Made by a program: the position numbers and the translations under genes | Notes under the pieces: generated by a model | Seen by the model: the letters and a program-made list of their open reading frames with translations, nothing else | Told to the model about the DNA's origin: nothing | Database searches by the model: none | In this document: one piece after another, positions 1-64,000 of the stretch | Layout of the letters: each line of letters starts with the position of its first letter | Numbering within the stretch: the first letter of the stretch is position 1 | Assembly (NCBI RefSeq): GCF_048594605.1 | Contig: NZ_JBMDWV010000364.1 | Location: 5,916 to 69,915 of the forward strand | Source of the DNA: Spirosoma sp. | GTDB lineage: Bacteria; Bacteroidota; Bacteroidia; Cytophagales; Spirosomataceae | Length of the DNA stretch: 64,000 nt | Direction: 5' to 3'

Positions 1-1081
1 GCATGAGGTGGTTTGCCGAATCGCCAATGCAGTGCGTATTGGCCTGGAAGCTTGAATTGTAAAGCAGTTTTGTAACCCGTTCTAATTCAGTGGGGCTCAG
101 TAGCAGGAAGCCGCCTGTTTCCGGGCGGTCGCTGTACGGTTGCCGTAGGCAGGCTCCACGCGAACCGAGCGCCCCATCGGCATAAAGCTTAAACGAACGT
201 ACCGTCAGTCGATCCGTCTGAAACGGACCGCGTTTTAGAAAATAATTCAGATTAGGTTCGCCCAGGCTAATCATAGCATAGTCCCGGATTTTGAGTTTGC
301 CAGTACGTTGCAAGCTGTCAATCAGGTTAATCTCATCGGGGCTAATGCCAGCGTCGGAAACGGTAGTTAGTCCCATGGCTACGCAGGCTTTTTGCGCATT
401 CAGCAACATCCGACTTTTGTCGTTATTATCAGGCTGTGGAATCACACGCCTGATAAGCAGCATGGCGTTATCGACCAATACGCCCGTTGGCTGTCCATCC
501 TGCAAGACTACTTCTCCACCCGGAAGTTTTGATCCGGCTGTTACGTTGGCTAGTCGGAGCGCTTTGGAATTAACAAGCAGGGCGTGCCCGTCTACACGCA
601 TCAGAACCACGGGTATATTGGGGAACGTAGCGTCCAGTTTTTCTTTTGTCGGAAAAACTTTATCGTCCCAGTCGTTTTGGTCCCAGCCTCTACCCGAAAG
701 CCATAATACGTTCGGGTGATTGTGGTAAAACGTTTTTAATCGCTCAATAACTTCATCGTACGACGTAGCGCCCACCAGATCGGCCTGGTCGAGAACTTGG
801 CCCAAACCCAGAAAGTGGGAATGTGGATCGTAAAAACCAGGATAAACGGGCGCGCCGGCCAGATCAGCTGTTGACGCGGCTTCGTACTCACTGTCCAGCG
901 CCTGAGCGGAGCCTACTGCCAGAAATTTTCCGTCTTTGACCACAAAAGCATCGGCGGTCGAAAAACTCGAATCTGCCGTGTAAACGCGGGCATTGGTAAC
1001 GAAAAGATCGGCTTTTTTCTTAAAAGAACAGCTCGATAGAAGGAAGGATAGAGTAGAAAATAGGAGTAATAACTGTTTCAT
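1..1081 (-). CDS. Amidohydrolase 3 (YtcJ-like) lipoprotein, partial: 3' end lies outside the window
   Basis: Not in the ORF track because there is no stop in the window. Hand translation from ATG at 1081 gives MKQLLLLFSTLSFLLSSCSFKKKADLFVTNARVYT (lipobox LSSC), then PGFYDPHSH, RVDGHALLVNSKAL, FKLYADGALGSRGA and THCIGD, all typical YtcJ-family motifs. Confidence 0.9.
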   Translation of the reverse strand, partial: MKQLLLLFSTLSFLLSSCSFKKKADLFVTNARVYTADSSFSTADAFVVKDGKFLAVGSAQALDSEYEAASTADLAGAPVYPGFYDPHSHFLGLGQVLDQADLVGATSYDEVIERLKTFYHNHPNVLWLSGRGWDQNDWDDKVFPTKEKLDATFPNIPVVLMRVDGHALLVNSKALRLANVTAGSKLPGGEVVLQDGQPTGVLVDNAMLLIRRVIPQPDNNDKSRMLLNAQKACVAMGLTTVSDAGISPDEINLIDSLQRTGKLKIRDYAMISLGEPNLNYFLKRGPFQTDRLTVRSFKLYADGALGSRGACLRQPYSDRPETGGFLLLSPTELERVTKLLYNSSFQANTHCIGDSANHLM

Positions 1082-1150
1082 ACCAGTTAAAGGAAAGCTC
1101 GCAAGATAATCGAAAGGTTAATAAGCTGATGAGACAATAGCAGATTCTTG

Positions 1151-1158
1151 TATTTTTG
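1151..1158 (+). promoter_or_regulatory. Bacteroidota housekeeping -7 element (TAnnTTTG) upstream of the TolC gene
   Basis: TATTTTTG about 30 nt before the ATG at 1188. Confidence 0.55.
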
Positions 1159-1187
1159 CTTTAATCGTTCTTGTTACTACGTATTCA

Positions 1188-2576
1188 ATGAAGCTCAGCA
1201 GTTGGATTTTATTCTCTTTTCTGCCGTTATCGGTATTTGCTCAACAGCCTCAAAATGCTATTCAACGTGCGCAGCAACGCACTTATACAATGGCTACGTT
1301 ACCTCAGCCGGGTGAGACCCTGACGCTACAACAGGCTATTGCACAGGCTGTTGAAAATAATTATCAAATTCATATCAATCGTTCGCAGGAAGAAATTGCC
1401 CGTAATAACTATACGAAAGGAAACGCGGGATACTTACCGTCGTTGACATTTAATGCTACGTCGAATGGGGGGCTGCAAAGTTTCCGGCAAACGTTTATTG
1501 ACAATATTCGACCGCCACAGACGGCAAATGGTATTTTCAACCGTACGTCTAATTTGGGAATTAATCTCAATTACACGGTTTTTAATGGATTTGCACGCCG
1601 AACGGTTTATACGCAGCTTCAGCAGCTGCTCCAGATCAGTACCGTAAATACCCGGGCAAACGTAGAAGCAACAATGGCGAGCGTGGCCACGAGTTATTAC
1701 GACGTAGTGCGCCAGTTACAACGGCTGATTGCGTTCAGTCAGGCATTGGATATTTCGCGTGAACGGCGCGACTTGGCGCGGGCCAACTACGAAGTTGGGG
1801 CACGTTCGAAAGTTGATTTCCTAAGCGCCCAGGTTGATTTTAATACGGATAGTGCTGCGCTGCTTTCGCAGGAACAGGCGTTACGTAACGCTAAAATTGT
1901 GCTGAACACATTGCTGATTCGCGACCCGCAAACGGAATTTTCCGTTCGTGATTCGATCATTGCCCGGCCTGATCTGCAACTGGCTCCGCTTCAGCAATCT
2001 TTAACCCAAAACAACCCGCAACTGGTTGCGGCTGTGCTCAACCGGAATTTTACAGATCTGAATATACAGATTGCCAATGCGGCACAGTTACCGTTGATTA
2101 CGGCGCAAACGGGTTATAACTATCAGCTTCAGGATAACCAGGGTGGTTTTGGCGTGGCCACCGGTCGAACCCGGGCTTTAACCTATAGTGTTGTGGCATC
2201 AATCCCGATTTTTAATGGCTATAACCTGAAACGTCAGATTCAGAATGCACGCGTTAATACGATTATTGCTCAGGATCAGGAGCAGAATCAGCGTTTACAG
2301 CTTCAGTCGGCGCTTAGTCAAACATATCAGGCGTATCAGAATAATCTGCAGCTATTAAATCTGGAAGTGCTGAATAATCAGCTGGCGAACCAGAACGTTG
2401 AGATCGCCTATGATCGTTACCGTATCGGAAACTCTACCTTTGTCGAATTTCGAGACGTACAACGTAACGCAATCAACGCCCAAACCCGGCTAATCGAAGC
2501 AGAGTACACGGCAAAAGCTGCCGAAATCGAATTGCTACGTCTGAGTAGCACCATTTCTCAGGATCTTGGTCAATAA
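1188..2576 (+). CDS. TolC family outer membrane efflux protein
   Basis: 462 aa with signal peptide. LTLQQAIAQAVENN start, A.YLPSL and .QLPLITA repeats, IPIFNG, and C-terminal Y..G.S...E pattern show the two-repeat OEP architecture. Confidence 0.92.
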   Translation: MKLSSWILFSFLPLSVFAQQPQNAIQRAQQRTYTMATLPQPGETLTLQQAIAQAVENNYQIHINRSQEEIARNNYTKGNAGYLPSLTFNATSNGGLQSFRQTFIDNIRPPQTANGIFNRTSNLGINLNYTVFNGFARRTVYTQLQQLLQISTVNTRANVEATMASVATSYYDVVRQLQRLIAFSQALDISRERRDLARANYEVGARSKVDFLSAQVDFNTDSAALLSQEQALRNAKIVLNTLLIRDPQTEFSVRDSIIARPDLQLAPLQQSLTQNNPQLVAAVLNRNFTDLNIQIANAAQLPLITAQTGYNYQLQDNQGGFGVATGRTRALTYSVVASIPIFNGYNLKRQIQNARVNTIIAQDQEQNQRLQLQSALSQTYQAYQNNLQLLNLEVLNNQLANQNVEIAYDRYRIGNSTFVEFRDVQRNAINAQTRLIEAEYTAKAAEIELLRLSSTISQDLGQ

Positions 2577-2605
2577 ATAGCTCATCTGAATTAAATACTG
2601 GATTT

Positions 2606-2642
2606 AAAAAAGCGGACTGATCCACGATCAGTCCGCTTTTTT
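2606..2642. terminator. Intrinsic terminator, bidirectional form
   Basis: AAAAAAGCGGACTGATC-cac-GATCAGTCCGCTTTTTT, a perfect 17-bp inverted repeat 30 nt after the TolC stop. Confidence 0.9.
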
Positions 2643-2867
2643 ATTGTCTTCTTTTTCGCGTAATCGAATAAAAAGAGACGCAAAATGGCATATAGATATA
2701 GGTAATTGTTTGCTATAATATTCTTTGGTAGATAAAATGTTTATTTTAATTAGAAAATAGTATTGAATTACGGGTATAAAGTATAGATTCTGCTGGCTAT
2801 ATTTTGATATGTTAAAATTTTGTATCAATCTTCGAGTATTTAGCCCGCGCCTTTGATAAATACCTGT

Positions 2868-5800
2868 ATGATAAAAATTTACACGTCCGTCCTTGCCCGG
2901 ATGATAACCGGCAAAATAGGAATAGCCTTCGTCGCGGCTTTTCTGCTACCAACACTCGTTACGGCTCAATTTCAGATCAATTTTCCCGTTTCGCGTATTG
3001 TCTTTCAGCGAAATAATGCCAATCAGGCAATGGTGCCGTTCAGTGCTATCCCTACGGCTGCCGTTACGCAGCTTAAAGTGCGTTTAGTAGTTCGACAGGG
3101 AGGAGTAACTACCGGCTGGACAACGCTTACACCTACGAACGGTGTGATTTCAGGCAGTGTGCCTGCGGTTCAGGGAGGATGGTACGATCTGGAGGCCGAA
3201 GCTTTTAACGGCAGTATAAGCCTGGGTATAAAACGCGTACAGCGGGTAGGGGTGGGCGAGGTGCTACTGGTATCCGGTCAATCGAATGCTCAGGGATTTT
3301 CCTCAACTATAGGAGCGGCTGATGATCGGGTATCGTGTGTTGATTTTTACAGCAATGACATAAGAGAGTTTCGCATGCCTCTGGTATTCAGTCAATTGTC
3401 TAATACGGCTCGGGTAGGCCCAACCAATGCACTTTATATTTACGGGATGCTGGGCGATAAGCTTGTACAACGCCTTGGGGTGCCTGTTCTTCTGTACGGA
3501 GCTGCTTGGGGCGGCACATCCTCTTCGCAGTGGCGGCAATCGGCAGAAGGAAATCTGACAATCCCGGAATCGGCGCAGTGGGGTGGGGCTGATGAACTGA
3601 TGCCTTACCGAGCGATCAGGGCAACGTTGAATCACTACGTTCAGCGAACAGGGCTACGCGGGATTTTCTGGCATCAGGGCGAATCAGACAAAGGTTTATC
3701 GGGTACTGCTTATGTCAGCAATCTGAAAAAGGTAATCGAGATTAGTCGTCAGGACGTAGGAAGCTCGACATTAGCCTGGATTGTCTCGCGCGCTTCCTGG
3801 CTTGACGGGTGGGGCGACAATAATATCATACAGGCTCAGAATCAGGTAATTGCCGAGATGCCCTATTGTTATCCAGGGCCAAATACAGACGTGTATGACA
3901 ATAGCTACCGACGGGATCAGACGCATTTCCTGGAGTCTTTTTATCCGCAGCTGGCTCAAATCTGGAACGACGCCCTAACCGATACCTTTTTCCAGCAGTC
4001 AACGCCTTACGTTTTATCGACCGAGCCACCACGTATCACGGTGGGAATGCCTCAGCCAGCGTATCAATACACGAATGGACATCTGGTTATTCCTTTCATG
4101 GATGAGTCGACCGTTCGTAATAAACTGCCTACCGTATATACAGCTCAGTTAGTTTCTCTGACAGGGCAGTTCATTACAAATCTGGGTAGCAGCACGAGCA
4201 GCCCAATGCGGGTTACACTTCCGGGAAACTCCACAGGAACGTACCGTGTTCGGGTGGTTTCATCTATAAATGGCGCTGTTTCGAGCCTCAGTCCGCCCAT
4301 TAGCATCTTTACACCTACGTACGCAATGGGAACGGGTTCGGGCTTGATTGGCGAATACATCAGTGGGATTGAGCCGAATGGCCCTGTACTGCATACGCAA
4401 CTGGATGGCCCTCTGGATTTAACCTGGTTTAGAGCGGATAACGGGGGCCCTACACCGTTTATGCCGATTCGTGATTACGTAGTGCGCTGGACGGGCCAGG
4501 TCGAAGCACCCGTTACGGGCACGTACACCATTAAAGCGGCCAACGACGATGGATCGCGTATCTGGATCAATGATCAGTTGATTGTTGATGACTGGGCCAG
4601 CCATCCCTGGGCGAACACCAAGAAAGGCCAGGTTACCTTACAGGCTAACCAGCGATACAATATTAAGATTGAGCTGTTGCAACGATGGTTTGATGCGCAA
4701 GTGCGCTTGCAATGGGTTGTGCCAGGCACTTCGAACGCCGTCTACATTCCTAAGGACCGCCTGTACCCGGCCTTACTCCCCTACATACCTGAGGCCGAAC
4801 CCATGGAAGTTGTGTTTCCCCGGCAACGTACTGTATTTCAGAGAAGTGTGAACAACGTAGCGCAGGTTACAATTGCTGGAACCTGCCCGACCAGAACCGA
4901 ACGTATTGAAATCCGGGTATCGCCGACAATAGATAGTTACGGCCAAAACAGCGATGCCTTTGTTCTGCTGGATAATCAGCCCGCCAACGGATTTTTTTCA
5001 GGAAAAATTAACATAACGGGGGGGTGGTATAACCTGGATGTTCGGGCAATTGCACAGAATCAGGTCATCTGTCATACCCGTGTGACTCCGGTTGGGGTAG
5101 GCGAGGTATTTGTTATTGCGGGCGAGGCAAATGCACAGGGCGTTACACCTATTCGGTCTGTCGCAGCGGCTATGGATACACGGGTCAACTGCGTTCCGCA
5201 TTACAATTACACCGACACAACGCGTTTGCCTGTTCCGCCATTGTTTAACTGGATCGCTGATGGTGAAACGGCCATTGGCCCTCACGGCAATACAGCCTGG
5301 TGCTGGAGCGAACTGGGGGATATATTGACAAAGCGTCTAAATGTTCCTGTCCTGTTTTATAATACCGCCTGGGCAGGTACAACCGTTCGGAACTGGCGCG
5401 AAAGTATGGAACAAGGTAATACGACAATTGGCGGAAATGCCTTACCGGCGGGTATGCCTTATAGTAATCTCAAACGTGTGTTGCAGGATTACGTGCCTTT
5501 AACTGGGTTGAGGGCCGTGCTGTGGCAGCAAGGCGAAACAGAATATTACTCGGCCAATCCGCAGGCTACTAATTATGCTGCTGATCTACAGGCCATAATT
5601 GCCCGCACTCGGCTAGATTCGCGTTCTGCTGAACTTCCCTGGTTAGTGGCCCGCGCTTCTGCCGACAATACGACATCGCAGCTGTATCCGTCGGGAAGTT
5701 ATGAACCCGTTACGAATCAGCAAAATAACGTAATTCAGACGGTTGCCAAAGTAATGGCAGGCCCCATTGTCGATACGATCCAGATGCCCCGACCGGATGG

Positions 5801-6773
5801 CAAACATTTGCAGGGAGCAGGCCTAAGTCGACTGGCTGCGGCCTGGAATAATGCCCTCACAACGACGGTATGGAATACGTCGCCTGTGCTTTCGATGACG
5901 CCGGTTGTGAGTGATTTACGTCTGTCGGCACAAGTGACCAACCGGGTCCAGTCGGTAGGAACTGATTTTCAGACATCTGTAACGGTGTGGAATGAAGGGC
6001 CTGTAGCCGTAAGCAACGCAGTAGTACGTTGCCTGCTGCCCAATAATCTACAGTTCGTTAACAGTACGTCAATGACTTATCAGGCGGGTAATCTCCTGGC
6101 AATTATCGCCAACATAGCCGCCAGGGGAAGTGCTACGTTGTCATTTACAGCGCGTATGCAGCAACCAGGGGCGTACCGAATGGCTGCCGAAATCGTTCGC
6201 GTCGACCAACTGGATCTGGATTCAAGGCCCAACACCAGTATCGGTAATGGCGAGGACGATGTAGCCTGGATAGATTTCCGCACTCTGGAGAACTCATCCG
6301 ACTTTTTTACTGTAATGCCGTCGCCCAATGCGCCATTGTTACCAGTAGTATCGAGCGGTCAGCCGCTGCCTGATCCGAATAAGGTAGATCTAAGTCTTCG
6401 GTTAGTAAGCAATAGTCTGATCGTTACGGCCAGCAATCCAGTATCGGTAAGCCTGATTGTGACGAATACAGGTGCTCAACCTGCTCAGAACGTGCAGATT
6501 GGTTGTTCTTTGCCAGCAGGATTAACGTTTAGCAGTAGTGCCAACATGAGTTTGTCAGGCAATACGGTACGAGGGACGATCCCGAGTATTCCGGCCGGTG
6601 GGCAGGGACTGTTGCATTTTACTATCACGCCCAACGGTACTGGGAACTGGAATCTACAGGCGCAAATTGAAGCGACTTCACCAACGGATGCCGATTCAAC
6701 GCCGAATAATGGCTTCGCTAATGGCGAGGACGATGTTGCTACGCTGAATCTTCAAACGCTGCAGGTTCCTTAA
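2868..6773 (+). CDS. Secreted multidomain protein: SGNH/CE6-like (SASA) esterase - PA14 - second SASA-like domain - 2x DUF11
   Basis: Domain 1 has GQSNA, WHQGES and DQTH. PA14 region YVVRWTGQVEAPVTGTYTIKAANDDGSRIWIND. Domain 2 has GEANA, WQQGET and DGKH. Two DUF11-like repeats (DL.L......V.N.G...A.NV....LP..L.F). Start is ATG 2868 or 2901; the track starts at TTG 2853. Confidence 0.85.
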   Translation: MIKIYTSVLARMITGKIGIAFVAAFLLPTLVTAQFQINFPVSRIVFQRNNANQAMVPFSAIPTAAVTQLKVRLVVRQGGVTTGWTTLTPTNGVISGSVPAVQGGWYDLEAEAFNGSISLGIKRVQRVGVGEVLLVSGQSNAQGFSSTIGAADDRVSCVDFYSNDIREFRMPLVFSQLSNTARVGPTNALYIYGMLGDKLVQRLGVPVLLYGAAWGGTSSSQWRQSAEGNLTIPESAQWGGADELMPYRAIRATLNHYVQRTGLRGIFWHQGESDKGLSGTAYVSNLKKVIEISRQDVGSSTLAWIVSRASWLDGWGDNNIIQAQNQVIAEMPYCYPGPNTDVYDNSYRRDQTHFLESFYPQLAQIWNDALTDTFFQQSTPYVLSTEPPRITVGMPQPAYQYTNGHLVIPFMDESTVRNKLPTVYTAQLVSLTGQFITNLGSSTSSPMRVTLPGNSTGTYRVRVVSSINGAVSSLSPPISIFTPTYAMGTGSGLIGEYISGIEPNGPVLHTQLDGPLDLTWFRADNGGPTPFMPIRDYVVRWTGQVEAPVTGTYTIKAANDDGSRIWINDQLIVDDWASHPWANTKKGQVTLQANQRYNIKIELLQRWFDAQVRLQWVVPGTSNAVYIPKDRLYPALLPYIPEAEPMEVVFPRQRTVFQRSVNNVAQVTIAGTCPTRTERIEIRVSPTIDSYGQNSDAFVLLDNQPANGFFSGKINITGGWYNLDVRAIAQNQVICHTRVTPVGVGEVFVIAGEANAQGVTPIRSVAAAMDTRVNCVPHYNYTDTTRLPVPPLFNWIADGETAIGPHGNTAWCWSELGDILTKRLNVPVLFYNTAWAGTTVRNWRESMEQGNTTIGGNALPAGMPYSNLKRVLQDYVPLTGLRAVLWQQGETEYYSANPQATNYAADLQAIIARTRLDSRSAELPWLVARASADNTTSQLYPSGSYEPVTNQQNNVIQTVAKVMAGPIVDTIQMPRPDGKHLQGAGLSRLAAAWNNALTTTVWNTSPVLSMTPVVSDLRLSAQVTNRVQSVGTDFQTSVTVWNEGPVAVSNAVVRCLLPNNLQFVNSTSMTYQAGNLLAIIANIAARGSATLSFTARMQQPGAYRMAAEIVRVDQLDLDSRPNTSIGNGEDDVAWIDFRTLENSSDFFTVMPSPNAPLLPVVSSGQPLPDPNKVDLSLRLVSNSLIVTASNPVSVSLIVTNTGAQPAQNVQIGCSLPAGLTFSSSANMSLSGNTVRGTIPSIPAGGQGLLHFTITPNGTGNWNLQAQIEATSPTDADSTPNNGFANGEDDVATLNLQTLQVP

Positions 6774-6780
6774 CGAACGT

Positions 6781-6813
6781 ATTGTTGCCAGAAAGGCTCT
6801 TTCTGGCAACAAT
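6781..6813. terminator. Hairpin between convergent genes
   Basis: ATTGTTGCCAGAAAG-gct-CTTTCTGGCAACAAT, a perfect 15-bp stem between the stops at 6773 and 6818. Confidence 0.8.
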
Positions 6814-6817
6814 TGGA

Positions 6818-7861
6818 TTAAGATTTCTTATTCGGATCGAGTACTACGTGCCGAACGCGGTTACGTTTCCAGGTGTAAGTGATATGTACCAGTCCGTCAG
6901 TTGATTGAATGACAGCTGGATACGAATATTCGCCTGGCTCATTTTCGAGTACAGCCAGTGTTTTCCAGTTTTTGCCATCATCCGAAATGGCGACATCAAG
7001 AGGAGTTCGCGGACCGTTTTTACCGTTATTCGTTGTCGTGGGATTATAAACCAGAACCTGCCGACCATCTTTCAACGTAACGGCATCCGTTCCTGAGTTA
7101 GGATTTGGCAGCGATGTTTTCTCTAAAGCTGACCAGGTTTTCCCGTTGTCTTTCGACCAGCTTTCCAGAATATAACCGACCTTCTGGCTGCGGCAAAGTA
7201 CCTGAAGCTGACCGTTCGGATGAAATAAAATACTTGGCTGAATCGCTCCATCCGTAATGCCGTCGTTGATTGGAGCCGTTTTTTGCCATGTTTTTCCCCA
7301 GTCGCTGGTCTGTTCGAAATGAACGCGCCAATTATGATCTTCTGAGCTGGTTGGGCATAACAAAACGCCTGAGGATAATAAAACGGGCTTGTTTTTAATT
7401 GGGCCTAGAATCCCCTCCGGTAGTCGCTCGGCCTCTGACCAGGTCTTTCCGTTGTCTTTTGAACGCTTAAGCAAACCCCACCAGGTTGAAGGACTTGGCC
7501 CTACTTTATAGAACAGAATCAGTTCGCCACCAGGGCGCTGGAACAAGACCGGATTCCAGCAGGGTAGTCGCTTCCCATCGGGTTGCACCCCCGTTGCTAC
7601 TTCCACGGGCGTTGTCCAGCCGCTTTTGGTCAGACTACTCACCCAGATACCTACGTCGGGGTGACGCTCGTGGGTTCCGCCAAACCAGGATGCTATGAGC
7701 CCCTGGGGCGTTTCCGCTATGGTCGATGCATGACATTCAGGAAATGGCGCTTTTTCATAAATCCATTCCTTCTTTAAGATCGCCGGATTGGTGGGCTGTG
7801 CATAAAGTTGTTGGATCGACAGAGAAAAGAGAATCAGTAGAAGACGAAAGTTAACGTTCAT
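6818..7861 (-). CDS. BNR-repeat (Asp-box) sialidase-like protein
   Basis: Asp boxes SKDNGKTW, TSDWGKTW, SKDNGKTW and SDDGKNW. CHASTI..WFGGT, PCWNPVLF, GPIKNKP and YSYPAVI motifs. Signal peptide. Confidence 0.9.
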   Translation of the reverse strand: MNVNFRLLLILFSLSIQQLYAQPTNPAILKKEWIYEKAPFPECHASTIAETPQGLIASWFGGTHERHPDVGIWVSSLTKSGWTTPVEVATGVQPDGKRLPCWNPVLFQRPGGELILFYKVGPSPSTWWGLLKRSKDNGKTWSEAERLPEGILGPIKNKPVLLSSGVLLCPTSSEDHNWRVHFEQTSDWGKTWQKTAPINDGITDGAIQPSILFHPNGQLQVLCRSQKVGYILESWSKDNGKTWSALEKTSLPNPNSGTDAVTLKDGRQVLVYNPTTTNNGKNGPRTPLDVAISDDGKNWKTLAVLENEPGEYSYPAVIQSTDGLVHITYTWKRNRVRHVVLDPNKKS

Positions 7862-8001
7862 GAGGAATAAGTAGGATGAGGCCGGAAATTACATATTTCT
7901 GGATTTATTGCCTCTCCAATTGAGTCATCAGTCCAGATACAGTTATCATTAAAGTAACTCAGGCAAGATGGCTACTTATGTTCTGCTACGTGTCCAGACT
8001 C

Positions 8002-8739
8002 CTATTTTTTACGATCAATTAAGATGGTTTCTATATCATCTTTATAATTACGTCCGAGAGGAATAGGTTGATTATCAGATAGTATTAGCCGATTTCGTTC
8101 CATCCGGACTACGGATGCTTTCGCGACGATAAAGGATTTGTGCACTCGAAGAAAGCGGCTCTCCGGGAAAATACTGTGCATGGCTTTGATCGAGCCTTTG
8201 ATAACAATTTTGCCAGTAGTTGCGTGAATAATTGCGTAATCTTTCAGGCCCTGGATGTAGGTTACGTCCTCAAAATTGAGCTTGATACGTTGTGTGCCAC
8301 TCTTGACAAAAATTGATTCGGTCCGGGTTGTTCCCGGCAGGGTTTCTACTGGGCTATTTTCAAGCCGAACGTTTTGCGTTTTCAGGGTCAGAAAATCCCG
8401 GATTTTTTCGACGGTCTGTAAAAATCTGGAGTAAGCAATTGGCTTTAGTAAGAAATCGATGACGCCAAGTTCAAACCCTTCAAACGCATAATCTCGATAG
8501 GCCGTTGTAAAAACAGTGATGGGCGGCTGCGAGAGCGATTTAAGGAAATCAATTCCATTCATGCCAGGCATTTCGATGTCCAGAAGCAGTACGTCTGCTT
8601 CGTGATTTTCCAGATACACTAGTGCATCGTGGGCATTGCCAAATGAACGTATTGGTTCTATAAAGTTCAGCCGCGCGAGATATTCCTCCAGCACTTCGCG
8701 AGCCAGTGGTTCATCATCAATAATTACGCATTTTAACAT
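8002..8739 (-). CDS. LytTR family response regulator
   Basis: Receiver domain IIDDEPLA, LLLDIEMPGMNG, FTTAYRDYA and DFLLKP. C-terminal LytTR motif FLRVHKSFIV. Confidence 0.95.
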   Translation of the reverse strand: MLKCVIIDDEPLAREVLEEYLARLNFIEPIRSFGNAHDALVYLENHEADVLLLDIEMPGMNGIDFLKSLSQPPITVFTTAYRDYAFEGFELGVIDFLLKPIAYSRFLQTVEKIRDFLTLKTQNVRLENSPVETLPGTTRTESIFVKSGTQRIKLNFEDVTYIQGLKDYAIIHATTGKIVIKGSIKAMHSIFPESRFLRVHKSFIVAKASVVRMERNRLILSDNQPIPLGRNYKDDIETILIDRKK

Positions 8740-8746
8740 ACGGGAA

Positions 8747-9244
8747 TTAGTTCACGATTCGATTCAGCGTATAGCTCAGATTTTCATCGCCTACGCGCAT
8801 CCGTCGTTGCTGGTCGAGAATAAACAGTACGTTGTCGTCACCTTTCAGAATATACACTGATACGTCGGGTGTGTCGGAGTCGAGTTGATAGACAATGGCT
8901 TCCGGGTCGGATGGCGTCCCTTTTACAAACGACCATTTCCCTTCGCGCGCTGCCTGCCGATTCAACGTGCCAAGCAGATGATACGTAGTGGGCTGGTGCG
9001 TAACGGAGTCCTGAAAAAGTGTTAGTGCCCATTTCACTTTCCAGCATTCTGGACTAACGGTAAGTTTCCAGTCTTTAGCTAGTTCGGCGCAGGGAAAACG
9101 ACCGGCAAACACACCCAGCACTGATGGTCCACTGGCAATTGGCTTGCGCGACGTTGTTTTCGATGGGACGTTCGTTTGACGGGCATCCTGCGCGTAAAGA
9201 CTCACTACGGAAGTGAGCAACAGAAAAAATACAACGTTTCTCAT
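8747..9244 (-). CDS. Secreted NlpE-N-like protein (paralog 1)
   Basis: Signal peptide. FAGRFPC-x14-C.KVKWALTL, EGKW, DDNVLFILD and SYTLNR. Overlaps the upstream paralog by 4 bp. Confidence 0.75.
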   Translation of the reverse strand: MRNVVFFLLLTSVVSLYAQDARQTNVPSKTTSRKPIASGPSVLGVFAGRFPCAELAKDWKLTVSPECWKVKWALTLFQDSVTHQPTTYHLLGTLNRQAAREGKWSFVKGTPSDPEAIVYQLDSDTPDVSVYILKGDDNVLFILDQQRRMRVGDENLSYTLNRIVN

Positions 9245-9714
9245 TTTCTGTTGAGGGTATAGCTCCAGCCAGCATGACCAATCATTAGTTTTCCCTGTGA
9301 GTCTAACAGGTGGATCAGATTGTCGTCCAGTCTGGCGAATGTGATACTGGTTTCAGGCGTCGTTGCGTTCAGGCGATACGTCTCTTTATTGCTGGCATCT
9401 TTTCGGATGGACCAGTTGCCTTCTTTAGTCTGGCTGGTTCCGTTATTGCGAAATCCGGTTGTGTTGGGCTGCGTTAGGCCATACGTATAGCTGAGTCTGA
9501 ACGTAGTAGGGGCCTGATTGCGTGGATCGCGACGTAGCGCCAGATTCCATTTGATGAATTCACAATCAGCATTGATTGGAATCGAAAGCATGTTTCTCGG
9601 AATCATATCACAGGGTGTACTTCCTACAAATGTTACCGGGTCGGGCGAAACGCGGCTGGCCTGAATAAAACAAGTTGCCAGCAACAGGAACGTACTGATT
9701 TTGAGGGTTTTCAT
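9241..9714 (-). CDS. Secreted NlpE-N-like protein (paralog 2)
   Basis: Signal peptide. FVGSTPC-x15-C.FIKWNLAL, EGNW, DDNLIHLLD and SYTLNR. Confidence 0.75.
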   Translation of the reverse strand: MKTLKISTFLLLATCFIQASRVSPDPVTFVGSTPCDMIPRNMLSIPINADCEFIKWNLALRRDPRNQAPTTFRLSYTYGLTQPNTTGFRNNGTSQTKEGNWSIRKDASNKETYRLNATTPETSITFARLDDNLIHLLDSQGKLMIGHAGWSYTLNRK

Positions 9715-9754
9715 CAGCTGTTAGTTTTTGTTTTTAGGCAATATCTAAATCATA

Positions 9755-10822
9755 TCAATCAGCGAATTGAATAGACAACGCGGCTCGATACGTATCGCTG
9801 CGCTCTTCGGTCTGAAGGCTGTAGCGTCCGGGGTACAGTAACTCCAGTCGTTTTCGCAAATTGGTTAGTCCAATGCCTCCTTTCGGAGCTTCTGTTGCGC
9901 TGGCGGGTTTATTGTTTTCGACGGTCATTTCGATCGCTGTCGAGTTTAGAGTCAGCGTACCGTGCAGCCACGAATTTTCCGATTGCCTGCCGACGCCATG
10001 TTTAAATGCATTCTCAACCAGGGGCAGCAGCAATAGCGGAGCAATTTCCTGACCGTTGGGCTTCCCATTGATTTTTAAAGCAATATCCGACTGGTCACCG
10101 CAGCGTATTTTTTCCAGTTCAATGTAATTCTGTAAATAACCGATTTCTTTTTCGAGTGGCACTTTGGCGTCGTCGCTGTCGTAAAGCATATACTCCATCA
10201 TTTCCGATAGTTTCAGCACCATATCGGGAGCGAGATCTGACTTTTTGAGCGTCAAGGCATAGAGGTTATTCAGGATATTGAACAGAAAATGCGGGTTCAC
10301 CTGTGAACGTAGAAAGTTGACCTCCGCCTGTAACTTTTCGACGGCAATTTTCTGAAGAGTGCGTTGCTGCTCGTACCAGTCGATGCTCAATTTCAGCGGC
10401 ACCATCAGACCGAGATACCACAGCGTACTGAAAAAATTGTACGACAGCGTTTCTACCCAATCGCGGTTTCGCGTGGGAGCAATGATAAAGCCATAAATGA
10501 CAAAGTCGTAAACTGTCTGAACGAATAAATAACCCAGAATAGAAAGAATCACTAAGCTAAAATACCGCCAATAGCGACCAGTAAGCAGATAACGTGGCAG
10601 AAAATAGTGGATGTTCAGGTAGGCAATGGCAATCAGCAACACCACCCGGATGATTACACAGGCTGCAAAATATGGTAGACCGGCCTTATAGAGCAGGTAG
10701 CGTTTTTCGTAAAGGAAAAATCCGGTAATAAGCACCCAATATGCTGTGTGAACGAGGGCATATTTAACCGTAGTTGTACGGTTTGTTAAGGGTATTTTTA
10801 GTCGGCGATCCAGAAAATCCAT
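9755..10822 (-). CDS. LytS-type sensor histidine kinase
   Basis: N-terminal TM helices, then QVNPHFLFNILNNLY, LPLVENAFKHG and GGIGLTNLRKRL. Likely start is ATG 10822 (MDFLDRR). Confidence 0.93.
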   Translation of the reverse strand: MDFLDRRLKIPLTNRTTTVKYALVHTAYWVLITGFFLYEKRYLLYKAGLPYFAACVIIRVVLLIAIAYLNIHYFLPRYLLTGRYWRYFSLVILSILGYLFVQTVYDFVIYGFIIAPTRNRDWVETLSYNFFSTLWYLGLMVPLKLSIDWYEQQRTLQKIAVEKLQAEVNFLRSQVNPHFLFNILNNLYALTLKKSDLAPDMVLKLSEMMEYMLYDSDDAKVPLEKEIGYLQNYIELEKIRCGDQSDIALKINGKPNGQEIAPLLLLPLVENAFKHGVGRQSENSWLHGTLTLNSTAIEMTVENNKPASATEAPKGGIGLTNLRKRLELLYPGRYSLQTEERSDTYRAALSIQFAD

Positions 10823-10904
10823 GGTGTTTTCTGATTTGTAATTCGATGTAAATGAACACAAAAGAAAAACACCCTGAAAATTATATAGAGCAACACCCAA
10901 AAAA

Positions 10905-10960
10905 GTAGATGAACGAAAACAACGCTTGCTATTCGTCTACTTTTCAGGATGTTGGTCTAC
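10905..10960. promoter_or_regulatory. Candidate LytTR-type operator repeats in the divergent intergenic region
   Basis: TTCGTCTAC (10932) and TTGGTCTAC (10952) are direct repeats 20 bp apart, with an inverted copy GTAGATGAA at 10905. Confidence 0.5.
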
Positions 10961-11030
10961 TATTTTTTGCGATGAAATTTGTCCGTAGTTGCTTTGTCCA
11001 GGATTTCCGAAAACACCATCAAACCTATTC

Positions 11031-11669
11031 ATGATGAAAACCCAACAAGTCAAACTGCTGGTTGCTACGTTGTTTGTTACGTTAATAAGCTTCGGGCAGG
11101 ATAAAAAAGTTGGCGGCCCCTGCGAAGGCTGTGAGGCTATTCACGAAAGTCCGGTTCCATTCAACAAACTGGAAGCCGTCGTCAAACTCCCCGACGCTAC
11201 GTGGGACGGCAAGAAGCCACTGGGAATAAATGGCGTCGTTTATAAAGCCGATGGAAAAACGCCCGCCCCAAACGTAATCATCTACGTGTATCACACCGAC
11301 CAGACCGGGCACTATACGACAAAAGCGGACGCTAAAGGCTGGGAGAAACGACACGGTTCCATTCGCGGCTGGATGCGTACAAACGAAAAAGGCGAGTACA
11401 AATTCGTTACGTTACGTCCGGCACCGTACCCCGGTCATTCGGACCCGGCGCATATTCATGTAACAATTAAAGAACCTGGCCTGCCGGAGTATTACATCGA
11501 CGAATACGTGTTTGACGATGACCCATTACTGACGCCAGAGAAACAGCAGAAACTTGATAATCGGGGCGGTAGCGGTATTCTGAAGCTTAAAGATGTTGGT
11601 AATATGTACAAAACGGAACGACATATCTACCTCGGCAAAAATATTCCCAACTACCCTACAAGCCAGTAG
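11031..11669 (+). CDS. Intradiol ring-cleavage dioxygenase-like secreted protein
   Basis: Signal peptide, CEGC, IIYVYHTDQTGHY, RPAPYP and PAHIH (Tyr/Tyr/His/His iron-ligand pattern). Start ATG 11031 or 11034. Confidence 0.85.
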   Translation: MMKTQQVKLLVATLFVTLISFGQDKKVGGPCEGCEAIHESPVPFNKLEAVVKLPDATWDGKKPLGINGVVYKADGKTPAPNVIIYVYHTDQTGHYTTKADAKGWEKRHGSIRGWMRTNEKGEYKFVTLRPAPYPGHSDPAHIHVTIKEPGLPEYYIDEYVFDDDPLLTPEKQQKLDNRGGSGILKLKDVGNMYKTERHIYLGKNIPNYPTSQ

Positions 11670-11676
11670 ATTGCTG

Positions 11677-12054
11677 CTACGTATTGACAATCGGCTGACC
11701 GAATCGTAGCGTATTGCCGCTAGGGTCTGTTACGTAAAATTCCCGCATGCCCCACGTCTGATCGACAGGGTCATGATGTACAGGAGAATTCTCCCGTCCT
11801 GATGCATCCAGTCCTCGTGCAACGTAGTAGCGAAACAACGTATCGACATCGAGAACCCGCACATTCGCTACGTTGCCAAATAACGTATCGCTTTCCAGCG
11901 TAGTGAGCTGAAGTTCAGCCACGCCATTGACCAGGTTCACTACCCAATCGCTGGCCGATGCGTGCGGATATTTAAGTGTAAAGTCGAGAATCGTCGTATA
12001 GAACGTAATGGCTTCGGGCATATTTCGACACTTGAACAACGGGATTAGTTTCAT
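11677..12054 (-). CDS. VOC/glyoxalase/bleomycin-resistance family protein
   Basis: AITFYTTILDF and DQTWGMREFYVTDPSGNTLRF. Confidence 0.88.
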   Translation of the reverse strand: MKLIPLFKCRNMPEAITFYTTILDFTLKYPHASASDWVVNLVNGVAELQLTTLESDTLFGNVANVRVLDVDTLFRYYVARGLDASGRENSPVHHDPVDQTWGMREFYVTDPSGNTLRFGQPIVNT

Positions 12055-12184
12055 AAGCACAGACGTTCATTACGTTAATAATCGACGTTATTTTTGTTGA
12101 CAAATTTTGCTGGTGAAAACTATTCAAGAACTAAGATGAAGCAGTTGTGATCTATTAATCCTGGGTAAAACCAAGGCAGATTTG

Positions 12185-12234
12185 TTATTCTGACGACAGT
12201 AGGAATCTCAACTTTACTACTGTCGTCAGAATAA
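12185..12234. repeat. 18-bp perfect inverted repeat (terminator-like or REP-like)
   Basis: TTATTCTGACGACAGTAG-14 nt-CTACTGTCGTCAGAATAA downstream of the PhnB-like gene. Confidence 0.75.
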
Positions 12235-12272
12235 TAAAAAATACTCAATTGTGAGAAAAATATAAACAGTTT

Positions 12273-12704
12273 CTATTGTTGATTCTCATTATAACTCATC
12301 ATCCATTGTATGCCAAACTTATCGACTAACATTCCAAAATAGTCGCCCCAAAACGTGTCGTTCATCGGCATGGTGACCTGGCCATTTACAGACAGACTAT
12401 TGAAAATTCTATCCGCTTCTTCTTTCGTTTCGGCAGTAATCGAGACTGAAAAATTGTCGCCCTTTACAAAAGAATTTCCGTACGCTTCGAGGTTGTCACT
12501 TCCCATCAGAATGGATTCGCCGATGGGTAACGATACGTGCATTATTTTGTTTTTGTCCTTTTCAGGGACTTTATAGTCGTCGCTCTCAGGCACTTCCTCA
12601 TATCGACCTACGTAATTAAATTCTCCATCGAATACGGATTTATAAAAATTAAATGCCTCTTCGCAATTTCCGTCAAAATGTAAATACGTGTTTGTAGTAG
12701 CCAT
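12273..12704 (-). CDS. PhnB-like VOC family protein
   Basis: YLHFDGNCEEAFNFYKSVF, IMHVSL and TFWGDYFGMLVDKFGIQWM. Confidence 0.92.
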   Translation of the reverse strand: MATTNTYLHFDGNCEEAFNFYKSVFDGEFNYVGRYEEVPESDDYKVPEKDKNKIMHVSLPIGESILMGSDNLEAYGNSFVKGDNFSVSITAETKEEADRIFNSLSVNGQVTMPMNDTFWGDYFGMLVDKFGIQWMMSYNENQQ

Positions 12705-12773
12705 ATATGTTCATAGTTAAGTTGAAAATTCGAAAAACTGACGTCAAAATGAAGATGTATAAGTGCTTGCTTA

Positions 12774-13271
12774 TCAAGAGACTGTAGCTGGTTTTGTGCG
12801 AATAAAAAGCATAGCGATTGCGGTTGTAGCAACGCCCATTATCAGCGAACCGATTGCCCCCTGAATTGCATAATTTCTGTAGTTGAAATTTGCTTCAGCT
12901 TCAGCGGTTGTTTTGTAATAGCCGATTTCAACCGATCGCTTAATCACATTCGGGAAATAGTCGGGCGTAATCAGGTATGACGTAATCCATTGCGTTATTG
13001 GGCTAAGCAGTGCAATCAATACAGATAAAATAATACCTGAAATCAGACCTTGTTTGTAGGTCATTTTGCCACCGAAGAAATTGTTCTTTTTATCCTTTAG
13101 CGCCAAAGCGATAAACCAGATGGCAGGAATGGCAAACAGATTAGTCAGGTATAAATGATAGTCGATATATTTCCCGTGGAGACCGCTAATTTTTTCCAGA
13201 ATCATCCAGAGCAAAACCATAATTGAAAAGAGGATTGCCCATTTAATTTCGATTTTATAGTTCTCAACCAT
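12774..13271 (-). CDS. DUF4199-like membrane protein
   Basis: EIKWAILF, four TM segments, TY.QGL..G, and ITP.YF.N.I pattern. Confidence 0.75.
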   Translation of the reverse strand: MVENYKIEIKWAILFSIMVLLWMILEKISGLHGKYIDYHLYLTNLFAIPAIWFIALALKDKKNNFFGGKMTYKQGLISGIILSVLIALLSPITQWITSYLITPDYFPNVIKRSVEIGYYKTTAEAEANFNYRNYAIQGAIGSLIMGVATTAIAMLFIRTKPATVS

Positions 13272-13369
13272 TTTGTTTAGATTTAGGAGGATTTTACGAA
13301 GTGATGATGGCGACTCATTAAATGAGAAACTGCTTTACTGCTAACGATGGTAAATGCTCGATTACAGGT

Positions 13370-14008
13370 TTAGCTCAGCAGCGCCCGCAGTTCGTTATCT
13401 TCCTTGTCCAGAAAGTCGATGGGGGGAGTTCCTTCTTTATTGGGTGTGTTTTTATCGGCACCGGCAGCTAATAACAGTTGTACGCAGGCGATCTGATTTC
13501 GGCTGTTCTCCGGTCCACCCTGTTTACTACCATGCACCGCCCACAGGAGTGGCGTACCTTCGAACGTAGTACATCGTCTGTGGATGTCGGCACCCGCTTC
13601 GATGAGCCGCTTCACCAGTTTATCCTGCCCTGTCCACGCAGCCCAGTGCAGAGCCGTCCCACCATAACAGCCGGGATGATTGATCGTGGCCCCTCTGTTT
13701 GCGTATAAAATGCCTACGTTTTCGGCGTATAAACTGGCAGCTGCCAATAGGGGCGTATCCTGATTTTTGACCAGTTCATACCCATCGACGTTAGCCCCGT
13801 GTTCCAGCAGCAGTGTTGCCAACTCGACGGCCTCGTCGTCTGAGTAAATTTTGCTGAATACATCGTCGCAAATGCGGTGAAGCGGATGTGCTTTTGCAGT
13901 GTTGTGGTCATCGTAGGGAAGGCCTTCGTTCGCAAGTGCAGGATTCTGCTCAAGAGCCTGTCTGATGCCCTCAATGTCTTGACTGGCAATAAGTTTACGT
14001 AGCGACAT
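13370..14008 (-). CDS. Ankyrin repeat protein
   Basis: LLEHGANVD, DTPLLAAA, GTALHWAAWTG..LV..LIEAGAD, GTPLLWA and LLAAGAD. Likely start ATG 14008. Confidence 0.9.
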   Translation of the reverse strand: MSLRKLIASQDIEGIRQALEQNPALANEGLPYDDHNTAKAHPLHRICDDVFSKIYSDDEAVELATLLLEHGANVDGYELVKNQDTPLLAAASLYAENVGILYANRGATINHPGCYGGTALHWAAWTGQDKLVKRLIEAGADIHRRCTTFEGTPLLWAVHGSKQGGPENSRNQIACVQLLLAAGADKNTPNKEGTPPIDFLDKEDNELRALLS

Positions 14009-14173
14009 AGTTATGAGTTGTTTACCGTTTGCAGGGATGTTCTGCAATAGTATGACCCACAAAACGTAACCTTTTTACGTTTTGTCTTTTGCAACTTTTT
14101 TTCTACGCGTCTCGCCAATTTTTGAACGTAGTAGTCAGCCAGTCAGTGGATTCTATTCTTATGGGGTGATACT

Positions 14174-14202
14174 TGCTGAAAAATTTTTGAAATTTTTCAG
14201 CA
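14174..14202. repeat. 13-bp perfect inverted repeat (operator or hairpin)
   Basis: TGCTGAAAAATTT-ttg-AAATTTTTCAGCA. Confidence 0.7.
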
Positions 14203-14240
14203 GTCGGTAAACAATTCCGAATTAGCCAGGTTATACATAC

Positions 14241-14352
14241 ATTAAGTCGCTGATAGACGGGGATGCTGTGAAAGGCACCTGATTTTCGATAATAACCGTT
14301 CTACGAAGCGATCTAAAAAAGCCAGGTGACTTCGCGTCGTCTGGCTTTATTT
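14241..14352 (+). ncRNA. Candidate small structured RNA of unknown family
   Basis: ORF-less. Upstream TAAAC-N16-GGTTA promoter-like motif (14208-14233), nested stems and a 3' terminator hairpin. Confidence 0.35.
14315..14352. terminator. Bidirectional terminator (U6 tail on the minus strand, serving the GH32 gene)
   Basis: AAAAAAGCCAG-gt-GAC-ttcgc-GTC-gt-CTGGCTTTATTT. Confidence 0.75.
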
Positions 14353-14493
14353 ATTGAAGCTGTCCAAGGTTTTATTTTGGCTGGTAATTCTGTTAAAAAT
14401 GAATGTATAATTGTCGTCCCGACGCGGGAGAGATTTTATAGCCTGATCAGCTCCAATGTATTATCCGTTGCTTAAACCAAGAATTGACAGTAT

Positions 14494-16143
14494 TTATTTC
14501 CAGATGGATTTGGCTGTGTAGAGTTCAAGGTTTTTGACGTCGATACGATTGCCCCAGAACTGAAGTCCTTCTTTGCTTGTCGATACGGGTTTCCGTTCAA
14601 GCGAATACGAGTAAGCACCCCCGTCGATAAACACCTCAATCGAAGTCCGATCTACATAGATATCGGCTGTAATTTCCATACTGGTCATGTCTTCGGGCGA
14701 GTAAAAAACGCCGTTAACCAGGTTGCTATTCATGTCATAATCCAGTATTCGCTGACCGGAAAGGGAAAGTCCTGCACTGGTAGCGTGCGATAATTTAAGA
14801 GTTGTTTTCAGCCGGAACCGATCCAGAGAAGGCACGGATTTTAACTTTTCGTTGGCTTCGGTACTAGATAGCGACGACCATTGCCCGATCCGATCGAAGA
14901 GTTGCTTGGATTCGGCCACGGGCGTACTGGTCAGGCGCAAACCGTTTTTGGTGTTACGTAGCTGAAGTTCGGTTGGAAGCAGCATCATGTTGTTAAACGG
15001 CATTCCGGGTTGTGCAATACGTCCCCACCCAATCTGAATACGTCGTGGATCGCTTTCAGGCATATTGGCGAAGGTTTGAGCCGCATAAATACTGCCCGTT
15101 GTATAATAATGCTTGCCAGATTCGGGAGTGAAGGTTTTGCCGTCGAACGCGCCCGTCATATACGTAGCAGAAGCCCCGTAGATGACCCATTTGGTACGGT
15201 TCTTATCGCCATCAATGGGCAACTCGAATAAGTCGGGGCATTCCCAGAAACCCGTCAAATGGCTTTGATACGTCCATTCTTTCAGATTCTTAGACGTGTA
15301 GATCGAATGACCATCCCGTTCGTTCAGAACCATCACCCAATGTTGGGAAGGTTTGTACCAGAATACGCGGGGATCGCGCGTGTCTTTGCTGTTCCACTTC
15401 GCTTTTGAGTCGATCAGCGGATTCTTAGCATATTTTGTCCAGGTACGGCCTTTATCCAGGCTATACGCCATGCACTGAACCTGTTTTTCGGGACTGTCGA
15501 CGGTAAAAAAAGCGACCATAGCAGGTACATTTCCCCGGTTAAAGTCAGCCGTGTTGTCATAATCAATGATGGTAGATCCGGAAAACATGGTGCCCATACT
15601 ATCGGGAGAAAGAGCCGTGGGCAACTCCTCCCAATGAATCATATCCTTACTGACGGCATGCCCCCACGACATGTTTTCCCATTCGCGTTCGTACGGATTA
15701 TGCTGATAAAACAGATGGTATTCGCCTTCGTAGAAGATCATGCCATTCGGGTCATTGATCCAGCCCCGACGGGTAGAAAAGTGGTATTGTGGCCTATTTT
15801 TCTCGCTATAGATTGAATCCTGCCCAGCAATGTTATCTGCCTGATAGATTTTACTTAAGCCAGCTACATTGCCGTCATAGCTGATTGTGATGCTCTTGCC
15901 CTGAAGGGCTTTCATGTCGCAAAACACCCAGTAATCGGGTTTATCTGCCGCTAGCCGAATCTTGAACGAACGTTCGGGTTTGTCCTGTAACCTGAACGTC
16001 ATGGTTCCTCTGTTTTGAGCTTGTGCTACAGGCAGGTTCAGATAGCGCTTCGTAATCTGTATGGAAACAGGTTGCGCCTGGAGTGACCAACTGCCAACTG
16101 CTATCAACGTAACGAGGGCTATACACGTAGTAAGTAATTTCAT
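14494..16143 (-). CDS. Glycoside hydrolase family 32 (levanase/beta-fructofuranosidase) with N-terminal DUF4980-like domain
   Basis: GWINDPNG, SWGHAVSKD, FSGS, RDPRVFW and WECPDLF. Signal peptide from ATG 16143. Confidence 0.93.
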   Translation of the reverse strand: MKLLTTCIALVTLIAVGSWSLQAQPVSIQITKRYLNLPVAQAQNRGTMTFRLQDKPERSFKIRLAADKPDYWVFCDMKALQGKSITISYDGNVAGLSKIYQADNIAGQDSIYSEKNRPQYHFSTRRGWINDPNGMIFYEGEYHLFYQHNPYEREWENMSWGHAVSKDMIHWEELPTALSPDSMGTMFSGSTIIDYDNTADFNRGNVPAMVAFFTVDSPEKQVQCMAYSLDKGRTWTKYAKNPLIDSKAKWNSKDTRDPRVFWYKPSQHWVMVLNERDGHSIYTSKNLKEWTYQSHLTGFWECPDLFELPIDGDKNRTKWVIYGASATYMTGAFDGKTFTPESGKHYYTTGSIYAAQTFANMPESDPRRIQIGWGRIAQPGMPFNNMMLLPTELQLRNTKNGLRLTSTPVAESKQLFDRIGQWSSLSSTEANEKLKSVPSLDRFRLKTTLKLSHATSAGLSLSGQRILDYDMNSNLVNGVFYSPEDMTSMEITADIYVDRTSIEVFIDGGAYSYSLERKPVSTSKEGLQFWGNRIDVKNLELYTAKSIWK

Positions 16144-16203
16144 CTGATGCAGGTATATAAATCGGAAGAACACGTAACGCTATTTATACTTTCCCTGCAT
16201 ACT

Positions 16204-16794
16204 TTACTTCTTCAGGATGCCTTTTTCAACACTATCATTGATTAGCTGTTCAGCGTAGCGCCAGATTTGGTCAGAACCCTGTGCGATCACTTGTTTTTTT
16301 GCGTACACCTTTTCATAATTCACGCCGAACTCATTCCAGGTACCGCCATTATTCGACGTATTCTGGAGCAGAGGTTCCAAGCGATCCATGGCTCGGGCAA
16401 ACTTTGCTTCGTTGGTTTGTCCTTCTTCAAACTCTTCCCAAATGGCGGTCAACTCACTGGCTTGATGATCAGGTAATAACCCAAAGATTCGTTTAGCCGC
16501 TTTTCTTTCTTCTTCCGTATTGGTGTGGCTTTTCTGGGTGTCATAAATGAAAGTGTCACCGGCATCTATCTCGACAATATCATGGATCAGAAGCATCTTA
16601 ATAACCCTGAGTAAATCAACCGGAAAATTGGCATGCTCGGCTAAAACCACTGCCATCAAGGCCAAATGCCAGCTATGTTCTGCATCATTCTCGTTTCGAT
16701 CACTATTCAATAGCTTCGTCTTGCGAAGAATGTATTTGAGCTTATCCACTTCCTTGATGAACTCAATCTGCCTGAAAAGATTTGTAGATTTCAT
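16204..16794 (-). CDS. HD domain hydrolase (HD_3/YfbR-like)
   Basis: ENDAEHSWHLALMA, LIHDIVEIDAGD and AKFARAMDRLEP. Confidence 0.92.
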   Translation of the reverse strand: MKSTNLFRQIEFIKEVDKLKYILRKTKLLNSDRNENDAEHSWHLALMAVVLAEHANFPVDLLRVIKMLLIHDIVEIDAGDTFIYDTQKSHTNTEEERKAAKRIFGLLPDHQASELTAIWEEFEEGQTNEAKFARAMDRLEPLLQNTSNNGGTWNEFGVNYEKVYAKKQVIAQGSDQIWRYAEQLINDSVEKGILKK

Positions 16795-16847
16795 CTGTCT
16801 GTATTTTTATGATGAGGCAAAATTGAGGGGTGTGGATGTAAACGCAA

Positions 16848-16861
16848 TTGCCAATTGGCAA
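16848..16861. promoter_or_regulatory. Candidate operator of the adjacent Crp/Fnr-type regulator
   Basis: Perfect palindrome TTGCCAATTGGCAA, 23 bp from a minus-strand CAATTTTG -7 element (16818-16825) in front of the HD gene. Confidence 0.55.
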
Positions 16862-16869
16862 GAAAGACG

Positions 16870-17439
16870 TTAGAGAATGTTTTTTCGTATCCGACTCAAT
16901 GAGGATGGAGTGATGCCCAGATAAGAAGCCAGCATATTGAGCGGGACACGATTGGCCAGTCCTGGGTAATGATCAAGAAAATTCAGGTATCTTTTTTGGG
17001 CGTCCTGCACCAGCATATTGCTGGTAAACTTCAGCTTATTCTCCAGCACGTAGGCCGTGATTTTAACGAATATATCGTGCCATTCGGGAATGAGTGCAGA
17101 AAGCTGAGTAAAGTCGTCTTTGGAGAAGGTCAGAATCTGACAATCTGTGATGGCTTCAATGTACTCAGCTGATGGAATTTCATCGCGAAAACTGTTCATA
17201 TCGACAATGAATCTATTTTCGTAAATAAAGTACCGGGTGAAACTGTCGCCTAGTTTGTCGTAGTAACAAACTCTGAAAATTCCGTCCGTTACGTATCCTA
17301 TCTGAGTGGAAATTTTTCCTGCTTCTGCAAAGTAAGCTCCTTTAGCAATGGTCCTGCGTTTGGCCTTAGCCGCAATCAGTTCCTGTTGTCGAGAGTCAAG
17401 GTACCCAAACTGTCGCAAGTAGGTGAAAAGTTCGTCCAT
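16870..17439 (-). CDS. Crp/Fnr family transcriptional regulator
   Basis: cNMP-binding-like N-terminus (YVTDGIFRVCY) and C-terminal HTH LASYLGITPSSLSRIRK. Confidence 0.93.
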   Translation of the reverse strand: MDELFTYLRQFGYLDSRQQELIAAKAKRRTIAKGAYFAEAGKISTQIGYVTDGIFRVCYYDKLGDSFTRYFIYENRFIVDMNSFRDEIPSAEYIEAITDCQILTFSKDDFTQLSALIPEWHDIFVKITAYVLENKLKFTSNMLVQDAQKRYLNFLDHYPGLANRVPLNMLASYLGITPSSLSRIRKNIL

Positions 17440-17579
17440 TAATCAAAGCTAAGAATGTACACCGCCTGACACAAAACTATAGCAGCAGGGACCATTCCGA
17501 TGTCTTTTTAAAAACGACATCGCCTTATGTTTTTAATGTCTTTGGAGCCAAATGAATACAACCGGTCGGCGCTGGTAGC

Positions 17580-20279
17580 TCATTCGCTACGTAGCGATTT
17601 AATCGGATTCATCAACGCGGCTTTAATGCTTTGAAAACTGACTGTGAGTAACGCAATGCCAACAGCAAGCACGCCCGCCAAAGCAAACATCCACCAACTT
17701 AAGTTAATGTGATAGGCATATTCCTGCAACCATTGGCCGGTAGCCCACCAGGCAATCGGAAAAGCAAGGCAATTGGCAATCAAGACCAGCTTTAAAAAGT
17801 CCATCGAAAGCAAAAATGTCAGATTCATTACACTGGCTCCCAATACTTTCCGAACGCCAATTTCTTTGATACGTTGTTCGGCCGAATACGTGGCCAACCC
17901 AAAAAGGCCCAGGCAGGCGATGAAAACAGTAGCCAGCGCAACCCAGATTAACAGGGTTTGTCGACGTTCATCTTCGAGATAAAACAAGGCCAGTTGTTCA
18001 TCGAGAAAATGGTACTCAAAGGGCTCATCTTTATCGGCCCTGACCAAAGGTGCTTTTAACTGTTCCAGCGTAGCGGGTATGTTCCTGGCGTCAATGCGGG
18101 CCGTGTAATAATCAACGGGTTGGATCGGGTTGTAGCTATAAGCGAGCACCAGAGGTTCTATTTTAGTACGTAATGACTGAAAATGGAAATCCTTGACAAT
18201 GCCAACCACCCGGGCTGTAAACGGGCTATTTTTTTCATTAAGCGGCTGAAAACCACCACCCCACGACGCAGCAGGTATTTCAACCAGCTGGTCAGACGGT
18301 TCGGTAATGTTGAGCAGTTTGGCCGCCGTTTCGTTCAGCAATACGGCCGTTGAATCCGTCAGGTTGTTAAAATTCCGCCCTTTTACCAGGTCTACTTCGA
18401 ATGTTTTCAAAAAGTCTTTATCAGCACCGAAAAAGTAAGCGACTTTCTGATCATCGCCATTACCCTGATTGTTGATTTTAACTGTCCGATACGTTTTCCA
18501 TTCGCCTGGCACGCGGGAGGTAACCGAAATAGTTTTCACGGTAGGAATTTTACTCATTTCGGCTTTGATAGTCTCGGAACCGCTTCTTGCCTTACCCGTA
18601 TTGACATCAATAACCACGAGTAAATCTTTATTGAACCCTAAATCGGTTGTGCTCATAAATTGAACTTGCCGATACAGTACGATGGTGCCGATAATGAGAA
18701 CGGTAGCGATGGCAAACTGAAAAACCACCAGGCCTTTTCGTAAACTCAGGCTGCCTCCGGGATTAATTCTCATGCCTTTCAGCAAGGAAACGGGCTTAAA
18801 TCCCGATAGTAGAAAAGCCGGATAGCTACCGGATAATAACCCAATCAATACGGTGGCGGCTCCGACTCCGACCCAGATCCGGTAGTTAGTGCTAAAGCTC
18901 AGCGAAAGCTGTTTCCCAGTGAACTGGTTGAAGAAGGGCAACAGAATATTGACAAAAATCACCCCCAGAACAAAAGCAAGGCTGGTCACTAAAAGCGCTT
19001 CGAACAGGAACTGATAAACCAGATTACTACGTACTGCACCGATTGACTTACGGACGCCAATTTCTTTGGTGCGATTAGACGCTCGTGCGGTCGCTAAATT
19101 CATGTAATTGATGCCCGCAATGCTTAGTACAAAAATGGCTATGAAGGAAAAAATAGTAATGTAGACTGGGTTTCCCTGCGGAATGGCCTCTACATTGGCG
19201 TTACGAGCACCATCAATGATACCTTCAGAATGCAGATGCATGTCGTTCAAGGGCTGAAGACTGTAGCTGAACGTTGTGCCCGTTTCGGGTTTGGTATGGC
19301 TATGAACAATCTGATTTATCTTGGCTGCAACTGATTCCGGGTCGGCATTCGGCTTTACCAATGTGTAGACGCTGAAATTGGCTGATGTCCAGTCAGTTGA
19401 CACTGCCTGCTGATAGTAATCTGTATTCCGGAGAGAAGCTTCAGAAACGATTGAATTAAAATTGAAACTTGAATTGCCGGGATGATTTTTCAGGACGGCT
19501 GTAATCTTCAGAGGAGAATTTTCCATGTGGCTGAATTCCAGCGTTCTCCCCAAAACAGCCGTCTGCCCAAAGAGCCGCATCGCCAGATCTTCGGTAATGA
19601 TGATAGAATTCGGCTCCTGCAAGGCAATCTGCTTATCGCCGGATAGCAAAGGGAAATCGAAAATCTGTAAAAAGTTTTCGTCGGCAACGGTAACCGTTTC
19701 CTGGAAATTTACCGGGTTTTCAGGATTAATAAGATTGGCTCGTCCCGCGCGTTGAAGTCGGGTAATGTTTTCTACTTCCGGAATCATTTTCTTTGATTCC
19801 TCGGCCAGCTTGTAGCTGGCGGCAGCAACGGTGGTCTCTTCTCCTTTTTCGCTTTTGTGCTCAATGACTCGGTATATCCGGCCAGCGTTTCTGTGCTGTT
19901 GATCAAATGTGAGTTCGTCAAAAATATACAGCCAAATCAATAAAAAACAGGTGAGTCCAAAGGCTAAACCTGCTACGTTCAGCGTAGTATAAAGCTTATT
20001 TCGCAATAAGGTACGGATGGCGATGTTGAAATAATTCCGGATCATAACAGGGCTAAGGGTTGAAGAGGTTGGGTCATTATTATATTCCCGTTTTCGTCGG
20101 CGCACAAAAGGCGGCAGTACTGACACTACGTTGAGCAGATACCGCAGTGTAGCCTGCGTTTTACCGCTACGTTTTAACCAGTACGTATAGAGTTCGTCGA
20201 GGTCGCCTTCCACCTCTTCCAGTGTATCGGTGGGGTGGAGTTTGGTGAGTAGCCAGTGAGCAAAGCGCGGTGGATTCAT
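17580..20279 (-). CDS. MacB/FtsX-like duplicated ABC permease with N-terminal permease-prefix extension
   Basis: PPRFAHWLL..LEEVEGDL, MIRNYFNIAIR, INYMNLATARA..R.KEIGVRK, FEYHFLDE and EQRIKEIGVRKVLGA. Start ATG 20279. Confidence 0.93.
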   Translation of the reverse strand: MNPPRFAHWLLTKLHPTDTLEEVEGDLDELYTYWLKRSGKTQATLRYLLNVVSVLPPFVRRRKREYNNDPTSSTLSPVMIRNYFNIAIRTLLRNKLYTTLNVAGLAFGLTCFLLIWLYIFDELTFDQQHRNAGRIYRVIEHKSEKGEETTVAAASYKLAEESKKMIPEVENITRLQRAGRANLINPENPVNFQETVTVADENFLQIFDFPLLSGDKQIALQEPNSIIITEDLAMRLFGQTAVLGRTLEFSHMENSPLKITAVLKNHPGNSSFNFNSIVSEASLRNTDYYQQAVSTDWTSANFSVYTLVKPNADPESVAAKINQIVHSHTKPETGTTFSYSLQPLNDMHLHSEGIIDGARNANVEAIPQGNPVYITIFSFIAIFVLSIAGINYMNLATARASNRTKEIGVRKSIGAVRSNLVYQFLFEALLVTSLAFVLGVIFVNILLPFFNQFTGKQLSLSFSTNYRIWVGVGAATVLIGLLSGSYPAFLLSGFKPVSLLKGMRINPGGSLSLRKGLVVFQFAIATVLIIGTIVLYRQVQFMSTTDLGFNKDLLVVIDVNTGKARSGSETIKAEMSKIPTVKTISVTSRVPGEWKTYRTVKINNQGNGDDQKVAYFFGADKDFLKTFEVDLVKGRNFNNLTDSTAVLLNETAAKLLNITEPSDQLVEIPAASWGGGFQPLNEKNSPFTARVVGIVKDFHFQSLRTKIEPLVLAYSYNPIQPVDYYTARIDARNIPATLEQLKAPLVRADKDEPFEYHFLDEQLALFYLEDERRQTLLIWVALATVFIACLGLFGLATYSAEQRIKEIGVRKVLGASVMNLTFLLSMDFLKLVLIANCLAFPIAWWATGQWLQEYAYHINLSWWMFALAGVLAVGIALLTVSFQSIKAALMNPIKSLRSE

Positions 20280-20285
20280 GGGTGT

Positions 20286-20363
20286 GGGGCAGAGGGATAA
20301 GGGCATGAGACAGGGAAAAACGAGTTGGGGTGCGGTAGGCGTTTTGCCCTATGCCCTTTGCCA
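20286..20363. repeat. Heptamer-periodic G/C-rich repeat (GGGGCAG AGGGATA AGGGCAT ... TTGCCCT ATGCCCT TTGCCAT)
   Basis: 7-nt periodic units in inverted arrangement between padR and the permease. Related units occur at 23455-23514. Confidence 0.55.
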
Positions 20364-20364
20364 T

Positions 20365-20703
20365 TCATATACCACCAAGTCGAAGCGTATTAGGTGGCAT
20401 CAGTTGCCAGAGCTCCTGACGAAGCTGCTGAATTTCCTGAAGTGACCGATTTCCCAGGGCTGTAATCCGAAACAGTCGCTTGCGTCGGCCACCGCGTTCG
20501 GCGGTGGCACCACCCAGTTCAGATCGCACAAACCCTTTCTCCTCCAGGCGGATCAGCGTGTTATGAACCGTACCGAACGTAACAATTCGGCCCGTGTGCT
20601 CTTCCAGCGCCTGACTGATCGTAACGCCGTAGCCTTCTCCATCCAGAATGGCAACCATCATTAAAACCACTTCTTCAAACTCGCCTAAATACGTTCGTCG
20701 CAT
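20365..20703 (-). CDS. PadR family transcriptional regulator
   Basis: LGEFEEVVL, GYGVTI, GTVHNTLIRLEEKG and ERGGRRKRLF. Confidence 0.93.
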   Translation of the reverse strand: MRRTYLGEFEEVVLMMVAILDGEGYGVTISQALEEHTGRIVTFGTVHNTLIRLEEKGFVRSELGGATAERGGRRKRLFRITALGNRSLQEIQQLRQELWQLMPPNTLRLGGI

Positions 20704-20734
20704 GAGATCGACTGATTAGTTTACATTTTATCGT

Positions 20735-20749
20735 ACAAATCTGCGGCCA
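20735..20749 (-). promoter_or_regulatory. Sigma54-like -24/-12 promoter of padR-permease operon 1
   Basis: Minus strand TGGCCGCAGATTTGT (GG-N10-GT), mirrored at the second padR. Confidence 0.5.
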
Positions 20750-20812
20750 GATACATAATAAGGCTCAGGTGCTCAGTAAAGGGCATCTTTCTACGATACG
20801 AGAGAGTGTTCC

Positions 20813-20849
20813 TGTCCGTAAATGGACATCTCCTGTCCGGTGAGGGACA
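20813..20849. promoter_or_regulatory. Tandem TGT-N10-ACA palindromes (enhancer-like operator)
   Basis: TGTCCGTAAATGGACA (20813) and TGTCCGGTGAGGGACA (20834), 21 bp apart. Confidence 0.65.
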
Positions 20850-20970
20850 ATTTTTCGCACCCAATAATGCGTTTCCTTCTGCCGATAATGTATCAGACGT
20901 TCGTCATTCGAGCTTCCGCTTAATTCATTTTTAATCTTTTGCAGAAAAGTGTGCAACGTTTCTCCGCAAC

Positions 20971-20986
20971 TGGCGTCATTAATGCA
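20971..20986 (+). promoter_or_regulatory. Sigma54-like promoter of the outer-membrane barrel gene
   Basis: TGGCGTCATTAATGCA matches GG-N10-GC, about 55 nt before ATG 21041. Confidence 0.5.
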
Positions 20987-21040
20987 CCACATAAATCAAA
21001 ATATCTACCCAACACACGCTGGCGCTAACCAGCCAATCCT

Positions 21041-23449
21041 ATGAAATCTTTACTACTTGTTATACTGGCGTTCGCGTCGAGTACCGGCCTTTTGTTGGCT
21101 CAAAACGCCAAAATTTCTGGTCTGCTGCTCGATTCGACCGCGAACAAACCTGTCGAATTTGCAACGGTGGCGCTTCTCAAAGAAGGCAAACCGATCCACG
21201 GCGTAACGGCGGATGCCAAAGGAAGCTTTACCTTTCAAAAAGTCGATGCTGGTCATTATGCCATTCAGGTTTCGTTTGTGGGCTACACCACAAAAACAAT
21301 AGACAAAGTGAACGTAGTGGCGGGGCAGGATGTAGAAGTTGGCGTGATCAGGCTGGCGCAAACGGTTCAGAAACTAGCCGAAGTGACCGTAACGGAACAG
21401 AAGGCGCTGTTCGAAGAAAAGGCTGACCGGATGGTGTACAATGCCGAAAAAGACATTAGTATCAAAGGCGGTGACGCTACGGACGTACTGAAGAAAATCC
21501 CGTCGATAGCCGTTGACCTTGAAGGGAATGTACAGTTACGGGGTAGCGCAAACATTAAAGTGCTCATCAACAACAAACCGTCCAGCATAGTGGCACGTAG
21601 CATTTCCGATGCGTTGAAGCAAATTCCGGCCGACATCATCAAGCAGGTCGAAGTCATTACGTCGCCGTCGGCAAAATACGATGCAGAAGGTACGGCAGGG
21701 ATCATCAATATCATTACCAAGAAAAACACGTTGCAGGGCACCAACGGCTCCATCAGCCCTAATTTCGGTCAGTGGAATAACTGGCAGAATGCTACGTTGA
21801 ACCACCGAATGAAAAGCATCAGCCTGTCTGCGAATGCCGGTTATAACGACTGGAGAAACAAGCGATATATGCAACAGCTACGTTCGTTCATGACGGGCGA
21901 TACCATTACGAATCAGAATCAGACGCAGTGGGTACTGGGCAATGGGCAAAATTTTTACGGCACCTTCACTGCTGATTGGGACATTGATTCGCTGAATCGG
22001 CTTGGTGCAGGACTGAACTATTACAATGGAGACAATACCAACGGCTTTGATATCAACTTTGAAGAAAGTCGTCGGGGTATTGTCGGGCAATATTTTCGTC
22101 GGGACATGAGCCGCACCTACGACTGGTCAGGCGCTACGGTTAATCTGGATTATACGCGCCTATTCAAAAAGCCTAAAAAAGAGCTCACGCTTCTGATGCT
22201 GTATTCGTTCGAGGGCGAAGACAGCGATTACTGGTCTAATCTGCTGAATCGAAACAACTCGATTTATTATCGCGAAAAGAGCTTCAACATCAGTAATAAC
22301 AAAGAAGGCACGGTTCAACTGGATTTCACGAATCCACTGGATAGCGCGAGCACGCTCGAACTGGGCACCAAAACGATCTTTCGGCAAATCCTGAGCGATT
22401 ATCGTATAGCCAGCGCCGTTGATGGATCGACCGACTTTGTTGACAATCCGGCGCTGGCCAACGTATTTGATTATGCCCAGCAGGTTGCCGCGGCTTACGT
22501 TGTGTATAACCGCACGTCAAAGAAAAAGTGGGGCATAAACCTGGGCGCCCGGTATGAGCATACATTTATCCAGGCTAATTTTCTGAACGGTACGTCGTCT
22601 TTCAACAATACGTACGGAAACCTGATTCCGAGTATCAGTTTGTCGCGGAGTTTGCCAAAAGAACAGAAGATACGGCTGAATTATTCGCAACGGATTCAGC
22701 GTCCGCAGTTTTACTACCTGAATCCTTACGTCAATCAGGCCGATTCCAAGAATCAGTATGGCGGCAACCCTTATCTGGCCCCCGAGCTAACTCATTCTGT
22801 TGAAGCCAATTATAGCGTGTCGATCAAGCAAACGAGTATCAACGCGTCCTTCTTTCTGCGTCAGACGAACAACGCTATCGAAGGTGTCAATACGGTCGAT
22901 AATGAGGGTGTGCTGAGACAAATTTTTCAGAACGTAGCGCAAAATTCGGCGTATGGCCTGAACCTGAGCGCGAACACTAAAATCATCAAGCAATGGTCGA
23001 TAAACGGTTCGCTCAATGTGTTTTATAACATACTGGAAAGCAAGGAGCTAAAGGCACGTAACGCCGACTGGATGTACCGGATTAACCTCAACTCAACCAT
23101 CGATTTTGGCAAAGGCTACAAAGCGCAGCTTTTCGGTTTTTACAACTCGGCCCGGGTTGGTTTGCAGGGTACATATGTTGGTTTTGGTTACTACAACGTA
23201 GTGATGCAAAAGGAAATCCTCAACAAAAAAGCGACCATCGGCTTTGGCTACGACATCCCGTTCAACGAAACCATCAACTGGCGTAATGACTTTGTTGGAC
23301 CCAATTTCGTGCAGACGCAGGACGTAGCGCTGTATCGTCGGGGCTGGCGCCTGAACCTTAAATACGAATTCGGGAAAATGAACAGCAACCAACGCCAGAA
23401 AAAGCGGATCAGTAACGACGATAAGAAAGCTGGCGAGGGGAATAATTAA
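21041..23449 (+). CDS. TonB-dependent receptor / outer membrane beta-barrel protein with carboxypeptidase-regulatory-like N-domain
   Basis: Signal peptide, SFVGY, LAEVTVT, plug motifs LKKIPSIAVD and VEVITSPSAKYDAEGTAGIINIITKK, then barrel strands ending LKYEFG. Confidence 0.92.
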   Translation: MKSLLLVILAFASSTGLLLAQNAKISGLLLDSTANKPVEFATVALLKEGKPIHGVTADAKGSFTFQKVDAGHYAIQVSFVGYTTKTIDKVNVVAGQDVEVGVIRLAQTVQKLAEVTVTEQKALFEEKADRMVYNAEKDISIKGGDATDVLKKIPSIAVDLEGNVQLRGSANIKVLINNKPSSIVARSISDALKQIPADIIKQVEVITSPSAKYDAEGTAGIINIITKKNTLQGTNGSISPNFGQWNNWQNATLNHRMKSISLSANAGYNDWRNKRYMQQLRSFMTGDTITNQNQTQWVLGNGQNFYGTFTADWDIDSLNRLGAGLNYYNGDNTNGFDINFEESRRGIVGQYFRRDMSRTYDWSGATVNLDYTRLFKKPKKELTLLMLYSFEGEDSDYWSNLLNRNNSIYYREKSFNISNNKEGTVQLDFTNPLDSASTLELGTKTIFRQILSDYRIASAVDGSTDFVDNPALANVFDYAQQVAAAYVVYNRTSKKKWGINLGARYEHTFIQANFLNGTSSFNNTYGNLIPSISLSRSLPKEQKIRLNYSQRIQRPQFYYLNPYVNQADSKNQYGGNPYLAPELTHSVEANYSVSIKQTSINASFFLRQTNNAIEGVNTVDNEGVLRQIFQNVAQNSAYGLNLSANTKIIKQWSINGSLNVFYNILESKELKARNADWMYRINLNSTIDFGKGYKAQLFGFYNSARVGLQGTYVGFGYYNVVMQKEILNKKATIGFGYDIPFNETINWRNDFVGPNFVQTQDVALYRRGWRLNLKYEFGKMNSNQRQKKRISNDDKKAGEGNN

Positions 23450-23454
23450 TGGCG

Positions 23455-23514
23455 TAGGGCAAAGGGGTTTGGGCAGAGGGTAAAAAAGCCCCATGCCCAA
23501 ACCCCTTTGCCCTA
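23455..23514. terminator. 21-bp perfect inverted repeat between convergent genes
   Basis: TAGGGCAAAGGGGTTTGGGCA-18 nt-TGCCCAAACCCCTTTGCCCTA. Confidence 0.75.
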
Positions 23515-23520
23515 TGCTAT

Positions 23521-26181
23521 TTATTCACTACGTAGTGATTTTACCGGATTGACCAGCGCGGCTTTAATACTCTGAAAACTGATTGTTAGCAGCGCGATGC
23601 CGATGGCCAGCAGTCCGGATAGGGCAAAAATCCACCATTCTATATCAATTTTGTAGGCATAATCCTGCAACCAGCGGTTCATAGCAAACCAGGCAACGGG
23701 TGAGGAGATAACGATAGCGACGAACACTAGCTTAAGGAAATCCTGCGAAAGCAACGTAACGACGCTGGTTACCGATGCGCCCAGCACCTTACGAACGCCG
23801 ATCTCTTTGGTACGTTGCTCGGCCATAAAAGCTGCCAGCCCGAACAAGCCCAGACAGGAAATGAAAATGGCCAGAAACGCGAAGTAATTAGCTAGCGTCC
23901 CTACAATCGTTTCGCTACGGTATAATTGCTGAAAGGCTTCATCCGCGAATCGGTAGCGAAATGGGAACTTCGGATTCATCTGCCGCGTCAGCGTTTCCAT
24001 GCTTGCCAGTGCCTGTTTGGCCTGGCCCGGCTGGATACGAACGATAATACTTTTTCCTTTGCCTAGTTTGGCAATGAACGGTTCGATGGGCGTGTGCATG
24101 GAGCTTTGATGGTAATCGGAAATGACACCAACAATCGTTCCGGGTTTACCCCACATGGTTAATGGCTTACCGATGGGATCGCGGTAGCCGATACGTCGGG
24201 CAGCGGTTTCGTTAATGAGGAAATTGGCAGAATCGGCCCCAAACGCTTTCGAGAAATCGCGTCCGGTCACCTTTACTTTCAACGTCTTTGTAAAATCGTA
24301 GTCAACCGTTGAGAACTGAAACCAGATGCTCGCCATCGGATCTTTACCCGGCCACTGCACATTGCCCGTACTACCGAATCCATTAGTAGGGGTTCCATCC
24401 ATTTTGGTTACGGACTGAATACCAGGCATACGCAGCAACTCCTGCTTGAAGAGATCATACTTCTCGATCAGTTCGCCTTCGGAAGACAGATACACCATGC
24501 CATCCCGATCGAAACCCAGGTTTTTGGTCTGAATAAAATCGATTTGTCGATAAACGATAATCGTGCCGATAATCAGCAGCATCGACAAGGCAAACTGAAA
24601 AACCACCAGCCCCTGCCGGAAAAGACGAGCCCCCGAACCAAACCGAACACTCCCTTTCAGAACCCGAATCGGATTGAGCGACGACAGGAAAAGTGCCGGA
24701 TAACTGCCCGCAATCAGGCCCGTAGTGAGCGTCATTCCGAGTAGTATTCCCCAGAACGTAGCGTCGGTAAAGCGGAACGTAATCTGTTTGTCGGTCAGGC
24801 TATTAAACGTCGGTAACAACAACCACACAACCCCAACGGCTATCAACAGTGCTAGCGCCGTCAGCACCAGCGCTTCACCGATAAACTGACCAATCAGCCA
24901 GCTACGTCCAGCCCCAACCACTTTTCGAACGCCCACTTCGCGGGCTCGTTTGACGGAACGGGCCGTAGCCAGATTCATAAAGTTGATGCAGGCAATCAGC
25001 AGAATAAACACCGCCACGATGCCAAACAGCCGGACATATTCAATACGTCCGCCGTCCTGATATCCATTCTTGAAATTAGAATACAGGTACGCATCCTGGT
25101 ATGGTTGCAGGAAAAGCTGAACGTCCAGCCCGTGCTTTGCCATGCCTGGATTTTTGATTTTCAGAAACGACTTCATCTTGGCTTCCAGACGACCGGGGTT
25201 GGCCATTACGCCGTTGCGGTCGGTCTGAAGCATAATGCGGGTTTCGGCGGCATTTGTGCCCCATTCCTTGAGCCATTCGTTACGTCTCAGTATATCCGGC
25301 CAACTGAGCAGATAATCGTAAGTTTCTGAGCTGTTCTGCGGTATATTTTCAAAAACTGCACTGACCTGATAAACGTCTTTACCATCAATCTGGATGCTTT
25401 GCCCCATAGCGGCCTCCGGGCTGCCAAAATAATTTTCGGCCAGTTTTTGGGAAATGGCAATATTCGTTGGCGCACTCAGCGCCGTTTCGGCAGTACCCGC
25501 CAGCAAGGGAAAGCTAAACATCTTAAACCAGTCGGCTCCGGCGGATCTTCCTTTCTCTTTGTTTAATTTATCGCCTACCAAAAATGTTCGTTCCTCTTCC
25601 CACGAAAGGTTGGCCGCGTAGACAATCTCGGGAAATTCTTTTTTCAGTTCATCGGCCAGTAAGGCAGGAGTTCCGGAACCGGCATCGACCTTGCCGTCGT
25701 AAAACTGACGCTCCATTACGTTGTAAAGCTGTGGTCCGTTGGCATGATAGGCATCTACCCTGAATTCATCCTGAATCCAAAGGCCGATGAGCAGACTGCA
25801 GGCCATTCCCAGCGCAAGTCCGAGAATATTAATTGTTGAAAAGGATTTGTTGTGCGCGATGTTGCGCCAGGCAATTTTAAAATAGTTACGTAACATGTCT
25901 GGATTGAGTAAGAATGTGGTCCGGCATTCCGGAGAGGGATATTCCGAGTTGTAGCGGTTGCCGCTACGTCGAAGCGGCTTGAGAAAGTACGGGCGGAGGT
26001 AATGCAAAACGGCCCAGCCATACTCCCGACGCGCTTTGGACAGGCCAACTTCATCAATACGCTTATAAAAAACTTCATGTAAATCTCCCTGCACATCTTC
26101 CAGCAGACGGGGACTCAGACAAGTTTCCAGGAGCCAGTCGGCCCAGCGGGGAGGATCAGGAGTTCGAGGAGTGGTTTTCAT
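23521..26181 (-). CDS. MacB/FtsX-like duplicated ABC permease with permease-prefix extension (paralog 2)
   Basis: PPRWADWLL..LEDVQGDL, MLRNYFKIAWR, INFMNLATARS..RAREVGVRK, EQRTKEIGVRKVLGA, and C-terminal NPVKSLRSE. Confidence 0.94.
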   Translation of the reverse strand: MKTTPRTPDPPRWADWLLETCLSPRLLEDVQGDLHEVFYKRIDEVGLSKARREYGWAVLHYLRPYFLKPLRRSGNRYNSEYPSPECRTTFLLNPDMLRNYFKIAWRNIAHNKSFSTINILGLALGMACSLLIGLWIQDEFRVDAYHANGPQLYNVMERQFYDGKVDAGSGTPALLADELKKEFPEIVYAANLSWEEERTFLVGDKLNKEKGRSAGADWFKMFSFPLLAGTAETALSAPTNIAISQKLAENYFGSPEAAMGQSIQIDGKDVYQVSAVFENIPQNSSETYDYLLSWPDILRRNEWLKEWGTNAAETRIMLQTDRNGVMANPGRLEAKMKSFLKIKNPGMAKHGLDVQLFLQPYQDAYLYSNFKNGYQDGGRIEYVRLFGIVAVFILLIACINFMNLATARSVKRAREVGVRKVVGAGRSWLIGQFIGEALVLTALALLIAVGVVWLLLPTFNSLTDKQITFRFTDATFWGILLGMTLTTGLIAGSYPALFLSSLNPIRVLKGSVRFGSGARLFRQGLVVFQFALSMLLIIGTIIVYRQIDFIQTKNLGFDRDGMVYLSSEGELIEKYDLFKQELLRMPGIQSVTKMDGTPTNGFGSTGNVQWPGKDPMASIWFQFSTVDYDFTKTLKVKVTGRDFSKAFGADSANFLINETAARRIGYRDPIGKPLTMWGKPGTIVGVISDYHQSSMHTPIEPFIAKLGKGKSIIVRIQPGQAKQALASMETLTRQMNPKFPFRYRFADEAFQQLYRSETIVGTLANYFAFLAIFISCLGLFGLAAFMAEQRTKEIGVRKVLGASVTSVVTLLSQDFLKLVFVAIVISSPVAWFAMNRWLQDYAYKIDIEWWIFALSGLLAIGIALLTISFQSIKAALVNPVKSLRSE

Positions 26182-26193
26182 ACGTAGTACTGT

Positions 26194-26532
26194 TTAAAAA
26201 CCCATCAGTTGAAATTTGCCCGGCGGAATAGCCTGCCAAAGACGACTACGTACTTCCTGAATGTCGTTCAACGCCCGGACGCCCAAAGCCGTCAGCGTAA
26301 AAAATCGTTTGCGACGGCCACCTCGTTCGGCAGTAGCGCCCCCCATCGTTGACGTTAGAAATCCTTTCTCTTCGAGCCGGTATAACGTAGCGTGAACAGC
26401 GCTCATCGTAATCGAACGTCCGGTTTGCTGCTGAACGTCTTCCCAGATTGTAACGCCATACGCTTCGGCTGGACAGGCCGCTACAACCAACAAAACAATT
26501 TCCTCAAACTCGCCTAAAAAGGACCTGCGCAT
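26194..26532 (-). CDS. PadR family transcriptional regulator (paralog 2)
   Basis: LGEFEEIVL, AYGVTI, AVHATLYRLEEKG and ERGGRRKRFF. Confidence 0.93.
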   Translation of the reverse strand: MRRSFLGEFEEIVLLVVAACPAEAYGVTIWEDVQQQTGRSITMSAVHATLYRLEEKGFLTSTMGGATAERGGRRKRFFTLTALGVRALNDIQEVRSRLWQAIPPGKFQLMGF

Positions 26533-26573
26533 AGTATTTAATCGCTAGGAATGATTAGTTGTAATTATGCAAA

Positions 26574-26588
26574 ACAAATCTCCTGCCA
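26574..26588 (-). promoter_or_regulatory. Sigma54-like promoter of padR-permease operon 2
   Basis: Minus strand TGGCAGGAGATTTGT (GG-N10-GT). Confidence 0.5.
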
Positions 26589-26641
26589 AAACTATAAAAC
26601 AGCTTTAGCCATGATTAGAAGCTTTTTCGGCAATTACTACT

Positions 26642-26678
26642 TGTCCGAAATCGTACAGTATCTGTCCACTACTGAACA
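26642..26678. promoter_or_regulatory. Tandem TGT-N10-ACA palindromes (enhancer-like operator)
   Basis: TGTCCGAAATCGTACA (26642) and TGTCCACTACTGAACA (26663), 21 bp apart. Confidence 0.6.
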
Positions 26679-26923
26679 GGATTTGTACTACGTCAGATAG
26701 GGTGATGGTAACGTAGCGGTGATGACCTGAAGCGGTTCTGGGGACATCTGTATAGTAAAGCTAAGCACAGCGCAAGCGTCGGCGGATAAGCCTGTTACGT
26801 TAAAAGAATCAGTTTAAGCATTGTTTCTATCAACTGATGACAAGTATCCTTTCGCAACGGCCAAGGGTAAACCAACTTTGTTGCATTCATCGTTAACACC
26901 CCTTTCCGCTTTTTATCAACACC

Positions 26924-27874
26924 ATGAAATCAATTAAAAACGTATTCGCTCTAACGCTCATCGGTGCCAGCTTCTGGTTAATGGCGGCTAATCCCGGCGA
27001 CGTAACGACTGAGTTAGGCATCGAAATGCCCAAGATTCGGCAGGATGTTCTGCTCAATTTGAAAGAAGAAAAATGGTTTTTCTTCAGCGCTACCCATTCA
27101 ATGCGACAGGTGGCGCACCGCATTCCGGAAGGTTCTCGCGCTACTACGGTACGTGCTTTAGGCAAGGCCGTCCGGGCTTACGTCGAATCGTCGGTTTTTA
27201 AAAACGAATGGCTCCAGGACCTGCGCGCTACGTATCCATATGATGAAGCTTATACGGAAGAAGGTATAGCTAAAAAGAAGCAGGAGAATGAAGCACAAAA
27301 AGACGTAATGAAAGGCCAGATGAGCACCCAGCTAGCCGCGATGGATCAGGGTTTTGCTCATATGGACCCCGCCATGTTAAAAATGGCGGCTCAGTCGCAG
27401 ATAGGCCAGCAGGAGCAGGAACTTGCTTCGCTCGAAGGCAGCGAGCGAACGATACAGGCGCAGCGCGTGGCAAGTCTTAAAAAAATGCTGGCACTCCCTG
27501 CGGTAGAGTTTAAGAAGCAGTATCTGGCCTGGCTAAAACAGCAAATGCAGGCAACCGTGAATCAATCCACTACGCCTGAGCTGGACAGGGAGCGATTGGC
27601 CGAGGAACATAGGAAAAAGGCGGAATTCGACGCACACGCTGATTTTAAACCACTGCTGAAAAAACGGCTGGAGGATTTTATTGCGCTGAGCGAGTCCGTT
27701 GATTTCGAGGCCCGGCTAGTGCCTATGGGACGTAAACAGGCTTTTGCCAATCCGGTCTATGAGCGTAAACCCGCCGAGTGGAAATTCCTTTACCGACTTG
27801 GCAAAGAGCCCGTTGCCGAAGCGCAGGTATTTGCCAGACAATGGCTTGCTGATTTATCTAAACAAAAGAATTAG
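26924..27874 (+). CDS. Hypothetical secreted helical/coiled-coil protein
   Basis: 316 aa with signal peptide and Q/E/K-rich central helices. No motif recognised. Confidence 0.8.
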   Translation: MKSIKNVFALTLIGASFWLMAANPGDVTTELGIEMPKIRQDVLLNLKEEKWFFFSATHSMRQVAHRIPEGSRATTVRALGKAVRAYVESSVFKNEWLQDLRATYPYDEAYTEEGIAKKKQENEAQKDVMKGQMSTQLAAMDQGFAHMDPAMLKMAAQSQIGQQEQELASLEGSERTIQAQRVASLKKMLALPAVEFKKQYLAWLKQQMQATVNQSTTPELDRERLAEEHRKKAEFDAHADFKPLLKKRLEDFIALSESVDFEARLVPMGRKQAFANPVYERKPAEWKFLYRLGKEPVAEAQVFARQWLADLSKQKN

Positions 27875-27958
27875 AAGTAGTAAGGCCAGAATAAGGGCTA
27901 TTTCATTAGCTTATTTTAGGTAACAACCAGGCTTCGTTTTAGTTATCAGGGTAACTGA

Positions 27959-27998
27959 AGCTGCCTGCCAAACTGTAGCTACAGTTTGGCAGGCAGCT
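27959..27998. repeat. Perfect 40-bp palindrome with no spacer
   Basis: AGCTGCCTGCCAAACTGTAG|CTACAGTTTGGCAGGCAGCT equals its own reverse complement. Confidence 0.95.
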
Positions 27999-28074
27999 AT
28001 TGCTTTTAGCTAATAGACTTATGGCAAATACACTGGCGCAATTTTACAACAGACTGTTCGCCGATTCGATACCT

Positions 28075-29064
28075 ATGAAAACGAAAACTGCCAGCCCTAA
28101 AAAGCAGGCCGACCAGCAAGGTTTTTTTGCTAACGCCTGGGTAGTCTTAAAAGACGCTTTTAACGCCTTTATCGACGACCGATGCCTGAAGTTAAGTGCA
28201 GCTCTGGCGTATTATACGATTTTCTCGTTGGCTCCATTGCTGGTTCTGATTATCTCATTGGCCAGCATTTTCTTTGGAGAAGAAGCCATTCGCGGGCAGA
28301 TATTTGGCCAAATCAATGGGTTGGTAGGCAACGAAGGCGCTAAGCAGGTTCAGGATATGATCAAAAGTGTAGGTTTATCAGGAAAAACCAATACGGCATT
28401 GATTGTAGGTATTGTGACCCTGCTTGTCGGTGCCACCAGTATTTTCGTCGAAATTCAGGATTCAGTAAATATGATATGGCGGGTTAAACCCAAACCCAAG
28501 CGTGGTTGGCTCAAATTGCTTAAAGACCGGTTATTATCGTCCTCACTAATTATTAGTCTGGGTTTCCTGCTACTGGTGTCCTTAATTGTGAATGGTGTCA
28601 TATTGGCGCTGAGTGATCAACTAACCCGTTTTTTGCCAGGCCTTGGCGTTTATGTAATTAGCGCTATTAATTTTTTGGTCAGTACAGCAGTCATTACGGT
28701 TCTATTCGCTGTCATTTTCAAGGTACTGCCCGATGCTAAAATCAGTTGGAAGGATGTACGCTGGGGGGCTATTTTTACGGCCCTTCTTTTTATGCTTGGT
28801 CGTTATCTGATTGGCCTGTATATCGAAACAACCAGCACCAGTTCAACCTACGGGGCTGCTGGTTCGCTGATCGTTATTCTGACCTGGATTTATTATACAG
28901 CTGCAATTCTGTATTTCGGGGCTGAATTTACACTGGCCTATGCTAACCATTTTGGCGTTAAAATCGAGCCAGCGGATTATGCCGTATACGTCGAGCAAAC
29001 CGAACGCGAGCGTGACGTATCAGCGATACCGATCGCGAAAAAAGTGGAAGAAGCGAAGAAATAA
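28075..29064 (+). CDS. YihY/virulence factor BrkB family membrane protein
   Basis: LSAALAYYTIFSLAPLL, GATSIF.EIQ.S.N.IW and YGAAGSL..IL.WIYY.A.I..FGAE. Start ATG 28075 or 28021. Confidence 0.92.
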   Translation: MKTKTASPKKQADQQGFFANAWVVLKDAFNAFIDDRCLKLSAALAYYTIFSLAPLLVLIISLASIFFGEEAIRGQIFGQINGLVGNEGAKQVQDMIKSVGLSGKTNTALIVGIVTLLVGATSIFVEIQDSVNMIWRVKPKPKRGWLKLLKDRLLSSSLIISLGFLLLVSLIVNGVILALSDQLTRFLPGLGVYVISAINFLVSTAVITVLFAVIFKVLPDAKISWKDVRWGAIFTALLFMLGRYLIGLYIETTSTSSTYGAAGSLIVILTWIYYTAAILYFGAEFTLAYANHFGVKIEPADYAVYVEQTERERDVSAIPIAKKVEEAKK

Positions 29065-29093
29065 CGTAGCGTCGTAGAGGCCAGCACGATGGA

Positions 29094-29840
29094 TCAAGGC
29101 ATTACGAAAGAAATAGCCGGCACTGTAGTTGTATTAATATTGGGAAACACCCGGACACCTACATTAGGATCGGTATAGCTGTTGCTCTGAACGGAATCGC
29201 CATACAAGCGGATATAAATTGTTTGACCACTCTTAAAACTTGCTGTTAAAAGATCCTCTTTCGTAAATCCGCCGGTTGTGTTGTTATTCAGTACTGACAA
29301 AATCGGTGATGCATACATATACTTCGTGTTCGAAACGTCGGCAGTGGTGCTTAAAAAATACCGGACGTATGCTCGGTTTGTGGCTGTCGGTGTTGGAGCA
29401 ACGGAATACAACACACTCACACCCGGACTGCCGTTGTACGTGCTGCCCGATACTGTAAGCGACGTAACAGACGTCGTAGCGAGCTTACCTAGTTGTATGG
29501 CCGGTAACGTAGTACCGTTGGCATTGCTGCTGTGCGATACGCCATAAAGTTTGTACGTACCATAGCCAGCTTTCGTAAACGTAAAATCATGAAGATCGTA
29601 GGGTAGACTGGCGAACGAATACTTACCACTGGCGTCAGTAACAGCACTGGTACTGGCCAGATTATCGACTGTGACTACTACGTTGCTATTGTCAGTCAGC
29701 GTGTTTGTTTTATCGTCCCAAAGCTGAACCGTTCCTGATAGAACGCCACCCGCCGGAGCAGGATTTTCATTGGAATTTTGACTGCAGGATACTAAGAATG
29801 ACAGCCCAATCAGACAAGTGATTGCGACGATTTTATACAT
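29094..29840 (-). CDS. Lipoprotein with carboxypeptidase-regulatory-like (beta-sandwich) domain
   Basis: Lipobox LVSC, VTDASGKYSF..L and FTKAGYG. Likely start ATG 29840. Confidence 0.78.
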   Translation of the reverse strand: MYKIVAITCLIGLSFLVSCSQNSNENPAPAGGVLSGTVQLWDDKTNTLTDNSNVVVTVDNLASTSAVTDASGKYSFASLPYDLHDFTFTKAGYGTYKLYGVSHSSNANGTTLPAIQLGKLATTSVTSLTVSGSTYNGSPGVSVLYSVAPTPTATNRAYVRYFLSTTADVSNTKYMYASPILSVLNNNTTGGFTKEDLLTASFKSGQTIYIRLYGDSVQSNSYTDPNVGVRVFPNINTTTVPAISFVMP

Positions 29841-30136
29841 GGTTAAATCTAAATTCTTCAATCAAGTGAGCCGTTAAGCAAAATCAGCCAAGCTATTTGT
29901 ATTGGCCGACCCCGTTGTATACCAAACCAATCAACAGTCATTCTGTACGGCTGCTAAATTAGTAAGAATTCAACCTTGGCTATGTTAAGTTACTAAACGG
30001 TAGGCTTAACGATGTGTGTATCGGAAACTGTGCTTTTTTGTTTACTATTGATTAGCGCCTGTTCGTTATGCCAGAGGAAATCAGTGGTCGATGTGATTAA
30101 GATAAAAAAGGTATCGCAGGGTTCGGGAGGGAAGGT

Positions 30137-30181
30137 TCCCTACCCGACGGCTTAGCGATTCATTAAGCCATCGGGTAGGGA
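30137..30181. repeat. GC-rich 18-bp imperfect inverted repeat (REP-like)
   Basis: TCCCTACCCGAcGGCTTA-9 nt-TAAGCCaTCGGGTAGGGA. The single mismatch becomes a U.G pair on the minus strand. Confidence 0.7.
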
Positions 30182-30428
30182 GTGAATGGTGTGGTGAAGC
30201 AATGGGTAGGTGGTGTGGATAGAAATGAACGATGCAATAATAGCTGAGTATCATAGGGGTTTCAATTAGCATTGGTATCAAACCGCACAAAAGCTACATC
30301 AACCGTATAAACTGGTGAATGATCCGTAGTAAGGGCTGATTAACCATTCACTACGTAGCAGGGTGAATCGCTTGGCTGATTTTCTTTCGTGTACTACGTT
30401 TGTACAGCACTTCCTTAGTCAGACAGCT

Positions 30429-31286
30429 ATGAATATTGCCGTTATCGGTGCTACAGGACTAATCGGGAAACCTGTTACGCAACAACTGATTAAAGCTGGT
30501 TTTACAGTTACAATTCTTGCTCGCCATCCCGAACAGATTGGTACGTTATTTCCCTCGGCCAGGGTTATTGAGGCCGATCTGCAAAAGCCAGATACCATTC
30601 TGGCTGGTTTGCAGAATCAGCAGATGCTTTACCTTAATTTATCCGTCCGCCAGAATGAAAAAATAACCGATTTCCATACAGAAACGGATGGCATGAAAAC
30701 AATACTTGCTGCGGCAAAAGAAGCCGGTATTCAGCGGATTGGCTATCTGTCTTCGCTGGTGATGCGTTACCAGAATATGGATGGTTTTCATTGGTGGGTA
30801 TTCGACATCAAAGAGGAAGCGGTACGTCTGCTCAAAGCATCCGGTATTTCGGTATCCATCTTTTATCCCTCTACATTCATGGAAAGCTTTCTGATGCAGA
30901 TACAAGGTCCTCTTCTGGCATTGGGAGGCTCATCGTCCATTAAATTATGGTTCATTGCCGGACAGGATTATGGGCAGCAGGTTGTCCGTGATTTTCGGCT
31001 TCCGGGCAATGAGAGCCGCGATTACGTTATTCAGGGACCGGAAGCGCATACCTACGACGAAGCTGCGCATCTATTCATAAAAAACTATACTAAAAAGAAG
31101 CTGTACACACTTAAAGCGCCTGTTGGCATACTGCAATTTCTGGGGAGGTTTAATCGGAAGATGAACTACGGAGGGCATATTCTCGAAGCGATGAACAACT
31201 ATCCTGAGCGCTTCGAAGCGGAACGAACCTGGACCGTATTAGGCAAACCAACTACGACCTTGAGCGAATTTGCCCGACAGCAGTAG
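30429..31286 (+). CDS. NmrA-like / NAD(P)H-binding atypical SDR
   Basis: MNIAVIGATGLIGKPV Rossmann motif from ATG 30429. Confidence 0.88.
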   Translation: MNIAVIGATGLIGKPVTQQLIKAGFTVTILARHPEQIGTLFPSARVIEADLQKPDTILAGLQNQQMLYLNLSVRQNEKITDFHTETDGMKTILAAAKEAGIQRIGYLSSLVMRYQNMDGFHWWVFDIKEEAVRLLKASGISVSIFYPSTFMESFLMQIQGPLLALGGSSSIKLWFIAGQDYGQQVVRDFRLPGNESRDYVIQGPEAHTYDEAAHLFIKNYTKKKLYTLKAPVGILQFLGRFNRKMNYGGHILEAMNNYPERFEAERTWTVLGKPTTTLSEFARQQ

Positions 31287-31622
31287 AGCCTTACCGATTG
31301 TAGACCATCAGGCGGTCTTCGCTTATGCTACGTTCTCCCGATTCGCGAACACCATTCCCGACGGACGTTTTATTAGTTGACGAATAGCTCAGCCAGCCAA
31401 ACCAGAGTGAATTTGTCAACAAATGGTTATGGGCTTTACGGCGTGCCTTGCTCATTTATTACAATGACTAATCTGGCGGAGAAATGACTACTCACTATCC
31501 AAGTTACGTAGTAATTAGTTTTATATGAATATATACTAAATCCAAGAATAAATTTATTTAAATCATTAGATCGTTTAATAAATTGTCTTAAGAATAATAT
31601 TATTCTTGAAAAACGCATTCTA

Positions 31623-32027
31623 GTGTCTAATTCATTACTATCCTTACTCCTGCTCAGCGCGCTTTGCTCGCCGATTCAAATACAGAACTATTCACCCGCA
31701 AAACCTGACCAGTCGCTCGTTACCAATGCGGATGAACCCCCTCAGTTTCCCGGAGGAATGGATAAGCTCGCCGATTATCTGAAAAAAAACCTTCAGTACC
31801 CCAAAGCAGCCCGCAAGGCTAAACTGGAGGGACGCATAGTGGTCAACTTTGTTGTAACCAGCGAAGGCCGTATCGAGGACGTAAAACTTTATAATAGTCT
31901 TGGATTAGGGACAGACGAAGAAGCGATACGTCTGGTCGAAAATATGCCCATCTGGATACCGGCTAAACAAGGTGGTAAAGCGGTTAACGCCCGTTACAAC
32001 CTACCGATTGACTTTAGTTTAAAGTAG
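31623..32027 (+). CDS. Stand-alone TonB C-terminal domain protein
   Basis: PQFPGG, NLQYPKAA, EGRIVVNFVV..EG, EEAIRLV..MP.WIPA.Q.GK.V and LPIDF. GTG start and hydrophobic leader. Confidence 0.88.
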   Translation: MSNSLLSLLLLSALCSPIQIQNYSPAKPDQSLVTNADEPPQFPGGMDKLADYLKKNLQYPKAARKAKLEGRIVVNFVVTSEGRIEDVKLYNSLGLGTDEEAIRLVENMPIWIPAKQGGKAVNARYNLPIDFSLK

Positions 32028-32136
32028 TGCTGAACCAGGGTTCATATCTGAGTTTTCAGAAGGACCCGTTAGCTGCAAATTATAAACCATGTTGTTTCAC
32101 AAATCGTTAGTCAGGATGACTTCAACCTGACGAATT

Positions 32137-33051
32137 GTGAAAAAAGTTGTTCCTGTATTTCGGCTGGCAGCCCAGGCGTTTGCTAATCTGAAAGCGAACG
32201 ACCCGATCCGGATGGCGGCTGCAACGGCTTTCTTTAGCTTTTTTGCGCTGCCGTCTATTCTCATCATCCTGAGTCAGTTGTATGGTAATCTGCTGAGTAG
32301 CAACGATCGGGTAAGCTGGCAGCTTTTTCGCAAAATGGCCGACGTATTAGGTTATCAGAGCGCCCGGCAAATACAGGATATATCCCAGCATTTACAGCAA
32401 CGTCGATCCAGTACGTTGCTAACCGTTCTCAATATTTTTGTTTTGTTGCTGGCTTCTACTACGTTGTTTGCGATTATCAAAAATTCGCTGAATCAACTAT
32501 GGAGCGTGAAACCTTCTATCGACCGGCATGTGTGGCACGTTGCCCTCGATAAACTGGTGGCTTTGGCTATTATCGTATTTTCGGGCTTTCTATTTATGGC
32601 TTCGCTAACGATAAGCCGGACGTTAGCGCCCTTAAACGAACAGTTGTTTTCAGGTATTGACGATTGGTCAGGGAATGCAGGTCAGCATATGTTATCAGTT
32701 GCTACATTAACCATCTGGTTCGCAATCGTTTTTAAATACCTGCCCGATATCCGCATTCATTGGCAGGCCGTTGGAGTAGGAGCCCTGGTTACAGCTCTGT
32801 TGGTCGAATTGGGGGAAGCAATCCTGAATCGCCTGTTGATCAATAGTTCTGTCAGCTCTTTGTATGGAACATCGGGGGCTATCATGCTGATTCTTTTGTT
32901 CGTTTTTTACTCTGCCCTGATTTTTTATTATGGGGCAAGTTTTACCCGTTATTATGCCCAATGGGTTCATCTGGATGCGGAGCCGGGTGCCAATGCGGTG
33001 GCTTATCAAATTAAGGAATTGGACAACGAAACGTCCAGTTCAACGAAATAA
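32137..33051 (+). CDS. YihY/BrkB family membrane protein (divergent paralog)
   Basis: AAATAFFSFFALP, IKNSLNQLW, FKYLPD and LYGTSGAIMLILLFVFYSALIFYYGA. Confidence 0.88.
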   Translation: MKKVVPVFRLAAQAFANLKANDPIRMAAATAFFSFFALPSILIILSQLYGNLLSSNDRVSWQLFRKMADVLGYQSARQIQDISQHLQQRRSSTLLTVLNIFVLLLASTTLFAIIKNSLNQLWSVKPSIDRHVWHVALDKLVALAIIVFSGFLFMASLTISRTLAPLNEQLFSGIDDWSGNAGQHMLSVATLTIWFAIVFKYLPDIRIHWQAVGVGALVTALLVELGEAILNRLLINSSVSSLYGTSGAIMLILLFVFYSALIFYYGASFTRYYAQWVHLDAEPGANAVAYQIKELDNETSSSTK

Positions 33052-33084
33052 TAGGTATACTGCGTAGCTTTTCACTACGTCCTC

Positions 33085-35217
33085 ATGAAAATCTATTGCT
33101 TTTTTTCTATCCTATTAATTGCCTTTCTCCCGCAAATCTGTCTAGCGCAAAAAGCAGTTTCAATTAACAATCCGAGGGACGCAAAGCCGTGGTGGAAAGC
33201 GAATAATTTACGTATCATTCAAACGAACCTGCCCGATTATGAAGCGGCTACGTTGAACGCCGATTCGTTACTGGCCGATCTGAAATCCTGTTCGGCCAAT
33301 ACGTTGCTGATCAATGCGGGCGGCATTATGGCTTTTTATCCGACCCTACTCGACTTTCAGTATACAAACCCGTACATGAAGCCAAACACGCTGAGTGATG
33401 TTGTCAGGAAATGTCACGCAAACGGGATTCGGGTTATCGTCCGGTTTGATTTCAGTCGTGTGCATGAGAGCATTTTTAAAGCCCATCCCGACTGGTGCTA
33501 CGTATCGCCAAAGGGTGAGCGAATCATCAATACCAACATGTACGTAGTGTCGATCAATGCGCCCTACGTTCAGGACAAAGCCTTTCGGATTATTGAAGAA
33601 GTAATTGCCAAATTTCCTGTTGATGGTATTTTTCTGAACATGCCGGGGTATCAGGTCAACAACCCTTACGAAGGAAAATATCACGGTATTGATCAGAATG
33701 AATACGATAAAAAGCGCTTCGCCGACTACAGCAACGGTCTGACGTTACCAACCGAGGAAAACAAAGCCGATCCGGTTTTTCAGAAGTACCTCGAATTTAA
33801 AAAAGCAACCGTTGAAGATTGGTCGAAGCGATTGCACGAGCTGGTTAAATCGAAAAGCGATCAGATTGCTATCTGTACGTACATGGATAAATACGTTGAT
33901 ATTATCCGGCATGAATCGCAGTCGAACACTACGTTGCCGTACTGGCCTTATACGGCCTCTGACAACGTGAACAATGCGGTTCATTCATTCCCGGATCATA
34001 TTATCAGCAACGCCAGCATTCAGCAGATTTCGTTTCAGTCGCGCTATAACGCCATAGAACCTGAAGAAGTGGCGATTCGGCTTTATGAAAACATTGCCAA
34101 CGGTTCGGGCCTCGATATGAGTATGATGGGTGATATGCGCGGGTACGAAGATGAACGCAATTATGATGTGATCCGGAAAATCTACGCGCACCATAAAAAG
34201 CACGAGCCTTATTTTGGTCGGTACAAATCCGTCGCGAACGTAGGGTTAATTGCGCCTGGTTCCTGGCCCAGTGGCGAACCGATGCAGGAGTACCGTGGAA
34301 TTCAGCTTATGCTCAAGGAAGCGCATATTCCATTCGACGTAATTGAAGATGCGCAGATTGCCAATCTGTCTGAGCAACTGAAAAAATACAAGCTCCTGAT
34401 TTTACCTGAAATTACGTATCTGAGTAAGGATGCTATACGTGTAATGAAGCAAGCCAGTGAACAGGGAACAAATCTGATTGCGACCAACCGGACGCTGTTC
34501 GATAGCCCTGAAACGCTGCTTCAGTTGTTCGGGGCTAAGATCGTTAAAAGGGATCATGACGGTGCTGGATTTTACCTGAATCCAGATGATAAGACGGTCT
34601 TCAAACGATTCCGAAAACAGAAAATGCTTTTCTGGAAATTTAACCTGGGACTGTATGACCTGACCGCCACCGACAGACAATTTCTGCCTATACTGGACAA
34701 AGGGCGACCCGGTCCGCCGGAAATCATTGGCGGACATGACCCAATTGGTTATTACGCAATGGGACTGAAACAACATGCGCGTAGTAAAGCCATTATTTTA
34801 CCCGAGAACCTGGGGAAATTGTATTACATGCATGGGTATCAGGAACACAAAAACCTGCTGCTGGATGCCATCGACCTGATTTATCCCAAAGCTACGCAAA
34901 CCATTCAAACCAACGCACCCGATCGGGTTGAGGTAATCCTGCAGGACTATCAAAAGAACGTACCGTCGAACACGAACAAAAGACTTTCCGACGGTCAGAT
35001 TCTTCATCTGGTGAACCTAACCGGATTTAGTGGCAATACGTATTTCCCGCCCTTACCGGTTTATAACCTAACGTTCAACGTTCGCTCTGATTTTAAGCCT
35101 GCTAAACTGTTCTCGATGGTTACCGGTCAGTCCATTCCGTTCAGCTGGAAGGAGGGCTTTGCGCAATTTACGCTTCCCAAACTGGAAGGCTTTGATGGCA
35201 TCGTAATGGATCGGTAA
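33085..35217 (+). CDS. Putative glycoside hydrolase (GHL6/GH42-like TIM barrel plus trimerisation-like domain), unclassified
   Basis: Signal peptide, LINAGG...YPT, CHANGIRVIVRFDF, HPDW, VDGIFLN, then LLILPEITYLS flavodoxin-like middle domain. Confidence 0.72.
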   Translation: MKIYCFFSILLIAFLPQICLAQKAVSINNPRDAKPWWKANNLRIIQTNLPDYEAATLNADSLLADLKSCSANTLLINAGGIMAFYPTLLDFQYTNPYMKPNTLSDVVRKCHANGIRVIVRFDFSRVHESIFKAHPDWCYVSPKGERIINTNMYVVSINAPYVQDKAFRIIEEVIAKFPVDGIFLNMPGYQVNNPYEGKYHGIDQNEYDKKRFADYSNGLTLPTEENKADPVFQKYLEFKKATVEDWSKRLHELVKSKSDQIAICTYMDKYVDIIRHESQSNTTLPYWPYTASDNVNNAVHSFPDHIISNASIQQISFQSRYNAIEPEEVAIRLYENIANGSGLDMSMMGDMRGYEDERNYDVIRKIYAHHKKHEPYFGRYKSVANVGLIAPGSWPSGEPMQEYRGIQLMLKEAHIPFDVIEDAQIANLSEQLKKYKLLILPEITYLSKDAIRVMKQASEQGTNLIATNRTLFDSPETLLQLFGAKIVKRDHDGAGFYLNPDDKTVFKRFRKQKMLFWKFNLGLYDLTATDRQFLPILDKGRPGPPEIIGGHDPIGYYAMGLKQHARSKAIILPENLGKLYYMHGYQEHKNLLLDAIDLIYPKATQTIQTNAPDRVEVILQDYQKNVPSNTNKRLSDGQILHLVNLTGFSGNTYFPPLPVYNLTFNVRSDFKPAKLFSMVTGQSIPFSWKEGFAQFTLPKLEGFDGIVMDR

Positions 35218-35340
35218 CGAGTAGATCAACGCTCATTGTAGCCAGTCGCACCTTGTTGATTGTCTTCATAAATCGTTTGTACCCGCCGAAACTCTGGCTG
35301 TGATACGTAGTTTACTGTAAAATGCTTTTTGTCGCTACGC

Positions 35341-35811
35341 ATGACGCCCTTTATTCATACTCTGATTGGAACCTGGTTCATTTGCAGCAGTAATTTTCCG
35401 ATGTGGCTGAAAGGTGATAAAACAAACCCGACGTTTACCTATTCAATTACGGATAAAAAGGCGGGTGTCAACGTATTGCTCGACGAGGTCAGGTATCGGA
35501 AGGCTGGTAAAGTCAAAACCCTGACAGGCTTCGATTATCAGGATGAGTCAGATTCGGCGGCTTTTGTCTGGCGCGGAAAGGGTATACTAAGTGTAGTACG
35601 TAGTAAGTGGAAAGTAGTGCTCATTGATCCTGCCGGGCAATGGGCGGTTATCTGGTTTTCGAAAACGCTTTTTACGCCCGAAGGTGTTGATATCATTAGC
35701 CGGACGCCTACTCTTCCGGCGGAAACCCAGCAGCATATCATTACGTTAATGGCCAACAATTCGCTACTGAACAAACATCGCGCAAGTTTGCGTCCAATTT
35801 CTCAGAAGTAA
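35341..35811 (+). CDS. Hypothetical lipocalin-like protein
   Basis: LIGTWF near the N-terminus (lipocalin GxW), followed by a beta-strand-rich sequence. Confidence 0.65.
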   Translation: MTPFIHTLIGTWFICSSNFPMWLKGDKTNPTFTYSITDKKAGVNVLLDEVRYRKAGKVKTLTGFDYQDESDSAAFVWRGKGILSVVRSKWKVVLIDPAGQWAVIWFSKTLFTPEGVDIISRTPTLPAETQQHIITLMANNSLLNKHRASLRPISQK

Positions 35812-35946
35812 ACTTGTTCCTGCTCTGAATAACTCGATGCTAATTTTATCTAATTCAGCCGTTTAATTACTCAGTTGAACTGCGCATCGTTGGCAGGAAA
35901 AGTGGCAGAATTCTAGTTTTGGTCTGCACATCAATCAAACAGGCCT

Positions 35947-36816
35947 ATGAACTTCCCCGTTTTTCTGACTATTTTTCATTTATGGGCGAATCTGCCCCAA
36001 AAACAAACCCGTACCGTTCAGGCCGATTACGAAGCATTGGTAACTGCCGAGCGCAGCTTTGCTAAGGCCGGTATTGAAAAAGGTATTCGCCATGCGTTCG
36101 TTGAAAATCTTGATGAACAACAATCCGTTGTCTATATCGGCAATGAGTTTCGGCCGGGTAAAGCTACGTATGAACGTCTGCCTGATGGACCCGGAAAACT
36201 TAGCTGGCGACCTAACTATGCCGAAATGGCGCTGTCAGGTACGTTCGGCTACACCACCGGGCCCTTTGAACTTAGGCCACGCACACTTGACGATGACCCC
36301 GTAGCGCAGGGACAGTTTACGAGTATCTGGCATAAAAATGCCGCTGGGCACTGGAAAGTGTTAATTGACTTCGGTTGTACGCATAACAAGCTCACACAAC
36401 CCGCGCCAGAGCTAAATCCGCCAACTCAGTTCGCGACTAAATCCATTACTATTCTCGATACGTCCGTTGCAAACCGGGAGCTAATGCAGAAAGAAGTGAG
36501 TTTCGCCCAGATTGCCCGCACTCAAAACCTACGCGATGCTTACCGGACTGTTCTGCCAGCCAGTGATTCAATACGCTTATTACGTGAAGGCTACGAGCGT
36601 TACGAGGGAACAGCCGCGAAACGCGCAGCTGAAACGTCGACGCAGCAGGTCGATTATCTGCCTTTGCGAACCGTTACGTCTCCTTCGGGCGATCTGGGCT
36701 TTTGTTATGGCTATGCTACGTACCGGCAAACCCGGCAGGCTTATCTGCGCATCTGGCGGAAACGTAACGGTCAGTGGCAACTAGCGCACGAGGTACTAAC
36801 GGTGAAGTTGAGCTAA
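35947..36816 (+). CDS. Tandem DUF4440/NTF2-like domain secreted protein
   Basis: LVTAERSFA ... SGTFGYTTG ... SIWHK...G.WKV, repeated as LMQKEVSFA ... SGDLGFCYG ... RIWRK..GQWQL. Confidence 0.8.
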   Translation: MNFPVFLTIFHLWANLPQKQTRTVQADYEALVTAERSFAKAGIEKGIRHAFVENLDEQQSVVYIGNEFRPGKATYERLPDGPGKLSWRPNYAEMALSGTFGYTTGPFELRPRTLDDDPVAQGQFTSIWHKNAAGHWKVLIDFGCTHNKLTQPAPELNPPTQFATKSITILDTSVANRELMQKEVSFAQIARTQNLRDAYRTVLPASDSIRLLREGYERYEGTAAKRAAETSTQQVDYLPLRTVTSPSGDLGFCYGYATYRQTRQAYLRIWRKRNGQWQLAHEVLTVKLS

Positions 36817-36874
36817 GGCTATTGCAATTCTCTGCTGAGCGAGTAGATTAGTCATTTCGGTCGCTCTATTTGTC

Positions 36875-38023
36875 ATGCAACGGAGAACGTTTATTCAAAA
36901 TACAGGACTGCTTACTGCGGCACTCAGTACCACCGGAACGGGTCTGTTCGCTACGTCACAGCTGCAGACAACAGCCAAAAACAAACTGCCGAAATGGAAG
37001 GGATTCAATCTGCTGGATTTCTTCTCGCCCGATCCAGCGAGTAGCCGCCCGGCCACAAAAGAGGATTATTTTAAATGGATGCAGGATTGGGGGTTCGATT
37101 TTGTCCGAATACCGATGGCATATCCGGCTTATCTGAAATTTGATCGGAGTCGTAATATCACGCCCGAAGAAGTATATCAGATTGATCAGCAGGCAGTTGA
37201 TCGGATTGATGCATTGGTCGCGACGGCCCATAAATATAACCTGCACGTTAGTCTGAATCTGCACCGCGCACCGGGCTACTGCGTGAATGCGGGTTTTCAC
37301 GAACCTTATAATCTTTGGACCGATCAGGCGGCACTCGATGCGTTCTGCTTTCACTGGAACATGTGGGCCAAAGGATATAAGAACGTATCATCACAGAAAA
37401 TTAGTTTTGATCTGCTCAATGAGCCCAGTATGCGGGCCGACATGAACGATCAGCATTCCAAACACAGTACTGTACCGGGCGCTACGTATCGTAAAGTGGC
37501 GCAGGCTGCATCAAGCGCTATCTGGAAAGAAAATCCGAAACATCTAATCATTGCCGATGGTAACAATACGGGTAGCTCAGTCATCCCGGAGATTGCTGAT
37601 CTGAACATTGCACAGAGTTGTCGGGGTTATAATCCGGGCATTATTTCACACTACAAAGCACCCTGGGCTAATAAAGATCCGGACAATCTTCCCGAACCCA
37701 AATGGCCGGGACAGGTTGGCGATAAATACCTGAGCCGCGCCATGCTCGAAACCTTCTATCAACCCTGGATTGATCTGGTCAATAAAGGCGTAGGTGTGCA
37801 TTGTGGCGAGTGCGGCTGCTGGAACAAGACGCCCCATACTGTATTTCTGGCCTGGTTTAGCGACGTACTGGACATTCTGACCAGCCACGGTATTGGCTTT
37901 GCCCTCTGGGAGTTTGTCGGTTCGTTTGGTATCCTGGATTCTGGACGTACTGATATCGCCTATGAAGATTGGCACGGCCACAAACTAGACCGTAAGCTGC
38001 TGGATTTAATTCGGAAGGTGTAA
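36875..38023 (+). CDS. Glycoside hydrolase family 5, Tat-exported
   Basis: Tat leader MQRRTFIQ, GFDFVRIPMAY, LNLHRAPG, FDLLNEP (acid/base) and HCGECG (nucleophile). Confidence 0.92.
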   Translation: MQRRTFIQNTGLLTAALSTTGTGLFATSQLQTTAKNKLPKWKGFNLLDFFSPDPASSRPATKEDYFKWMQDWGFDFVRIPMAYPAYLKFDRSRNITPEEVYQIDQQAVDRIDALVATAHKYNLHVSLNLHRAPGYCVNAGFHEPYNLWTDQAALDAFCFHWNMWAKGYKNVSSQKISFDLLNEPSMRADMNDQHSKHSTVPGATYRKVAQAASSAIWKENPKHLIIADGNNTGSSVIPEIADLNIAQSCRGYNPGIISHYKAPWANKDPDNLPEPKWPGQVGDKYLSRAMLETFYQPWIDLVNKGVGVHCGECGCWNKTPHTVFLAWFSDVLDILTSHGIGFALWEFVGSFGILDSGRTDIAYEDWHGHKLDRKLLDLIRKV

Positions 38024-38055
38024 GTTCTTTCGAAATCGTAAGAGGCTGATGACGA

Positions 38056-38129
38056 TACGACCCCTCCGGGGTCAAATGTTTATAGTACGAAAGCGGTTTC
38101 TATAAACATTTGACTCCGAAGGGGTCGTA
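38056..38129. mobile_element. REPIN-like element (inverted doublet of REP-like units)
   Basis: 30-nt arms match at 28/30 positions with a 14-nt spacer. Each arm carries its own GACCCC-nnn-GGGGTC-type hairpin. Confidence 0.65.
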
Positions 38130-38211
38130 CTTATCCGCTTTACTGTTATCCTCAACCATCACACCCTATCGGGACGTAGCATTTCTTTCTCAAAAATATT
38201 TTCCATTCGCC

Positions 38212-38238
38212 TGTAATGTTTTCTGATTTCAGTCGTCT
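38212..38238 (+). promoter_or_regulatory. ECF-type promoter (probably autoregulatory)
   Basis: TGTAAT-N16-CGTCT, 11 nt before the ECF sigma ATG. Confidence 0.55.
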
Positions 38239-38249
38239 TTGTCACTGAA

Positions 38250-38768
38250 ATGGATCTACAAGCCTTCAAGCAACGCATACTGCCCGTGCAGGGACGCCTT
38301 TTCCGGCTGGCTCAACTGTTTCTTCGAAATCGTGAAGAAGCGGAAGATGCCCTGCAGGACGTATTGCTCAGGCTCTGGACCAATCGGCAGCAGTTGGATG
38401 CGTATCACAGCGTAGAAGCACTCGCCGTTCAGATGACTAAAAATCTCTGTCTGGATAAGCTGAAAGCGCACAGTAAGCGGAAAATGGCTGACGAAGCCGA
38501 TATGCTGAGTGTGCAGGCTGAGGGCTTTTCACCTTATCAGCAACTGGAATTTGCGGACAGTGCCGACTTAATCCGTAATCTGATTGACACGATGCCTGAC
38601 CAGCAAAAATTGATTCTTCATTTGCGCGACGTTGAGGAGTATTCGTTTGAGGAAATCGAGCAGATAACCGGCCTTAGCGTCAATAATATTCGGGTGATTC
38701 TGTCGCGGGCGAGACAACGGCTGCGGGATAATTACGTAAAAGCCAACGATTATGAAGCAGGACATTGA
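38250..38768 (+). CDS. ECF sigma-70 factor
   Basis: EEAEDALQDVLLRLW, KNLCLD and LRDVEEYSFEEI...VRVILSRARQRL. Confidence 0.95.
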   Translation: MDLQAFKQRILPVQGRLFRLAQLFLRNREEAEDALQDVLLRLWTNRQQLDAYHSVEALAVQMTKNLCLDKLKAHSKRKMADEADMLSVQAEGFSPYQQLEFADSADLIRNLIDTMPDQQKLILHLRDVEEYSFEEIEQITGLSVNNIRVILSRARQRLRDNYVKANDYEAGH

Positions 38769-39540
38769 AAAGCTACTGGGAAAGTATTACGAGGGCGAAA
38801 CATCATTGGCTGAAGAAAAGCAATTGCGCAATTTCTTTCAGCAAGCGGAAATTCCGACTCACTTACAGCATCACGCTGAGCAGTTTCGCTACTTCGCCAA
38901 CGTTCGGAATCAGCACCCATCGGCCGCGTCGATCAATCAGTTGGCCAACAAATTAAATGCGCCGGAGCGGGGCCGGGTCATTAGCCTGACAGCGTGGAGT
39001 ATGCGTCTGGCGGCCAGCGTTGTGCTCCTGATTATTGGCTTTGCCGGGGGCTTGCTGTATGACCAGTGGCGTTCTATACCAAATACCGAAACTAACGTAG
39101 CGTCAGGTAACGTAGCACCCGCGATCGAGATAAAAAAAGTGCTGGCGTTTGAGCAACAGCCTAAAACATCGGCCAGCGAACGTATTCAGGCCGTTAATCA
39201 AAGCTATGAACTTACACAAGCCGACCAGGAGATTACCCAACTGTTGCTCAATACCTTGAACTTCGATGCAAACGTAAATGTACGACTAGCTGCCTGTCAG
39301 GCGCTGGCACGTTTCGAGAGTGAGCCAACGGTGCGTGATGGATTGATTCAGTCGCTGAAAATTCAAACCGATCCAAACGTTCAGATCACGCTCATCGAAG
39401 TTCTGGTCGCCATTAAAGAGAAACGAGCTGTTGCGGAAATGCAGCGTCTGGCGCAAAATCAGCAGGCACTGGATGTAGTACGCCTAAAGGCAGAAGAAGG
39501 AGCAAACCAGCTGGCTCACAATGAAAAATCGCCGTCGTAA
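38752..39540 (+). CDS. Anti-sigma factor with periplasmic HEAT repeats
   Basis: LL.KYYEGETSLAEE, single TM (AASVVLLIIGFAGG), NVNVRLAA..AL and DPNVQITLIEVL. Overlaps the sigma gene. Confidence 0.85.
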   Translation: MKQDIEKLLGKYYEGETSLAEEKQLRNFFQQAEIPTHLQHHAEQFRYFANVRNQHPSAASINQLANKLNAPERGRVISLTAWSMRLAASVVLLIIGFAGGLLYDQWRSIPNTETNVASGNVAPAIEIKKVLAFEQQPKTSASERIQAVNQSYELTQADQEITQLLLNTLNFDANVNVRLAACQALARFESEPTVRDGLIQSLKIQTDPNVQITLIEVLVAIKEKRAVAEMQRLAQNQQALDVVRLKAEEGANQLAHNEKSPS

Positions 39541-39588
39541 ACGAGCGGTACAATTCAGTAAAAACCACCAATTAATTCAAGTTTATAT

Positions 39589-40368
39589 ATGAAAACGTTA
39601 TTGATGCTAGGCGTTGGTCTGGCGTGGTGTTTCGCTACGGCCAATGCGCAGGAATACAAAACCAAACTAACGAATTCGAAAGATAGGAAAGTAACGATTG
39701 AGATGGACGCTGCCCAACTCAAAATCGAAGGCCACAATAGCGATGAGGTTATTATTCAGGCGTCGACGGGCTACGAAGCGGCACCGGAACGAGCCAAGGG
39801 ACTAAAACCAATTTACAATACGGCTGTCGATAATTCCAGCATCGGTCTGGCCGTAACGCCCGAAAGCGGTGGACTGAAAATCGAAAAAGCGGCCCGTAAA
39901 CAAATTACATACACGATTAAACTACCTCGAAAAGTAGCGATTCTCTATCAGGAAACGAACTGGCATGGCTCAAACATCACCATAAGCAACATGGATGGTG
40001 ATCTGGAAATCCGCACAAACAACTCTGCGATTGATCTCAACAACGTAACCGGTCCCGTCGTCGCCAACACCATCAACGGCGAAGTAAACATTGTTTACTC
40101 CAGTCTGAGTCAGGAAAAACCAACTGCTATTTCTACCATCAACGGTCCCATCGACATTACCTTACCTGCCAACGCCAAAGCAAATCTGAAACTCCGGTCA
40201 GTAGGCGGGGAGATGTATACGGACTTTGATCTTGGCATGAAAAATTCAAAAGATGGGCTGGCCAAGGTAGGCGGTGGACGTAACATCGATGGATCGACCA
40301 ACGGTGGTGGCGTAGAGATGCAACTCAAGACCATCAATAGCAACATCTATATCCGTAAACAAAAATAG
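39589..40368 (+). CDS. DUF4097 family beta-strand repeat protein
   Basis: Signal peptide. Repeats TNNSAI, TINGEV, TINGPI, SVGGEM and TINSNI. Confidence 0.85.
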   Translation: MKTLLMLGVGLAWCFATANAQEYKTKLTNSKDRKVTIEMDAAQLKIEGHNSDEVIIQASTGYEAAPERAKGLKPIYNTAVDNSSIGLAVTPESGGLKIEKAARKQITYTIKLPRKVAILYQETNWHGSNITISNMDGDLEIRTNNSAIDLNNVTGPVVANTINGEVNIVYSSLSQEKPTAISTINGPIDITLPANAKANLKLRSVGGEMYTDFDLGMKNSKDGLAKVGGGRNIDGSTNGGGVEMQLKTINSNIYIRKQK

Positions 40369-40391
40369 ACCCCTTATTTCTGTCTGGTACC

Positions 40392-41090
40392 ATGAAAAAG
40401 ATTTTATTCCTACTTCTGCTTGGCCTGCTCATTCGCCCGGCTTTTTCGCAGAAAATCATTGAAAAATCACTGCCTGTTACGGCTGGCCAGTTGGTTAATC
40501 TAAACCTGAAATTTGCCGATAGCATCCGGGTACGGTATTGGGATCAGCCCAACGTATCGGTACGTATTTCGGTTACAATCAACGGTGGCAAACTGAATGA
40601 TGCGCTGACCGTAGCGACCGGTTCAACGGATAAAGAAGTTAGTCTTAAAACCGACTTCGATCAAGAACTTATCAAGCAGGGTAAAGACGAAGATTGCCCC
40701 AAACGCAATTACTCGATGAACGTCAATCGCGATGGAAAGGGATACAGCGTTTGTAGCAATATTAATTATCAGGTATTTGTGCCCCGGCAGGCGCAGCTGA
40801 AAATCGAAACGATCAGCGGTAATATCGACATTCAGGGTGGAACGGCTCCCGTTTTTGCGAAAACCATCAGCGGCTACGTAGATATGACCTGGCCCAAGTC
40901 GAAAGGGGCAAATCTGGCGATGCAAACTATCACCGGAGAGGTTTACTCGGACCTTGACATTGCATTCACCTCGAAGAAGCAAAAGAATCCAATGGTCGGT
41001 TATCTGCTGGAAGGAACCGTTAACGGTGGAGGTCCTAATGTGCGGCTGGAGTCGATTAGCAACAATGTTTATTTACGAAAGAAAGAGTAG
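40392..41090 (+). CDS. DUF4097-like beta-strand repeat protein
   Basis: Signal peptide. Repeats TISGNI, TISGYV, TITGEV and SISNNV. Confidence 0.8.
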   Translation: MKKILFLLLLGLLIRPAFSQKIIEKSLPVTAGQLVNLNLKFADSIRVRYWDQPNVSVRISVTINGGKLNDALTVATGSTDKEVSLKTDFDQELIKQGKDEDCPKRNYSMNVNRDGKGYSVCSNINYQVFVPRQAQLKIETISGNIDIQGGTAPVFAKTISGYVDMTWPKSKGANLAMQTITGEVYSDLDIAFTSKKQKNPMVGYLLEGTVNGGGPNVRLESISNNVYLRKKE

Positions 41091-41294
41091 CATTTGGTCC
41101 GGGCGAATAGGGTTGTTGATAGCATGGAAGCCCTTAAAGTCAATCGAGAAAAACAAATCGTTTACTACGTTATATTACAATATTGCTGATGTGTAGAACT
41201 TTATCCCTTCTATCCATTAGAATAAAAAATAAAGTGCTTATTTGAGGGTGCCGACTCGCTGGATAGTGAAGTCTCAATCCTCATTTCATAGCAC

Positions 41295-43418
41295 ATGAAA
41301 ACGGTTACGTTCCTTTGTCTGACTATAGGCTTACTTCTCACCCGAACAACTTCCGTACAATCGCAAACGTTCTCACTGGAAGCGGTTAAAAGCTACCCTT
41401 TTCCAACCGAACTTACCAGCTCGGCGCAGGGTTCGCGCATTGCGTGGGCATTTGATGAGCAGGGAAAACGAAATGTGTACGTAGCGCAGGGACCTGACTT
41501 TACGCCCAGAAAACTGACTAGTTTCGATACGGATGAAGGTCAGGAGATCAGTAGTCTCTCGATTTCTGCCGATGGAAAATGGGTTGTTTTCGTGCGCGGG
41601 GGCGACCATGGTGCCAACTGGGACGATGAACTACCCATCAATACCAATTCCAGCGCTGTACCGCTGAACGTAACAATCTGGTGTTTTCCGTTTGCCGGTG
41701 GCGAAGGAAAAAAACTAGCTGAAGGCGACGCGCCGGTTATTTCGCCCAAAAGCGATAACGTAGCGTTTGTAAAAAGCGGACAGGTTTGGTCGGTGCCCGT
41801 CAATGGGTCGTCAGCCGCTAAAGCATTATTCACCGCTCGCGGCACTAACAGTTCGCTCGAATGGTCGCCGGATGGTTCAAAACTGGCGTTTATCTGCGAC
41901 CGGAAAGATCATTCATTTGTTGGTGTTTTCACGAACGAAACAACGCCCATTACCTGGATTGCCCCTTCCTTCGCAAATGATAAATCGCCACGCTGGTCGC
42001 CGGATGGTACGCGCATTGTGTTTGTGCGCACACCCGGTAGTGGTGGTGCTCCCGACTCGTTACTGGTGCGCCGACATCGCCCCTGGAGCATCTGGACCGC
42101 CGACGTAGCATCGGGCGCAGCGACACAACTCTGGGAAGCGCCCAAAACGCTGGCGGGTTCCGTACCGACAACGCACGGCGGATTTAACCTGCATTGGACC
42201 GCTAACGAACGTATTGTTTTTCTGTCGTATCAGGATGGGTGGCCACACCTGTATTCGATGGCTACGTCCGGTGGAACGCCGTTATTACTCACGCCGGGTT
42301 CGTTTATGGCCGAGCACATTACGTTAAGTCACGACCGAAAATGGCTGGTTTTTAGTGGAAATACGGGGTCGGATAAGCAGGACATTGACCGCCGACACGT
42401 AGTACGGGTACCGGTTGATAAAGCCGCGATGGAAGTACTCACGCCCGGCAATGGCCTCGAATGGATGCCCGTAGTTACGGGTGAGGGCTCCACAATAGCG
42501 ATGATCAGTGCTACGGCTCAGCGACCACCGTTGCCAGCGGTGATGGCTTTTTCAAAGGGGACGCCTAAAATTCTGAGCCAGAACCTTGTGCCTGCCAATT
42601 TTCCCACAAACCAGTTGGTGACCCCAAAGCAGGTTACGTTTAAAGCGCCGGATGGCATGACGGTTCATGGACAGCTTTTTGAGCCGGCTGGGGGCGCTGC
42701 CAAAAAACCAGCTCTGATTTATGTGCATGGCGGCCCTCCGCGTCAGATGCTTCTGGGCTGGAACTACTCCGATTATTACGCTAATTCATATGCGTTGAAT
42801 CAGTATCTGGCTAGTCAGGGCTTCGTTGTTTTGTCGGTCAATTATCGCTTAGGCATTGGGTACGGATACGAGTTTCACCAACCAGCTAAAGGCGGAGCTT
42901 CGGGTGCATCCGAATATCAGGACGTTCGGGCAGCAGCTGTCTGGCTATCGGAACAACCCCAGGTCGATGCTGCTAAAATCGGAATTTACGGTGGTTCGTA
43001 CGGTGGTTATCTGACCGCTCTTGCGCTCGCCCGCGACTCAAAACTCTTCGCGGCTGGCGTTGATATTCATGGCGTACACGACTGGAGCCAGCAACGCTAC
43101 GGTGGTGCCCAGGCTGATCGGGCTGAAAAAATACCTGACCTGGAACAGGCCAATAAAGTGGTTTACGAATCGTCGCCAATTTCGTCGGTAAAAACCTGGA
43201 CATCGCCCGTGCTGATCATTCATGGTGATGATGACCGGAACGTACGGTTTAGCCAGAGTACGGATCTGGTCCAGCGGCTAACGAAGCAGGGCATACCGAT
43301 GGAAACACTTGTTATTGTCGATGATACACATCACTGGATGAAACACGCCAACGCGCTGAAAATGAGTGCGGCAACGGCCGATTTTTTTAAACGCAAGCTG
43401 ATGAAGCCAAAACAGTAA
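41295..43418 (+). CDS. S9 family peptidase (prolyl oligopeptidase / acylaminoacyl peptidase)
   Basis: WD40/PD40-like propeller (WSPDG repeats), YVHGGP, GGSYGG nucleophile, HGDDDRNV and DDTH. Confidence 0.94.
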   Translation: MKTVTFLCLTIGLLLTRTTSVQSQTFSLEAVKSYPFPTELTSSAQGSRIAWAFDEQGKRNVYVAQGPDFTPRKLTSFDTDEGQEISSLSISADGKWVVFVRGGDHGANWDDELPINTNSSAVPLNVTIWCFPFAGGEGKKLAEGDAPVISPKSDNVAFVKSGQVWSVPVNGSSAAKALFTARGTNSSLEWSPDGSKLAFICDRKDHSFVGVFTNETTPITWIAPSFANDKSPRWSPDGTRIVFVRTPGSGGAPDSLLVRRHRPWSIWTADVASGAATQLWEAPKTLAGSVPTTHGGFNLHWTANERIVFLSYQDGWPHLYSMATSGGTPLLLTPGSFMAEHITLSHDRKWLVFSGNTGSDKQDIDRRHVVRVPVDKAAMEVLTPGNGLEWMPVVTGEGSTIAMISATAQRPPLPAVMAFSKGTPKILSQNLVPANFPTNQLVTPKQVTFKAPDGMTVHGQLFEPAGGAAKKPALIYVHGGPPRQMLLGWNYSDYYANSYALNQYLASQGFVVLSVNYRLGIGYGYEFHQPAKGGASGASEYQDVRAAAVWLSEQPQVDAAKIGIYGGSYGGYLTALALARDSKLFAAGVDIHGVHDWSQQRYGGAQADRAEKIPDLEQANKVVYESSPISSVKTWTSPVLIIHGDDDRNVRFSQSTDLVQRLTKQGIPMETLVIVDDTHHWMKHANALKMSAATADFFKRKLMKPKQ

Positions 43419-43561
43419 TGGCTGCTTTGCTGCCTCATAGGCTGATAAACAGCCGCTGAAAAGCGTCACAACGGGCGATTTGATGAATGGATCGCCCGTT
43501 ATAGTTGGTAAAATGTGATGATTCTCATCGTCGAAAACGTATGAGGAAGAACTAGTTAGTA

Positions 43562-45979
43562 TTACTTCAGCAACTCGTTTAAACTGTATTGCTTTCCTTT
43601 TACGGTAGTCAGTGTGACTGCTCTGCCAGCATACGTAACGGCACATTTCCCGCCAACTTTCGACAAAAGGAAGCCCGAGACTAGTTTACCGGCTTTCCAT
43701 TTCATGCTGATATCGAATCCGCCACGTGCACATAAACCTTTTACCTCACCTTCTTTCCAGTTGGTGGGAAGGGCAGGCAATAATTCAATCTGACCCCCGT
43801 GGCTTTGCAACAGCATTTCGGCAATGGCCGCCGTGCCGCCAAAATTTCCGTCGATCTGAAAAGGTGGACACACGCAGAACAAATTCGCGTAAGAACCACC
43901 CAATGATTTCCCTGATGGACTTTGCGTATCAATCGGCTGAAGGAGATTATTGAGCAGTTTAAGCGCCCGATCTCCGTCGTGCAATCGAGCCCAGAAGCTG
44001 ATTTTCCAGGCTAGCGACCAGCCGTTGCCTCCGTCGCCCCGTGCCTCCAGCGATTGGCGGGCTGCCTGCCCTAAAACCGGCGTTTTGTGGTACGTTATCT
44101 GATCACCAGGATACAAGGCAAACAAATGTGATACGTGCCGGTGCGTGGATTCTGTTTCCTTAAATTCCTGGAGCCATTCCATCAGGCGCCCATCCGTTCC
44201 AATCGTCGGTGGAGGAAGTTGCGCACGAATGGCTTCAATTTTCGTAAGGGTCGGATTGGTAATTCCGAGTTCATGAGCCGCAGCCAGCGTATTGGTAAAC
44301 AGATTGTAAATCACCTGATGGTCGTGCGCCGGTCCCATGCTGATCTGACTTTTACTGCCATCGGGAGCGATAAACGTATTTTCAGGTGAAACGGCTGGTC
44401 CTGATACGTACTGATTAGTGGCTGGATGTTTTACCAACCAGTTCAGATAAAACTCTGAAGCAGATTGTAATAAGGGAAGTACCTTCGACAAATAGGGTTT
44501 GTTCAGCGTAAATGCGTAGTGTTCCCACAAATGCTGACTCAGCCAGGCGCTGGCACCCACATGCATACCCCAGCTCGCCTGTTCGCCTGGTGACGTATAG
44601 CCCCAGACATTCGTAATCGGGTGCATGACCCAGCCGTTCGCGTTGTATTGCACACTAGCCGTTCTGGAGCCTGGTTCTTTCAGGGAAGTGATCAGATCAA
44701 TTAGCGGCATATGAAGTTCGGAAAGATTCGTTACTTCAGCAGGCCAGTAATTCATCTGTACGTTTACGTCGGTATGATAATCGCCATTCCAGGGCGTTTG
44801 TAATTCATTGGCCCAGACGCCCTGCAGATTGGCTGGTAAGCTGCCGGGACGTGACGAGGAAACAAGCAGATACCGTCCATACTGAAAATACAGCGCGTAT
44901 AAGTGTGGGGCATTATGCGTACGGGCAAGCGTTGCGAGGTGTTCATCAGTAGGCAGCGTATCGTTTGACTGGGCACTAAGCTGTAACGTAACACGGTTCA
45001 TGAGCGATGAGAAATCTGCTACGTGCCTTTGCCGAAGCGTTACGTATGGCGTTCGCGTTACCGCATCTGTTGTCTTTTTTAGCTGTTTCTCATAATCGGC
45101 GTTTAGATAGTCTGGATAATGTAGGCGGTAGTTGGTTGCTGACGTAATGAGCAGTGTTACGTCGGTAGCGTTCGAAATCACCAGTCTGTTGCCTTGCGAG
45201 GTTAACGTACCACCCTTTATAATCGGTGTTACGTGTACTTTATACATCATACCATCTCCGCCAGTGCCATTGTTGAGCGCCCCAGTCATTGTCAGTTGGC
45301 TCCGGTCGGCTGTGGTTGTAAAGCGTTCCGGACGATCAAGTGAAAGTGTAAACGAAAGGGCTTTTGGCTGAGAGGCTGCGAGGTGTACAATAATAGCTTT
45401 GTCGGGGTAACTGGCGAAAACTTCCCGCGTATAGCGAACGCCATCCTGTTCGTAGCGAACAGACGCGATTCCATTCATTACGTTCAGGTCGCGGTAGTAA
45501 TTTTTGTAGGGCGCTTTCCTGCCGAAATCCAGCCACAAATCTCCCAGCGTTTGAAAGCAGCCGAAGGGTACAGAAGCGCCATTGCCGTTGCCTGAGCCAG
45601 CCCCTTTACAAATCTGTGTTTTGTTGGTAAGCTCAGTGGCTTCTTTAAATTTATTGGCAAACAGCAGGTCGCGGATCTGCTGGAGCGAAGCGGCTGCAAC
45701 AGGATTGTCATTGTCGGCAGGACTACCGCTCCAGAGGGTTTTATCATTAAGCTGAATACGTTCCCGATGAACGTCGCCAAATACCATAGCGCCCATAAAG
45801 CCATTACCAACGGGCAAGGCATGGAGCCAGGCCGGATTATTCTGCCAGCCATTAGAACCATCAGGTACGGAAGCATCAGCCGGTTGTTTGAACCACAATT
45901 TCATTGGTGCCGATTGCTGGGCAAAGCCGGAGGCAGGCAGTAAAAAAGCGAAAAGGATAAGCCTGGCAAAACGGCGCAT
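43562..45979 (-). CDS. Glycoside hydrolase family 95 (alpha-L-fucosidase-like)
   Basis: LPVGNG.MGAMVFG, FQYGRYLL, NLQGVW, NVQMNYW, HRHVSHLFALYP and PPFQIDGNFG. Confidence 0.95.
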   Translation of the reverse strand: MRRFARLILFAFLLPASGFAQQSAPMKLWFKQPADASVPDGSNGWQNNPAWLHALPVGNGFMGAMVFGDVHRERIQLNDKTLWSGSPADNDNPVAAASLQQIRDLLFANKFKEATELTNKTQICKGAGSGNGNGASVPFGCFQTLGDLWLDFGRKAPYKNYYRDLNVMNGIASVRYEQDGVRYTREVFASYPDKAIIVHLAASQPKALSFTLSLDRPERFTTTADRSQLTMTGALNNGTGGDGMMYKVHVTPIIKGGTLTSQGNRLVISNATDVTLLITSATNYRLHYPDYLNADYEKQLKKTTDAVTRTPYVTLRQRHVADFSSLMNRVTLQLSAQSNDTLPTDEHLATLARTHNAPHLYALYFQYGRYLLVSSSRPGSLPANLQGVWANELQTPWNGDYHTDVNVQMNYWPAEVTNLSELHMPLIDLITSLKEPGSRTASVQYNANGWVMHPITNVWGYTSPGEQASWGMHVGASAWLSQHLWEHYAFTLNKPYLSKVLPLLQSASEFYLNWLVKHPATNQYVSGPAVSPENTFIAPDGSKSQISMGPAHDHQVIYNLFTNTLAAAHELGITNPTLTKIEAIRAQLPPPTIGTDGRLMEWLQEFKETESTHRHVSHLFALYPGDQITYHKTPVLGQAARQSLEARGDGGNGWSLAWKISFWARLHDGDRALKLLNNLLQPIDTQSPSGKSLGGSYANLFCVCPPFQIDGNFGGTAAIAEMLLQSHGGQIELLPALPTNWKEGEVKGLCARGGFDISMKWKAGKLVSGFLLSKVGGKCAVTYAGRAVTLTTVKGKQYSLNELLK

Positions 45980-46250
45980 AAGCTGTTACGTTATGGGTGA
46001 TAGTTACTTAAGTTAGGATGTGCTACGTTACAGTAAAAGATCAGTTTTTCTGATTTCTTACTACGTGCTCTCTTTGTCGTGCTTGCCAGTTTCTGGAAAT
46101 AACCGACCGTTCGCTAAATCACTCAGTATCAGTAGACCAATGTAGCATCCATTTCGCGTACTTACTGCACATTTCGCGTGCGATTCATTGGCTCTGGACG
46201 TAACATCCCTGATGCTTCAGCAAGTACTACGTCCTTCACCCTTCTTCTGC

Positions 46251-49200
46251 ATGAAAGCCTTAACCATTAGAGTCAACGGCCACCAACTCAAAGATGAGGA
46301 GGTAGCTGCAAAAAACGAACAGACCGCAAACCTAACGCTTGACGAGGTCTACGTAATCGGCGCTGCCATGCGCGGAGAGCCCGAAAGCCGCCCGACAATC
46401 AAATTGGACGACACCAAAGTTGTGGAGTTTACCTATGATGACAACACGACCTGGATCGGCGATCATACGACGATCGAAGAGATTTTTCCGGGTACTCTGG
46501 CACAGGTACGTAGCGCCGAAGTGGGAGAGGATGTTGTCGATATTCCTACGGAGGTGGCTGTTAGCGAACCGGGCCGGAGTGGTGAACTGGTGAAGGTGGT
46601 ACTCAAAATGGTGAAAATTTTTACCAAGAAAAAGGTGCTGTCGCCACTGGTTCATAAACTGGCTGAAGACTTTGAGAAAAAGCAGTTGCAGGGACGATCG
46701 GGCCTGTATCGGTTCGCTTACACCGGCAGTAAATTTGAATTTACAGACACAAGAGACTTCCGCGGAAAATCGACATTCGAGCCAGACGGCAAATATATTC
46801 TGTTTCTACACGGTACGGCCTCGTCTACAACGGGATTTTCAGACGATCCTACCTCGCATAATACGGGTTCGTTTGGCGAACTGAAGGGCACTCAGTTATG
46901 GACTTACATAACGCAAACCTTCCCCAGCAACGTACTAGCCTTTGAACACGAAACGCTCACCAAAAGCCCGCTGGAAAATGTCCGTGACCTGGTTAATCTG
47001 CTACCGCAAAAAGCTACCCTAACTCTCGTCAGCCATTCACGCGGGGGATTGGTGGGCGACATCCTGAACCGCTACTGTGTCGAAGACCCGACGTTACGTG
47101 GTTTTTCGGCCAAGGAGAAGAACTATCTCAGCCGGCAGAAGCGACAGGACGAACTCAACCTGATTGAGGAGATTGATAAGGCGATTGTCGGGAAAACGAT
47201 TACCATCGAGAAGTTCATCCGGGTGGCCTGTACGGCCAGTGGTACTACGTTGGCATCGAGTCGGCTGGATATTTATTTTAACGTTATTTTTAATCTGATT
47301 GGTCTGGCAACGGCGCAGGCCGCCAATCCGGCCTATATGGCTTTCAAGGAGTTGGTTACGGCTCTGATTGAAAGCAAAAGCGACGCATCGGTACTACCGG
47401 GACTGGAGATGCAGAATCCGCAGTCGGTATTCAATCAGATGCTCAACAACGCCAATCCAGACGTACTGATTAATACGCCTTTAGTGGTCATATCGGGCGA
47501 TGCCAAACTAAGTAAGCGCTGGTCGGCTATTAAAGTAGTATTGGCGAATCTGTTCTTCTGGGGCGACAATGATTTCGTAGTCGATACGCGCTCGATGTAC
47601 AACGGGGCTAAACGGGCACCGGGCAAAGTACAATTCTTTTTTGATGAAGGGGCCGAGGTGAGCCACTTTAACTATTTTAAGAATGATACGACACGAAACG
47701 CGCTGTTTCAGGCCTTAAGTACGCCCGGCGGTAAGCCTATTCCTAGTTTTACAAAGCTGGAAATCAGGGATTTTACGAAAGAAGAAGTCCGTAATATCGA
47801 CCTCGGTTTACCGGGTGGCCGCGTATTCCGCGACAAGGTGTCCGGAAAGAAACCAATTGTAGTGCTGTTGCCTGGTATTATGGGCAGTACGCTAACGGTG
47901 AGTGACAATCTGGTCTGGATTAACTTCCTGAGTTTCATCAATGGCGGACTGACACATTTACTCTACAGTGATGATAATAACAAAAACGTTCGGGCTGACG
48001 CCCTGGTAGGGAGCTCATACAGGAAACTGACCGAATTTCTCGCTCGTGATTATGACGTAGTAACCTTCCCGTTCGATTGGCGAAAAGACATGGCCCTAAA
48101 CGCCGAAGCGCTGGACCGAAAACTGGCCGAGTTGATGGAGTTTCAGCAGCCGGTTAAGCTCATTGGGCATTCGATGGGTGGGGTATTGATTCGTGATTTT
48201 ATTATTAATCATCCCAAAACCTGGGAGAAACTGAATGCCAGTAGTAACTTCCGGTTGATTTTTCTAGGCTCGCCCCTGAAAGGTTCATTCCGCATCCCTT
48301 ACGTTCTTTTCGGGCTGGATTCGCTGATCAATACGCTGGATCTTATCGACATCAGCAACTCTCGGAAAGAGTTGCTGACGGTATTCTCTCAATTCCCTGG
48401 CATACTGAGTCTGTTACCGCTAACGACTGAAAAAGACAATAAACCCGATAGTGATAATGATTTTGCCAAAAGCAGCACCTGGGAGGATATGCGCGATGCT
48501 TATGGCGACGGAAAATGGCCCATACCCACGCAGGAGCTGTTAGTGAAATTCGCGGATTATCGGGGAAAAGCGCTGGAGTTTGACCAGGATGAAAACCAGA
48601 AAGAACCTCAGGAACGCGCCTACCGTAATGCGATCTATATCGCCGGACAATCGCGCCAAAACCAGCAGACCATAAGCGGATATCGGATCAACAGGACGGG
48701 TAAACGGCCTGCACTGGAATTCCTGGCTACGAAAGAAGGCGACGAGAGCGTAACCTGGGAGAGCGGCATTCCACAGGCGATTCTTAATCAGGATACTGTC
48801 TACTATTCCGACGTACCGCACGGCGAACTGGCCAACGATCCGAAGTTGTTTGGAGCCATTACAGACATTCTGGCTACAGGTGCCACTACTCAGCTTAAAC
48901 GAACCCGACCGGCGTTACGTAGTCTGGAGAAAGAATTTAAAGCTCGTGCCGTTTTCGACTTCGATACATCGCCGGACGGGGTTGAAAAAACGCTGATGGG
49001 GTTAGGTTCCGACAATCGGTTTTCGGCCAGTAACGTACCGATTAATGTATCAGTCAGTAACGGCGATCTGAAGTACGCGCTGTACCCGATTATGGCCGGA
49101 CATTTTGAAAAAGATGGTATTCTTTCCGCCGAAAAAGTGATTGACTTGGCGCTAAAAGGTGAATTGAGTCGTCGGCATCGGTTGGGGCAATATCCGGGCG

Positions 49201-51788
49201 CGTTTGGTACTAGCAAAACGGTCAGCTCCGGAAGCGCGACAGGGTTTCAGGGAGCAATTATTATTGGCCTGGGACAGCAGGGGTCGCTGACCGAATTCCG
49301 ACTTACCAGCGCCATCGAACACGGTGCTACCAACTATTTAGTCAATTTAAACAGCCGGTATGACAATCTTGGTAGCAAAGACCAGGTTTCGCAACGTATC
49401 GGAATATCGGCCCTACTGATCGGATCGGGCTACGGTGGGCTGCGCGTCGAAAATTCGATCCGGGCTATCATTCAGGGAGTGCAGAACGCCAACGCCAAAG
49501 TGCGGCAGGTGTATGCATCGCCTAAAGTTATAGACATTATCGAGTTTGTTGAACTCTACAAAGATAGGGCGCTGGCCTGCGTAAAAGCCATTGGGTCTAT
49601 CGAGAAAGAAGAAAGCCGGTCGCTTAATATTTTCAGGAGTGGCAACAAAATTAAGCAGCTTATCGGCTGGCGCGAACGGCTACCAGTTGATGACACAGCC
49701 GAGTGGTGGACCCGCATCACCGTAAGCCGACCTGCCAGCGAAGAGGGTAGTAAAGAACAACGGCGCAGTTTACAGTTTACGATCTCCACTGATGCCGCCC
49801 GCGTTGAAGAACGCCCACTCAAAACACTCAATGATACGCTCACCAACATGCTGGAAGAAATCTCCCGAAAAGGTGACTGGTCGGCGGAGCGGGCAAAAGC
49901 CATCTTTGAGCTGATGATCCCGAATGATTTTAAGGATCAGGTAAAACGTCAGAGCAATATTAACTGGATTCTGGATAAGTACACGGCGGCTTTTCCCTGG
50001 GAACTGTTGCAGGATAATGTAGCCAATGCACGCCCACTGAGCGTTAATGCGGGTATGATTCGTCAACTGGCTACAGGCGATTTTCGTATTAACATCAATC
50101 CCGTAGTCGAACGTACGGCTTTCGTGGTAGGCGACCCTGATCTGAAGAATCCGGCTATTCAGCTTAAAGCGGCTTTTGAAGAAGGTCAGAAAGTAGCCAG
50201 CTTATTCGGCACGCAGGATTTTCAGGTTACCTCGCTGCTGAAAGCAACGGCAGAGCAGATCATGCTCAACCTGTTCAGTAAAGATTACAAAGTGGTACAT
50301 CTGGCCGGACATGGGGTCTTTAACAGCGACCCAAATCAGCCGACAGGTATGCTCATCGGCCCGAACGCTTTTCTGACCCCATCGCACATCGACCAAATGA
50401 GCAATGTACCGGAACTCGTGTTTGTCAATTGCTGCTACTTAGGACAGAACGATGGAACTGCCGAACGCTTTAGCCGAAGCCGGTTTCGGCTGGCGGCCAA
50501 TATCGGTACACAATTGATCGAAATTGGCGTGAAAGCGGTGGTGGTGGCTGGCTGGGCGGTTAACGACAGTGCGGCCCTCGACTTTGCCGAACGATTTTAT
50601 GAGAGCCTGTTCGAGAATTACAATTTCGGCGAATCGATCAAGCGGGCACGCAAAGCTGTATTTGAGAAATACGGACTACGGAACAACACCTGGGGGGCGT
50701 ATCAGTGCTACGGAGATCCATTCTATAAACTCTCGAATGAAACTCGCAAAACAAAAGAAGCTTACAGTTTCATCATCCCGGAAGAGGCTGAAATTGAATT
50801 GAGTAATCTGCTACGACGAGTAGACGCAGGAGGCCATGACCCGGAAGCTGTTGGGCAAACAATGGATGCTATCGACAAAGCACTTCTTCAGGCAGGTATC
50901 AAAAGCGCGCGAACTACCGAACTGCAGGCTCTGCTTTATTGTGCCTTGAACAAGTACGAACAGGCCGTAGCGAAATTTGATGAGCTTTGGAAGGAAGAAC
51001 GGGCTTCCTTCTCTTTTTCGGCTACTGAAAAGTACTGCAATACAAAAGTTAAATGGTACGTATTACAGATAAAACAAAAGGGAAGCACTAACCCCGAATT
51101 TATCACTCAGGCCATTGCAGGCATTAGGAAGGCAGCCGAAGATCTGGAAGCACTGAACCAGTTTGGCGTAACGGCAGAGCGAACAAACATATTGGCCAGT
51201 ACGTATAAACGGCTGGGAATGATCATCCGTAACGAGTTAGACAAATCGGAAGGCGAAAGCGATAAACATAAAGCCAAAATCGATGAGAAGCAGAAAGCTT
51301 ACGCTGGCTCGGCTTTCTTTTATCGAACCGCCTATGAAATGCCCGACAACAAAGCGAAATTCTATCCTTTAGTCAACTGGCTGTCTATCGAGAATGCGCT
51401 GGTAATCGCTGGTAGTCGAGCCTGGGGAAAAGCGCCAAAAGGAGAAGATATAAAGTTGCCGACAACCGAAGAAGCTTATAAATACCTTGATGATGAACTG
51501 GGAAGTGTCCGCCAGAAATCGCAGGAAGAGAAAGAATACTGGGACTGGGTTGCTGTGGCAACGCTCCTGTTGTGCAAACGCCTGCTGGGCGACACGACGA
51601 TTACAGAAGATCAGATTCTGGCTGAATTTAAGAATGTCTGGCAAGTAGTAGGCACACAAGGACAGCATCAGGTCGAGATCGAGAATTTTGAATTCCTGAT
51701 GGATGCTCTGGGCATGGGAGGGAGCAAAGCTCAGGAGTCTTATGACGTAGTGAAACGGCTTAAAATGGCGCTGGAAGTACTGGTGTAG
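46251..51788 (+). CDS. Large CHAT (caspase-like) domain protein with two alpha/beta-hydrolase (lipase/LCAT-like) domains and a helical TPR-like C-terminus
   Basis: Hydrolase 1: FLHGTASS, SHSRGG (~47030), DNDFVV, SHFNY. Hydrolase 2: LPGIMGS, FDWRK, GHSMGG (~48165), GDESV, PHGEL. CHAT: FPWELL, HLAGHG (~50300), FVNCC (~50425), VAGWAVND, WGAYQCYGDP. Likely start ATG 46251. Confidence 0.88.
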   Translation: MKALTIRVNGHQLKDEEVAAKNEQTANLTLDEVYVIGAAMRGEPESRPTIKLDDTKVVEFTYDDNTTWIGDHTTIEEIFPGTLAQVRSAEVGEDVVDIPTEVAVSEPGRSGELVKVVLKMVKIFTKKKVLSPLVHKLAEDFEKKQLQGRSGLYRFAYTGSKFEFTDTRDFRGKSTFEPDGKYILFLHGTASSTTGFSDDPTSHNTGSFGELKGTQLWTYITQTFPSNVLAFEHETLTKSPLENVRDLVNLLPQKATLTLVSHSRGGLVGDILNRYCVEDPTLRGFSAKEKNYLSRQKRQDELNLIEEIDKAIVGKTITIEKFIRVACTASGTTLASSRLDIYFNVIFNLIGLATAQAANPAYMAFKELVTALIESKSDASVLPGLEMQNPQSVFNQMLNNANPDVLINTPLVVISGDAKLSKRWSAIKVVLANLFFWGDNDFVVDTRSMYNGAKRAPGKVQFFFDEGAEVSHFNYFKNDTTRNALFQALSTPGGKPIPSFTKLEIRDFTKEEVRNIDLGLPGGRVFRDKVSGKKPIVVLLPGIMGSTLTVSDNLVWINFLSFINGGLTHLLYSDDNNKNVRADALVGSSYRKLTEFLARDYDVVTFPFDWRKDMALNAEALDRKLAELMEFQQPVKLIGHSMGGVLIRDFIINHPKTWEKLNASSNFRLIFLGSPLKGSFRIPYVLFGLDSLINTLDLIDISNSRKELLTVFSQFPGILSLLPLTTEKDNKPDSDNDFAKSSTWEDMRDAYGDGKWPIPTQELLVKFADYRGKALEFDQDENQKEPQERAYRNAIYIAGQSRQNQQTISGYRINRTGKRPALEFLATKEGDESVTWESGIPQAILNQDTVYYSDVPHGELANDPKLFGAITDILATGATTQLKRTRPALRSLEKEFKARAVFDFDTSPDGVEKTLMGLGSDNRFSASNVPINVSVSNGDLKYALYPIMAGHFEKDGILSAEKVIDLALKGELSRRHRLGQYPGAFGTSKTVSSGSATGFQGAIIIGLGQQGSLTEFRLTSAIEHGATNYLVNLNSRYDNLGSKDQVSQRIGISALLIGSGYGGLRVENSIRAIIQGVQNANAKVRQVYASPKVIDIIEFVELYKDRALACVKAIGSIEKEESRSLNIFRSGNKIKQLIGWRERLPVDDTAEWWTRITVSRPASEEGSKEQRRSLQFTISTDAARVEERPLKTLNDTLTNMLEEISRKGDWSAERAKAIFELMIPNDFKDQVKRQSNINWILDKYTAAFPWELLQDNVANARPLSVNAGMIRQLATGDFRININPVVERTAFVVGDPDLKNPAIQLKAAFEEGQKVASLFGTQDFQVTSLLKATAEQIMLNLFSKDYKVVHLAGHGVFNSDPNQPTGMLIGPNAFLTPSHIDQMSNVPELVFVNCCYLGQNDGTAERFSRSRFRLAANIGTQLIEIGVKAVVVAGWAVNDSAALDFAERFYESLFENYNFGESIKRARKAVFEKYGLRNNTWGAYQCYGDPFYKLSNETRKTKEAYSFIIPEEAEIELSNLLRRVDAGGHDPEAVGQTMDAIDKALLQAGIKSARTTELQALLYCALNKYEQAVAKFDELWKEERASFSFSATEKYCNTKVKWYVLQIKQKGSTNPEFITQAIAGIRKAAEDLEALNQFGVTAERTNILASTYKRLGMIIRNELDKSEGESDKHKAKIDEKQKAYAGSAFFYRTAYEMPDNKAKFYPLVNWLSIENALVIAGSRAWGKAPKGEDIKLPTTEEAYKYLDDELGSVRQKSQEEKEYWDWVAVATLLLCKRLLGDTTITEDQILAEFKNVWQVVGTQGQHQVEIENFEFLMDALGMGGSKAQESYDVVKRLKMALEVLV

Positions 51789-51890
51789 GGTCGACTTTGC
51801 AATACGACTCGTTATGCTTTTCAGCCTAATCAGAACGCGCTTAACAACCTGTTGATGAGCGAACCTTTGGAAAAGAAAAACTGGTTGATT

Positions 51891-52955
51891 TTATAGGGTT
51901 TTCAACACCTCGCCAGCCGCAGCTTTAATCTGTACCCAATCTTTTTCTATGTCAGCTTCGGAGAGGAAATAGAACGGTGCAAACGTAGCGCGGGTAATAC
52001 GGTTCAGGCCACGAAACGGTTGTCCCGCTTTCCACATAGCGTTGGCAAAGCGGCAAAACAACTGCTTCTCTTTCTGACTGATAGAGTCAGATGAAACAGC
52101 TTTCAGAAGAGTGGACGGCAGTTTATGTTGCGTTGTGACCAGATAGTTCAAACCGCATTCGAGCGCATAAAAACCTGCTACGTTGGTAGCTACTTTCTGT
52201 TCTTTAACGGATTTAGTTACGATTGCCTGCTCATCTTCGGAAGTAAGAAAAGGTGGAGCTGGTTTTTGCTGGGCAGCGTAATAGGCAGCCTCCTGAAAGC
52301 GGGCGATATCGGCGGCCAATTGCTCATCCTGCAACAGGCTCCGCAGTTTTCTAAATTGATCTTCGGCTGTATCGTTACGTACCGACTGCATCATAGTCAG
52401 TAACGTAGCAGCAGCTGCCCGAATCTGATCATAATCTTTCCTGGCTTCATCCTCCGGTAGTAAGCTGGCTATGCAGAAAATCGGACGTTTGATCCGCGCA
52501 AGCCCCCGGAAAGGCTGACTCGCTTTCCACGTAGCGTTAGCAAACCGGTTTAGCAACAAGACAGTTGTGGAGTCCGCTTTGTTGTCTACGAGGGTCTGCA
52601 AAAAGTCGGTTGGTTTCTGATTCGTTTGTGCACAAACGGCTCCGAGACCGCATTCCAGCGCGTAAAATCCTGCCAGATTCGTCGCTATTTTTTCATCTTT
52701 TAGCTTAACGTTTACAGTTGCCGTATCCTCGCCGGGCGATAATAAAGGCATGGGCGTTTCACCCACACCAACGTAATACGCTCTGTTCTGAGCCTCCGCT
52801 ATTTCATTAGCAAACGTTTCATTACGTAGTAACGAGTCGATAGTAGCGAGTTCTTTATCAATCTGTTGGGTTAGATTTTCTTCTTTTTGTTGCGTCATAC
52901 AAGACAAAGCTAGAGAGACAAGTAATAAATGCAGATACAGGTTACCCGATTTCAT
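51891..52955 (-). CDS. Hypothetical lipoprotein made of two tandem ~150-aa repeats
   Basis: Lipobox ALSC. ATN.AGFYALECG, FANA.WKA.QPFRGL.RI and KD..QI.AAA each occur twice. Confidence 0.85.
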   Translation of the reverse strand: MKSGNLYLHLLLVSLALSCMTQQKEENLTQQIDKELATIDSLLRNETFANEIAEAQNRAYYVGVGETPMPLLSPGEDTATVNVKLKDEKIATNLAGFYALECGLGAVCAQTNQKPTDFLQTLVDNKADSTTVLLLNRFANATWKASQPFRGLARIKRPIFCIASLLPEDEARKDYDQIRAAAATLLTMMQSVRNDTAEDQFRKLRSLLQDEQLAADIARFQEAAYYAAQQKPAPPFLTSEDEQAIVTKSVKEQKVATNVAGFYALECGLNYLVTTQHKLPSTLLKAVSSDSISQKEKQLFCRFANAMWKAGQPFRGLNRITRATFAPFYFLSEADIEKDWVQIKAAAGEVLKTL

Positions 52956-53065
52956 GTACGTTCGTTTCCAAACCGATTCATCAACTGCATCCTTCGTCTA
53001 GTCGATGCAGTGCGAACTTCCTGTAAATCAGCTAAAAATCAAAGGCGTCCCACGATTCGATAAAC

Positions 53066-53102
53066 AAAAAGCCCTCTGTCGAAAAAGACGGAAGGCTTTT
53101 TT
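53066..53102. terminator. Bidirectional-type intrinsic terminator
   Basis: AAAAAGCCCTCTGTC-gaaaaa-GACGGAAGGCTTTTTT. Confidence 0.7.
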
Positions 53103-53401
53103 GTATAAGAAAATTGATTAGCGAACGCGTATCCGATACGTACTGTGGCTAACCTATCCAATTACCGGGCCGCCTGTTTCAATGAAATGGTGCCGGAAAG
53201 GGCGGTTCGTTTTTACCAGATTCGTTCGCTCCGGCGAGCCGGTTCATTAGTATGGTGTGTTGTTTGTGGTTGATGGTACAAAGATGATCGATGCCTTCCC
53301 TTTCTGCTAATTACCCTTGCATGAATCGCATCGTTCGATGTATGAACCGTATGAAATGCTATCTGAAATGTTTCTGTTTTAATCGCGCAGCTACCCGTAA
53401 A

Positions 53402-54796
53402 TCAGCTCTCCTTAGGCTCTGGTCCGCGAAATGCGTCTTTTTTATCGACAGTGGCTAGCTTTATGGCTTTCCCTTCTTTTGCCGACTGGTAAATGGCTTC
53501 CATAATTTTCTGATCCTGGAGTCCTTCTTCTCCGGGTGTAAAAGGAATTTTGTTTTCCAGAATACACTCTGAAAAATGGTCCATTTCTGTGGCAAAATGA
53601 TCTTTCTGTTCAATTGTATGCTGAACGACCTGATTCTCTTTCCCCTGTGCCTGACTGGTTTCCAGCTTTAGGCCGGTGTATGGAAAAGCCGGGTCCATTT
53701 TGATCCAGCCTGTTTCAGCACAAACCCGATAACTTTTTTCGTCGTGGTGGCCATAGCTGGTTGCGCAACTTGCCTGAACACCACTCGGAAATTTCATGAG
53801 CCAGTTGACCTGCTCTTCCACTTCCTTAAACCGTGGGTCATCGGGCGTACTATGAACATAGCCTACTACTTCGGTGGGTTCTTCGCCCAGTACGTAGCGA
53901 ATTGTGTTCAGGCAGTATAAACCAACATCAGGCAAAGAACCTCCGCCAGCCAACGCTTTATTGAATCGCCAGTGTTTCGGATTGTCAGAATTCTGCCCGT
54001 TGTTGGCAATAATCGATTTTACTTTACCAAACTGCGCTTTCTGAACCATCTCGCGAACCATGCGATTGTGTGGCTCATACTGAATCCGGTAGGCAATCAT
54101 TAACTTACGATCCGCTTTTTTGCAGGCATCAATCATGGCCTCACATTCGGCAGCGGTGTTGGCCATTGGTTTTTCGCACAGAATATGTTTGCCTGCCTGT
54201 GCTCCGCGAATGGTATATTCGGCATGCATGCCGTTGGGCAACACAATGTAAATGGCCTGTACTTCCTTGTTATCTTTCAGCTTATCGTAATCGGCGTAGC
54301 TGTAACAGCTCTCTTTTTTTATACCATATTGCTCGGCTACCTTCTGCATTTTTTCGGAACTACCACTCACCAGCGCCACCACTTTCGATTTCTTGCAGGT
54401 TCCAAATGCGGGTAAAATCTGGTTAAGGGTTAAATGGCCTAATCCGACGAGTGCGTACCCAACGCGTTGATCTTCGGGCATGGGCGTAGGCGTATCACCT
54501 TCCTGTTGTTCCGTTTTGGCTTTAATCTGCTCTAGTTCGATTGGCTTTTGCTGATCGGCAGGTATTTCGGCCGGAGGTGACGTAGCGGGCAGTTTGGGTA
54601 CCGAGCCGCTGGGCGTGTTGACTGTAGATGCTGACGAAGAGGTTGTCTCCGGCTTCTTCTCGCAGCCAATTAGCGCACCTCCTACAGCGCCCACCGCTAA
54701 GCTACGCCCGGTAAACTGAAGGAAATCCTGACGCGATACGCGTGTAGTGGATGAATGATCGAGTAGGGAGTCGACAAAATGATGAATCGGTTTCAT
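53402..54796 (-). CDS. Gfo/Idh/MocA oxidoreductase (glucose-fructose oxidoreductase-like) with Tat-like leader
   Basis: SRQDFLQ leader, VGYALVGLG, YIVLPNGMH, HILCEKPMA and GGGSLPDVGLY. Confidence 0.93.
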   Translation of the reverse strand: MKPIHHFVDSLLDHSSTTRVSRQDFLQFTGRSLAVGAVGGALIGCEKKPETTSSSASTVNTPSGSVPKLPATSPPAEIPADQQKPIELEQIKAKTEQQEGDTPTPMPEDQRVGYALVGLGHLTLNQILPAFGTCKKSKVVALVSGSSEKMQKVAEQYGIKKESCYSYADYDKLKDNKEVQAIYIVLPNGMHAEYTIRGAQAGKHILCEKPMANTAAECEAMIDACKKADRKLMIAYRIQYEPHNRMVREMVQKAQFGKVKSIIANNGQNSDNPKHWRFNKALAGGGSLPDVGLYCLNTIRYVLGEEPTEVVGYVHSTPDDPRFKEVEEQVNWLMKFPSGVQASCATSYGHHDEKSYRVCAETGWIKMDPAFPYTGLKLETSQAQGKENQVVQHTIEQKDHFATEMDHFSECILENKIPFTPGEEGLQDQKIMEAIYQSAKEGKAIKLATVDKKDAFRGPEPKES

Positions 54797-54999
54797 AACG
54801 TAATGAGTTTACCTCAGCAACCGATTGTAAAAAGGAGTTGTTTGGAAGAATGAGCGAACCGCCGAATAGACAAACCCAACGGATAAATAGATTTATAATC
54901 AACGTAGTATAATGGCCGACTAAGGAGTTGTTACGTAGTAAAATCAGTTCCTGGCTGAACCGTTACGTAGCAGTTGACCAGGAACTGATTTTACTACGT

Positions 55000-55788
55000 T
55001 CACGCGTGTCTGGAAAGCCAGTCCAGAATATAATCGGCATCTTCTTTCCAGGTCGGCTGGCCCAGCACAAAGTGATTGCGCCCTTCAAATTCTTTATAAT
55101 CCAGCACTGAACCACTGTTTTTATAGGCCTCAAAATTTCGGTGATTCAGGTGCGCGGGTATAATGTTATCAATACTGCCTGATGTGAGCAGTAAGGGAGG
55201 GTGTGGTTTTTCAAAGTCTACATGAGCAGCACTGGTCAGGCCACCTCTGGCTACTCGTTTTGATTCCGGGATAGTGTTTTGTTCGTAAGTTTCTTTTTGA
55301 ACCTCCAGCGGCATTTCATTGACAAACGCATATTGCCAGTCTTCCAGCGACATCAAATAAGTTTTGTCCAAATCCGTAAATAGGCCAAGAGCTTTCCAGC
55401 CAGCTTTCAGAAACGAAAATTCATACGGAAAAACGCCTTGTGGTGGAACGGAGTGAATGGCAACTGCAGCAGCCGCTAAATCCCGATTCACGATAATTTG
55501 TGTAATTAAACCACCTAGCGAATGGCCAATGACAATCGGTTTTTCGGGAAAGCTTTTTACAATAGTTGCGTAATGATCGACCAGTTCGTCTAAAGTTAGT
55601 TTTGCTAAGTCGGTGTCATTAGGCTGGCGGGCTCGTAACTCCGCAGCCGTACCATCTTTATAAGGCCAGGGCGGAGCAATAGTGTTATATCCTTTACTCT
55701 GAAAATACGCTTGCCATTCATCCCAACTGCTGCTGGCGACAAACGCCCCCGTAACAAACACAACGTTTTTGTTCTTGGTAGCTTCCAT
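55000..55788 (-). CDS. Alpha/beta hydrolase
   Basis: IGHSLGG nucleophile elbow, DNIIP (Asp) and RNHFV (His). Confidence 0.9.
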   Translation of the reverse strand: MEATKNKNVVFVTGAFVASSSWDEWQAYFQSKGYNTIAPPWPYKDGTAAELRARQPNDTDLAKLTLDELVDHYATIVKSFPEKPIVIGHSLGGLITQIIVNRDLAAAAVAIHSVPPQGVFPYEFSFLKAGWKALGLFTDLDKTYLMSLEDWQYAFVNEMPLEVQKETYEQNTIPESKRVARGGLTSAAHVDFEKPHPPLLLTSGSIDNIIPAHLNHRNFEAYKNSGSVLDYKEFEGRNHFVLGQPTWKEDADYILDWLSRHA

Positions 55789-55928
55789 GATTACATTGTT
55801 TTTTGGTTAGTGAAAAGACGCGAAAGCAATGGACCTTGATTAGACTAGTAAATACCATACAGCTCTCTATCCACGGTTCTTTTTTGTTTTGAACAGGACA
55901 AAGGTGTATGGAAGAAAAGACAATAAAT

Positions 55929-55942
55929 TTAACCCAGGTTAA
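55929..55942. promoter_or_regulatory. Candidate operator of the adjacent Crp/Fnr-type regulator
   Basis: Near-palindrome TTAACCCAGGTTAA, 23 bp from a minus-strand CACCTTTG -7 element (55899-55906). Confidence 0.55.
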
Positions 55943-55961
55943 AATCGTAAAGCAATGATAC

Positions 55962-56549
55962 TTACCGGCTTGCCATTCTTTTTCGAATGCGGCTCAACGA
56001 TGGCCCCTGAATACCGAGGTAAGACGAGATGTGATAAAGCGGAACGGCATTATAGATATCAGGATGCTGCTGCATCAGGTCCAGATAGCGTTGTTCGGGC
56101 GTTTGAAAGAGGGCGTCTTCCATCCGGTTCATAGCTGCCATAAACGCGCGTTCGGCCACTAGCCTCCCAAAATGTTCCCACTGATGAGATTGCTGATAAA
56201 GTTGATTCAGGGATTCAATCTGGATATATAGAATGATTGAATCCGTCATCGACTCTGTATGGTAATTGCAGGGCGTTTGCGTGACAAAACTTTTGTAGGA
56301 AACGATTAATTGGTGTTTAGAGAAAAAGAAAACATTTTTTTCTTCGCCAGTGGCATCGTTAACGTAGTACGCTCTGAAAATGCCGTCGAGAATAAAACCG
56401 ACGTGCTTACAGACACTTCTGTACTCGTTGAAAAACTCGCCCTTTTTATAGTGTTTTAGATGCCAGGAGGAAGCAGATAAAACAAATTCCTGTTCATTGA
56501 TTCCCGCAAAGTCATGTAATGCATGTTTCAGTAAGTCAATGTTGCTCAT
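55962..56549 (-). CDS. Crp/Fnr family transcriptional regulator
   Basis: FILDGIFRAYY and C-terminal ISSYLGIQGPSLSRIRK. Confidence 0.93.
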   Translation of the reverse strand: MSNIDLLKHALHDFAGINEQEFVLSASSWHLKHYKKGEFFNEYRSVCKHVGFILDGIFRAYYVNDATGEEKNVFFFSKHQLIVSYKSFVTQTPCNYHTESMTDSIILYIQIESLNQLYQQSHQWEHFGRLVAERAFMAAMNRMEDALFQTPEQRYLDLMQQHPDIYNAVPLYHISSYLGIQGPSLSRIRKRMASR

Positions 56550-56660
56550 TTTCTGTAAGTTGTACGCTGGTGGCTACAAGTAAAGATAGCAACATAGATA
56601 ATTCCTACGGCGTCTGATTAGTATTTAATGGAAAATGGTAGCCAACGTAGCGAAACTGAA

Positions 56661-57551
56661 TTACGGTTTTGCGCCAACAAATTTTAATAGATCCTGGTAG
56701 ATAATATTCGTTTCCCAGAATAGCTGAGTGACCATGCCAATGTGTTTCTTACCTGGCAAAACCTTGAATTCATATTTCACGCCTAACTCCTGAAGACGCT
56801 GGCGGAACCGTCGGGTGCTTTTTTGGATGCCAGGGTATGTGTGCTCGCCTACGTAAATTAACATCGGCGGGCAGTCTTGTTTAACGTAGTAAAGAGCCGA
56901 TACATCGTGCCAGCGCGTTGGATTTTTGCCAAATGGCACCAGGTATTTCTCATCGCCGGGATACTCCATTTTAGTCAGGTAATCGAACATATCCAAACCA
57001 CCCGGATCGTCGAGAATGGCGCCATTAATTGGGTTCTGCGTCAGCCCGATTTTCGTGAACAATTGATTGTCAGTCATTAATAAAGCCGCTAGTCCGCCCC
57101 CCGCCGAATGTCCCATTACAAAAAGCCGTTTCGGATCACCACCGTAACCAGCAATATGTTTCTGAGTCCAGCTTACAGCGAGGGCGCAATCGTTGGCCAT
57201 ATCGGGTACCTGCACTTTGGGCGCGAGCCGGTAATTGATCAGTACGGCGACGACGTTTTGCTTCGCTAGTCTCCGGCCAATGAAGGCATAGAGATTTTTA
57301 CTGCCACTCTCCCACGACCCGCCGTGAATGAATATCACCACTGGCCGAAGAACGGATTGATCCTGTTGAGGCTGGTAAATATCGAGTCGGTGTCGGTCCG
57401 TATCAAAACCGGGCGTATTGGGTGTTACGTAAGCGACGTCTTTTATGCGGTGACTAGCTCTGGCAATAGCGTATTCGTGGATAAACAGGATCACCACACC
57501 AGTGATAAACAGAACCGTCAGGATTGGCCAGAGTAATCGAAACAAACGCAT
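56661..57551 (-). CDS. Alpha/beta hydrolase (HSL/carboxylesterase-like)
   Basis: LDIYQP, FIHGGSW, INYRLAP and MGHSAGG. Confidence 0.92.
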   Translation of the reverse strand: MRLFRLLWPILTVLFITGVVILFIHEYAIARASHRIKDVAYVTPNTPGFDTDRHRLDIYQPQQDQSVLRPVVIFIHGGSWESGSKNLYAFIGRRLAKQNVVAVLINYRLAPKVQVPDMANDCALAVSWTQKHIAGYGGDPKRLFVMGHSAGGGLAALLMTDNQLFTKIGLTQNPINGAILDDPGGLDMFDYLTKMEYPGDEKYLVPFGKNPTRWHDVSALYYVKQDCPPMLIYVGEHTYPGIQKSTRRFRQRLQELGVKYEFKVLPGKKHIGMVTQLFWETNIIYQDLLKFVGAKP

Positions 57552-57684
57552 GTGCAGAATCTTACGTATTGCGGTGGTCTGACTTCAGAATCAGGCAACG
57601 TAGCACGTATTAACGCTATACGTTCGTCCCTCGTCAACTCATACATACCGCTAAAACAGGATTCTGGATTGCTACGTAGTGTTT

Positions 57685-58341
57685 TTATAATTGCTGACAA
57701 AGACGATTGTAGGTGGCTACCATTTCGCCAAGGAAGCGCCAGTCGCGACGAGCGGCCGTTGGATAGTTACGAATATAAAGCGGACAATCGCCGAAAAGCC
57801 GCTCGTGAACGGTTTCGATTTCTCCCCGTTTTGCAATGAACGATTCGCTCCCGTTCTTCACGGCAACGTAACTCAGATCCAGCCGATCGACCTCAAATAC
57901 AAAATTGCCGAACGTATATTCCGTTTTTGATTTCCAGCCCGACGGGTCGAAATATAAAGCGATGGCACCGCCCGGTGGCGTTAGCCGCTCCAGTAACATA
58001 GGTTTGCTGTTCCGGCGCGGATTTGGAACACGCTCAAAAATAACCATTTCACGCTCACGGGGAATACTGCCGGTTGAATAAGCAAAATCGGGAATACGTT
58101 GGGCAATGAGTTGTATGTCATCTCCTTTCAGCTTGATTTTCGTATTATCGGCCGACCGGATGACTATGCTGGCAGGCGAGTCGTTCACCAGCGAACCGAT
58201 ACGTACCTGCCCACGAATCGTATCGTTTTGCAGCGTTACTACGTAGCCATCTGTCCACATAGTAACAGCACCCAGGGGAATGTATTGCCCCTTGCCGATC
58301 AGGCTGATACTTAACGTAACAATAACAAAAAAAGCTTTCAT
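57685..58341 (-). CDS. Hypothetical secreted protein
   Basis: Signal peptide and GYVVTLQNDTIRGQV N-terminal motif, common in Bacteroidota hypothetical proteins. Confidence 0.75.
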   Translation of the reverse strand: MKAFFVIVTLSISLIGKGQYIPLGAVTMWTDGYVVTLQNDTIRGQVRIGSLVNDSPASIVIRSADNTKIKLKGDDIQLIAQRIPDFAYSTGSIPREREMVIFERVPNPRRNSKPMLLERLTPPGGAIALYFDPSGWKSKTEYTFGNFVFEVDRLDLSYVAVKNGSESFIAKRGEIETVHERLFGDCPLYIRNYPTAARRDWRFLGEMVATYNRLCQQL

Positions 58342-58465
58342 GGCTAAATCAATAGTTTGATGCCATTAAAGCTAGAATGCCTTATCCATCGGACGAATGA
58401 ACGCTTGACTGAACTGTAAAAAGTATTGGATGAAGTGAGTACAATAGAGACTGAAATTGTGCAGA

Positions 58466-60223
58466 CTATAACGTAAAGCTCATTTGTCCGATGAGTTGAG
58501 GGCCTACCTTTGCTGTAAACCAATACAAACCCGGTCCTGTCAACGTAACGGCTTCCTGAACCTGACTGGTGTTAACGTACTGTTTTTGAAAAACGACAGC
58601 GCCCTGCGCCGTGGTCACCTGCACATCAATCGTAGTGGGAGTAGGAACGGCAATTCTCATCGTTGCCGAATTGTTGGCTGGGTTGGGGTAAAGCACCATC
58701 TGCCCTTCAAAGCGCAGGTCCTGATTGTCGACGTTGACAGCATATGTGTCTGTGAGACAACCCTGCGGATCACTCACCGTATACGTCGTGGAAACAGTTG
58801 GCGATACGGTGATGGTTCGGCTTGTCTGACCAGTATTCCACACATAATCACCCGGCCACGACGCCCTGAGTGTCAAGGATTCATTTGGATTAATAGAAAA
58901 TGTTTGCTGCCGGTTTACCTGTTTTATCATTGTAAACCGATCTTTCACCGTACCGTCAGAAGCCACCCACTGGGCGTCTAACCGATTGTCGTTTACATCA
59001 ATTAGCATAGAACCGCCCTGCTGATTATTTGCATAAACCATGGCCGGGTGCGGATAACCGGTTGCCTGCCCGCCTAACTGTCCACCGCTACCCGCTACTA
59101 CGTAGATAGTGCCCGTCTGTTTGTTACTAATTGGGCAGGAGTTGGGCGACCCATCATAACGGGCAGTGCTTGTAGAAACGGCATGCTGACCAAGATTAAA
59201 CGTAGTGGCCGATCCATAATGCCCCTTCAGTAAATACGTTCGTTCATAAACATGGCTATGTCCAGATAGTACAAGGTCTACGTTATAGCGTTCCAGAATA
59301 GGGACAAGTTTCTGCCGTAGCTGAATCTGATCGTCGAAAAAGTCAGAATCACGCGAACCTTTGCTATAAGGCGGGTGATGGAAAAAGACAATCGTCCAGG
59401 GCAACTGATTCGCAGCCAGATCCTGTTTGAGCCACTGAGCTTGTCTGCCTGTTGTGTCGTATAAACGCGTGCCATCATTTCCTTCAGAATCCATCGAAAT
59501 GATGTGAACATTCGCATAATCAAATGAATAATTAAGCTTCGAGCCTGACGCAATTCCGCCCGCTTCAGCCTCCTGTGGAACCGTAATGATGTTGAAGTAG
59601 TCGATGTTCAGGTTGGTTGGTACGTCAACATATTCGTGGTTCCCGGCGGTCGGCCAGAACGGTAAGTGTTTCAGCAAGTCGGTGTAAATTGTGAATACAT
59701 TTTGTTGATATTGAAGATCGGTGCCCTGACCATACGCGTTGTCGCCCAGCCAAAGCCAGATATCGGCAGGGCGACTCTGGGTGGCCTGACGGTACCGTTG
59801 AAGTACGTCCAACTGATTCGCCGTTCCACTGCCAAAATCACCCAGCGCCCAGATCCGTACCGGTACGGCTGTTCCGGCAGGAGGGGAGGTTTGAAAATAT
59901 TGATCACTAGAAACCATCAAATCTCCAGCAGTTGACCCAATCGAGTAGTAATAGCGGGTGGAGGGTTGCAGGCCCGTCAGCGTAACAATATGCTCTGTTG
60001 TGAACGTAGCGTCGGTAATCTGCTGATTTAGTTGATCAAGACTAGCGCCGAAGCGAACACGGCTATTGGTCGGCTGGTCGGTGCGCCAGCGAATGGTGAT
60101 TCCTGTTGGTGTAACGGCCTGCAGATAAGGTGAACGTAAAACACTTTGCCCTCGTGACGTAACAGAAAGCAGCGTCAAGTAAACCAAAACTACAAGGCAA
60201 CGTAGTAAAATACGTATTATCAT
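58466..60223 (-). CDS. Purple acid phosphatase-like metallophosphoesterase with T9SS C-terminal domain
   Basis: FN3-like PYLQ..TPT...IRW, GDFG, GDNAY, GNHE, FHHPPY, SGHSH.YER and C-terminal VLYPNPA. Confidence 0.92.
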   Translation of the reverse strand: MIIRILLRCLVVLVYLTLLSVTSRGQSVLRSPYLQAVTPTGITIRWRTDQPTNSRVRFGASLDQLNQQITDATFTTEHIVTLTGLQPSTRYYYSIGSTAGDLMVSSDQYFQTSPPAGTAVPVRIWALGDFGSGTANQLDVLQRYRQATQSRPADIWLWLGDNAYGQGTDLQYQQNVFTIYTDLLKHLPFWPTAGNHEYVDVPTNLNIDYFNIITVPQEAEAGGIASGSKLNYSFDYANVHIISMDSEGNDGTRLYDTTGRQAQWLKQDLAANQLPWTIVFFHHPPYSKGSRDSDFFDDQIQLRQKLVPILERYNVDLVLSGHSHVYERTYLLKGHYGSATTFNLGQHAVSTSTARYDGSPNSCPISNKQTGTIYVVAGSGGQLGGQATGYPHPAMVYANNQQGGSMLIDVNDNRLDAQWVASDGTVKDRFTMIKQVNRQQTFSINPNESLTLRASWPGDYVWNTGQTSRTITVSPTVSTTYTVSDPQGCLTDTYAVNVDNQDLRFEGQMVLYPNPANNSATMRIAVPTPTTIDVQVTTAQGAVVFQKQYVNTSQVQEAVTLTGPGLYWFTAKVGPQLIGQMSFTL

Positions 60224-60421
60224 ACGTAGTATTAATAAAGTTTGCTAAAGTTATCCTATTTAGATAGAAGTTTACATTTCTTGACACAAGATAAATCTCG
60301 CTAACTATACAGTTAATCCTACCAGTTACTCATTGGGGCTACAGGGGCCTTTATTCAATACATTATCTTCATGGCAGTTTATCGGGCTTTCCGTTTCTAA
60401 CCACATCTAATCAGTCGAAGT

Positions 60422-60970
60422 ATGTTTACTACGTTGCTTGCTTTATTGCTAACTTCCCCATTGCTATTAGGCTCTGTGTACGGGAGTTCTCCGCCGGATA
60501 TTATGAGCGGAGGATTGCACGGAATTCTGCCGGTTGTAAATCAGAAAGTCACCTATTCGGAGGTGATCGACTGTGGGAGTGTGTCGCAGTCCGATTTGTT
60601 CCGACGGGCGAGACTATGGGTCGTACAATCGGGCCATGCATCTAACGAGCTGTTTGCTTTGAGCGATAAAGAGACCGGCGATCTGGCTGGTCGGTTTGTT
60701 CAGACGGTTGTTTTGCCACGTTCAGAAACCTCTGCCGGTGGAATCTATACGTTTCGCTACAGCTACCTGATTGAGTGTGCAAATCGTAAGTATCGGGCCA
60801 CGCTTACGCAGATTGAGGTAGATGAAGGAAACGGTCGATTTTCGCCCATCGAAACCTATCGTCAAAAGAATGAGAAAGACCTTCAGGCGATGAGTCAGGA
60901 ACTTGACAGGCAACTCAAAAACGTGCTGACTTCGCTTCAGGAAAGCGTGAAAAATTACAAGTCATTCTGA
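60422..60970 (+). CDS. DUF4468-like secreted protein
   Basis: LPVVNQKVTYSEVI, LFRRARLW and DKETG. Confidence 0.7.
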   Translation: MFTTLLALLLTSPLLLGSVYGSSPPDIMSGGLHGILPVVNQKVTYSEVIDCGSVSQSDLFRRARLWVVQSGHASNELFALSDKETGDLAGRFVQTVVLPRSETSAGGIYTFRYSYLIECANRKYRATLTQIEVDEGNGRFSPIETYRQKNEKDLQAMSQELDRQLKNVLTSLQESVKNYKSF

Positions 60971-60993
60971 TACGTCCAGCCCTGACACTACGT

Positions 60994-61497
60994 ATGAATC
61001 GCACGGTTTCTTATCTGTTAGGACCTGAGCTGGCCTGGATCCTGATGCTTGCTATTACAGGGTTAATTATTTTTCTGAGCCAGCCGTTGCCAGTCAATGA
61101 TCACGACAAACTATTGAATTTTGGGTGGTTCATGCCTGTGCTTGGGGTGTTACTGGCTTTCGCTCCCTTATTTTGGGGACTTGGTAATAAATGGTGGTGG
61201 TTAGCCAGAATTGTCGTCGCTAGTCTGATAGGCGTCGGTTTATTGGTTGGCTTGCTGTGTCAGGCTGCTCGTTATAACGATAGTCGGGATTCCGGAATTG
61301 GCACAGCATTCGTACTATTTATGGGCGTAGGCTGGTTTAGCCTGTTTGGATTAGGATTGATAGCCGCACTCTGTTTTCTGGCGAAATGGCCTTTCCTGAC
61401 GGTCTATAAGTGGGTATTGATTATTATTGGCGCTTTTACGCTTCTGGGCGGCCTGATTGGATGGATTGCTTCGTTTGACGGGAGTAAAAGCTCCTGA
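60994..61497 (+). CDS. Hypothetical multi-pass membrane protein
   Basis: Five hydrophobic segments. Confidence 0.75.
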   Translation: MNRTVSYLLGPELAWILMLAITGLIIFLSQPLPVNDHDKLLNFGWFMPVLGVLLAFAPLFWGLGNKWWWLARIVVASLIGVGLLVGLLCQAARYNDSRDSGIGTAFVLFMGVGWFSLFGLGLIAALCFLAKWPFLTVYKWVLIIIGAFTLLGGLIGWIASFDGSKSS

Positions 61498-61586
61498 CGA
61501 TTGCTGCACCACTTAAGCGGTTAAACAGTCTGTTAATTGATTGAGTTATTAGATCAATGACCATCACTACTAATTAACAGATCGTT

Positions 61587-61796
61587 ATGCCTTGGACAAA
61601 AGACAACTATCCGGTATCGCTCAAATATTTCATGGCTCCAGTACGTAATAAAGCCATCGAAATTGCCAACGCATTACTTAATGAAGGTGCGGAAGAAGAT
61701 CGGGCTATTGCCATTGCTACGTCCAAAGCCGAAGAATGGGCTGAGAATAGAGGAATGAAAGTTCGCAAGGCCAATGCGCCGGAAAACAAAAAATGA
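61587..61796 (+). CDS. Small YdaT/DUF2188-like protein
   Basis: MPW.K..YP.S, RNKAIEIANALL.EG..E.RAIAIA...A.EW. Confidence 0.8.
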   Translation: MPWTKDNYPVSLKYFMAPVRNKAIEIANALLNEGAEEDRAIAIATSKAEEWAENRGMKVRKANAPENKK

Positions 61797-61854
61797 GCCG
61801 TACGTCTTCTGAGTATGGCTCAACTCTTTTCTAATCGTATACGGCCTTCTGCTA

Positions 61855-62547
61855 ATGTCTGATCCTGTTCAACCCTTTGATTGGGAACGCATGTTTATTC
61901 ATGATTTCCCGTGGGCTTATCTTGGTGAGGTTGCTTTCCGAACCGTTTTTATGTTTGGTGTTTTGCTGACTGCGCTGACCGTTTCGGGAAAGCGCGAGGT
62001 TCGGCAATTATCCATTTATGAATTGGTACTGCTCATTGGCCTTGGTTCGGCTGCGGGCGATCCTATGTTCTATCATGACGTACCACTTGCGTCGGCAGTT
62101 GTGGTTTTTACCGTAATGATGGGATGCTATAAACTCGCTACGTTCATTAGCGATCGGAACAAGAAAGTGCGCGATGTCCTCGAAGGAAAGCCAGTTTATG
62201 TGATCGAGAATGGATGCATCCTTACGCAAAATTTTAGCCAGGAAGATCTGGGAATGGAAGAGTTACTTTCTGATCTGCGCGTAGAAGGAATTGAGCAGCT
62301 TGGGCAGGTACGCACGGCCATTCTGGAGCCTAACGGTCAGCTCAGCGTATTTCCATTTGAAGACGCCGATATTCGACCGGGATTGCCAATTCTGCCCAAT
62401 GAACTGAGAAAGAAGGGCAAACGTATTGAGCAACCGGGTAAGTATGCCTGTTGCACATGCGGCAATGTCCAGATGTTCGAGTCTCCTGCCGAAGAGGCTC
62501 ATTGTCAGAAATGCGATCAGATTACCTGGGTGAAAGCAGTTACCTAA
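61855..62547 (+). CDS. DUF421 (YetF-like) membrane protein with C-terminal Cys cluster
   Basis: SGKREVRQLS, GSAAGDPM, LEGKP..VIENG, AILEPNGQLSV and CCTCG...CQKC. Confidence 0.9.
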   Translation: MSDPVQPFDWERMFIHDFPWAYLGEVAFRTVFMFGVLLTALTVSGKREVRQLSIYELVLLIGLGSAAGDPMFYHDVPLASAVVVFTVMMGCYKLATFISDRNKKVRDVLEGKPVYVIENGCILTQNFSQEDLGMEELLSDLRVEGIEQLGQVRTAILEPNGQLSVFPFEDADIRPGLPILPNELRKKGKRIEQPGKYACCTCGNVQMFESPAEEAHCQKCDQITWVKAVT

Positions 62548-62570
62548 ACGCTACGTAGCGCCGTGCTACG

Positions 62571-63665
62571 TTACGCCAGGACCTTTTGCGTGGGTTTCTT
62601 GACTACACTTTTTACCTGGTCCTTTAAAAATTTAAGCAGTAGTTTTTCCACTCCATCCAAACCATTCGGGCTGGTTTTTCGAAATCGGTTTTTCTGCTGG
62701 ATATACGCGGTTAAATCCTGACACTCATAAGCATCCAGAATCTGGGGATGAACGTAGTGTTTCCGGCATACCGTGCGTGTATTTCCGAGTTTGTGAGCTA
62801 CTTCATCCAGCACTGTGTTGACATTTTTTTTCAGCTCTTTTTCCGTTGAACAGGGCTCCAGCTCTACCAGAAGACGTAACGCATTGACGGTTCCGGCCCA
62901 GGTGCGAAAATCCTTGGCCGAGAAATCATCGCCCATCGTTTCGCGCAGGTAATCATTGACCATGCCTGAATCGATGGGATGCCGGTCACCGTTTTCGTCG
63001 AGATACTGAAATAATTCTTTGCCCGGAATGTCACGACATGCTTTTACTAACCGAGCCAGCCGACGGTCGCACAGATCAATTTCGTGATAGATACCTTTTT
63101 TACCCTTGAAACTAAAACGGATACTGTTCCCTTCCAGTTTTACGTGTCGGTCTTTGAGCGTTGTCAGACCATAAGAGCCATTTTCTTTTTCGTAAGACGC
63201 GTTCCCGATTCGAATAAGTGTTTGCTCCATTACGCTCAAAGCAACGGCAATAACCTTCTCGCGTGATAATCCAGCCTTTTTCAGATCAGTGGCCAAACGT
63301 GTCCGGAGGAGGGGCAATGCTTCGCCAAACGCTTCCATCCTGAAAAATTTTGTTTCGCTGCGTATGGCATTCCATTTGGTGTGATAACGATATTGTTTTC
63401 GGTTTTTTGAGTCAATTCCCGTTGCCTGTAAATGGCTGTTGGCTTTGGGGCTAATCCAGACGTTCTCCCATACCGGTGGTAGAGCCATTGTCCGAATCCG
63501 ATCTAATGTTTCCTGGTCATTCAACTTGTTGCCATCCCGGTCATAATACGCAAAATGGTCGCCGTTACGTTGCCGCGAAATACCAGGCGTGGTATCGTTT
63601 ATATAAACAAGGCGTGCTGCCTGAGCTGCCTTGATAGGGTCGTGCGTTAGTTGCAGTAAATCCAC
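62571..63665 (-). CDS. DNA topoisomerase IB (bacterial, poxvirus-like)
   Basis: GIDSKNRKQYRY, IRIGN..Y, GLTTL, FKGKKG, AKDFRTWAGT and LGNT.TVCRKHYVHP (catalytic Tyr). Probable start GTG 63665; the track starts at TTG 63695. Confidence 0.95.
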   Translation of the reverse strand: MDLLQLTHDPIKAAQAARLVYINDTTPGISRQRNGDHFAYYDRDGNKLNDQETLDRIRTMALPPVWENVWISPKANSHLQATGIDSKNRKQYRYHTKWNAIRSETKFFRMEAFGEALPLLRTRLATDLKKAGLSREKVIAVALSVMEQTLIRIGNASYEKENGSYGLTTLKDRHVKLEGNSIRFSFKGKKGIYHEIDLCDRRLARLVKACRDIPGKELFQYLDENGDRHPIDSGMVNDYLRETMGDDFSAKDFRTWAGTVNALRLLVELEPCSTEKELKKNVNTVLDEVAHKLGNTRTVCRKHYVHPQILDAYECQDLTAYIQQKNRFRKTSPNGLDGVEKLLLKFLKDQVKSVVKKPTQKVLA

Positions 63666-63761
63666 GGTTCGTTGAGTAGTATTTTGGTAATACAACGTAA
63701 CGGATAGACGAACGAAATAGTTAAGGCAATAATTAGGCTTTGGTCGTCCAGAGTGGCTGAA

Positions 63762-64000
63762 TTATTTTATTAAAAGACGAGGCTGCGCTGCTTTCCCGAA
63801 AAACCAGAGGGCCAGGGTGGTGGCGTAATGGTAAAAATCAGTTGGATGAATGAAGTTATTAATAGAATCTGCTTTAGTTGCCAGGCCCATCATCATAGCC
63901 GCCAGCACTACCCACAAACCGCGTTTGTTACGCTGGAGAAGTGAAAAAACAGCCAGCAACATCAAAACAAGAATGGCAAGGGAGGGAACAATCGGTGTGA
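63762..64000 (-). CDS. Membrane protein, C-terminal part only (5' end outside the window)
   Basis: Reading frame is open to the window edge (TPIVPSLAILVLMLL...IHPTDFYHY...) and hydrophobic. Confidence 0.7.
   Translation of the reverse strand, partial: TPIVPSLAILVLMLLAVFSLLQRNKRGLWVVLAAMMMGLATKADSINNFIHPTDFYHYATTLALWFFGKAAQPRLLIK

Follow-up and report, generated by a model that had tools for sequence, protein, structure and literature searches.

A clade-specific, asymmetric 8-mer signature in Spirosoma genomes and the drive that may have written it

What fills a bacterial genome with one short word, within genes and between them? The question is raised by a 64-kb stretch of DNA from Spirosoma (Cytophagales, Bacteroidota), here called the window, in which a first-pass annotation had noticed about 125 copies of CTACGT or its complement ACGTAG against about 31 expected, and had proposed RCTACGT or the palindrome CTACGTAG as the iterated unit. 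We find that the excess is real but belongs to a different unit.

The over-represented word

The exact count for CTACGT and ACGTAG together is 138 (66 and 72 copies, respectively), where the zero-order expectation for the window is 31 and dinucleotide-preserving shuffles contained 21.8±4.8 copies, with a maximum of 34. Most of these copies extend to RCTACGT or ACGTAGY, as had been observed (122 of 138). However, the enriched unit is the asymmetric 5'-Y-R-N-T-A-C-G-T, a TACGT core with a Y-R pair two bases upstream, which reaches further than the unit first proposed on one side and less far on the other, and of which RCTACGT and CTACGTAG are subsets or overlaps. YRNTACGT occurs 259 times in the window against 26.1±5.6 times in dinucleotide-preserving shuffles, an excess of about tenfold, and the core (TACGT/ACGTA) 394 times against 131 expected, spread over 326 distinct sites that lie 195 bp apart on average. 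Across four ingroup loci the full word reaches 477 copies against 66 expected (7.3-fold; 0.79-fold in the outgroup), and the form CGNTACGT is enriched 12.5-fold; TACGT lacking the YR prefix is enriched by only 1.1- to 1.7-fold. Next to the core, C is favoured and G disfavoured at position -1, and G is also disfavoured at +5, while the Y-R prefixes follow the order CG > CA ~ TG > TA, as expected for the readout of a flexible step. The word carries about 12 bits of information at an enrichment of 7- to 12-fold. Its copies are isolated 8-mers, and no repeat family was found behind them in the window.

All eight CTACGTAG sites lie exactly where they had been reported (Table 1), against 0.43±0.71 in dinucleotide-preserving shuffles of the window, and TACGTA has an observed/expected ratio of about 4. 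Such figures would suit an iterated palindrome of the HIP1 type, CTACGTAG or TACGTA, centred on a palindromic methyltransferase site. However, the palindrome shows no excess over its halves. Counted on both strands there are 16 copies where 16.9 are expected from the sub-words, independence of the two sides would predict 8.5 for the eight sites, the 12-mer YRNTACGTANYR occurs 37 times against 39.4 expected, and TACGTA stands at 0.72 of the Markov expectation from TACGT x ACGTA; the additional information in the flanks is one-sided, at positions -3 and -2. A HIP1-type palindrome is therefore rejected as to structure, and we consider it a very improbable explanation of the signature.

Table 1. 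Positions of YRNTACGT copies, CTACGTAG sites and other features discussed in the text.
Feature	Position	Strand	Context
Dispersed YRNTACGT copies (n=259)	197..63702	124 on +, 135 on -	
Double copy CGCTACGTAGCG, back-to-back, contains CTACGTAG	17585..17596		C-terminal LRSE of ADOP permease 17580-20306(-)
Double copy CACTACGTAGTG, back-to-back	23526..23537		C-terminal LRSE of ADOP permease 23521-26181(-)
TACTACGT adjoining ATG	26182..26189	-	Permease 23521-26181(-)
Double copy CACTACGTAGCA	30349..30360		Intergenic, just upstream of NmrA-like gene 30363-31286(+)
CTACGTAG	40874..40881		Within gene 40392-41090(+); YR prefix on one side only
Four core copies	54901..55000	-	Downstream of gene 55000-55788(-)
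Double copy TGCTACGTAGTG	57670..57681		Intergenic
CTACGTAG	58239..58246		Within gene 57685-58341(-)
CTACGTAG	59098..59105		Within metallophosphatase gene 58466-60223(-)
TACTACGT adjoining ATG	60224..60231	-	Gene 58466-60223(-)
CACTACGT adjoining ATG	60986..60993	+	Gene 60994-61497(+)
Double copy CGCTACGTAGCG	62549..62560		Between convergent genes 61855-62547(+) and 62571-63695(-)

The copies had been described as sitting inside genes through synonymous codon choice and also in intergenic DNA, and both parts of this description hold. The two ADOP permease genes, for example, do finish in CTA CGT AGY GAA and a stop codon (KSLRSE at the C-terminus). In coding DNA, YRNTACGT occurs 209 times against 36.9±5.4 in synonymous-codon shuffles (z = 32), TACGT 332 times against 129±11 (z = 19) and CTACGT 106 times against 25±5; synonymous and codon-order shuffles thus both fall short (z 19-32), and the excess survives a codon-preserving null. 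It also persists in intergenic DNA alone, where 55 copies of TACGT compare with 16 predicted by a first-order Markov model and 44 copies of YRNTACGT lie in 7.8 kb (observed/expected 10.5), and the density of the word is higher between genes (5.66/kb) than within them (3.72/kb). Wherever a synonymous choice can finish TACGT, at any base, the completing codon is chosen at about 4-5 times higher odds: ACG for Thr between T_T (71% against 35% elsewhere), TAC for Tyr before GT (78% against 44%), GTA for Val after NAC (57% against 24%) and CGT for Arg after NTA (51% against 21%), all of which are flat in the outgroup. Because synonymous choice depends in this way on context, and because intergenic DNA shares the excess, codon or dicodon usage is excluded as the cause. 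Copies of TACGT were found in all six frames with a preference for frames 2 (sense) and 1 (antisense), a bias that tells no more than that coding constraints influence where copies can sit.

The reported lack of strand skew is borne out by the counts, with TACGT found 198 times on the + and 196 times on the - strand of the window, and 165 and 167 times on the coding and template strands. YRNTACGT is oriented 124/135 in the window, 29/32 in the sister locus L081 and 33/42 in the sister locus L167, and in none of these three loci did the orientation follow GC skew or transcription, the replichore assignment depending on a weak skew only (+0.027 in the window). With orientation balanced on both strands, a polar signal of the KOPS/AIMS type and a Chi-type co-orientation with replication can both be set aside, in agreement with the earlier view that the motif is not Chi- or KOPS-like in polarity. 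Spacing within the 64 kb is Poisson (CV 1.08), the maximum gap of 1367 bp is within the random range, and neighbouring copies are randomly oriented, with no habit of inverted pairs or terminators.

No periodicity of the copies was found in the window outside a hairpin at 54901..55000, the place of a four-copy cluster that had been pointed out correctly. A perfect 22-nt inverted repeat (54933-54954 / 54978-54999) makes a hairpin of -47 kcal/mol here, with core copies in the loop and at the ends of the two arms, and the spacing of about 31 bp therefore reflects hairpin geometry and no general periodicity. The abutment of ACTACGT on the start codon is likewise present at the three genes for which it had been described, at 26181(-), 60223(-) and 60994(+), but when 42 genes of sister genomes were called independently, the pattern did not recur.

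Distribution across Spirosoma and turnover of sites

The excess is not limited to the window. Three further genomes from the clade carry it too, in 22-kb loci that are either unrelated to the window or in partial synteny with it. The density of YRNTACGT is 2.8-4.0/kb in the window, Spirosoma sp. KNUC1025, S. validum and the P0004 MAG, a small group of soil bacteria that the S9 tree places in one clade (a single-gene NJ tree, with about 22 kb per sister genome). It is 0.8-0.9/kb, a weak signature, in P0036 and S. oryzicola, and 0.23-0.27/kb in S. linguale and S. foliorum, where the signature is absent; about 160 other loci contained 0-11 copies per 22-kb locus. At 3-4 copies/kb the signature is clade-specific, genome-wide and compositional, and one claim of the first-pass annotation, that of a genuine, genome-wide and non-skewed iterated word in a member of the Bacteroidota, is upheld. 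Virtually every gene is affected, and by extrapolation a 7-Mb genome would hold 20-28 thousand copies. We found no prior description of the YRNTACGT signature in the literature.

It could be argued that the word is an artefact of codon or dipeptide usage, base composition, a local repeat family, an assembly error or some peculiarity of the window. This is refuted by the shuffles, by the intergenic excess and by the agreement of four independent assemblies (the metagenome window, two isolates and one ENA MAG), and no repeat family is involved. No supporting point remains, and we assign this explanation a negligible probability.

The abundance of YRNTACGT is a heritable clade trait. Within the clade, 66% of the sites are retained as compared to 32% for control 5-mers, a figure that persistent bias alone would also give, whereas retention between the clade and the outgroup is 30% for both the word and the controls. 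At amino-acid-conserved positions in ingroup orthologues, 22 copies are shared and 23 are unique.

Forces that could have written the word

All seven informative positions are biased. Measured against sister species, the five core bases give odds ratios of 6.3, 10, 12.6, 12 and 6.9, and the upstream pair at -3 and -2 gives 6.3 and 4.3, thus 4-13 throughout, and this graded profile resembles a protein-DNA recognition profile. Six variants of the core, TAAGT, TAGGT, TATGT, TACAT, TACCT and TACTT, each fall short of their outgroup levels (ratios of 0.61-0.86), and the transversion neighbours of the core are as depleted as the transition neighbours. Within the YRN context, TATGT is not depleted (0.40 against 0.35 in the outgroup), whereas TAGGT is at 0.24 against 0.58. 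A footprint of T:G-specific repair of the Vsr type is excluded by these patterns, with transitions and transversions affected alike and no depletion of TATGT after YRN. The force at work is directional, weak and uniform over the word as a whole, and we are highly confident that it represents a real, word-level, clade-specific drive on duplex DNA.

Such a force might be mutational. Under a clade-specific, context-dependent mutation spectrum no recognition protein would act on outcomes; instead, an altered polymerase, or altered damage or repair, would make TACGT contexts mutational sinks or cold spots. A diffuse, Poisson-spaced and strand-symmetric signature that reaches every gene and the intergenic DNA does look like a mutational equilibrium, and the turnover of sites, with about half of the copies shared between ingroup species, is consistent with this. 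However, the inflow comes from all neighbours and concerns seven positions over 8 bp with odds ratios of this size, the Vsr-like T:G footprint is specifically absent, and we know of no mutation spectrum with such long-range, all-substitution specificity. A purely mutational origin is in our opinion unlikely.

We favor, with a probability of roughly 0.45, a bias in repair or recombination as the cause, as opposed to direct selection or a mutation spectrum. A protein peculiar to a Spirosoma subclade would recognise YRNTACGT on duplex DNA, with a predicted direct readout of TACGT and a readout of the upstream pyrimidine-purine step via its deformability; a solitary DNA methyltransferase, or else a similar enzyme that binds DNA, is the favoured candidate. 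Such a protein would bias mismatch repair or homologous recombination towards the word-bearing strand or allele, and copies would build up to a mutation-drive equilibrium, following a logic that is shared with the methylation “ratchet” proposed for cyanobacterial HIP1 and with the molecular drive of uptake sequences. Iterated words with links to methylation or recombination have been described before (PMC4390886; PMC5861425; bioRxiv 10.1101/2024.09.10.611283; PMC1939737). The window and the sister loci fetched for comparison contained no methyltransferase, no repair gene and no protein that would recognise the word. It also counts against this mechanism that a degenerate, interrupted and asymmetric site such as YR-N-TACGT is atypical of methyltransferase specificity, and that methyl-directed mismatch repair is not known in the Bacteroidota. 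We would put forward, as a tentative suggestion, that a previously unrecognised, sequence-directed repair or recombination “drive” system arose recently inside Spirosoma and wrote about 20-28 thousand copies of the asymmetric 8-mer into each genome. The system may be linked to methylation, and it may be located on a mobile gene, because a weak signature is present in the phylogenetically separate S. oryzicola.

The sequence statistics obtained here are equally predicted by direct weak selection on the word, and the twofold retention does not separate such selection from a bias in repair or recombination. YRNTACGT could be the binding site of an abundant nucleoid-structuring protein or a self marker for a nuclease or recombinase, in the latter case Chi-like (RecBCD/AddAB), with dense copies that protect or organise the clade's own DNA. 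The word-level bias with its graded per-position profile, the retention of sites at twice the control rate and the Chi-like asymmetry all fit, and the 3-10 fold enrichment of the word is of a similar order to that of Chi in E. coli. A lineage-specific change is, moreover, as expected if a recognition protein had changed its specificity, and since most foreign DNA has very few copies (0-11 per 22 kb in the roughly 160 loci), self and non-self would be discriminated well. On the other hand, known Chi and KOPS words co-orient with replication whereas YRNTACGT has no orientation bias, a density-dependent function might remove long gaps whereas the spacing is Poisson, there is no reproducible positional preference and there is no candidate protein. 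We think of direct selection, in either version, as possible although somewhat unlikely.

The word could also be a DUS/USS-like uptake signal for natural transformation, which would accumulate by molecular drive with the biased step at the cell surface. Biased uptake is well established as a model of such drive (PMC1939737), and in Campylobacter uptake can be gated by methylated motifs of short length (PMC8468864). YRNTACGT is asymmetric, equally common on the two strands, present in coding and non-coding DNA, and shows a clade-specific “dialect” behaviour, all of which would agree with such a role. However, a word of about 12 bits at 7- to 12-fold enrichment is far below the known DUS/USS, the orientations of neighbouring copies are random, with no inverted pairs or terminator habit, and we found no report of competence in Spirosoma in the literature. 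An uptake signal is thus distinctly unlikely. The options listed in the first-pass annotation, a methylation- or repair-driven motif, an uptake signal or a nucleoid-protein site, remain the right menu for YRNTACGT.

HIP1, DUS/USS and Chi are classic yet partly understood features of bacterial genomes, and what gave rise to HIP1, and what it does, has been argued over for about 30 years, in part because it is ancient and phylum-wide. A comparable word phenomenon that has apparently arisen within one genus provides a natural experiment, in which the density of a single 8-mer varies 12-18 fold between species of the genus, with intermediate cases. Because S. validum and KNUC1025, which carry the word, and S. 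linguale and S. foliorum, which lack it, are all in culture, the responsible gene could be traced by phyletic or allele association across Spirosoma genomes. If the drive-system reading is true, finding that gene would give the first mechanistic solution to the making of HIP-like hyper-abundant words. YRNTACGT is also a sharp taxonomic and binning marker for the clade and, since most foreign DNA is poor in the word, could flag recent horizontal transfers. The context-dependent codon choice that it imposes matters for analyses of codon usage and selection in these genomes.

Comparison with known systems

The Dcm/Vsr footprint at CCWGG/CTAG in E. coli is a case where repair raises a site and lowers its neighbours genome-wide. 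It hits only the transition neighbours derived from T:G, whereas the transversion neighbours of YRNTACGT are depleted equally or more. Chi words (RecBCD/AddAB) are also short, asymmetric and over-represented; they are species-specific, 5-8 nt long and several-fold enriched, and serve as a self marker in DNA-end processing, but they are preferentially co-oriented with replication, whereas the orientations of YRNTACGT are 124:135.

Uptake sequences are 9-12 bp long and hundreds-fold enriched, with about 1 copy per kb, and YRNTACGT, as a word of about 12 bits at 7-12 fold, is not of this kind. The DUS of Neisseria and the USS of the Pasteurellaceae (PMC1939737, PMC3868556, PMC1626085) nevertheless share with it their asymmetry, equal strands, presence in coding and non-coding DNA and clade-specific variants, and molecular drive can explain the build-up in both cases, independent of mutation type. 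Inverted pairs at terminators, which are frequent for DUS/USS, were not seen for YRNTACGT, and the tie to a known competence receptor is likewise particular to DUS/USS.

HIP1 (GCGATCGC) and the “alternate HIPs” of cyanobacteria (Elhai, 2015, PMC4390886; Xu, Lawrence & Durand, 2018, PMC5861425) differ from the Spirosoma word in several ways. HIP1 is a palindromic octamer that is 15-300 fold over-represented (PMC5861425), with known cognate orphan methyltransferases and a periodicity of 10-90 kb. YRNTACGT belongs to another phylum, is partly degenerate and has no palindromic excess; within 64 kb it is Poisson-spaced, and neither the window nor the sister loci examined contain a methyltransferase gene. 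As it is asymmetric and enriched only 7-12 fold, it is no structural homologue of HIP1. Yet both are short, hyper-abundant words that occur genome-wide on both strands, within genes through codon choice as well as between them. Both are lineage-specific, with relatives that lack the word or have another, and in both the sites are retained more often than controls, which for YRNTACGT a persistent bias would also produce. A “ratchet” of methylation-biased repair is the leading idea for HIP1, and the mechanism favoured here for YRNTACGT would follow a similar logic.

The enriched unit

In the window (64,000 bp, G+C 47.4%) there are 66 copies of CTACGT and 72 of ACGTAG, a total of 138 on both strands compared with 21.8 ± 4.8 (maximum 34) in 100 dinucleotide-preserving shuffles. 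The first-pass annotation had described this excess as an RCTACGT motif built around the 8-bp palindrome CTACGTAG and had likened it to HIP1. Its description of the motif was accurate: the extension to RCTACGT/ACGTAGY is found in 122 of the 138 copies, the palindrome occurs eight times at exactly the listed places (0.43 ± 0.71 expected), four copies lie within 54900-55000, both ADOP-family permease genes end in CTA CGT AGY GAA and a stop codon, and the ACTACGT copies adjoining three ATG codons are all present.

The palindrome is not the enriched unit, however. Counted on both strands, CTACGTAG occurs 16 times against 16.9 expected from its 7-mers, its 8 sites compare with 8.5 expected from independent C-prefixes on the two sides, and the 12-mer YRNTACGTANYR, a back-to-back double copy, occurs 37 times against 39.4. 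Likewise, TACGTA is rarer than its sub-words predict (136 vs. 188, ratio 0.72). What stands of the HIP-like reading is thus a lineage-specific hyper-abundant word, but not the palindrome as its unit, and a strict palindromic HIP is extremely improbable.

In a maximal-order Markov analysis of all k-mers, the excess resides in ACGT (1.29), TACGT (1.39) and CTAC (1.37), and no word of k ≥ 6 is outstanding in the window. At zero order, TACGT is the top over-represented 5-mer (394 vs. 131). All four extensions of NTACGT are frequent (A 90, C 138, G 63, T 103), so that CTACGT is merely one among them. The flanking information is one-sided, with a pyrimidine at position -3 (83% of intergenic copies) and a purine at -2 (75%), and no such preference was found at the TACGT sites of sister species without the signature; hence, it does not derive from codon structure. 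The full word, YRNTACGT, occurs 259 times in the window vs. 26.1 ± 5.6 in shuffles. In the set pooled for flank statistics, the four signature-bearing genomes (130 kb), it occurs 477 times against 66 expected (7.3-fold), whereas RRN-, YYN- and RYN-TACGT reach only 1.1–1.7-fold. Among the prefix dinucleotides of this set, CG is enriched 12.5-fold, CA 7.0-fold, TG 6.2-fold and TA 3.9-fold; C is preferred and G disfavoured at -1, and G is disfavoured at +5, the first base after the core.

Distribution and gene content of the window

Synonymous-codon shuffling within each gene left 129 ± 11 copies of TACGT against 332 observed (z = 19) and 37 ± 5 copies of YRNTACGT against 209 (z = 32). The excess thus outlives a codon-level null, and it is also seen in intergenic DNA alone, where YRNTACGT reaches 5.66 per kb (o/e 10.5) vs. 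3.72 per kb in coding DNA, with corresponding TACGT densities of 7.1 and 5.9 per kb. TACGT occurs in all six frames, 88 times each in sense frame 2 and antisense frame 1 and 30–49 times in each of the others. Codon or dipeptide usage was rejected by these intergenic counts and by the synonymous and codon-order shuffles.

The absence of strand skew in the first-pass annotation was also borne out (TACGT 198 on the plus and 196 on the minus strand). YRNTACGT is found 124 times on the plus and 135 times on the minus strand of a window with a GC skew of +0.027, and coding and template strands carry 165 and 167 copies of TACGT. A polar signal of the Chi or KOPS type was rejected, since there is no skew relative to GC skew or transcription. 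Almost every gene in the window carries the excess, and both gaps and per-gene counts are Poisson (spacing CV 1.08; longest gap 1367 bp, random range 896–1827). As per-gene densities and longest gaps are within Poisson expectation, word-free islands from recent transfers were rejected, and the spacing and a flat pair-distance histogram exclude even spacing and helical or longer periodicity; short-range periodicity was not detected in the window either. DUS-style inverted pairs were rejected because neighbouring copies are randomly oriented. An alternative is that the word is under direct weak selection, as a binding site or a self marker, in the manner of Chi or in connection with the nucleoid. 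The absence of polarity and the Poisson distances weaken this view, but sequence statistics cannot tell it apart from a drive, here a repair or recombination bias favouring the word-bearing strand or allele, and we consider it serious though unlikely.

Two local patterns have other explanations. A spacing of about 31 bp at 54.9 kb arises because of one perfect inverted repeat, a possible terminator or REP-like element whose loop and two arm ends carry the motif. The 30 nt preceding start codons in the window, where genes are longest-ORF calls, carry TACGT at 16 per kb, but for 42 genes called independently in the sister loci the upstream value is only 5.6 per kb. An association with start codons was therefore rejected, and the density in the window is attributed to ascertainment or chance.

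Coordinates of features in the window and in one sister locus
Feature	Position	Strand	Description
Perfect inverted repeat	54933-54954 / 54978-54999	minus	22 nt; very stable hairpin, -47.4 kcal/mol, z = -8.4, no U-tract; downstream of gene 55000-55788
TACGT adjoining ATG	26182-26189	minus	ATG at 26181
TACGT adjoining ATG	60224-60231	minus	ATG at 60223
TACGT adjoining ATG	60986-60993	plus	ATG at 60994
Paralogous cassette	17580-20703	minus	PadR-family regulator, then ADOP-family duplicated permease
Permease of this cassette	17580-20306	minus	Permease prefix domain 2; C-terminal KSLRSE
Paralogous cassette	23521-26532	minus	PadR-family regulator, then ADOP-family duplicated permease
Permease of this cassette	23521-26181	minus	Permease prefix domain 2; C-terminal KSLRSE
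S9 peptidase	41295-43418		Probe for orthologous loci
1866-aa protein	46188-51788	plus	DUF7379, LCAT-like lipase domain, CHAT (caspase-like) protease domain, TPR-S sensor
Topoisomerase (TopIB)	62571-63695	minus	Type IB (poxvirus-like), bacterial
562-aa protein	15344-17032 (KNUC1025 locus, L081)		Two PLD-type domains; faint match to NgoFVII restriction-endonuclease family

The gene content of the window is typical of the Cytophagia, with ADOP permeases and PadR regulators, a T9SS sorting tail, GH95, TonB-dependent receptors and a bacterial TopIB; scanning it for Rfam families and tRNAs gave no match. Neither a methyltransferase nor a repair gene was found in the window or in the sister loci (about 22 kb each). 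The TopIB was rejected as the recognising enzyme: its orthologues (71–89% identity) are widespread in Tellurirhabdus and in TACGT-poor Spirosoma, Nibrella, Rudanella and Larkinella, so that presence and absence do not make it a candidate. The architecture of the giant 1866-aa protein suggests a defence or effector protein, and the loci of S. validum and P0004 both retain the gene next to the region of the S9 peptidase and GH95. The 562-aa PLD protein of KNUC1025 adjoins GH95; the equivalent position in the window lacks it. Several 6-bp palindromes are strongly avoided in the window (CACGTG and GGATCC, one site each; GCCGGC, GGCGCC and ATCGAT at 0.23–0.32 and CGTACG at 0.45 of Markov expectation), consistent with restriction-modification pressure; CTAG has an o/e of 0.2.

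Phylogenetic range

The S9 peptidase is 88% identical to its homolog in Spirosoma sp. KNUC1025 and 87% to that in S. validum, and its named matches are all Spirosoma, followed by Nibrella and Larkinella; the DNA of the window is also present in a straw-metagenome run. A GH95 probe recovered only distant taxa (identity ≤ 68%), and in these 80 loci of many phyla TACGT is normally avoided (o/e 0.0–0.9 almost throughout, maximum 1.48). Comparison of orthologous S9 neighbourhoods showed that the excess extends beyond the window to KNUC1025, S. validum and the MAG P0004.

Word abundance in the window and in related loci
Genome	TACGT o/e	YRNTACGT per kb
Window	3.01	4.05
KNUC1025	2.60	2.76
S. validum	2.37	3.39
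P0004 (ENA MAG contig)	2.99	3.70
P0036 (MAG)	1.40	0.81
S. oryzicola	1.43	0.90
S. linguale	0.78	0.23
S. foliorum	0.63	0.27
Larkinella	0.92	
Pontibacter	0.54	

The clade assignment is based on a single protein, S9, whose neighbour-joining tree unites the window with KNUC1025, S. validum, P0004 and P0036. The signature in P0004 was predicted from this tree ahead of its DNA and the prediction was borne out. An artefact is almost inconceivable. Of 171 loci, three from the ingroup (61, 75 and 82 copies of YRNTACGT) and two intermediates (18 and 20) stand out, and all the others have 0–11 copies. The intermediates, S. oryzicola and P0036, carry a weak signature (0.8–0.9 per kb vs. 0.25 in S. linguale and S. 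foliorum), and S. oryzicola is not part of the main clade of the S9 tree. This could mean that the responsible factor was acquired independently or recently, or that the signature is in decay. By extrapolation, the genome-wide copy number would be about 20–28 thousand.

Other patterns were observed elsewhere. ACGT is nearly missing (o/e 0.02–0.03) from three metagenome contigs of distant Bacteroidota-like organisms (L121, L147, L152); CpG is just mildly depleted (0.78) in L121, which suggests that ACGT is strongly and specifically avoided, at the other extreme from the Spirosoma clade. Siphonobacter sp. BAB-5405 has another signature, with TACGTA at an o/e of 2.1 and GTAC at 1.8 and without the YRN prefix.

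Nature of the bias and known systems

Differential k-mer analysis of the ingroup vs. the outgroup gave z = 22 for ACGTA/TACGT, the next word (z = 8) contained it, and the losses were diffuse. The one-mutation neighbours at the central CG (TAAGT, TAGGT, TATGT, TACAT, TACCT, TACTT) are at 0.61–0.86 of outgroup levels, and transitions and transversions are about equally depleted. In the YRN context, TATGT is not depleted (0.40 vs. 0.35 in the outgroup) but TAGGT is (0.24 vs. 0.58), which, with the equal depletion of transversion neighbours, excludes a Vsr-type footprint of T:G very-short-patch repair. Avoidance of UV-induced pyrimidine dimers through alternating pyrimidines and purines was rejected, since the equally alternating TATGT and TACAT are depleted. 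Context-dependent choice of synonymous codons is strong in the ingroup only, with odds ratios of about 4–5 for any base at stake.

Codon choice inside and outside the TACGT context (%)
Codon and context	Ingroup, in context	Ingroup, elsewhere	Outgroup, in context	Outgroup, elsewhere
Thr ACG between T_T	71	35	31	32-35
Tyr TAC before GT	78	44	40	49
Val GTA after NAC	57	24	32	23
Arg CGT after NTA	51	21	15	16

Relative to the outgroup, odds ratios are 6.3, 4.3 and 1.9 at positions -3, -2 and -1, 6.3, 10, 12.6, 12 and 6.9 across the core T-A-C-G-T, and 1.5 at +5. This graded profile is of the kind that protein–DNA recognition would give, and the acceptance of any pyrimidine–purine step at -3/-2 suggests readout of a deformable step in duplex DNA. 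The seven informative positions and the inflow by all substitutions fit poorly with a context-dependent mutation spectrum, which we regard as quite unlikely. At amino-acid-conserved positions of orthologous genes, retention within the clade is 66% for the copies and 32% for frame-matched control 5-mers; when the clade is compared with the outgroup, both values are 30%. As members of the clade have an identity of only about 0.52 at third positions, the force has persisted in several diverged species while individual copies turn over.

The data show a clade-specific, strand-symmetric and word-level directional bias on DNA, independent of substitution kind, reading frame and coding status. We tentatively favor the hypothesis, with a probability of about 0.45, that a putative clade-specific protein reads YRNTACGT on duplex DNA and would tilt repair or recombination toward the motif-bearing strand or allele. 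Its logic would be that of the “ratchet” proposed for HIP1 (PMC4390886) and of the molecular drive of uptake sequences (PMC1939737). For HIP1, a link with methylation- and homology-dependent transformation efficiency was recently described (bioRxiv 10.1101/2024.09.10.611283).

A literature search returned no description of YRNTACGT, nor of such a signature in Spirosoma or the Bacteroidota, and nothing on Spirosoma methylomes. The word lacks defining properties of each of HIP, DUS/USS, Chi/KOPS and a Vsr footprint. DUS and USS are 9–12-mers enriched hundreds-fold, unlike YRNTACGT, and a specific uptake signal is very unlikely. The word also differs from Chi and KOPS in its lack of polarity, from a Vsr footprint in that the effect is not confined to transitions, and from HIP, for which the criterion is an enrichment of 15-fold or more (PMC5861425), in being neither palindromic nor enriched to that level. 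In functional terms, YRNTACGT belongs with HIP1, DUS/USS and Chi among the lineage-specific hyper-abundant short words, and its special value lies in its apparently recent within-genus origin and in the existence of cultured species with and without the word.

Follow-up and report, generated by a model that had tools for sequence, protein, structure and literature searches.

The gene at 46251..51788 on the plus strand of the 64-kb window (the whole stretch of Spirosoma sp. DNA analysed here) encodes a giant protein of 1,845 amino acids, plus stop, from a real and uncharacterised family. We propose, with close to an even chance of being right, that it acts as a cytoplasmic, self-contained 'executioner' of the conflict or abortive-infection type, in which a TPR-S domain would supply the input, a macro-like/CHAT core the switch and lipases the output. 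From N- to C-terminus the chain consists of a beta-rich domain, a DUF7379 hydrolase, an LCAT-like hydrolase, a macro-like (M17_N-like) module, a CHAT domain and a TPR-S/DUF4071-type helical domain. A conflict or immune reading of this protein is supported because relatives lie in TIR, caspase and MoxR-like contexts or are fused to nSTAND1 or TIR domains, because an Azotobacter copy has a restriction-modification neighbour and because the C-terminus bears the TPR-S signature.

The open frame covers 46188..51788 (+). Homologue alignments start at the methionine of the ATG at 46251, which gives 1,845 residues, while the gene caller's start, the ATG at 46212, gives 1,858 (protein P0001). The original prediction of one protein of about 1845 amino acids without a signal peptide is confirmed by the frame and by hydropathy, which revealed neither a signal peptide nor a transmembrane segment (top 19-residue Kyte-Doolittle mean, 1.44), and every motif quoted in that prediction was found in the protein. 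The N-terminal beta-rich domain (46251..46775, residues 1-175), delimited by model and conservation, was assigned to no family. Its mean pairwise identity of 0.38 places it among the two fastest-evolving parts of the chain; in some relatives it is preceded by an extra YEATS domain. A 10-bp direct repeat lies upstream of the gene and occurs nowhere else in the window; because relatives do not preserve it, we did not read it as a regulatory element.

Both of the Ser-Asp-His hydrolase domains that had been predicted score above the Pfam cutoff, and both residue sets are invariant in 112 homologues. Hydrolase 1 (46776..47750, residues 176-500) is assigned as an alpha/beta-hydrolase from its match to DUF7379 (PF24096; residues 183-272 and further stretches, 2.6e-25, 89.9 bits against a cutoff of 33), from invariance and from elbow topology. 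Its candidate triad of S263 (47037-47039), D441 (47571-47573) and H472 (47664-47666) and its oxyanion motif HGT187-189 are invariant in alignments of 43 and of 112 homologues. Hydrolase 2 (47847..48884, residues 533-878) is LCAT/LPLA2-like by Pfam and PDB alignments and is modelled with pLDDT above 90; its match to LCAT (PF02450; residues 599-733, 1.9e-8, 34.4 bits against a cutoff of 21) is confined to profile positions 83-204 of 392, roughly a third of the model. Here the candidate triad comprises S641 (48171-48173), D831 (48741-48743) and H857 (48819-48821), which, together with DWR609-611 of the FDWR motif (608-611), are invariant in the same two alignments. In PDB sequence alignments S641 aligns with the GHSxG elbow of LCAT and PLA2G15, and the invariant Asp and His are at canonical positions.

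In AF2 models S263 and S641 lie at strand-turn-helix nucleophile elbows, and the CHAT residues H1354 and C1394 at strand ends; D441 falls within a low-pLDDT segment. Foldseek groups the N-terminal half with true lipases, a match made to the half as a whole rather than to hydrolase 1 or 2 in particular, and the best matches are other bacterial lipases, not LCAT. A profile of hydrolase 1 weakly matched the PDB entry 7x2p, a 'putative lipase', and a single-sequence search of PDB sequences with the same domain gave no match. Our literature search on DUF7379 and DUF4071 found no functional work on bacterial members. Low-confidence linker 1 (47751..47846, residues 501-532) and the low-confidence inter-module linker 2 (48885..49040, residues 879-930) are both predicted to be disordered, and each holds one isolated invariant arginine, R514 (47790-47792) and R890 (48918-48920), respectively. 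Naturally lipase-less relatives start inside the equivalent of linker 2.

The region between the hydrolases and CHAT, originally described as a 'linker domain', is in fact a folded macro-like/M17_N-like module (49041..49625, about residues 931-1125) followed by a small beta/alpha subdomain (49626..49886, residues 1126-1212) with a conserved WW1152-1153. Conserved motifs of the module are GHFxxDG (950-956), GxxxxGLG (1001-1008) and YGGL (1061-1064). Foldseek matched its three-layer fold to 2dx6 and derivatives (TM-target 0.69-0.75) and also to the N-terminal domains of leucyl aminopeptidases (LAP). Among 15 members searched with Pfam, 13 had a weak Peptidase_M17_N match and none matched the Macro family at E<=1, and the module's profile returned only noise, without a match, from PDB sequences. 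The module resembles the LAP N-terminal domain rather than Pfam Macro, and we know of no ADPR binding by LAP N-terminal domains. Together, the macro-like module and CHAT form a core that we found in about 1,250 clusters at 50% identity (E<=1e-10).

The CHAT caspase-like protease domain (49887..50726, residues 1213-1492) matches the full Pfam model well above cutoff (PF12770; residues 1214-1489, 1.6e-24, 87.3 bits against 24). Its His-Gly/Cys dyad is intact, as had been predicted, with H1354-G1355 (H1354 at 50310-50312) and C1394-C1395 (50430-50435) invariant in 112 sequences. In the AF2 model H1354 and C1394 are at the C-terminal ends of adjacent strands (model strands 479-484 and 520-525), as in clan CD peptidases, and Foldseek matches the domain to the Craspase TPR-CHAT chain 7y84_C over 375 columns with probability 1.0. 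By its profile and its predicted catalytic His and Cys, the giant belongs to the CHAT, clan CD caspase-like proteins; most bacterial caspase-like proteins have not been assigned a function (10.1101/2024.10.24.620036). CHAT is the most conserved domain of the giant (mean pairwise identity 0.63). The catalytic domains as a whole range from 0.54 to 0.63 as against 0.38-0.39 for the N-terminal domain and TPR-S, which is the pattern expected of effectors on variable input domains.

The C-terminal helical domain (50781..51785, residues 1511-1845) was foreseen as TPR/DUF4071-like, and its assignment to the TPR-S/DUF4071 type is upheld by Pfam matches of close family members, by jackhmmer and by common conserved positions. 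Searches with jackhmmer from four TPR-S/DUF4071 (ThsI-like) seeds retrieved the window protein at 3e-16; its own Pfam match to TPR-S (PF20308; residues 1569-1712, 7e-6) scores 27.0 bits, just below the cutoff of 27.6, and close family members pass at 41.6-52 bits. Residues E1643, K1653, Y1691, Y1705, N1709, Y1763, W1764 and W1797 are conserved both in the giant family and in stand-alone TPR-S proteins, and the few invariant residues of the domain are signature residues of these stand-alone proteins, which resemble ThsI. ThsI, of type VIII Thoeris, combines a 'CMP hydrolase' with an Aravind-type TPR that is its proposed cADPR receptor, and is activated by canonical cADPR (bioRxiv 10.64898/2025.12.03.692087). 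By analogy, the TPR-S signature points to the perception of a small-molecule second messenger made by another protein, for example a TIR enzyme. If so, the giant would be an effector and not a complete one-gene system.

Relatives of the giant are present in at least 478 reference genomes, mostly of Bacteroidota, and the Proteobacteria have plasmid-borne relatives that are 27-30% identical. More than 120 full-length homologues keep the fused architecture whole, and we found no phage copies of the family. Since the gene tree mostly follows the taxonomic orders and synteny of the flanks is kept within Aequorivita and Algoriphagus, descent within genera appears mostly vertical and stable, unlike that of a mobile defence gene.

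The core is shuffled as in immune systems. P0169 joins an nSTAND1 domain to both lipases, the macro-like module and CHAT and lies 12 bp downstream of a weak TIR-like gene, and P0177 combines the macro-like module and CHAT with a TIR domain directly behind AAA (MoxR-like) and faint-vWA genes, a context that resembles that of the VMAP ternary systems. P0121, P0143 and others are lipase-less chains of macro-like module, CHAT and TPR-S, while P0256 is a giant fused to Amidohydro_2. Paralogues with different input domains coexist in one genome in Salmonirosea (P0023 plus L081) and on a Chitinophagaceae chromosome (L056 plus L083). The Salmonirosea locus L081 at first suggested that a fused gene had split during evolution into separate lipase and macro-CHAT-TPR-S genes; its junction is a 1-nt frameshift in a fused-type gene, and we therefore no longer count the locus towards separable subunits and use only its island context. 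A partial gene downstream of P0177 does not encode a DUF7379 lipase. The partial gene upstream of the lipase-less P0121 has marginal similarity only (E 0.016).

As originally noted, the window gene has no obvious partner: it is flanked upstream by GH95 on the minus strand and downstream by a convergent gene (51891..52955, minus strand) for a 354-aa lipoprotein with an internal duplication and the leader ...LALSC, probably exported, which neighbours the giant at 12 of 81 loci. The surroundings in the window are housekeeping and catabolic. We found no TIR, STAND or other defence gene in the window; among its 42 other ORFs one matches a PADLOC candidate model and none matches TIR. The window ORF at 58466-60223 carries a T9SS sorting-domain tail. 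Across 80 loci of the family no neighbouring gene is conserved family-wide, and most immediate neighbours are housekeeping genes such as BCCP (biotin carboxyl carrier protein), PFK, SRP54, S16 and amylase. TIR-like ORFs lie within 10 kb at 6 (phmmer) to 14 (jackhmmer) of the 80 loci, and separate ThsI-like TPR-S genes at about 9-10 of them.

The closest relatives, in S. validum, Nibrella, S. linguale and (by local HMMER only) S. arboris, adjoin TIR, ROCO-TIR, caspase-GDSL-lipase or MoxR-like genes. In S. validum, genes for a TIR protein, an Amidase-C14-GDSL-lipase and an LRR-Roc-COR-TIR protein lie within 10 kb; the next gene but one in Nibrella encodes a TIR-LRR-Roc-TIR protein, and upstream of the S. 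linguale copy are DUF4062, an AAA_5 gene and a TPR giant. The Salmonirosea paralogue sits among TIR-nSTAND1-LRR, C14-TIR, ThsB_TIR plus a TPR-S protein, and HigB, and a copy on an Azotobacter MOBH plasmid adjoins a type I restriction-modification system, Fic, PD-(D/E)XK and IS elements. The predicted conflict or cell-death character is favoured by the TIR, STAND, caspase and restriction-modification contexts of close relatives and by the fusion variants, but not by the housekeeping neighbours found at most loci. Vertical inheritance in housekeeping contexts, the pattern that would have spoken against the original prediction, is observed in part, as the immediate neighbours are housekeeping at most loci and descent is largely vertical within genera.

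In the mechanism that we propose for the executioner, the C-terminal TPR-S domain would perceive a trigger, most likely, by analogy with the ThsI TPR, a nucleotide second messenger of the TIR type, for instance an isomer of cyclic ADP-ribose, and the signal may originate from TIR proteins whose genes lie close by in relatives or at another site in this genome. The invariant core of macro-like module and CHAT would act as the switch, with CHAT freed from autoinhibition to cut exposed linkers at the candidate sites R890 and R514. Such cuts would free or unmask the DUF7379 and LCAT-like lipases, leading to hydrolysis of membrane phospholipids and to cell death or arrest, and CHAT may also degrade other proteins. 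[quoted passage not shown] From the isolated linker arginines and the lipase-less forms we infer cleavage in cis or in trans and release of the lipases, just as we infer the ligand, its mode of activation, the cleavage sites, the lipid substrates and a phage-defence phenotype. In a more specific version, which is speculative and rather improbable, the giant would be an orphan, second-messenger-gated death module: TPR-S, possibly with the macro-like module, would bind a cADPR-type signal from unlinked TIR proteins, and CHAT would cut the arginine linkers to license two phospholipases. This single-polypeptide caspase-to-lipase cascade would have been kept across Bacteroidota and exchanged on proteobacterial plasmids, as the fused archetype of a protease-lipase executioner pairing that includes LCAT with trypsin, C14 with GDSL and the VMAP caspase with an alpha/beta-hydrolase.

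The same domains could operate in parallel and without self-cleavage, a possibility on the unlikely side, if oligomerisation induced by a ligand or trigger switched on the protease and two tethered lipases, CHAT cleaved cellular proteins promiscuously and the linker arginines were interface contacts. Such an arrangement would suit the fusion that more than 120 full-length homologues have kept, the degradation of many proteins by the activated type IV Thoeris caspase and the fold match of the macro-like module to leucyl aminopeptidases, in which this fold serves oligomerisation; the sole apparent split between lipase and protease genes was, moreover, a frameshift. However, the lipase-less and other-output forms show that the halves are separable, the isolated invariant arginines sit in low-pLDDT linkers, and a cytoplasmic phospholipase that is permanently tethered would still have to be masked.

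We also consider it unlikely that the giant has a non-immune role, acting in lipid remodelling or developmental cell death as a regulated enzyme that Bacteroidota inherit vertically (in stress, starvation, biofilm or gliding-colony turnover), with CHAT as a maturation protease and TPR-S reading a metabolic cue. Housekeeping neighbours at most loci, synteny within genera, clades coherent with orders, the catabolic context of the window, the lack of a PADLOC match and the high conservation of all catalytic domains across orders (45-60%) are what such an enzyme would predict. It would leave aside the nSTAND1 and TIR fusions, the TIR, ROCO, caspase and restriction-modification contexts in the closest relatives and on plasmids, the several paralogues with different input domains per genome in Salmonirosea and Chitinophagaceae, and a TPR-S signature common with Thoeris-type effectors. 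Lipase-protease polytoxins exist in interbacterial competition, and the adjacent exported lipoprotein could in principle be an immunity protein, but we rejected as very improbable an exported toxin used against other cells, whether contact-dependent or as the lipase/protease cargo of a secretion system. The giant has no signal peptide or transmembrane segment; its C-terminus is TPR-S and not a T9SS sorting domain (unlike ORF 58466-60223); the neighbour families found repeatedly in the 80 loci include no T6SS or Rhs markers; and the lipoprotein is present at only 12 of 81 loci.

One chain here unites a caspase-like protease, lipid-degrading effectors and a TPR-S sensor, themes so far studied separately, and the TPR-S sensor has recently been linked to cADPR-dependent Thoeris signalling. 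If the executioner reading is true, it would be, to our knowledge, the first known case of a prokaryotic caspase-like protease licensing lipases; DUF7379 and the macro-like module would gain a function; and Thoeris-type effectors could persist as stand-alone chromosomal genes far from TIR genes. The domain set also echoes eukaryotic ASK1-type TPR-S, caspases and LCAT/PLA2G15, which makes it relevant to the evolution of cell death between bacteria and eukaryotes. Were the idea wrong, the giant family would still be a well-defined and abundant enzyme of Bacteroidota.

Compared with known systems, the giant shares a CHAT fold and helical repeats with Csx29, the TPR-CHAT protein of the type III-E Craspase. 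In Csx29, however, the TPR is N-terminal to CHAT and activation proceeds via gRAMP/crRNA, whereas the helical domain of the giant is C-terminal. We rejected a CRISPR association, as no array was found in the window, none of its 42 other ORFs of at least 150 aa matches a Cas model and the gene has no conserved partner. A gasdermin-protease system would place a substrate gene beside the protease; no gasdermin gene is adjacent here, and no neighbour is conserved in the 80 loci. No PADLOC model in the 2023 library, which may predate type IV Thoeris, matches the giant, and its architecture is absent from two recent defence surveys. CapV of CBASS has the same end-point that we propose for the giant, degradation of membrane phospholipids as the killing step of abortive infection, but CapV is a patatin and the giant's lipases are alpha/beta-hydrolases, which are unrelated folds. 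CapV is activated directly by cyclic-nucleotide binding, without a protease layer.

Hydrolase 2 aligns with human LCAT/PLA2G15 (PF02450) at the GHSxG elbow and the preceding DWR motif; unlike these enzymes, it is embedded in a multidomain chain that is bacterial and cytoplasmic. A close parallel for the C-terminus is ThsI of type VIII Thoeris: both end in a TPR-S/DUF4071-type helical domain, where the equivalence of the ThsI TPR with PF20308 is taken from the wording of that paper, and the E/K/Y/Y/N/YW/W positions of the giant recur in stand-alone proteins that fit the description of ThsI. ThsI-like proteins and TIR genes adjoin the giant in a minority of loci, but the window and most loci have no adjacent TIR gene, and no TIR gene (ThsB) for a shared operon occurs anywhere in the 64-kb window. 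The output differs as well, being two lipases with a macro-like-CHAT core and not a nucleotide hydrolase. Like the giant, ThsE of type IV Thoeris is a clan CD caspase-like protease that forms a signal-gated killing module on a separate ligand-sensing domain, although it differs in its protease subfamily and sensor domain, in its two-gene operon with TIR and in its lack of lipases.

The VMAP ternary systems include an obligate pair of caspase-superfamily protease and alpha/beta-hydrolase (Kaur et al. 2020, PMC7159879). MoxR-vWA-VMAP and the giant both pair these two elements, a likeness at the level of the alpha/beta-hydrolase fold; MoxR AAA+ and vWA genes are absent from the neighbours of the window gene. 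In the giant, by contrast, the pair is fused in one chain, the lipase is doubled (DUF7379 plus LCAT-like) and both are coupled to TPR-S. Protease-lipase pairing recurs in unrelated families, as LCAT-like with Trypsin_2, C14 with GDSL lipase and the VMAP caspase with an alpha/beta-hydrolase.

A single open frame spans window positions 46188..51788 (+), and its 1,845-aa product (the giant) starts from the ATG at 46251, precisely the Met at which homologue alignments begin; in a public collection (entry P0001), a gene caller chose an ATG 13 codons upstream, giving 1,858 aa. A perfect 10-bp direct repeat, CATTTCGCGT, lies 72-101 bp 5' of the start codon (window 46150-46159 and 46170-46179 (+), starts 20 bp apart); it is unique within the window, against a chance expectation of 0.21, and not conserved upstream of relatives' homologues. 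Pfam identified DUF7379 (hydrolase 1) from residue 183 (2.6e-25), LCAT (hydrolase 2) at residues 599-733 (1.9e-8), CHAT at residues 1214-1489 (1.6e-24) and, slightly below the curated cutoff, TPR-S at residues 1569-1712 (7e-6), with a sub-threshold Peptidase_M17_N match at residues 952-1026. PADLOC and NCBIfam searches of the giant gave nothing useful, and public annotations read 'CHAT domain-containing protein'.

The two Ser-Asp-His sets and the CHAT His-Gly/Cys dyad of the original prediction proved invariant across 43 and later 112 full-length homologues (43-89% identity). These are S263, D441 and H472 with HGT187-189 in hydrolase 1, S641, D831 and H857 with DWR609-611 in hydrolase 2, and H1354-G1355 and C1394-C1395 in CHAT. 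In AlphaFold2 models of the two halves of the protein (mean pLDDT 79.0 and 79.5), S263 and S641 each occupy a strand-turn-helix nucleophile elbow, D831 and H857 follow hydrolase 2's last two core strands, and H1354 and C1394 lie where two adjacent strands end; the segment that holds D441 is modelled with low confidence. In Foldseek searches the N-terminal half, taken with its two hydrolase domains together, matched true bacterial lipases, best BlEst2 (5e-6) and further PlaB and the lipases of Geobacillus (L1/T1), Pseudomonas and Proteus, and the hydrolase 2 sequence aligns with human LCAT and PLA2G15 over the catalytic elbow. What had been taken for a linker domain (residues about 931-1125) is instead a folded macro-like module, for which Foldseek found 2dx6 and derivatives (TM-target 0.69-0.75) as well as leucyl aminopeptidase N-terminal domains; 13 of 15 family members weakly match Pfam M17_N here and none of the 15 matches Pfam Macro. 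In Foldseek, CHAT resembles the Craspase TPR-CHAT, and the C-terminus generic ligand-binding TPRs (Rap, NprR, LGN).

The full architecture is kept in >120 clusters at 90% identity, and relatives are encoded by at least 478 GTDB species genomes, with Cytophagales, Chitinophagales, Flavobacteriales, Bacteroidales and Ignavibacteria among the matches listed. The neighbour-joining tree is largely order-coherent, with several lineages within Chitinophagales, and flanks are syntenic within Aequorivita and likewise within Algoriphagus. Conservation is highest in the catalytic domains (mean pairwise identity 0.54-0.63) and lowest in the N-terminal domain and TPR-S (0.38-0.39). No homologues were found in phages; proteobacterial plasmids (Azotobacter, Paracoccus, Ensifer, Burkholderia) carry DUF7379+LCAT+CHAT homologues at 27-30% identity. 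On a Qingshengfaniella plasmid (locus L087, 6920-9442), an 840-aa protein joins a Trypsin_2 peptidase to an LCAT-like lipase homologous to residues 507-884 of the giant.

The standard form is ~1,800 aa, and a profile of the macro-like module matched 1,465 clusters at 50% identity, 1,250 of them at E<=1e-10. Among the variants are an nSTAND1 fusion preceded at 12 bp by a weak TIR-like gene (P0169), forms with a different C-terminus (P0236) and macro-CHAT-TPR-S proteins that truly lack the lipases and have unrelated leaders. A macro-CHAT-TIR protein (P0177) lies behind AAA (MoxR-like) and faint-vWA genes, a setting that resembles the VMAP ternary context (Kaur et al. 2020, PMC7159879). These variants point to an invariant core of macro-like module and CHAT, usually with two lipases, and to variable inputs. 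In the 2,228-aa P0256, Amidohydro_2 is fused at the giant's C-terminus, which by Rosetta-stone reasoning hints that this enzyme may be a third enzymatic partner; in five Bacteroidales loci (L016, L024, L031, L034, L057), a same-strand ~470-aa Amidohydro_2 gene lies 24-94 bp downstream of the giant. Some family members (P0029, P0096) have an additional N-terminal YEATS (PF03366) and PF20305 module ahead of the standard architecture. An apparent lipase/protease split in Salmonirosea aquatica (locus L081, inside a TIR/STAND island) was discounted as evidence because it stems from a 1-nt frameshift (7990-8010, after codon ~870, leaving 880-aa and 959-aa ORFs), which may reflect an error in sequencing, a pseudogene or a split that happened very recently; an intact copy, P0023, is also encoded on that chromosome.

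In the window, the predicted flanks are both present: a divergent GH95 gene, with an S9 peptidase, upstream, and a convergent ORF of 354 aa whose leader is of the lipoprotein type (51891-52955 (-)) downstream, beyond which lie oxidoreductase, esterase and cNMP-regulator genes. The 354-aa ORF has no match in Pfam or NCBIfam and is internally duplicated (two copies of ...ATN(L/V)AGFYALECGL...RFANA(T/M)WKA(S/G)QPFRGL...); it adjoins the giant in every Spirosoma and Nibrella locus while other flanks change, and also occurs near it in some Chitinophagaceae (12/81 loci in total). Elsewhere in the window we observed consecutive DUF4097 'toastrack' proteins of 259 and 232 aa upstream of the S9 peptidase (39589-41090 (+)), a pair of ADOP-family duplicated ABC permeases that contain 'permease prefix domain 2' (17580-20306 (-) and 23521-26181 (-)) around a TonB-dependent receptor-like gene (21041-23449), and a 585-aa metallophosphoesterase-like protein (58466-60223 (-)) whose T9SS type A sorting tail confirms the host as a T9SS-bearing Bacteroidota.

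When every flank ORF from 80 loci and the window was clustered, no partner gene emerged as conserved family-wide, in agreement with the claim of no obvious partners. Most of the 133 immediate neighbours are housekeeping genes, with a conflict-type minority (WYL 3, TIR_2 3, Zeta toxin 4, TPR-S 2, caspase 1). The surroundings of the closest relatives are unlike this majority. Within 10 kb downstream of the giant, S. validum encodes a TIR protein, a 1,285-aa Amidase_2-Peptidase_C14 (caspase)-Lipase_GDSL_2 protein (L088, 21325-25182) and then an LRR-Roc-COR-TIR protein; the second is an independent caspase+lipase fusion whose domains belong to unrelated families. In Nibrella a single gene separates the giant from a TIR-LRR-Roc-TIR gene, in S. 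linguale DUF4062, AAA_5 and a 1,393-aa TPR protein are encoded upstream, and in S. arboris TIR-like giants flank on either side (HMMER). The Salmonirosea paralogue is surrounded by TIR-nSTAND1-LRR, C14-TIR, a ThsB_TIR and TPR-S pair and HigB, and next to the Azotobacter plasmid copy are type I R-M, Fic, PD-(D/E)XK and IS elements. A TIR-like ORF is present within 10 kb at 6/80 (plain phmmer) to 14/80 (jackhmmer) loci, and separate ~450-aa TPR-S/DUF4071 proteins are nearby in about 9-10/80. The giant gene thus often borders variable conflict islands, although none surrounds it in the window, where 1/42 other ORFs matched a PADLOC candidate model.

As described in the literature, ThsI, the type VIII Thoeris effector, fits these stand-alone TPR-S/DUF4071 neighbours; it is activated by canonical cADPR, with its TPR as presumed receptor (bioRxiv 10.64898/2025.12.03.692087). 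Jackhmmer from four of the stand-alone proteins found the giant in 74 loci and the window (window 3e-16), bearing out the predicted TPR-S/DUF4071 relationship of the helical C-terminus. When the giant and the ThsI-like proteins are aligned together, the small number of residues conserved in this fast-evolving C-terminus all fall at ThsI-like conserved positions (E1643, K1653, Y1691, Y1705, N1709, Y1763, W1764, W1797), as would be expected of a shared ligand pocket. Mainly for this reason, we favour the reading of a second messenger over the sensing of a phage trigger.

The most likely interpretation, which we hold tentatively, is a signal-gated executioner in which TPR-S would form the input layer, macro-like-CHAT the switch and the lipases the output. 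CHAT would cleave at the linkers, a step suggested by isolated invariant arginines in low-pLDDT linkers (R514, R890, also R87 and R109), by the Arg-specific cleavage known from the caspase of type IV Thoeris (10.1101/2024.10.24.620036) and by the lipase-less forms, which start within the counterpart of the R890 linker. Parallel effectors with no self-cleavage seem an unlikely alternative. Protease-lipase coupling has further instances built from unrelated domains (LCAT-like with Trypsin_2, C14 with GDSL, and the caspase and alpha/beta-hydrolase coupled in VMAP systems; PMC7159879), which argues that the pairing is functional. A non-immune physiological role would accord with the housekeeping contexts and vertical inheritance, and we rate it lower again. 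The giant has neither signal peptide nor TM segment and no T9SS tail, and an exported toxin is highly improbable.

The component domains are all catalogued in Pfam (DUF7379, LCAT, CHAT, TPR-S), and comparative genomics has already put forward both the pairing of caspase with hydrolase and the idea of TPR-S as a sensor; the literature searched does not describe the fused architecture, the macro-like-CHAT core or experiments on either. Thoeris is defined by an operon TIR, which the giant's operon lacks, Craspase by CRISPR and gRAMP and VMAP systems by MoxR and vWA, all missing from its locus, and the giant likewise lacks what defines gasdermin systems, so we file it under none of these four. In its way of working it nevertheless plausibly resembles a Thoeris effector.
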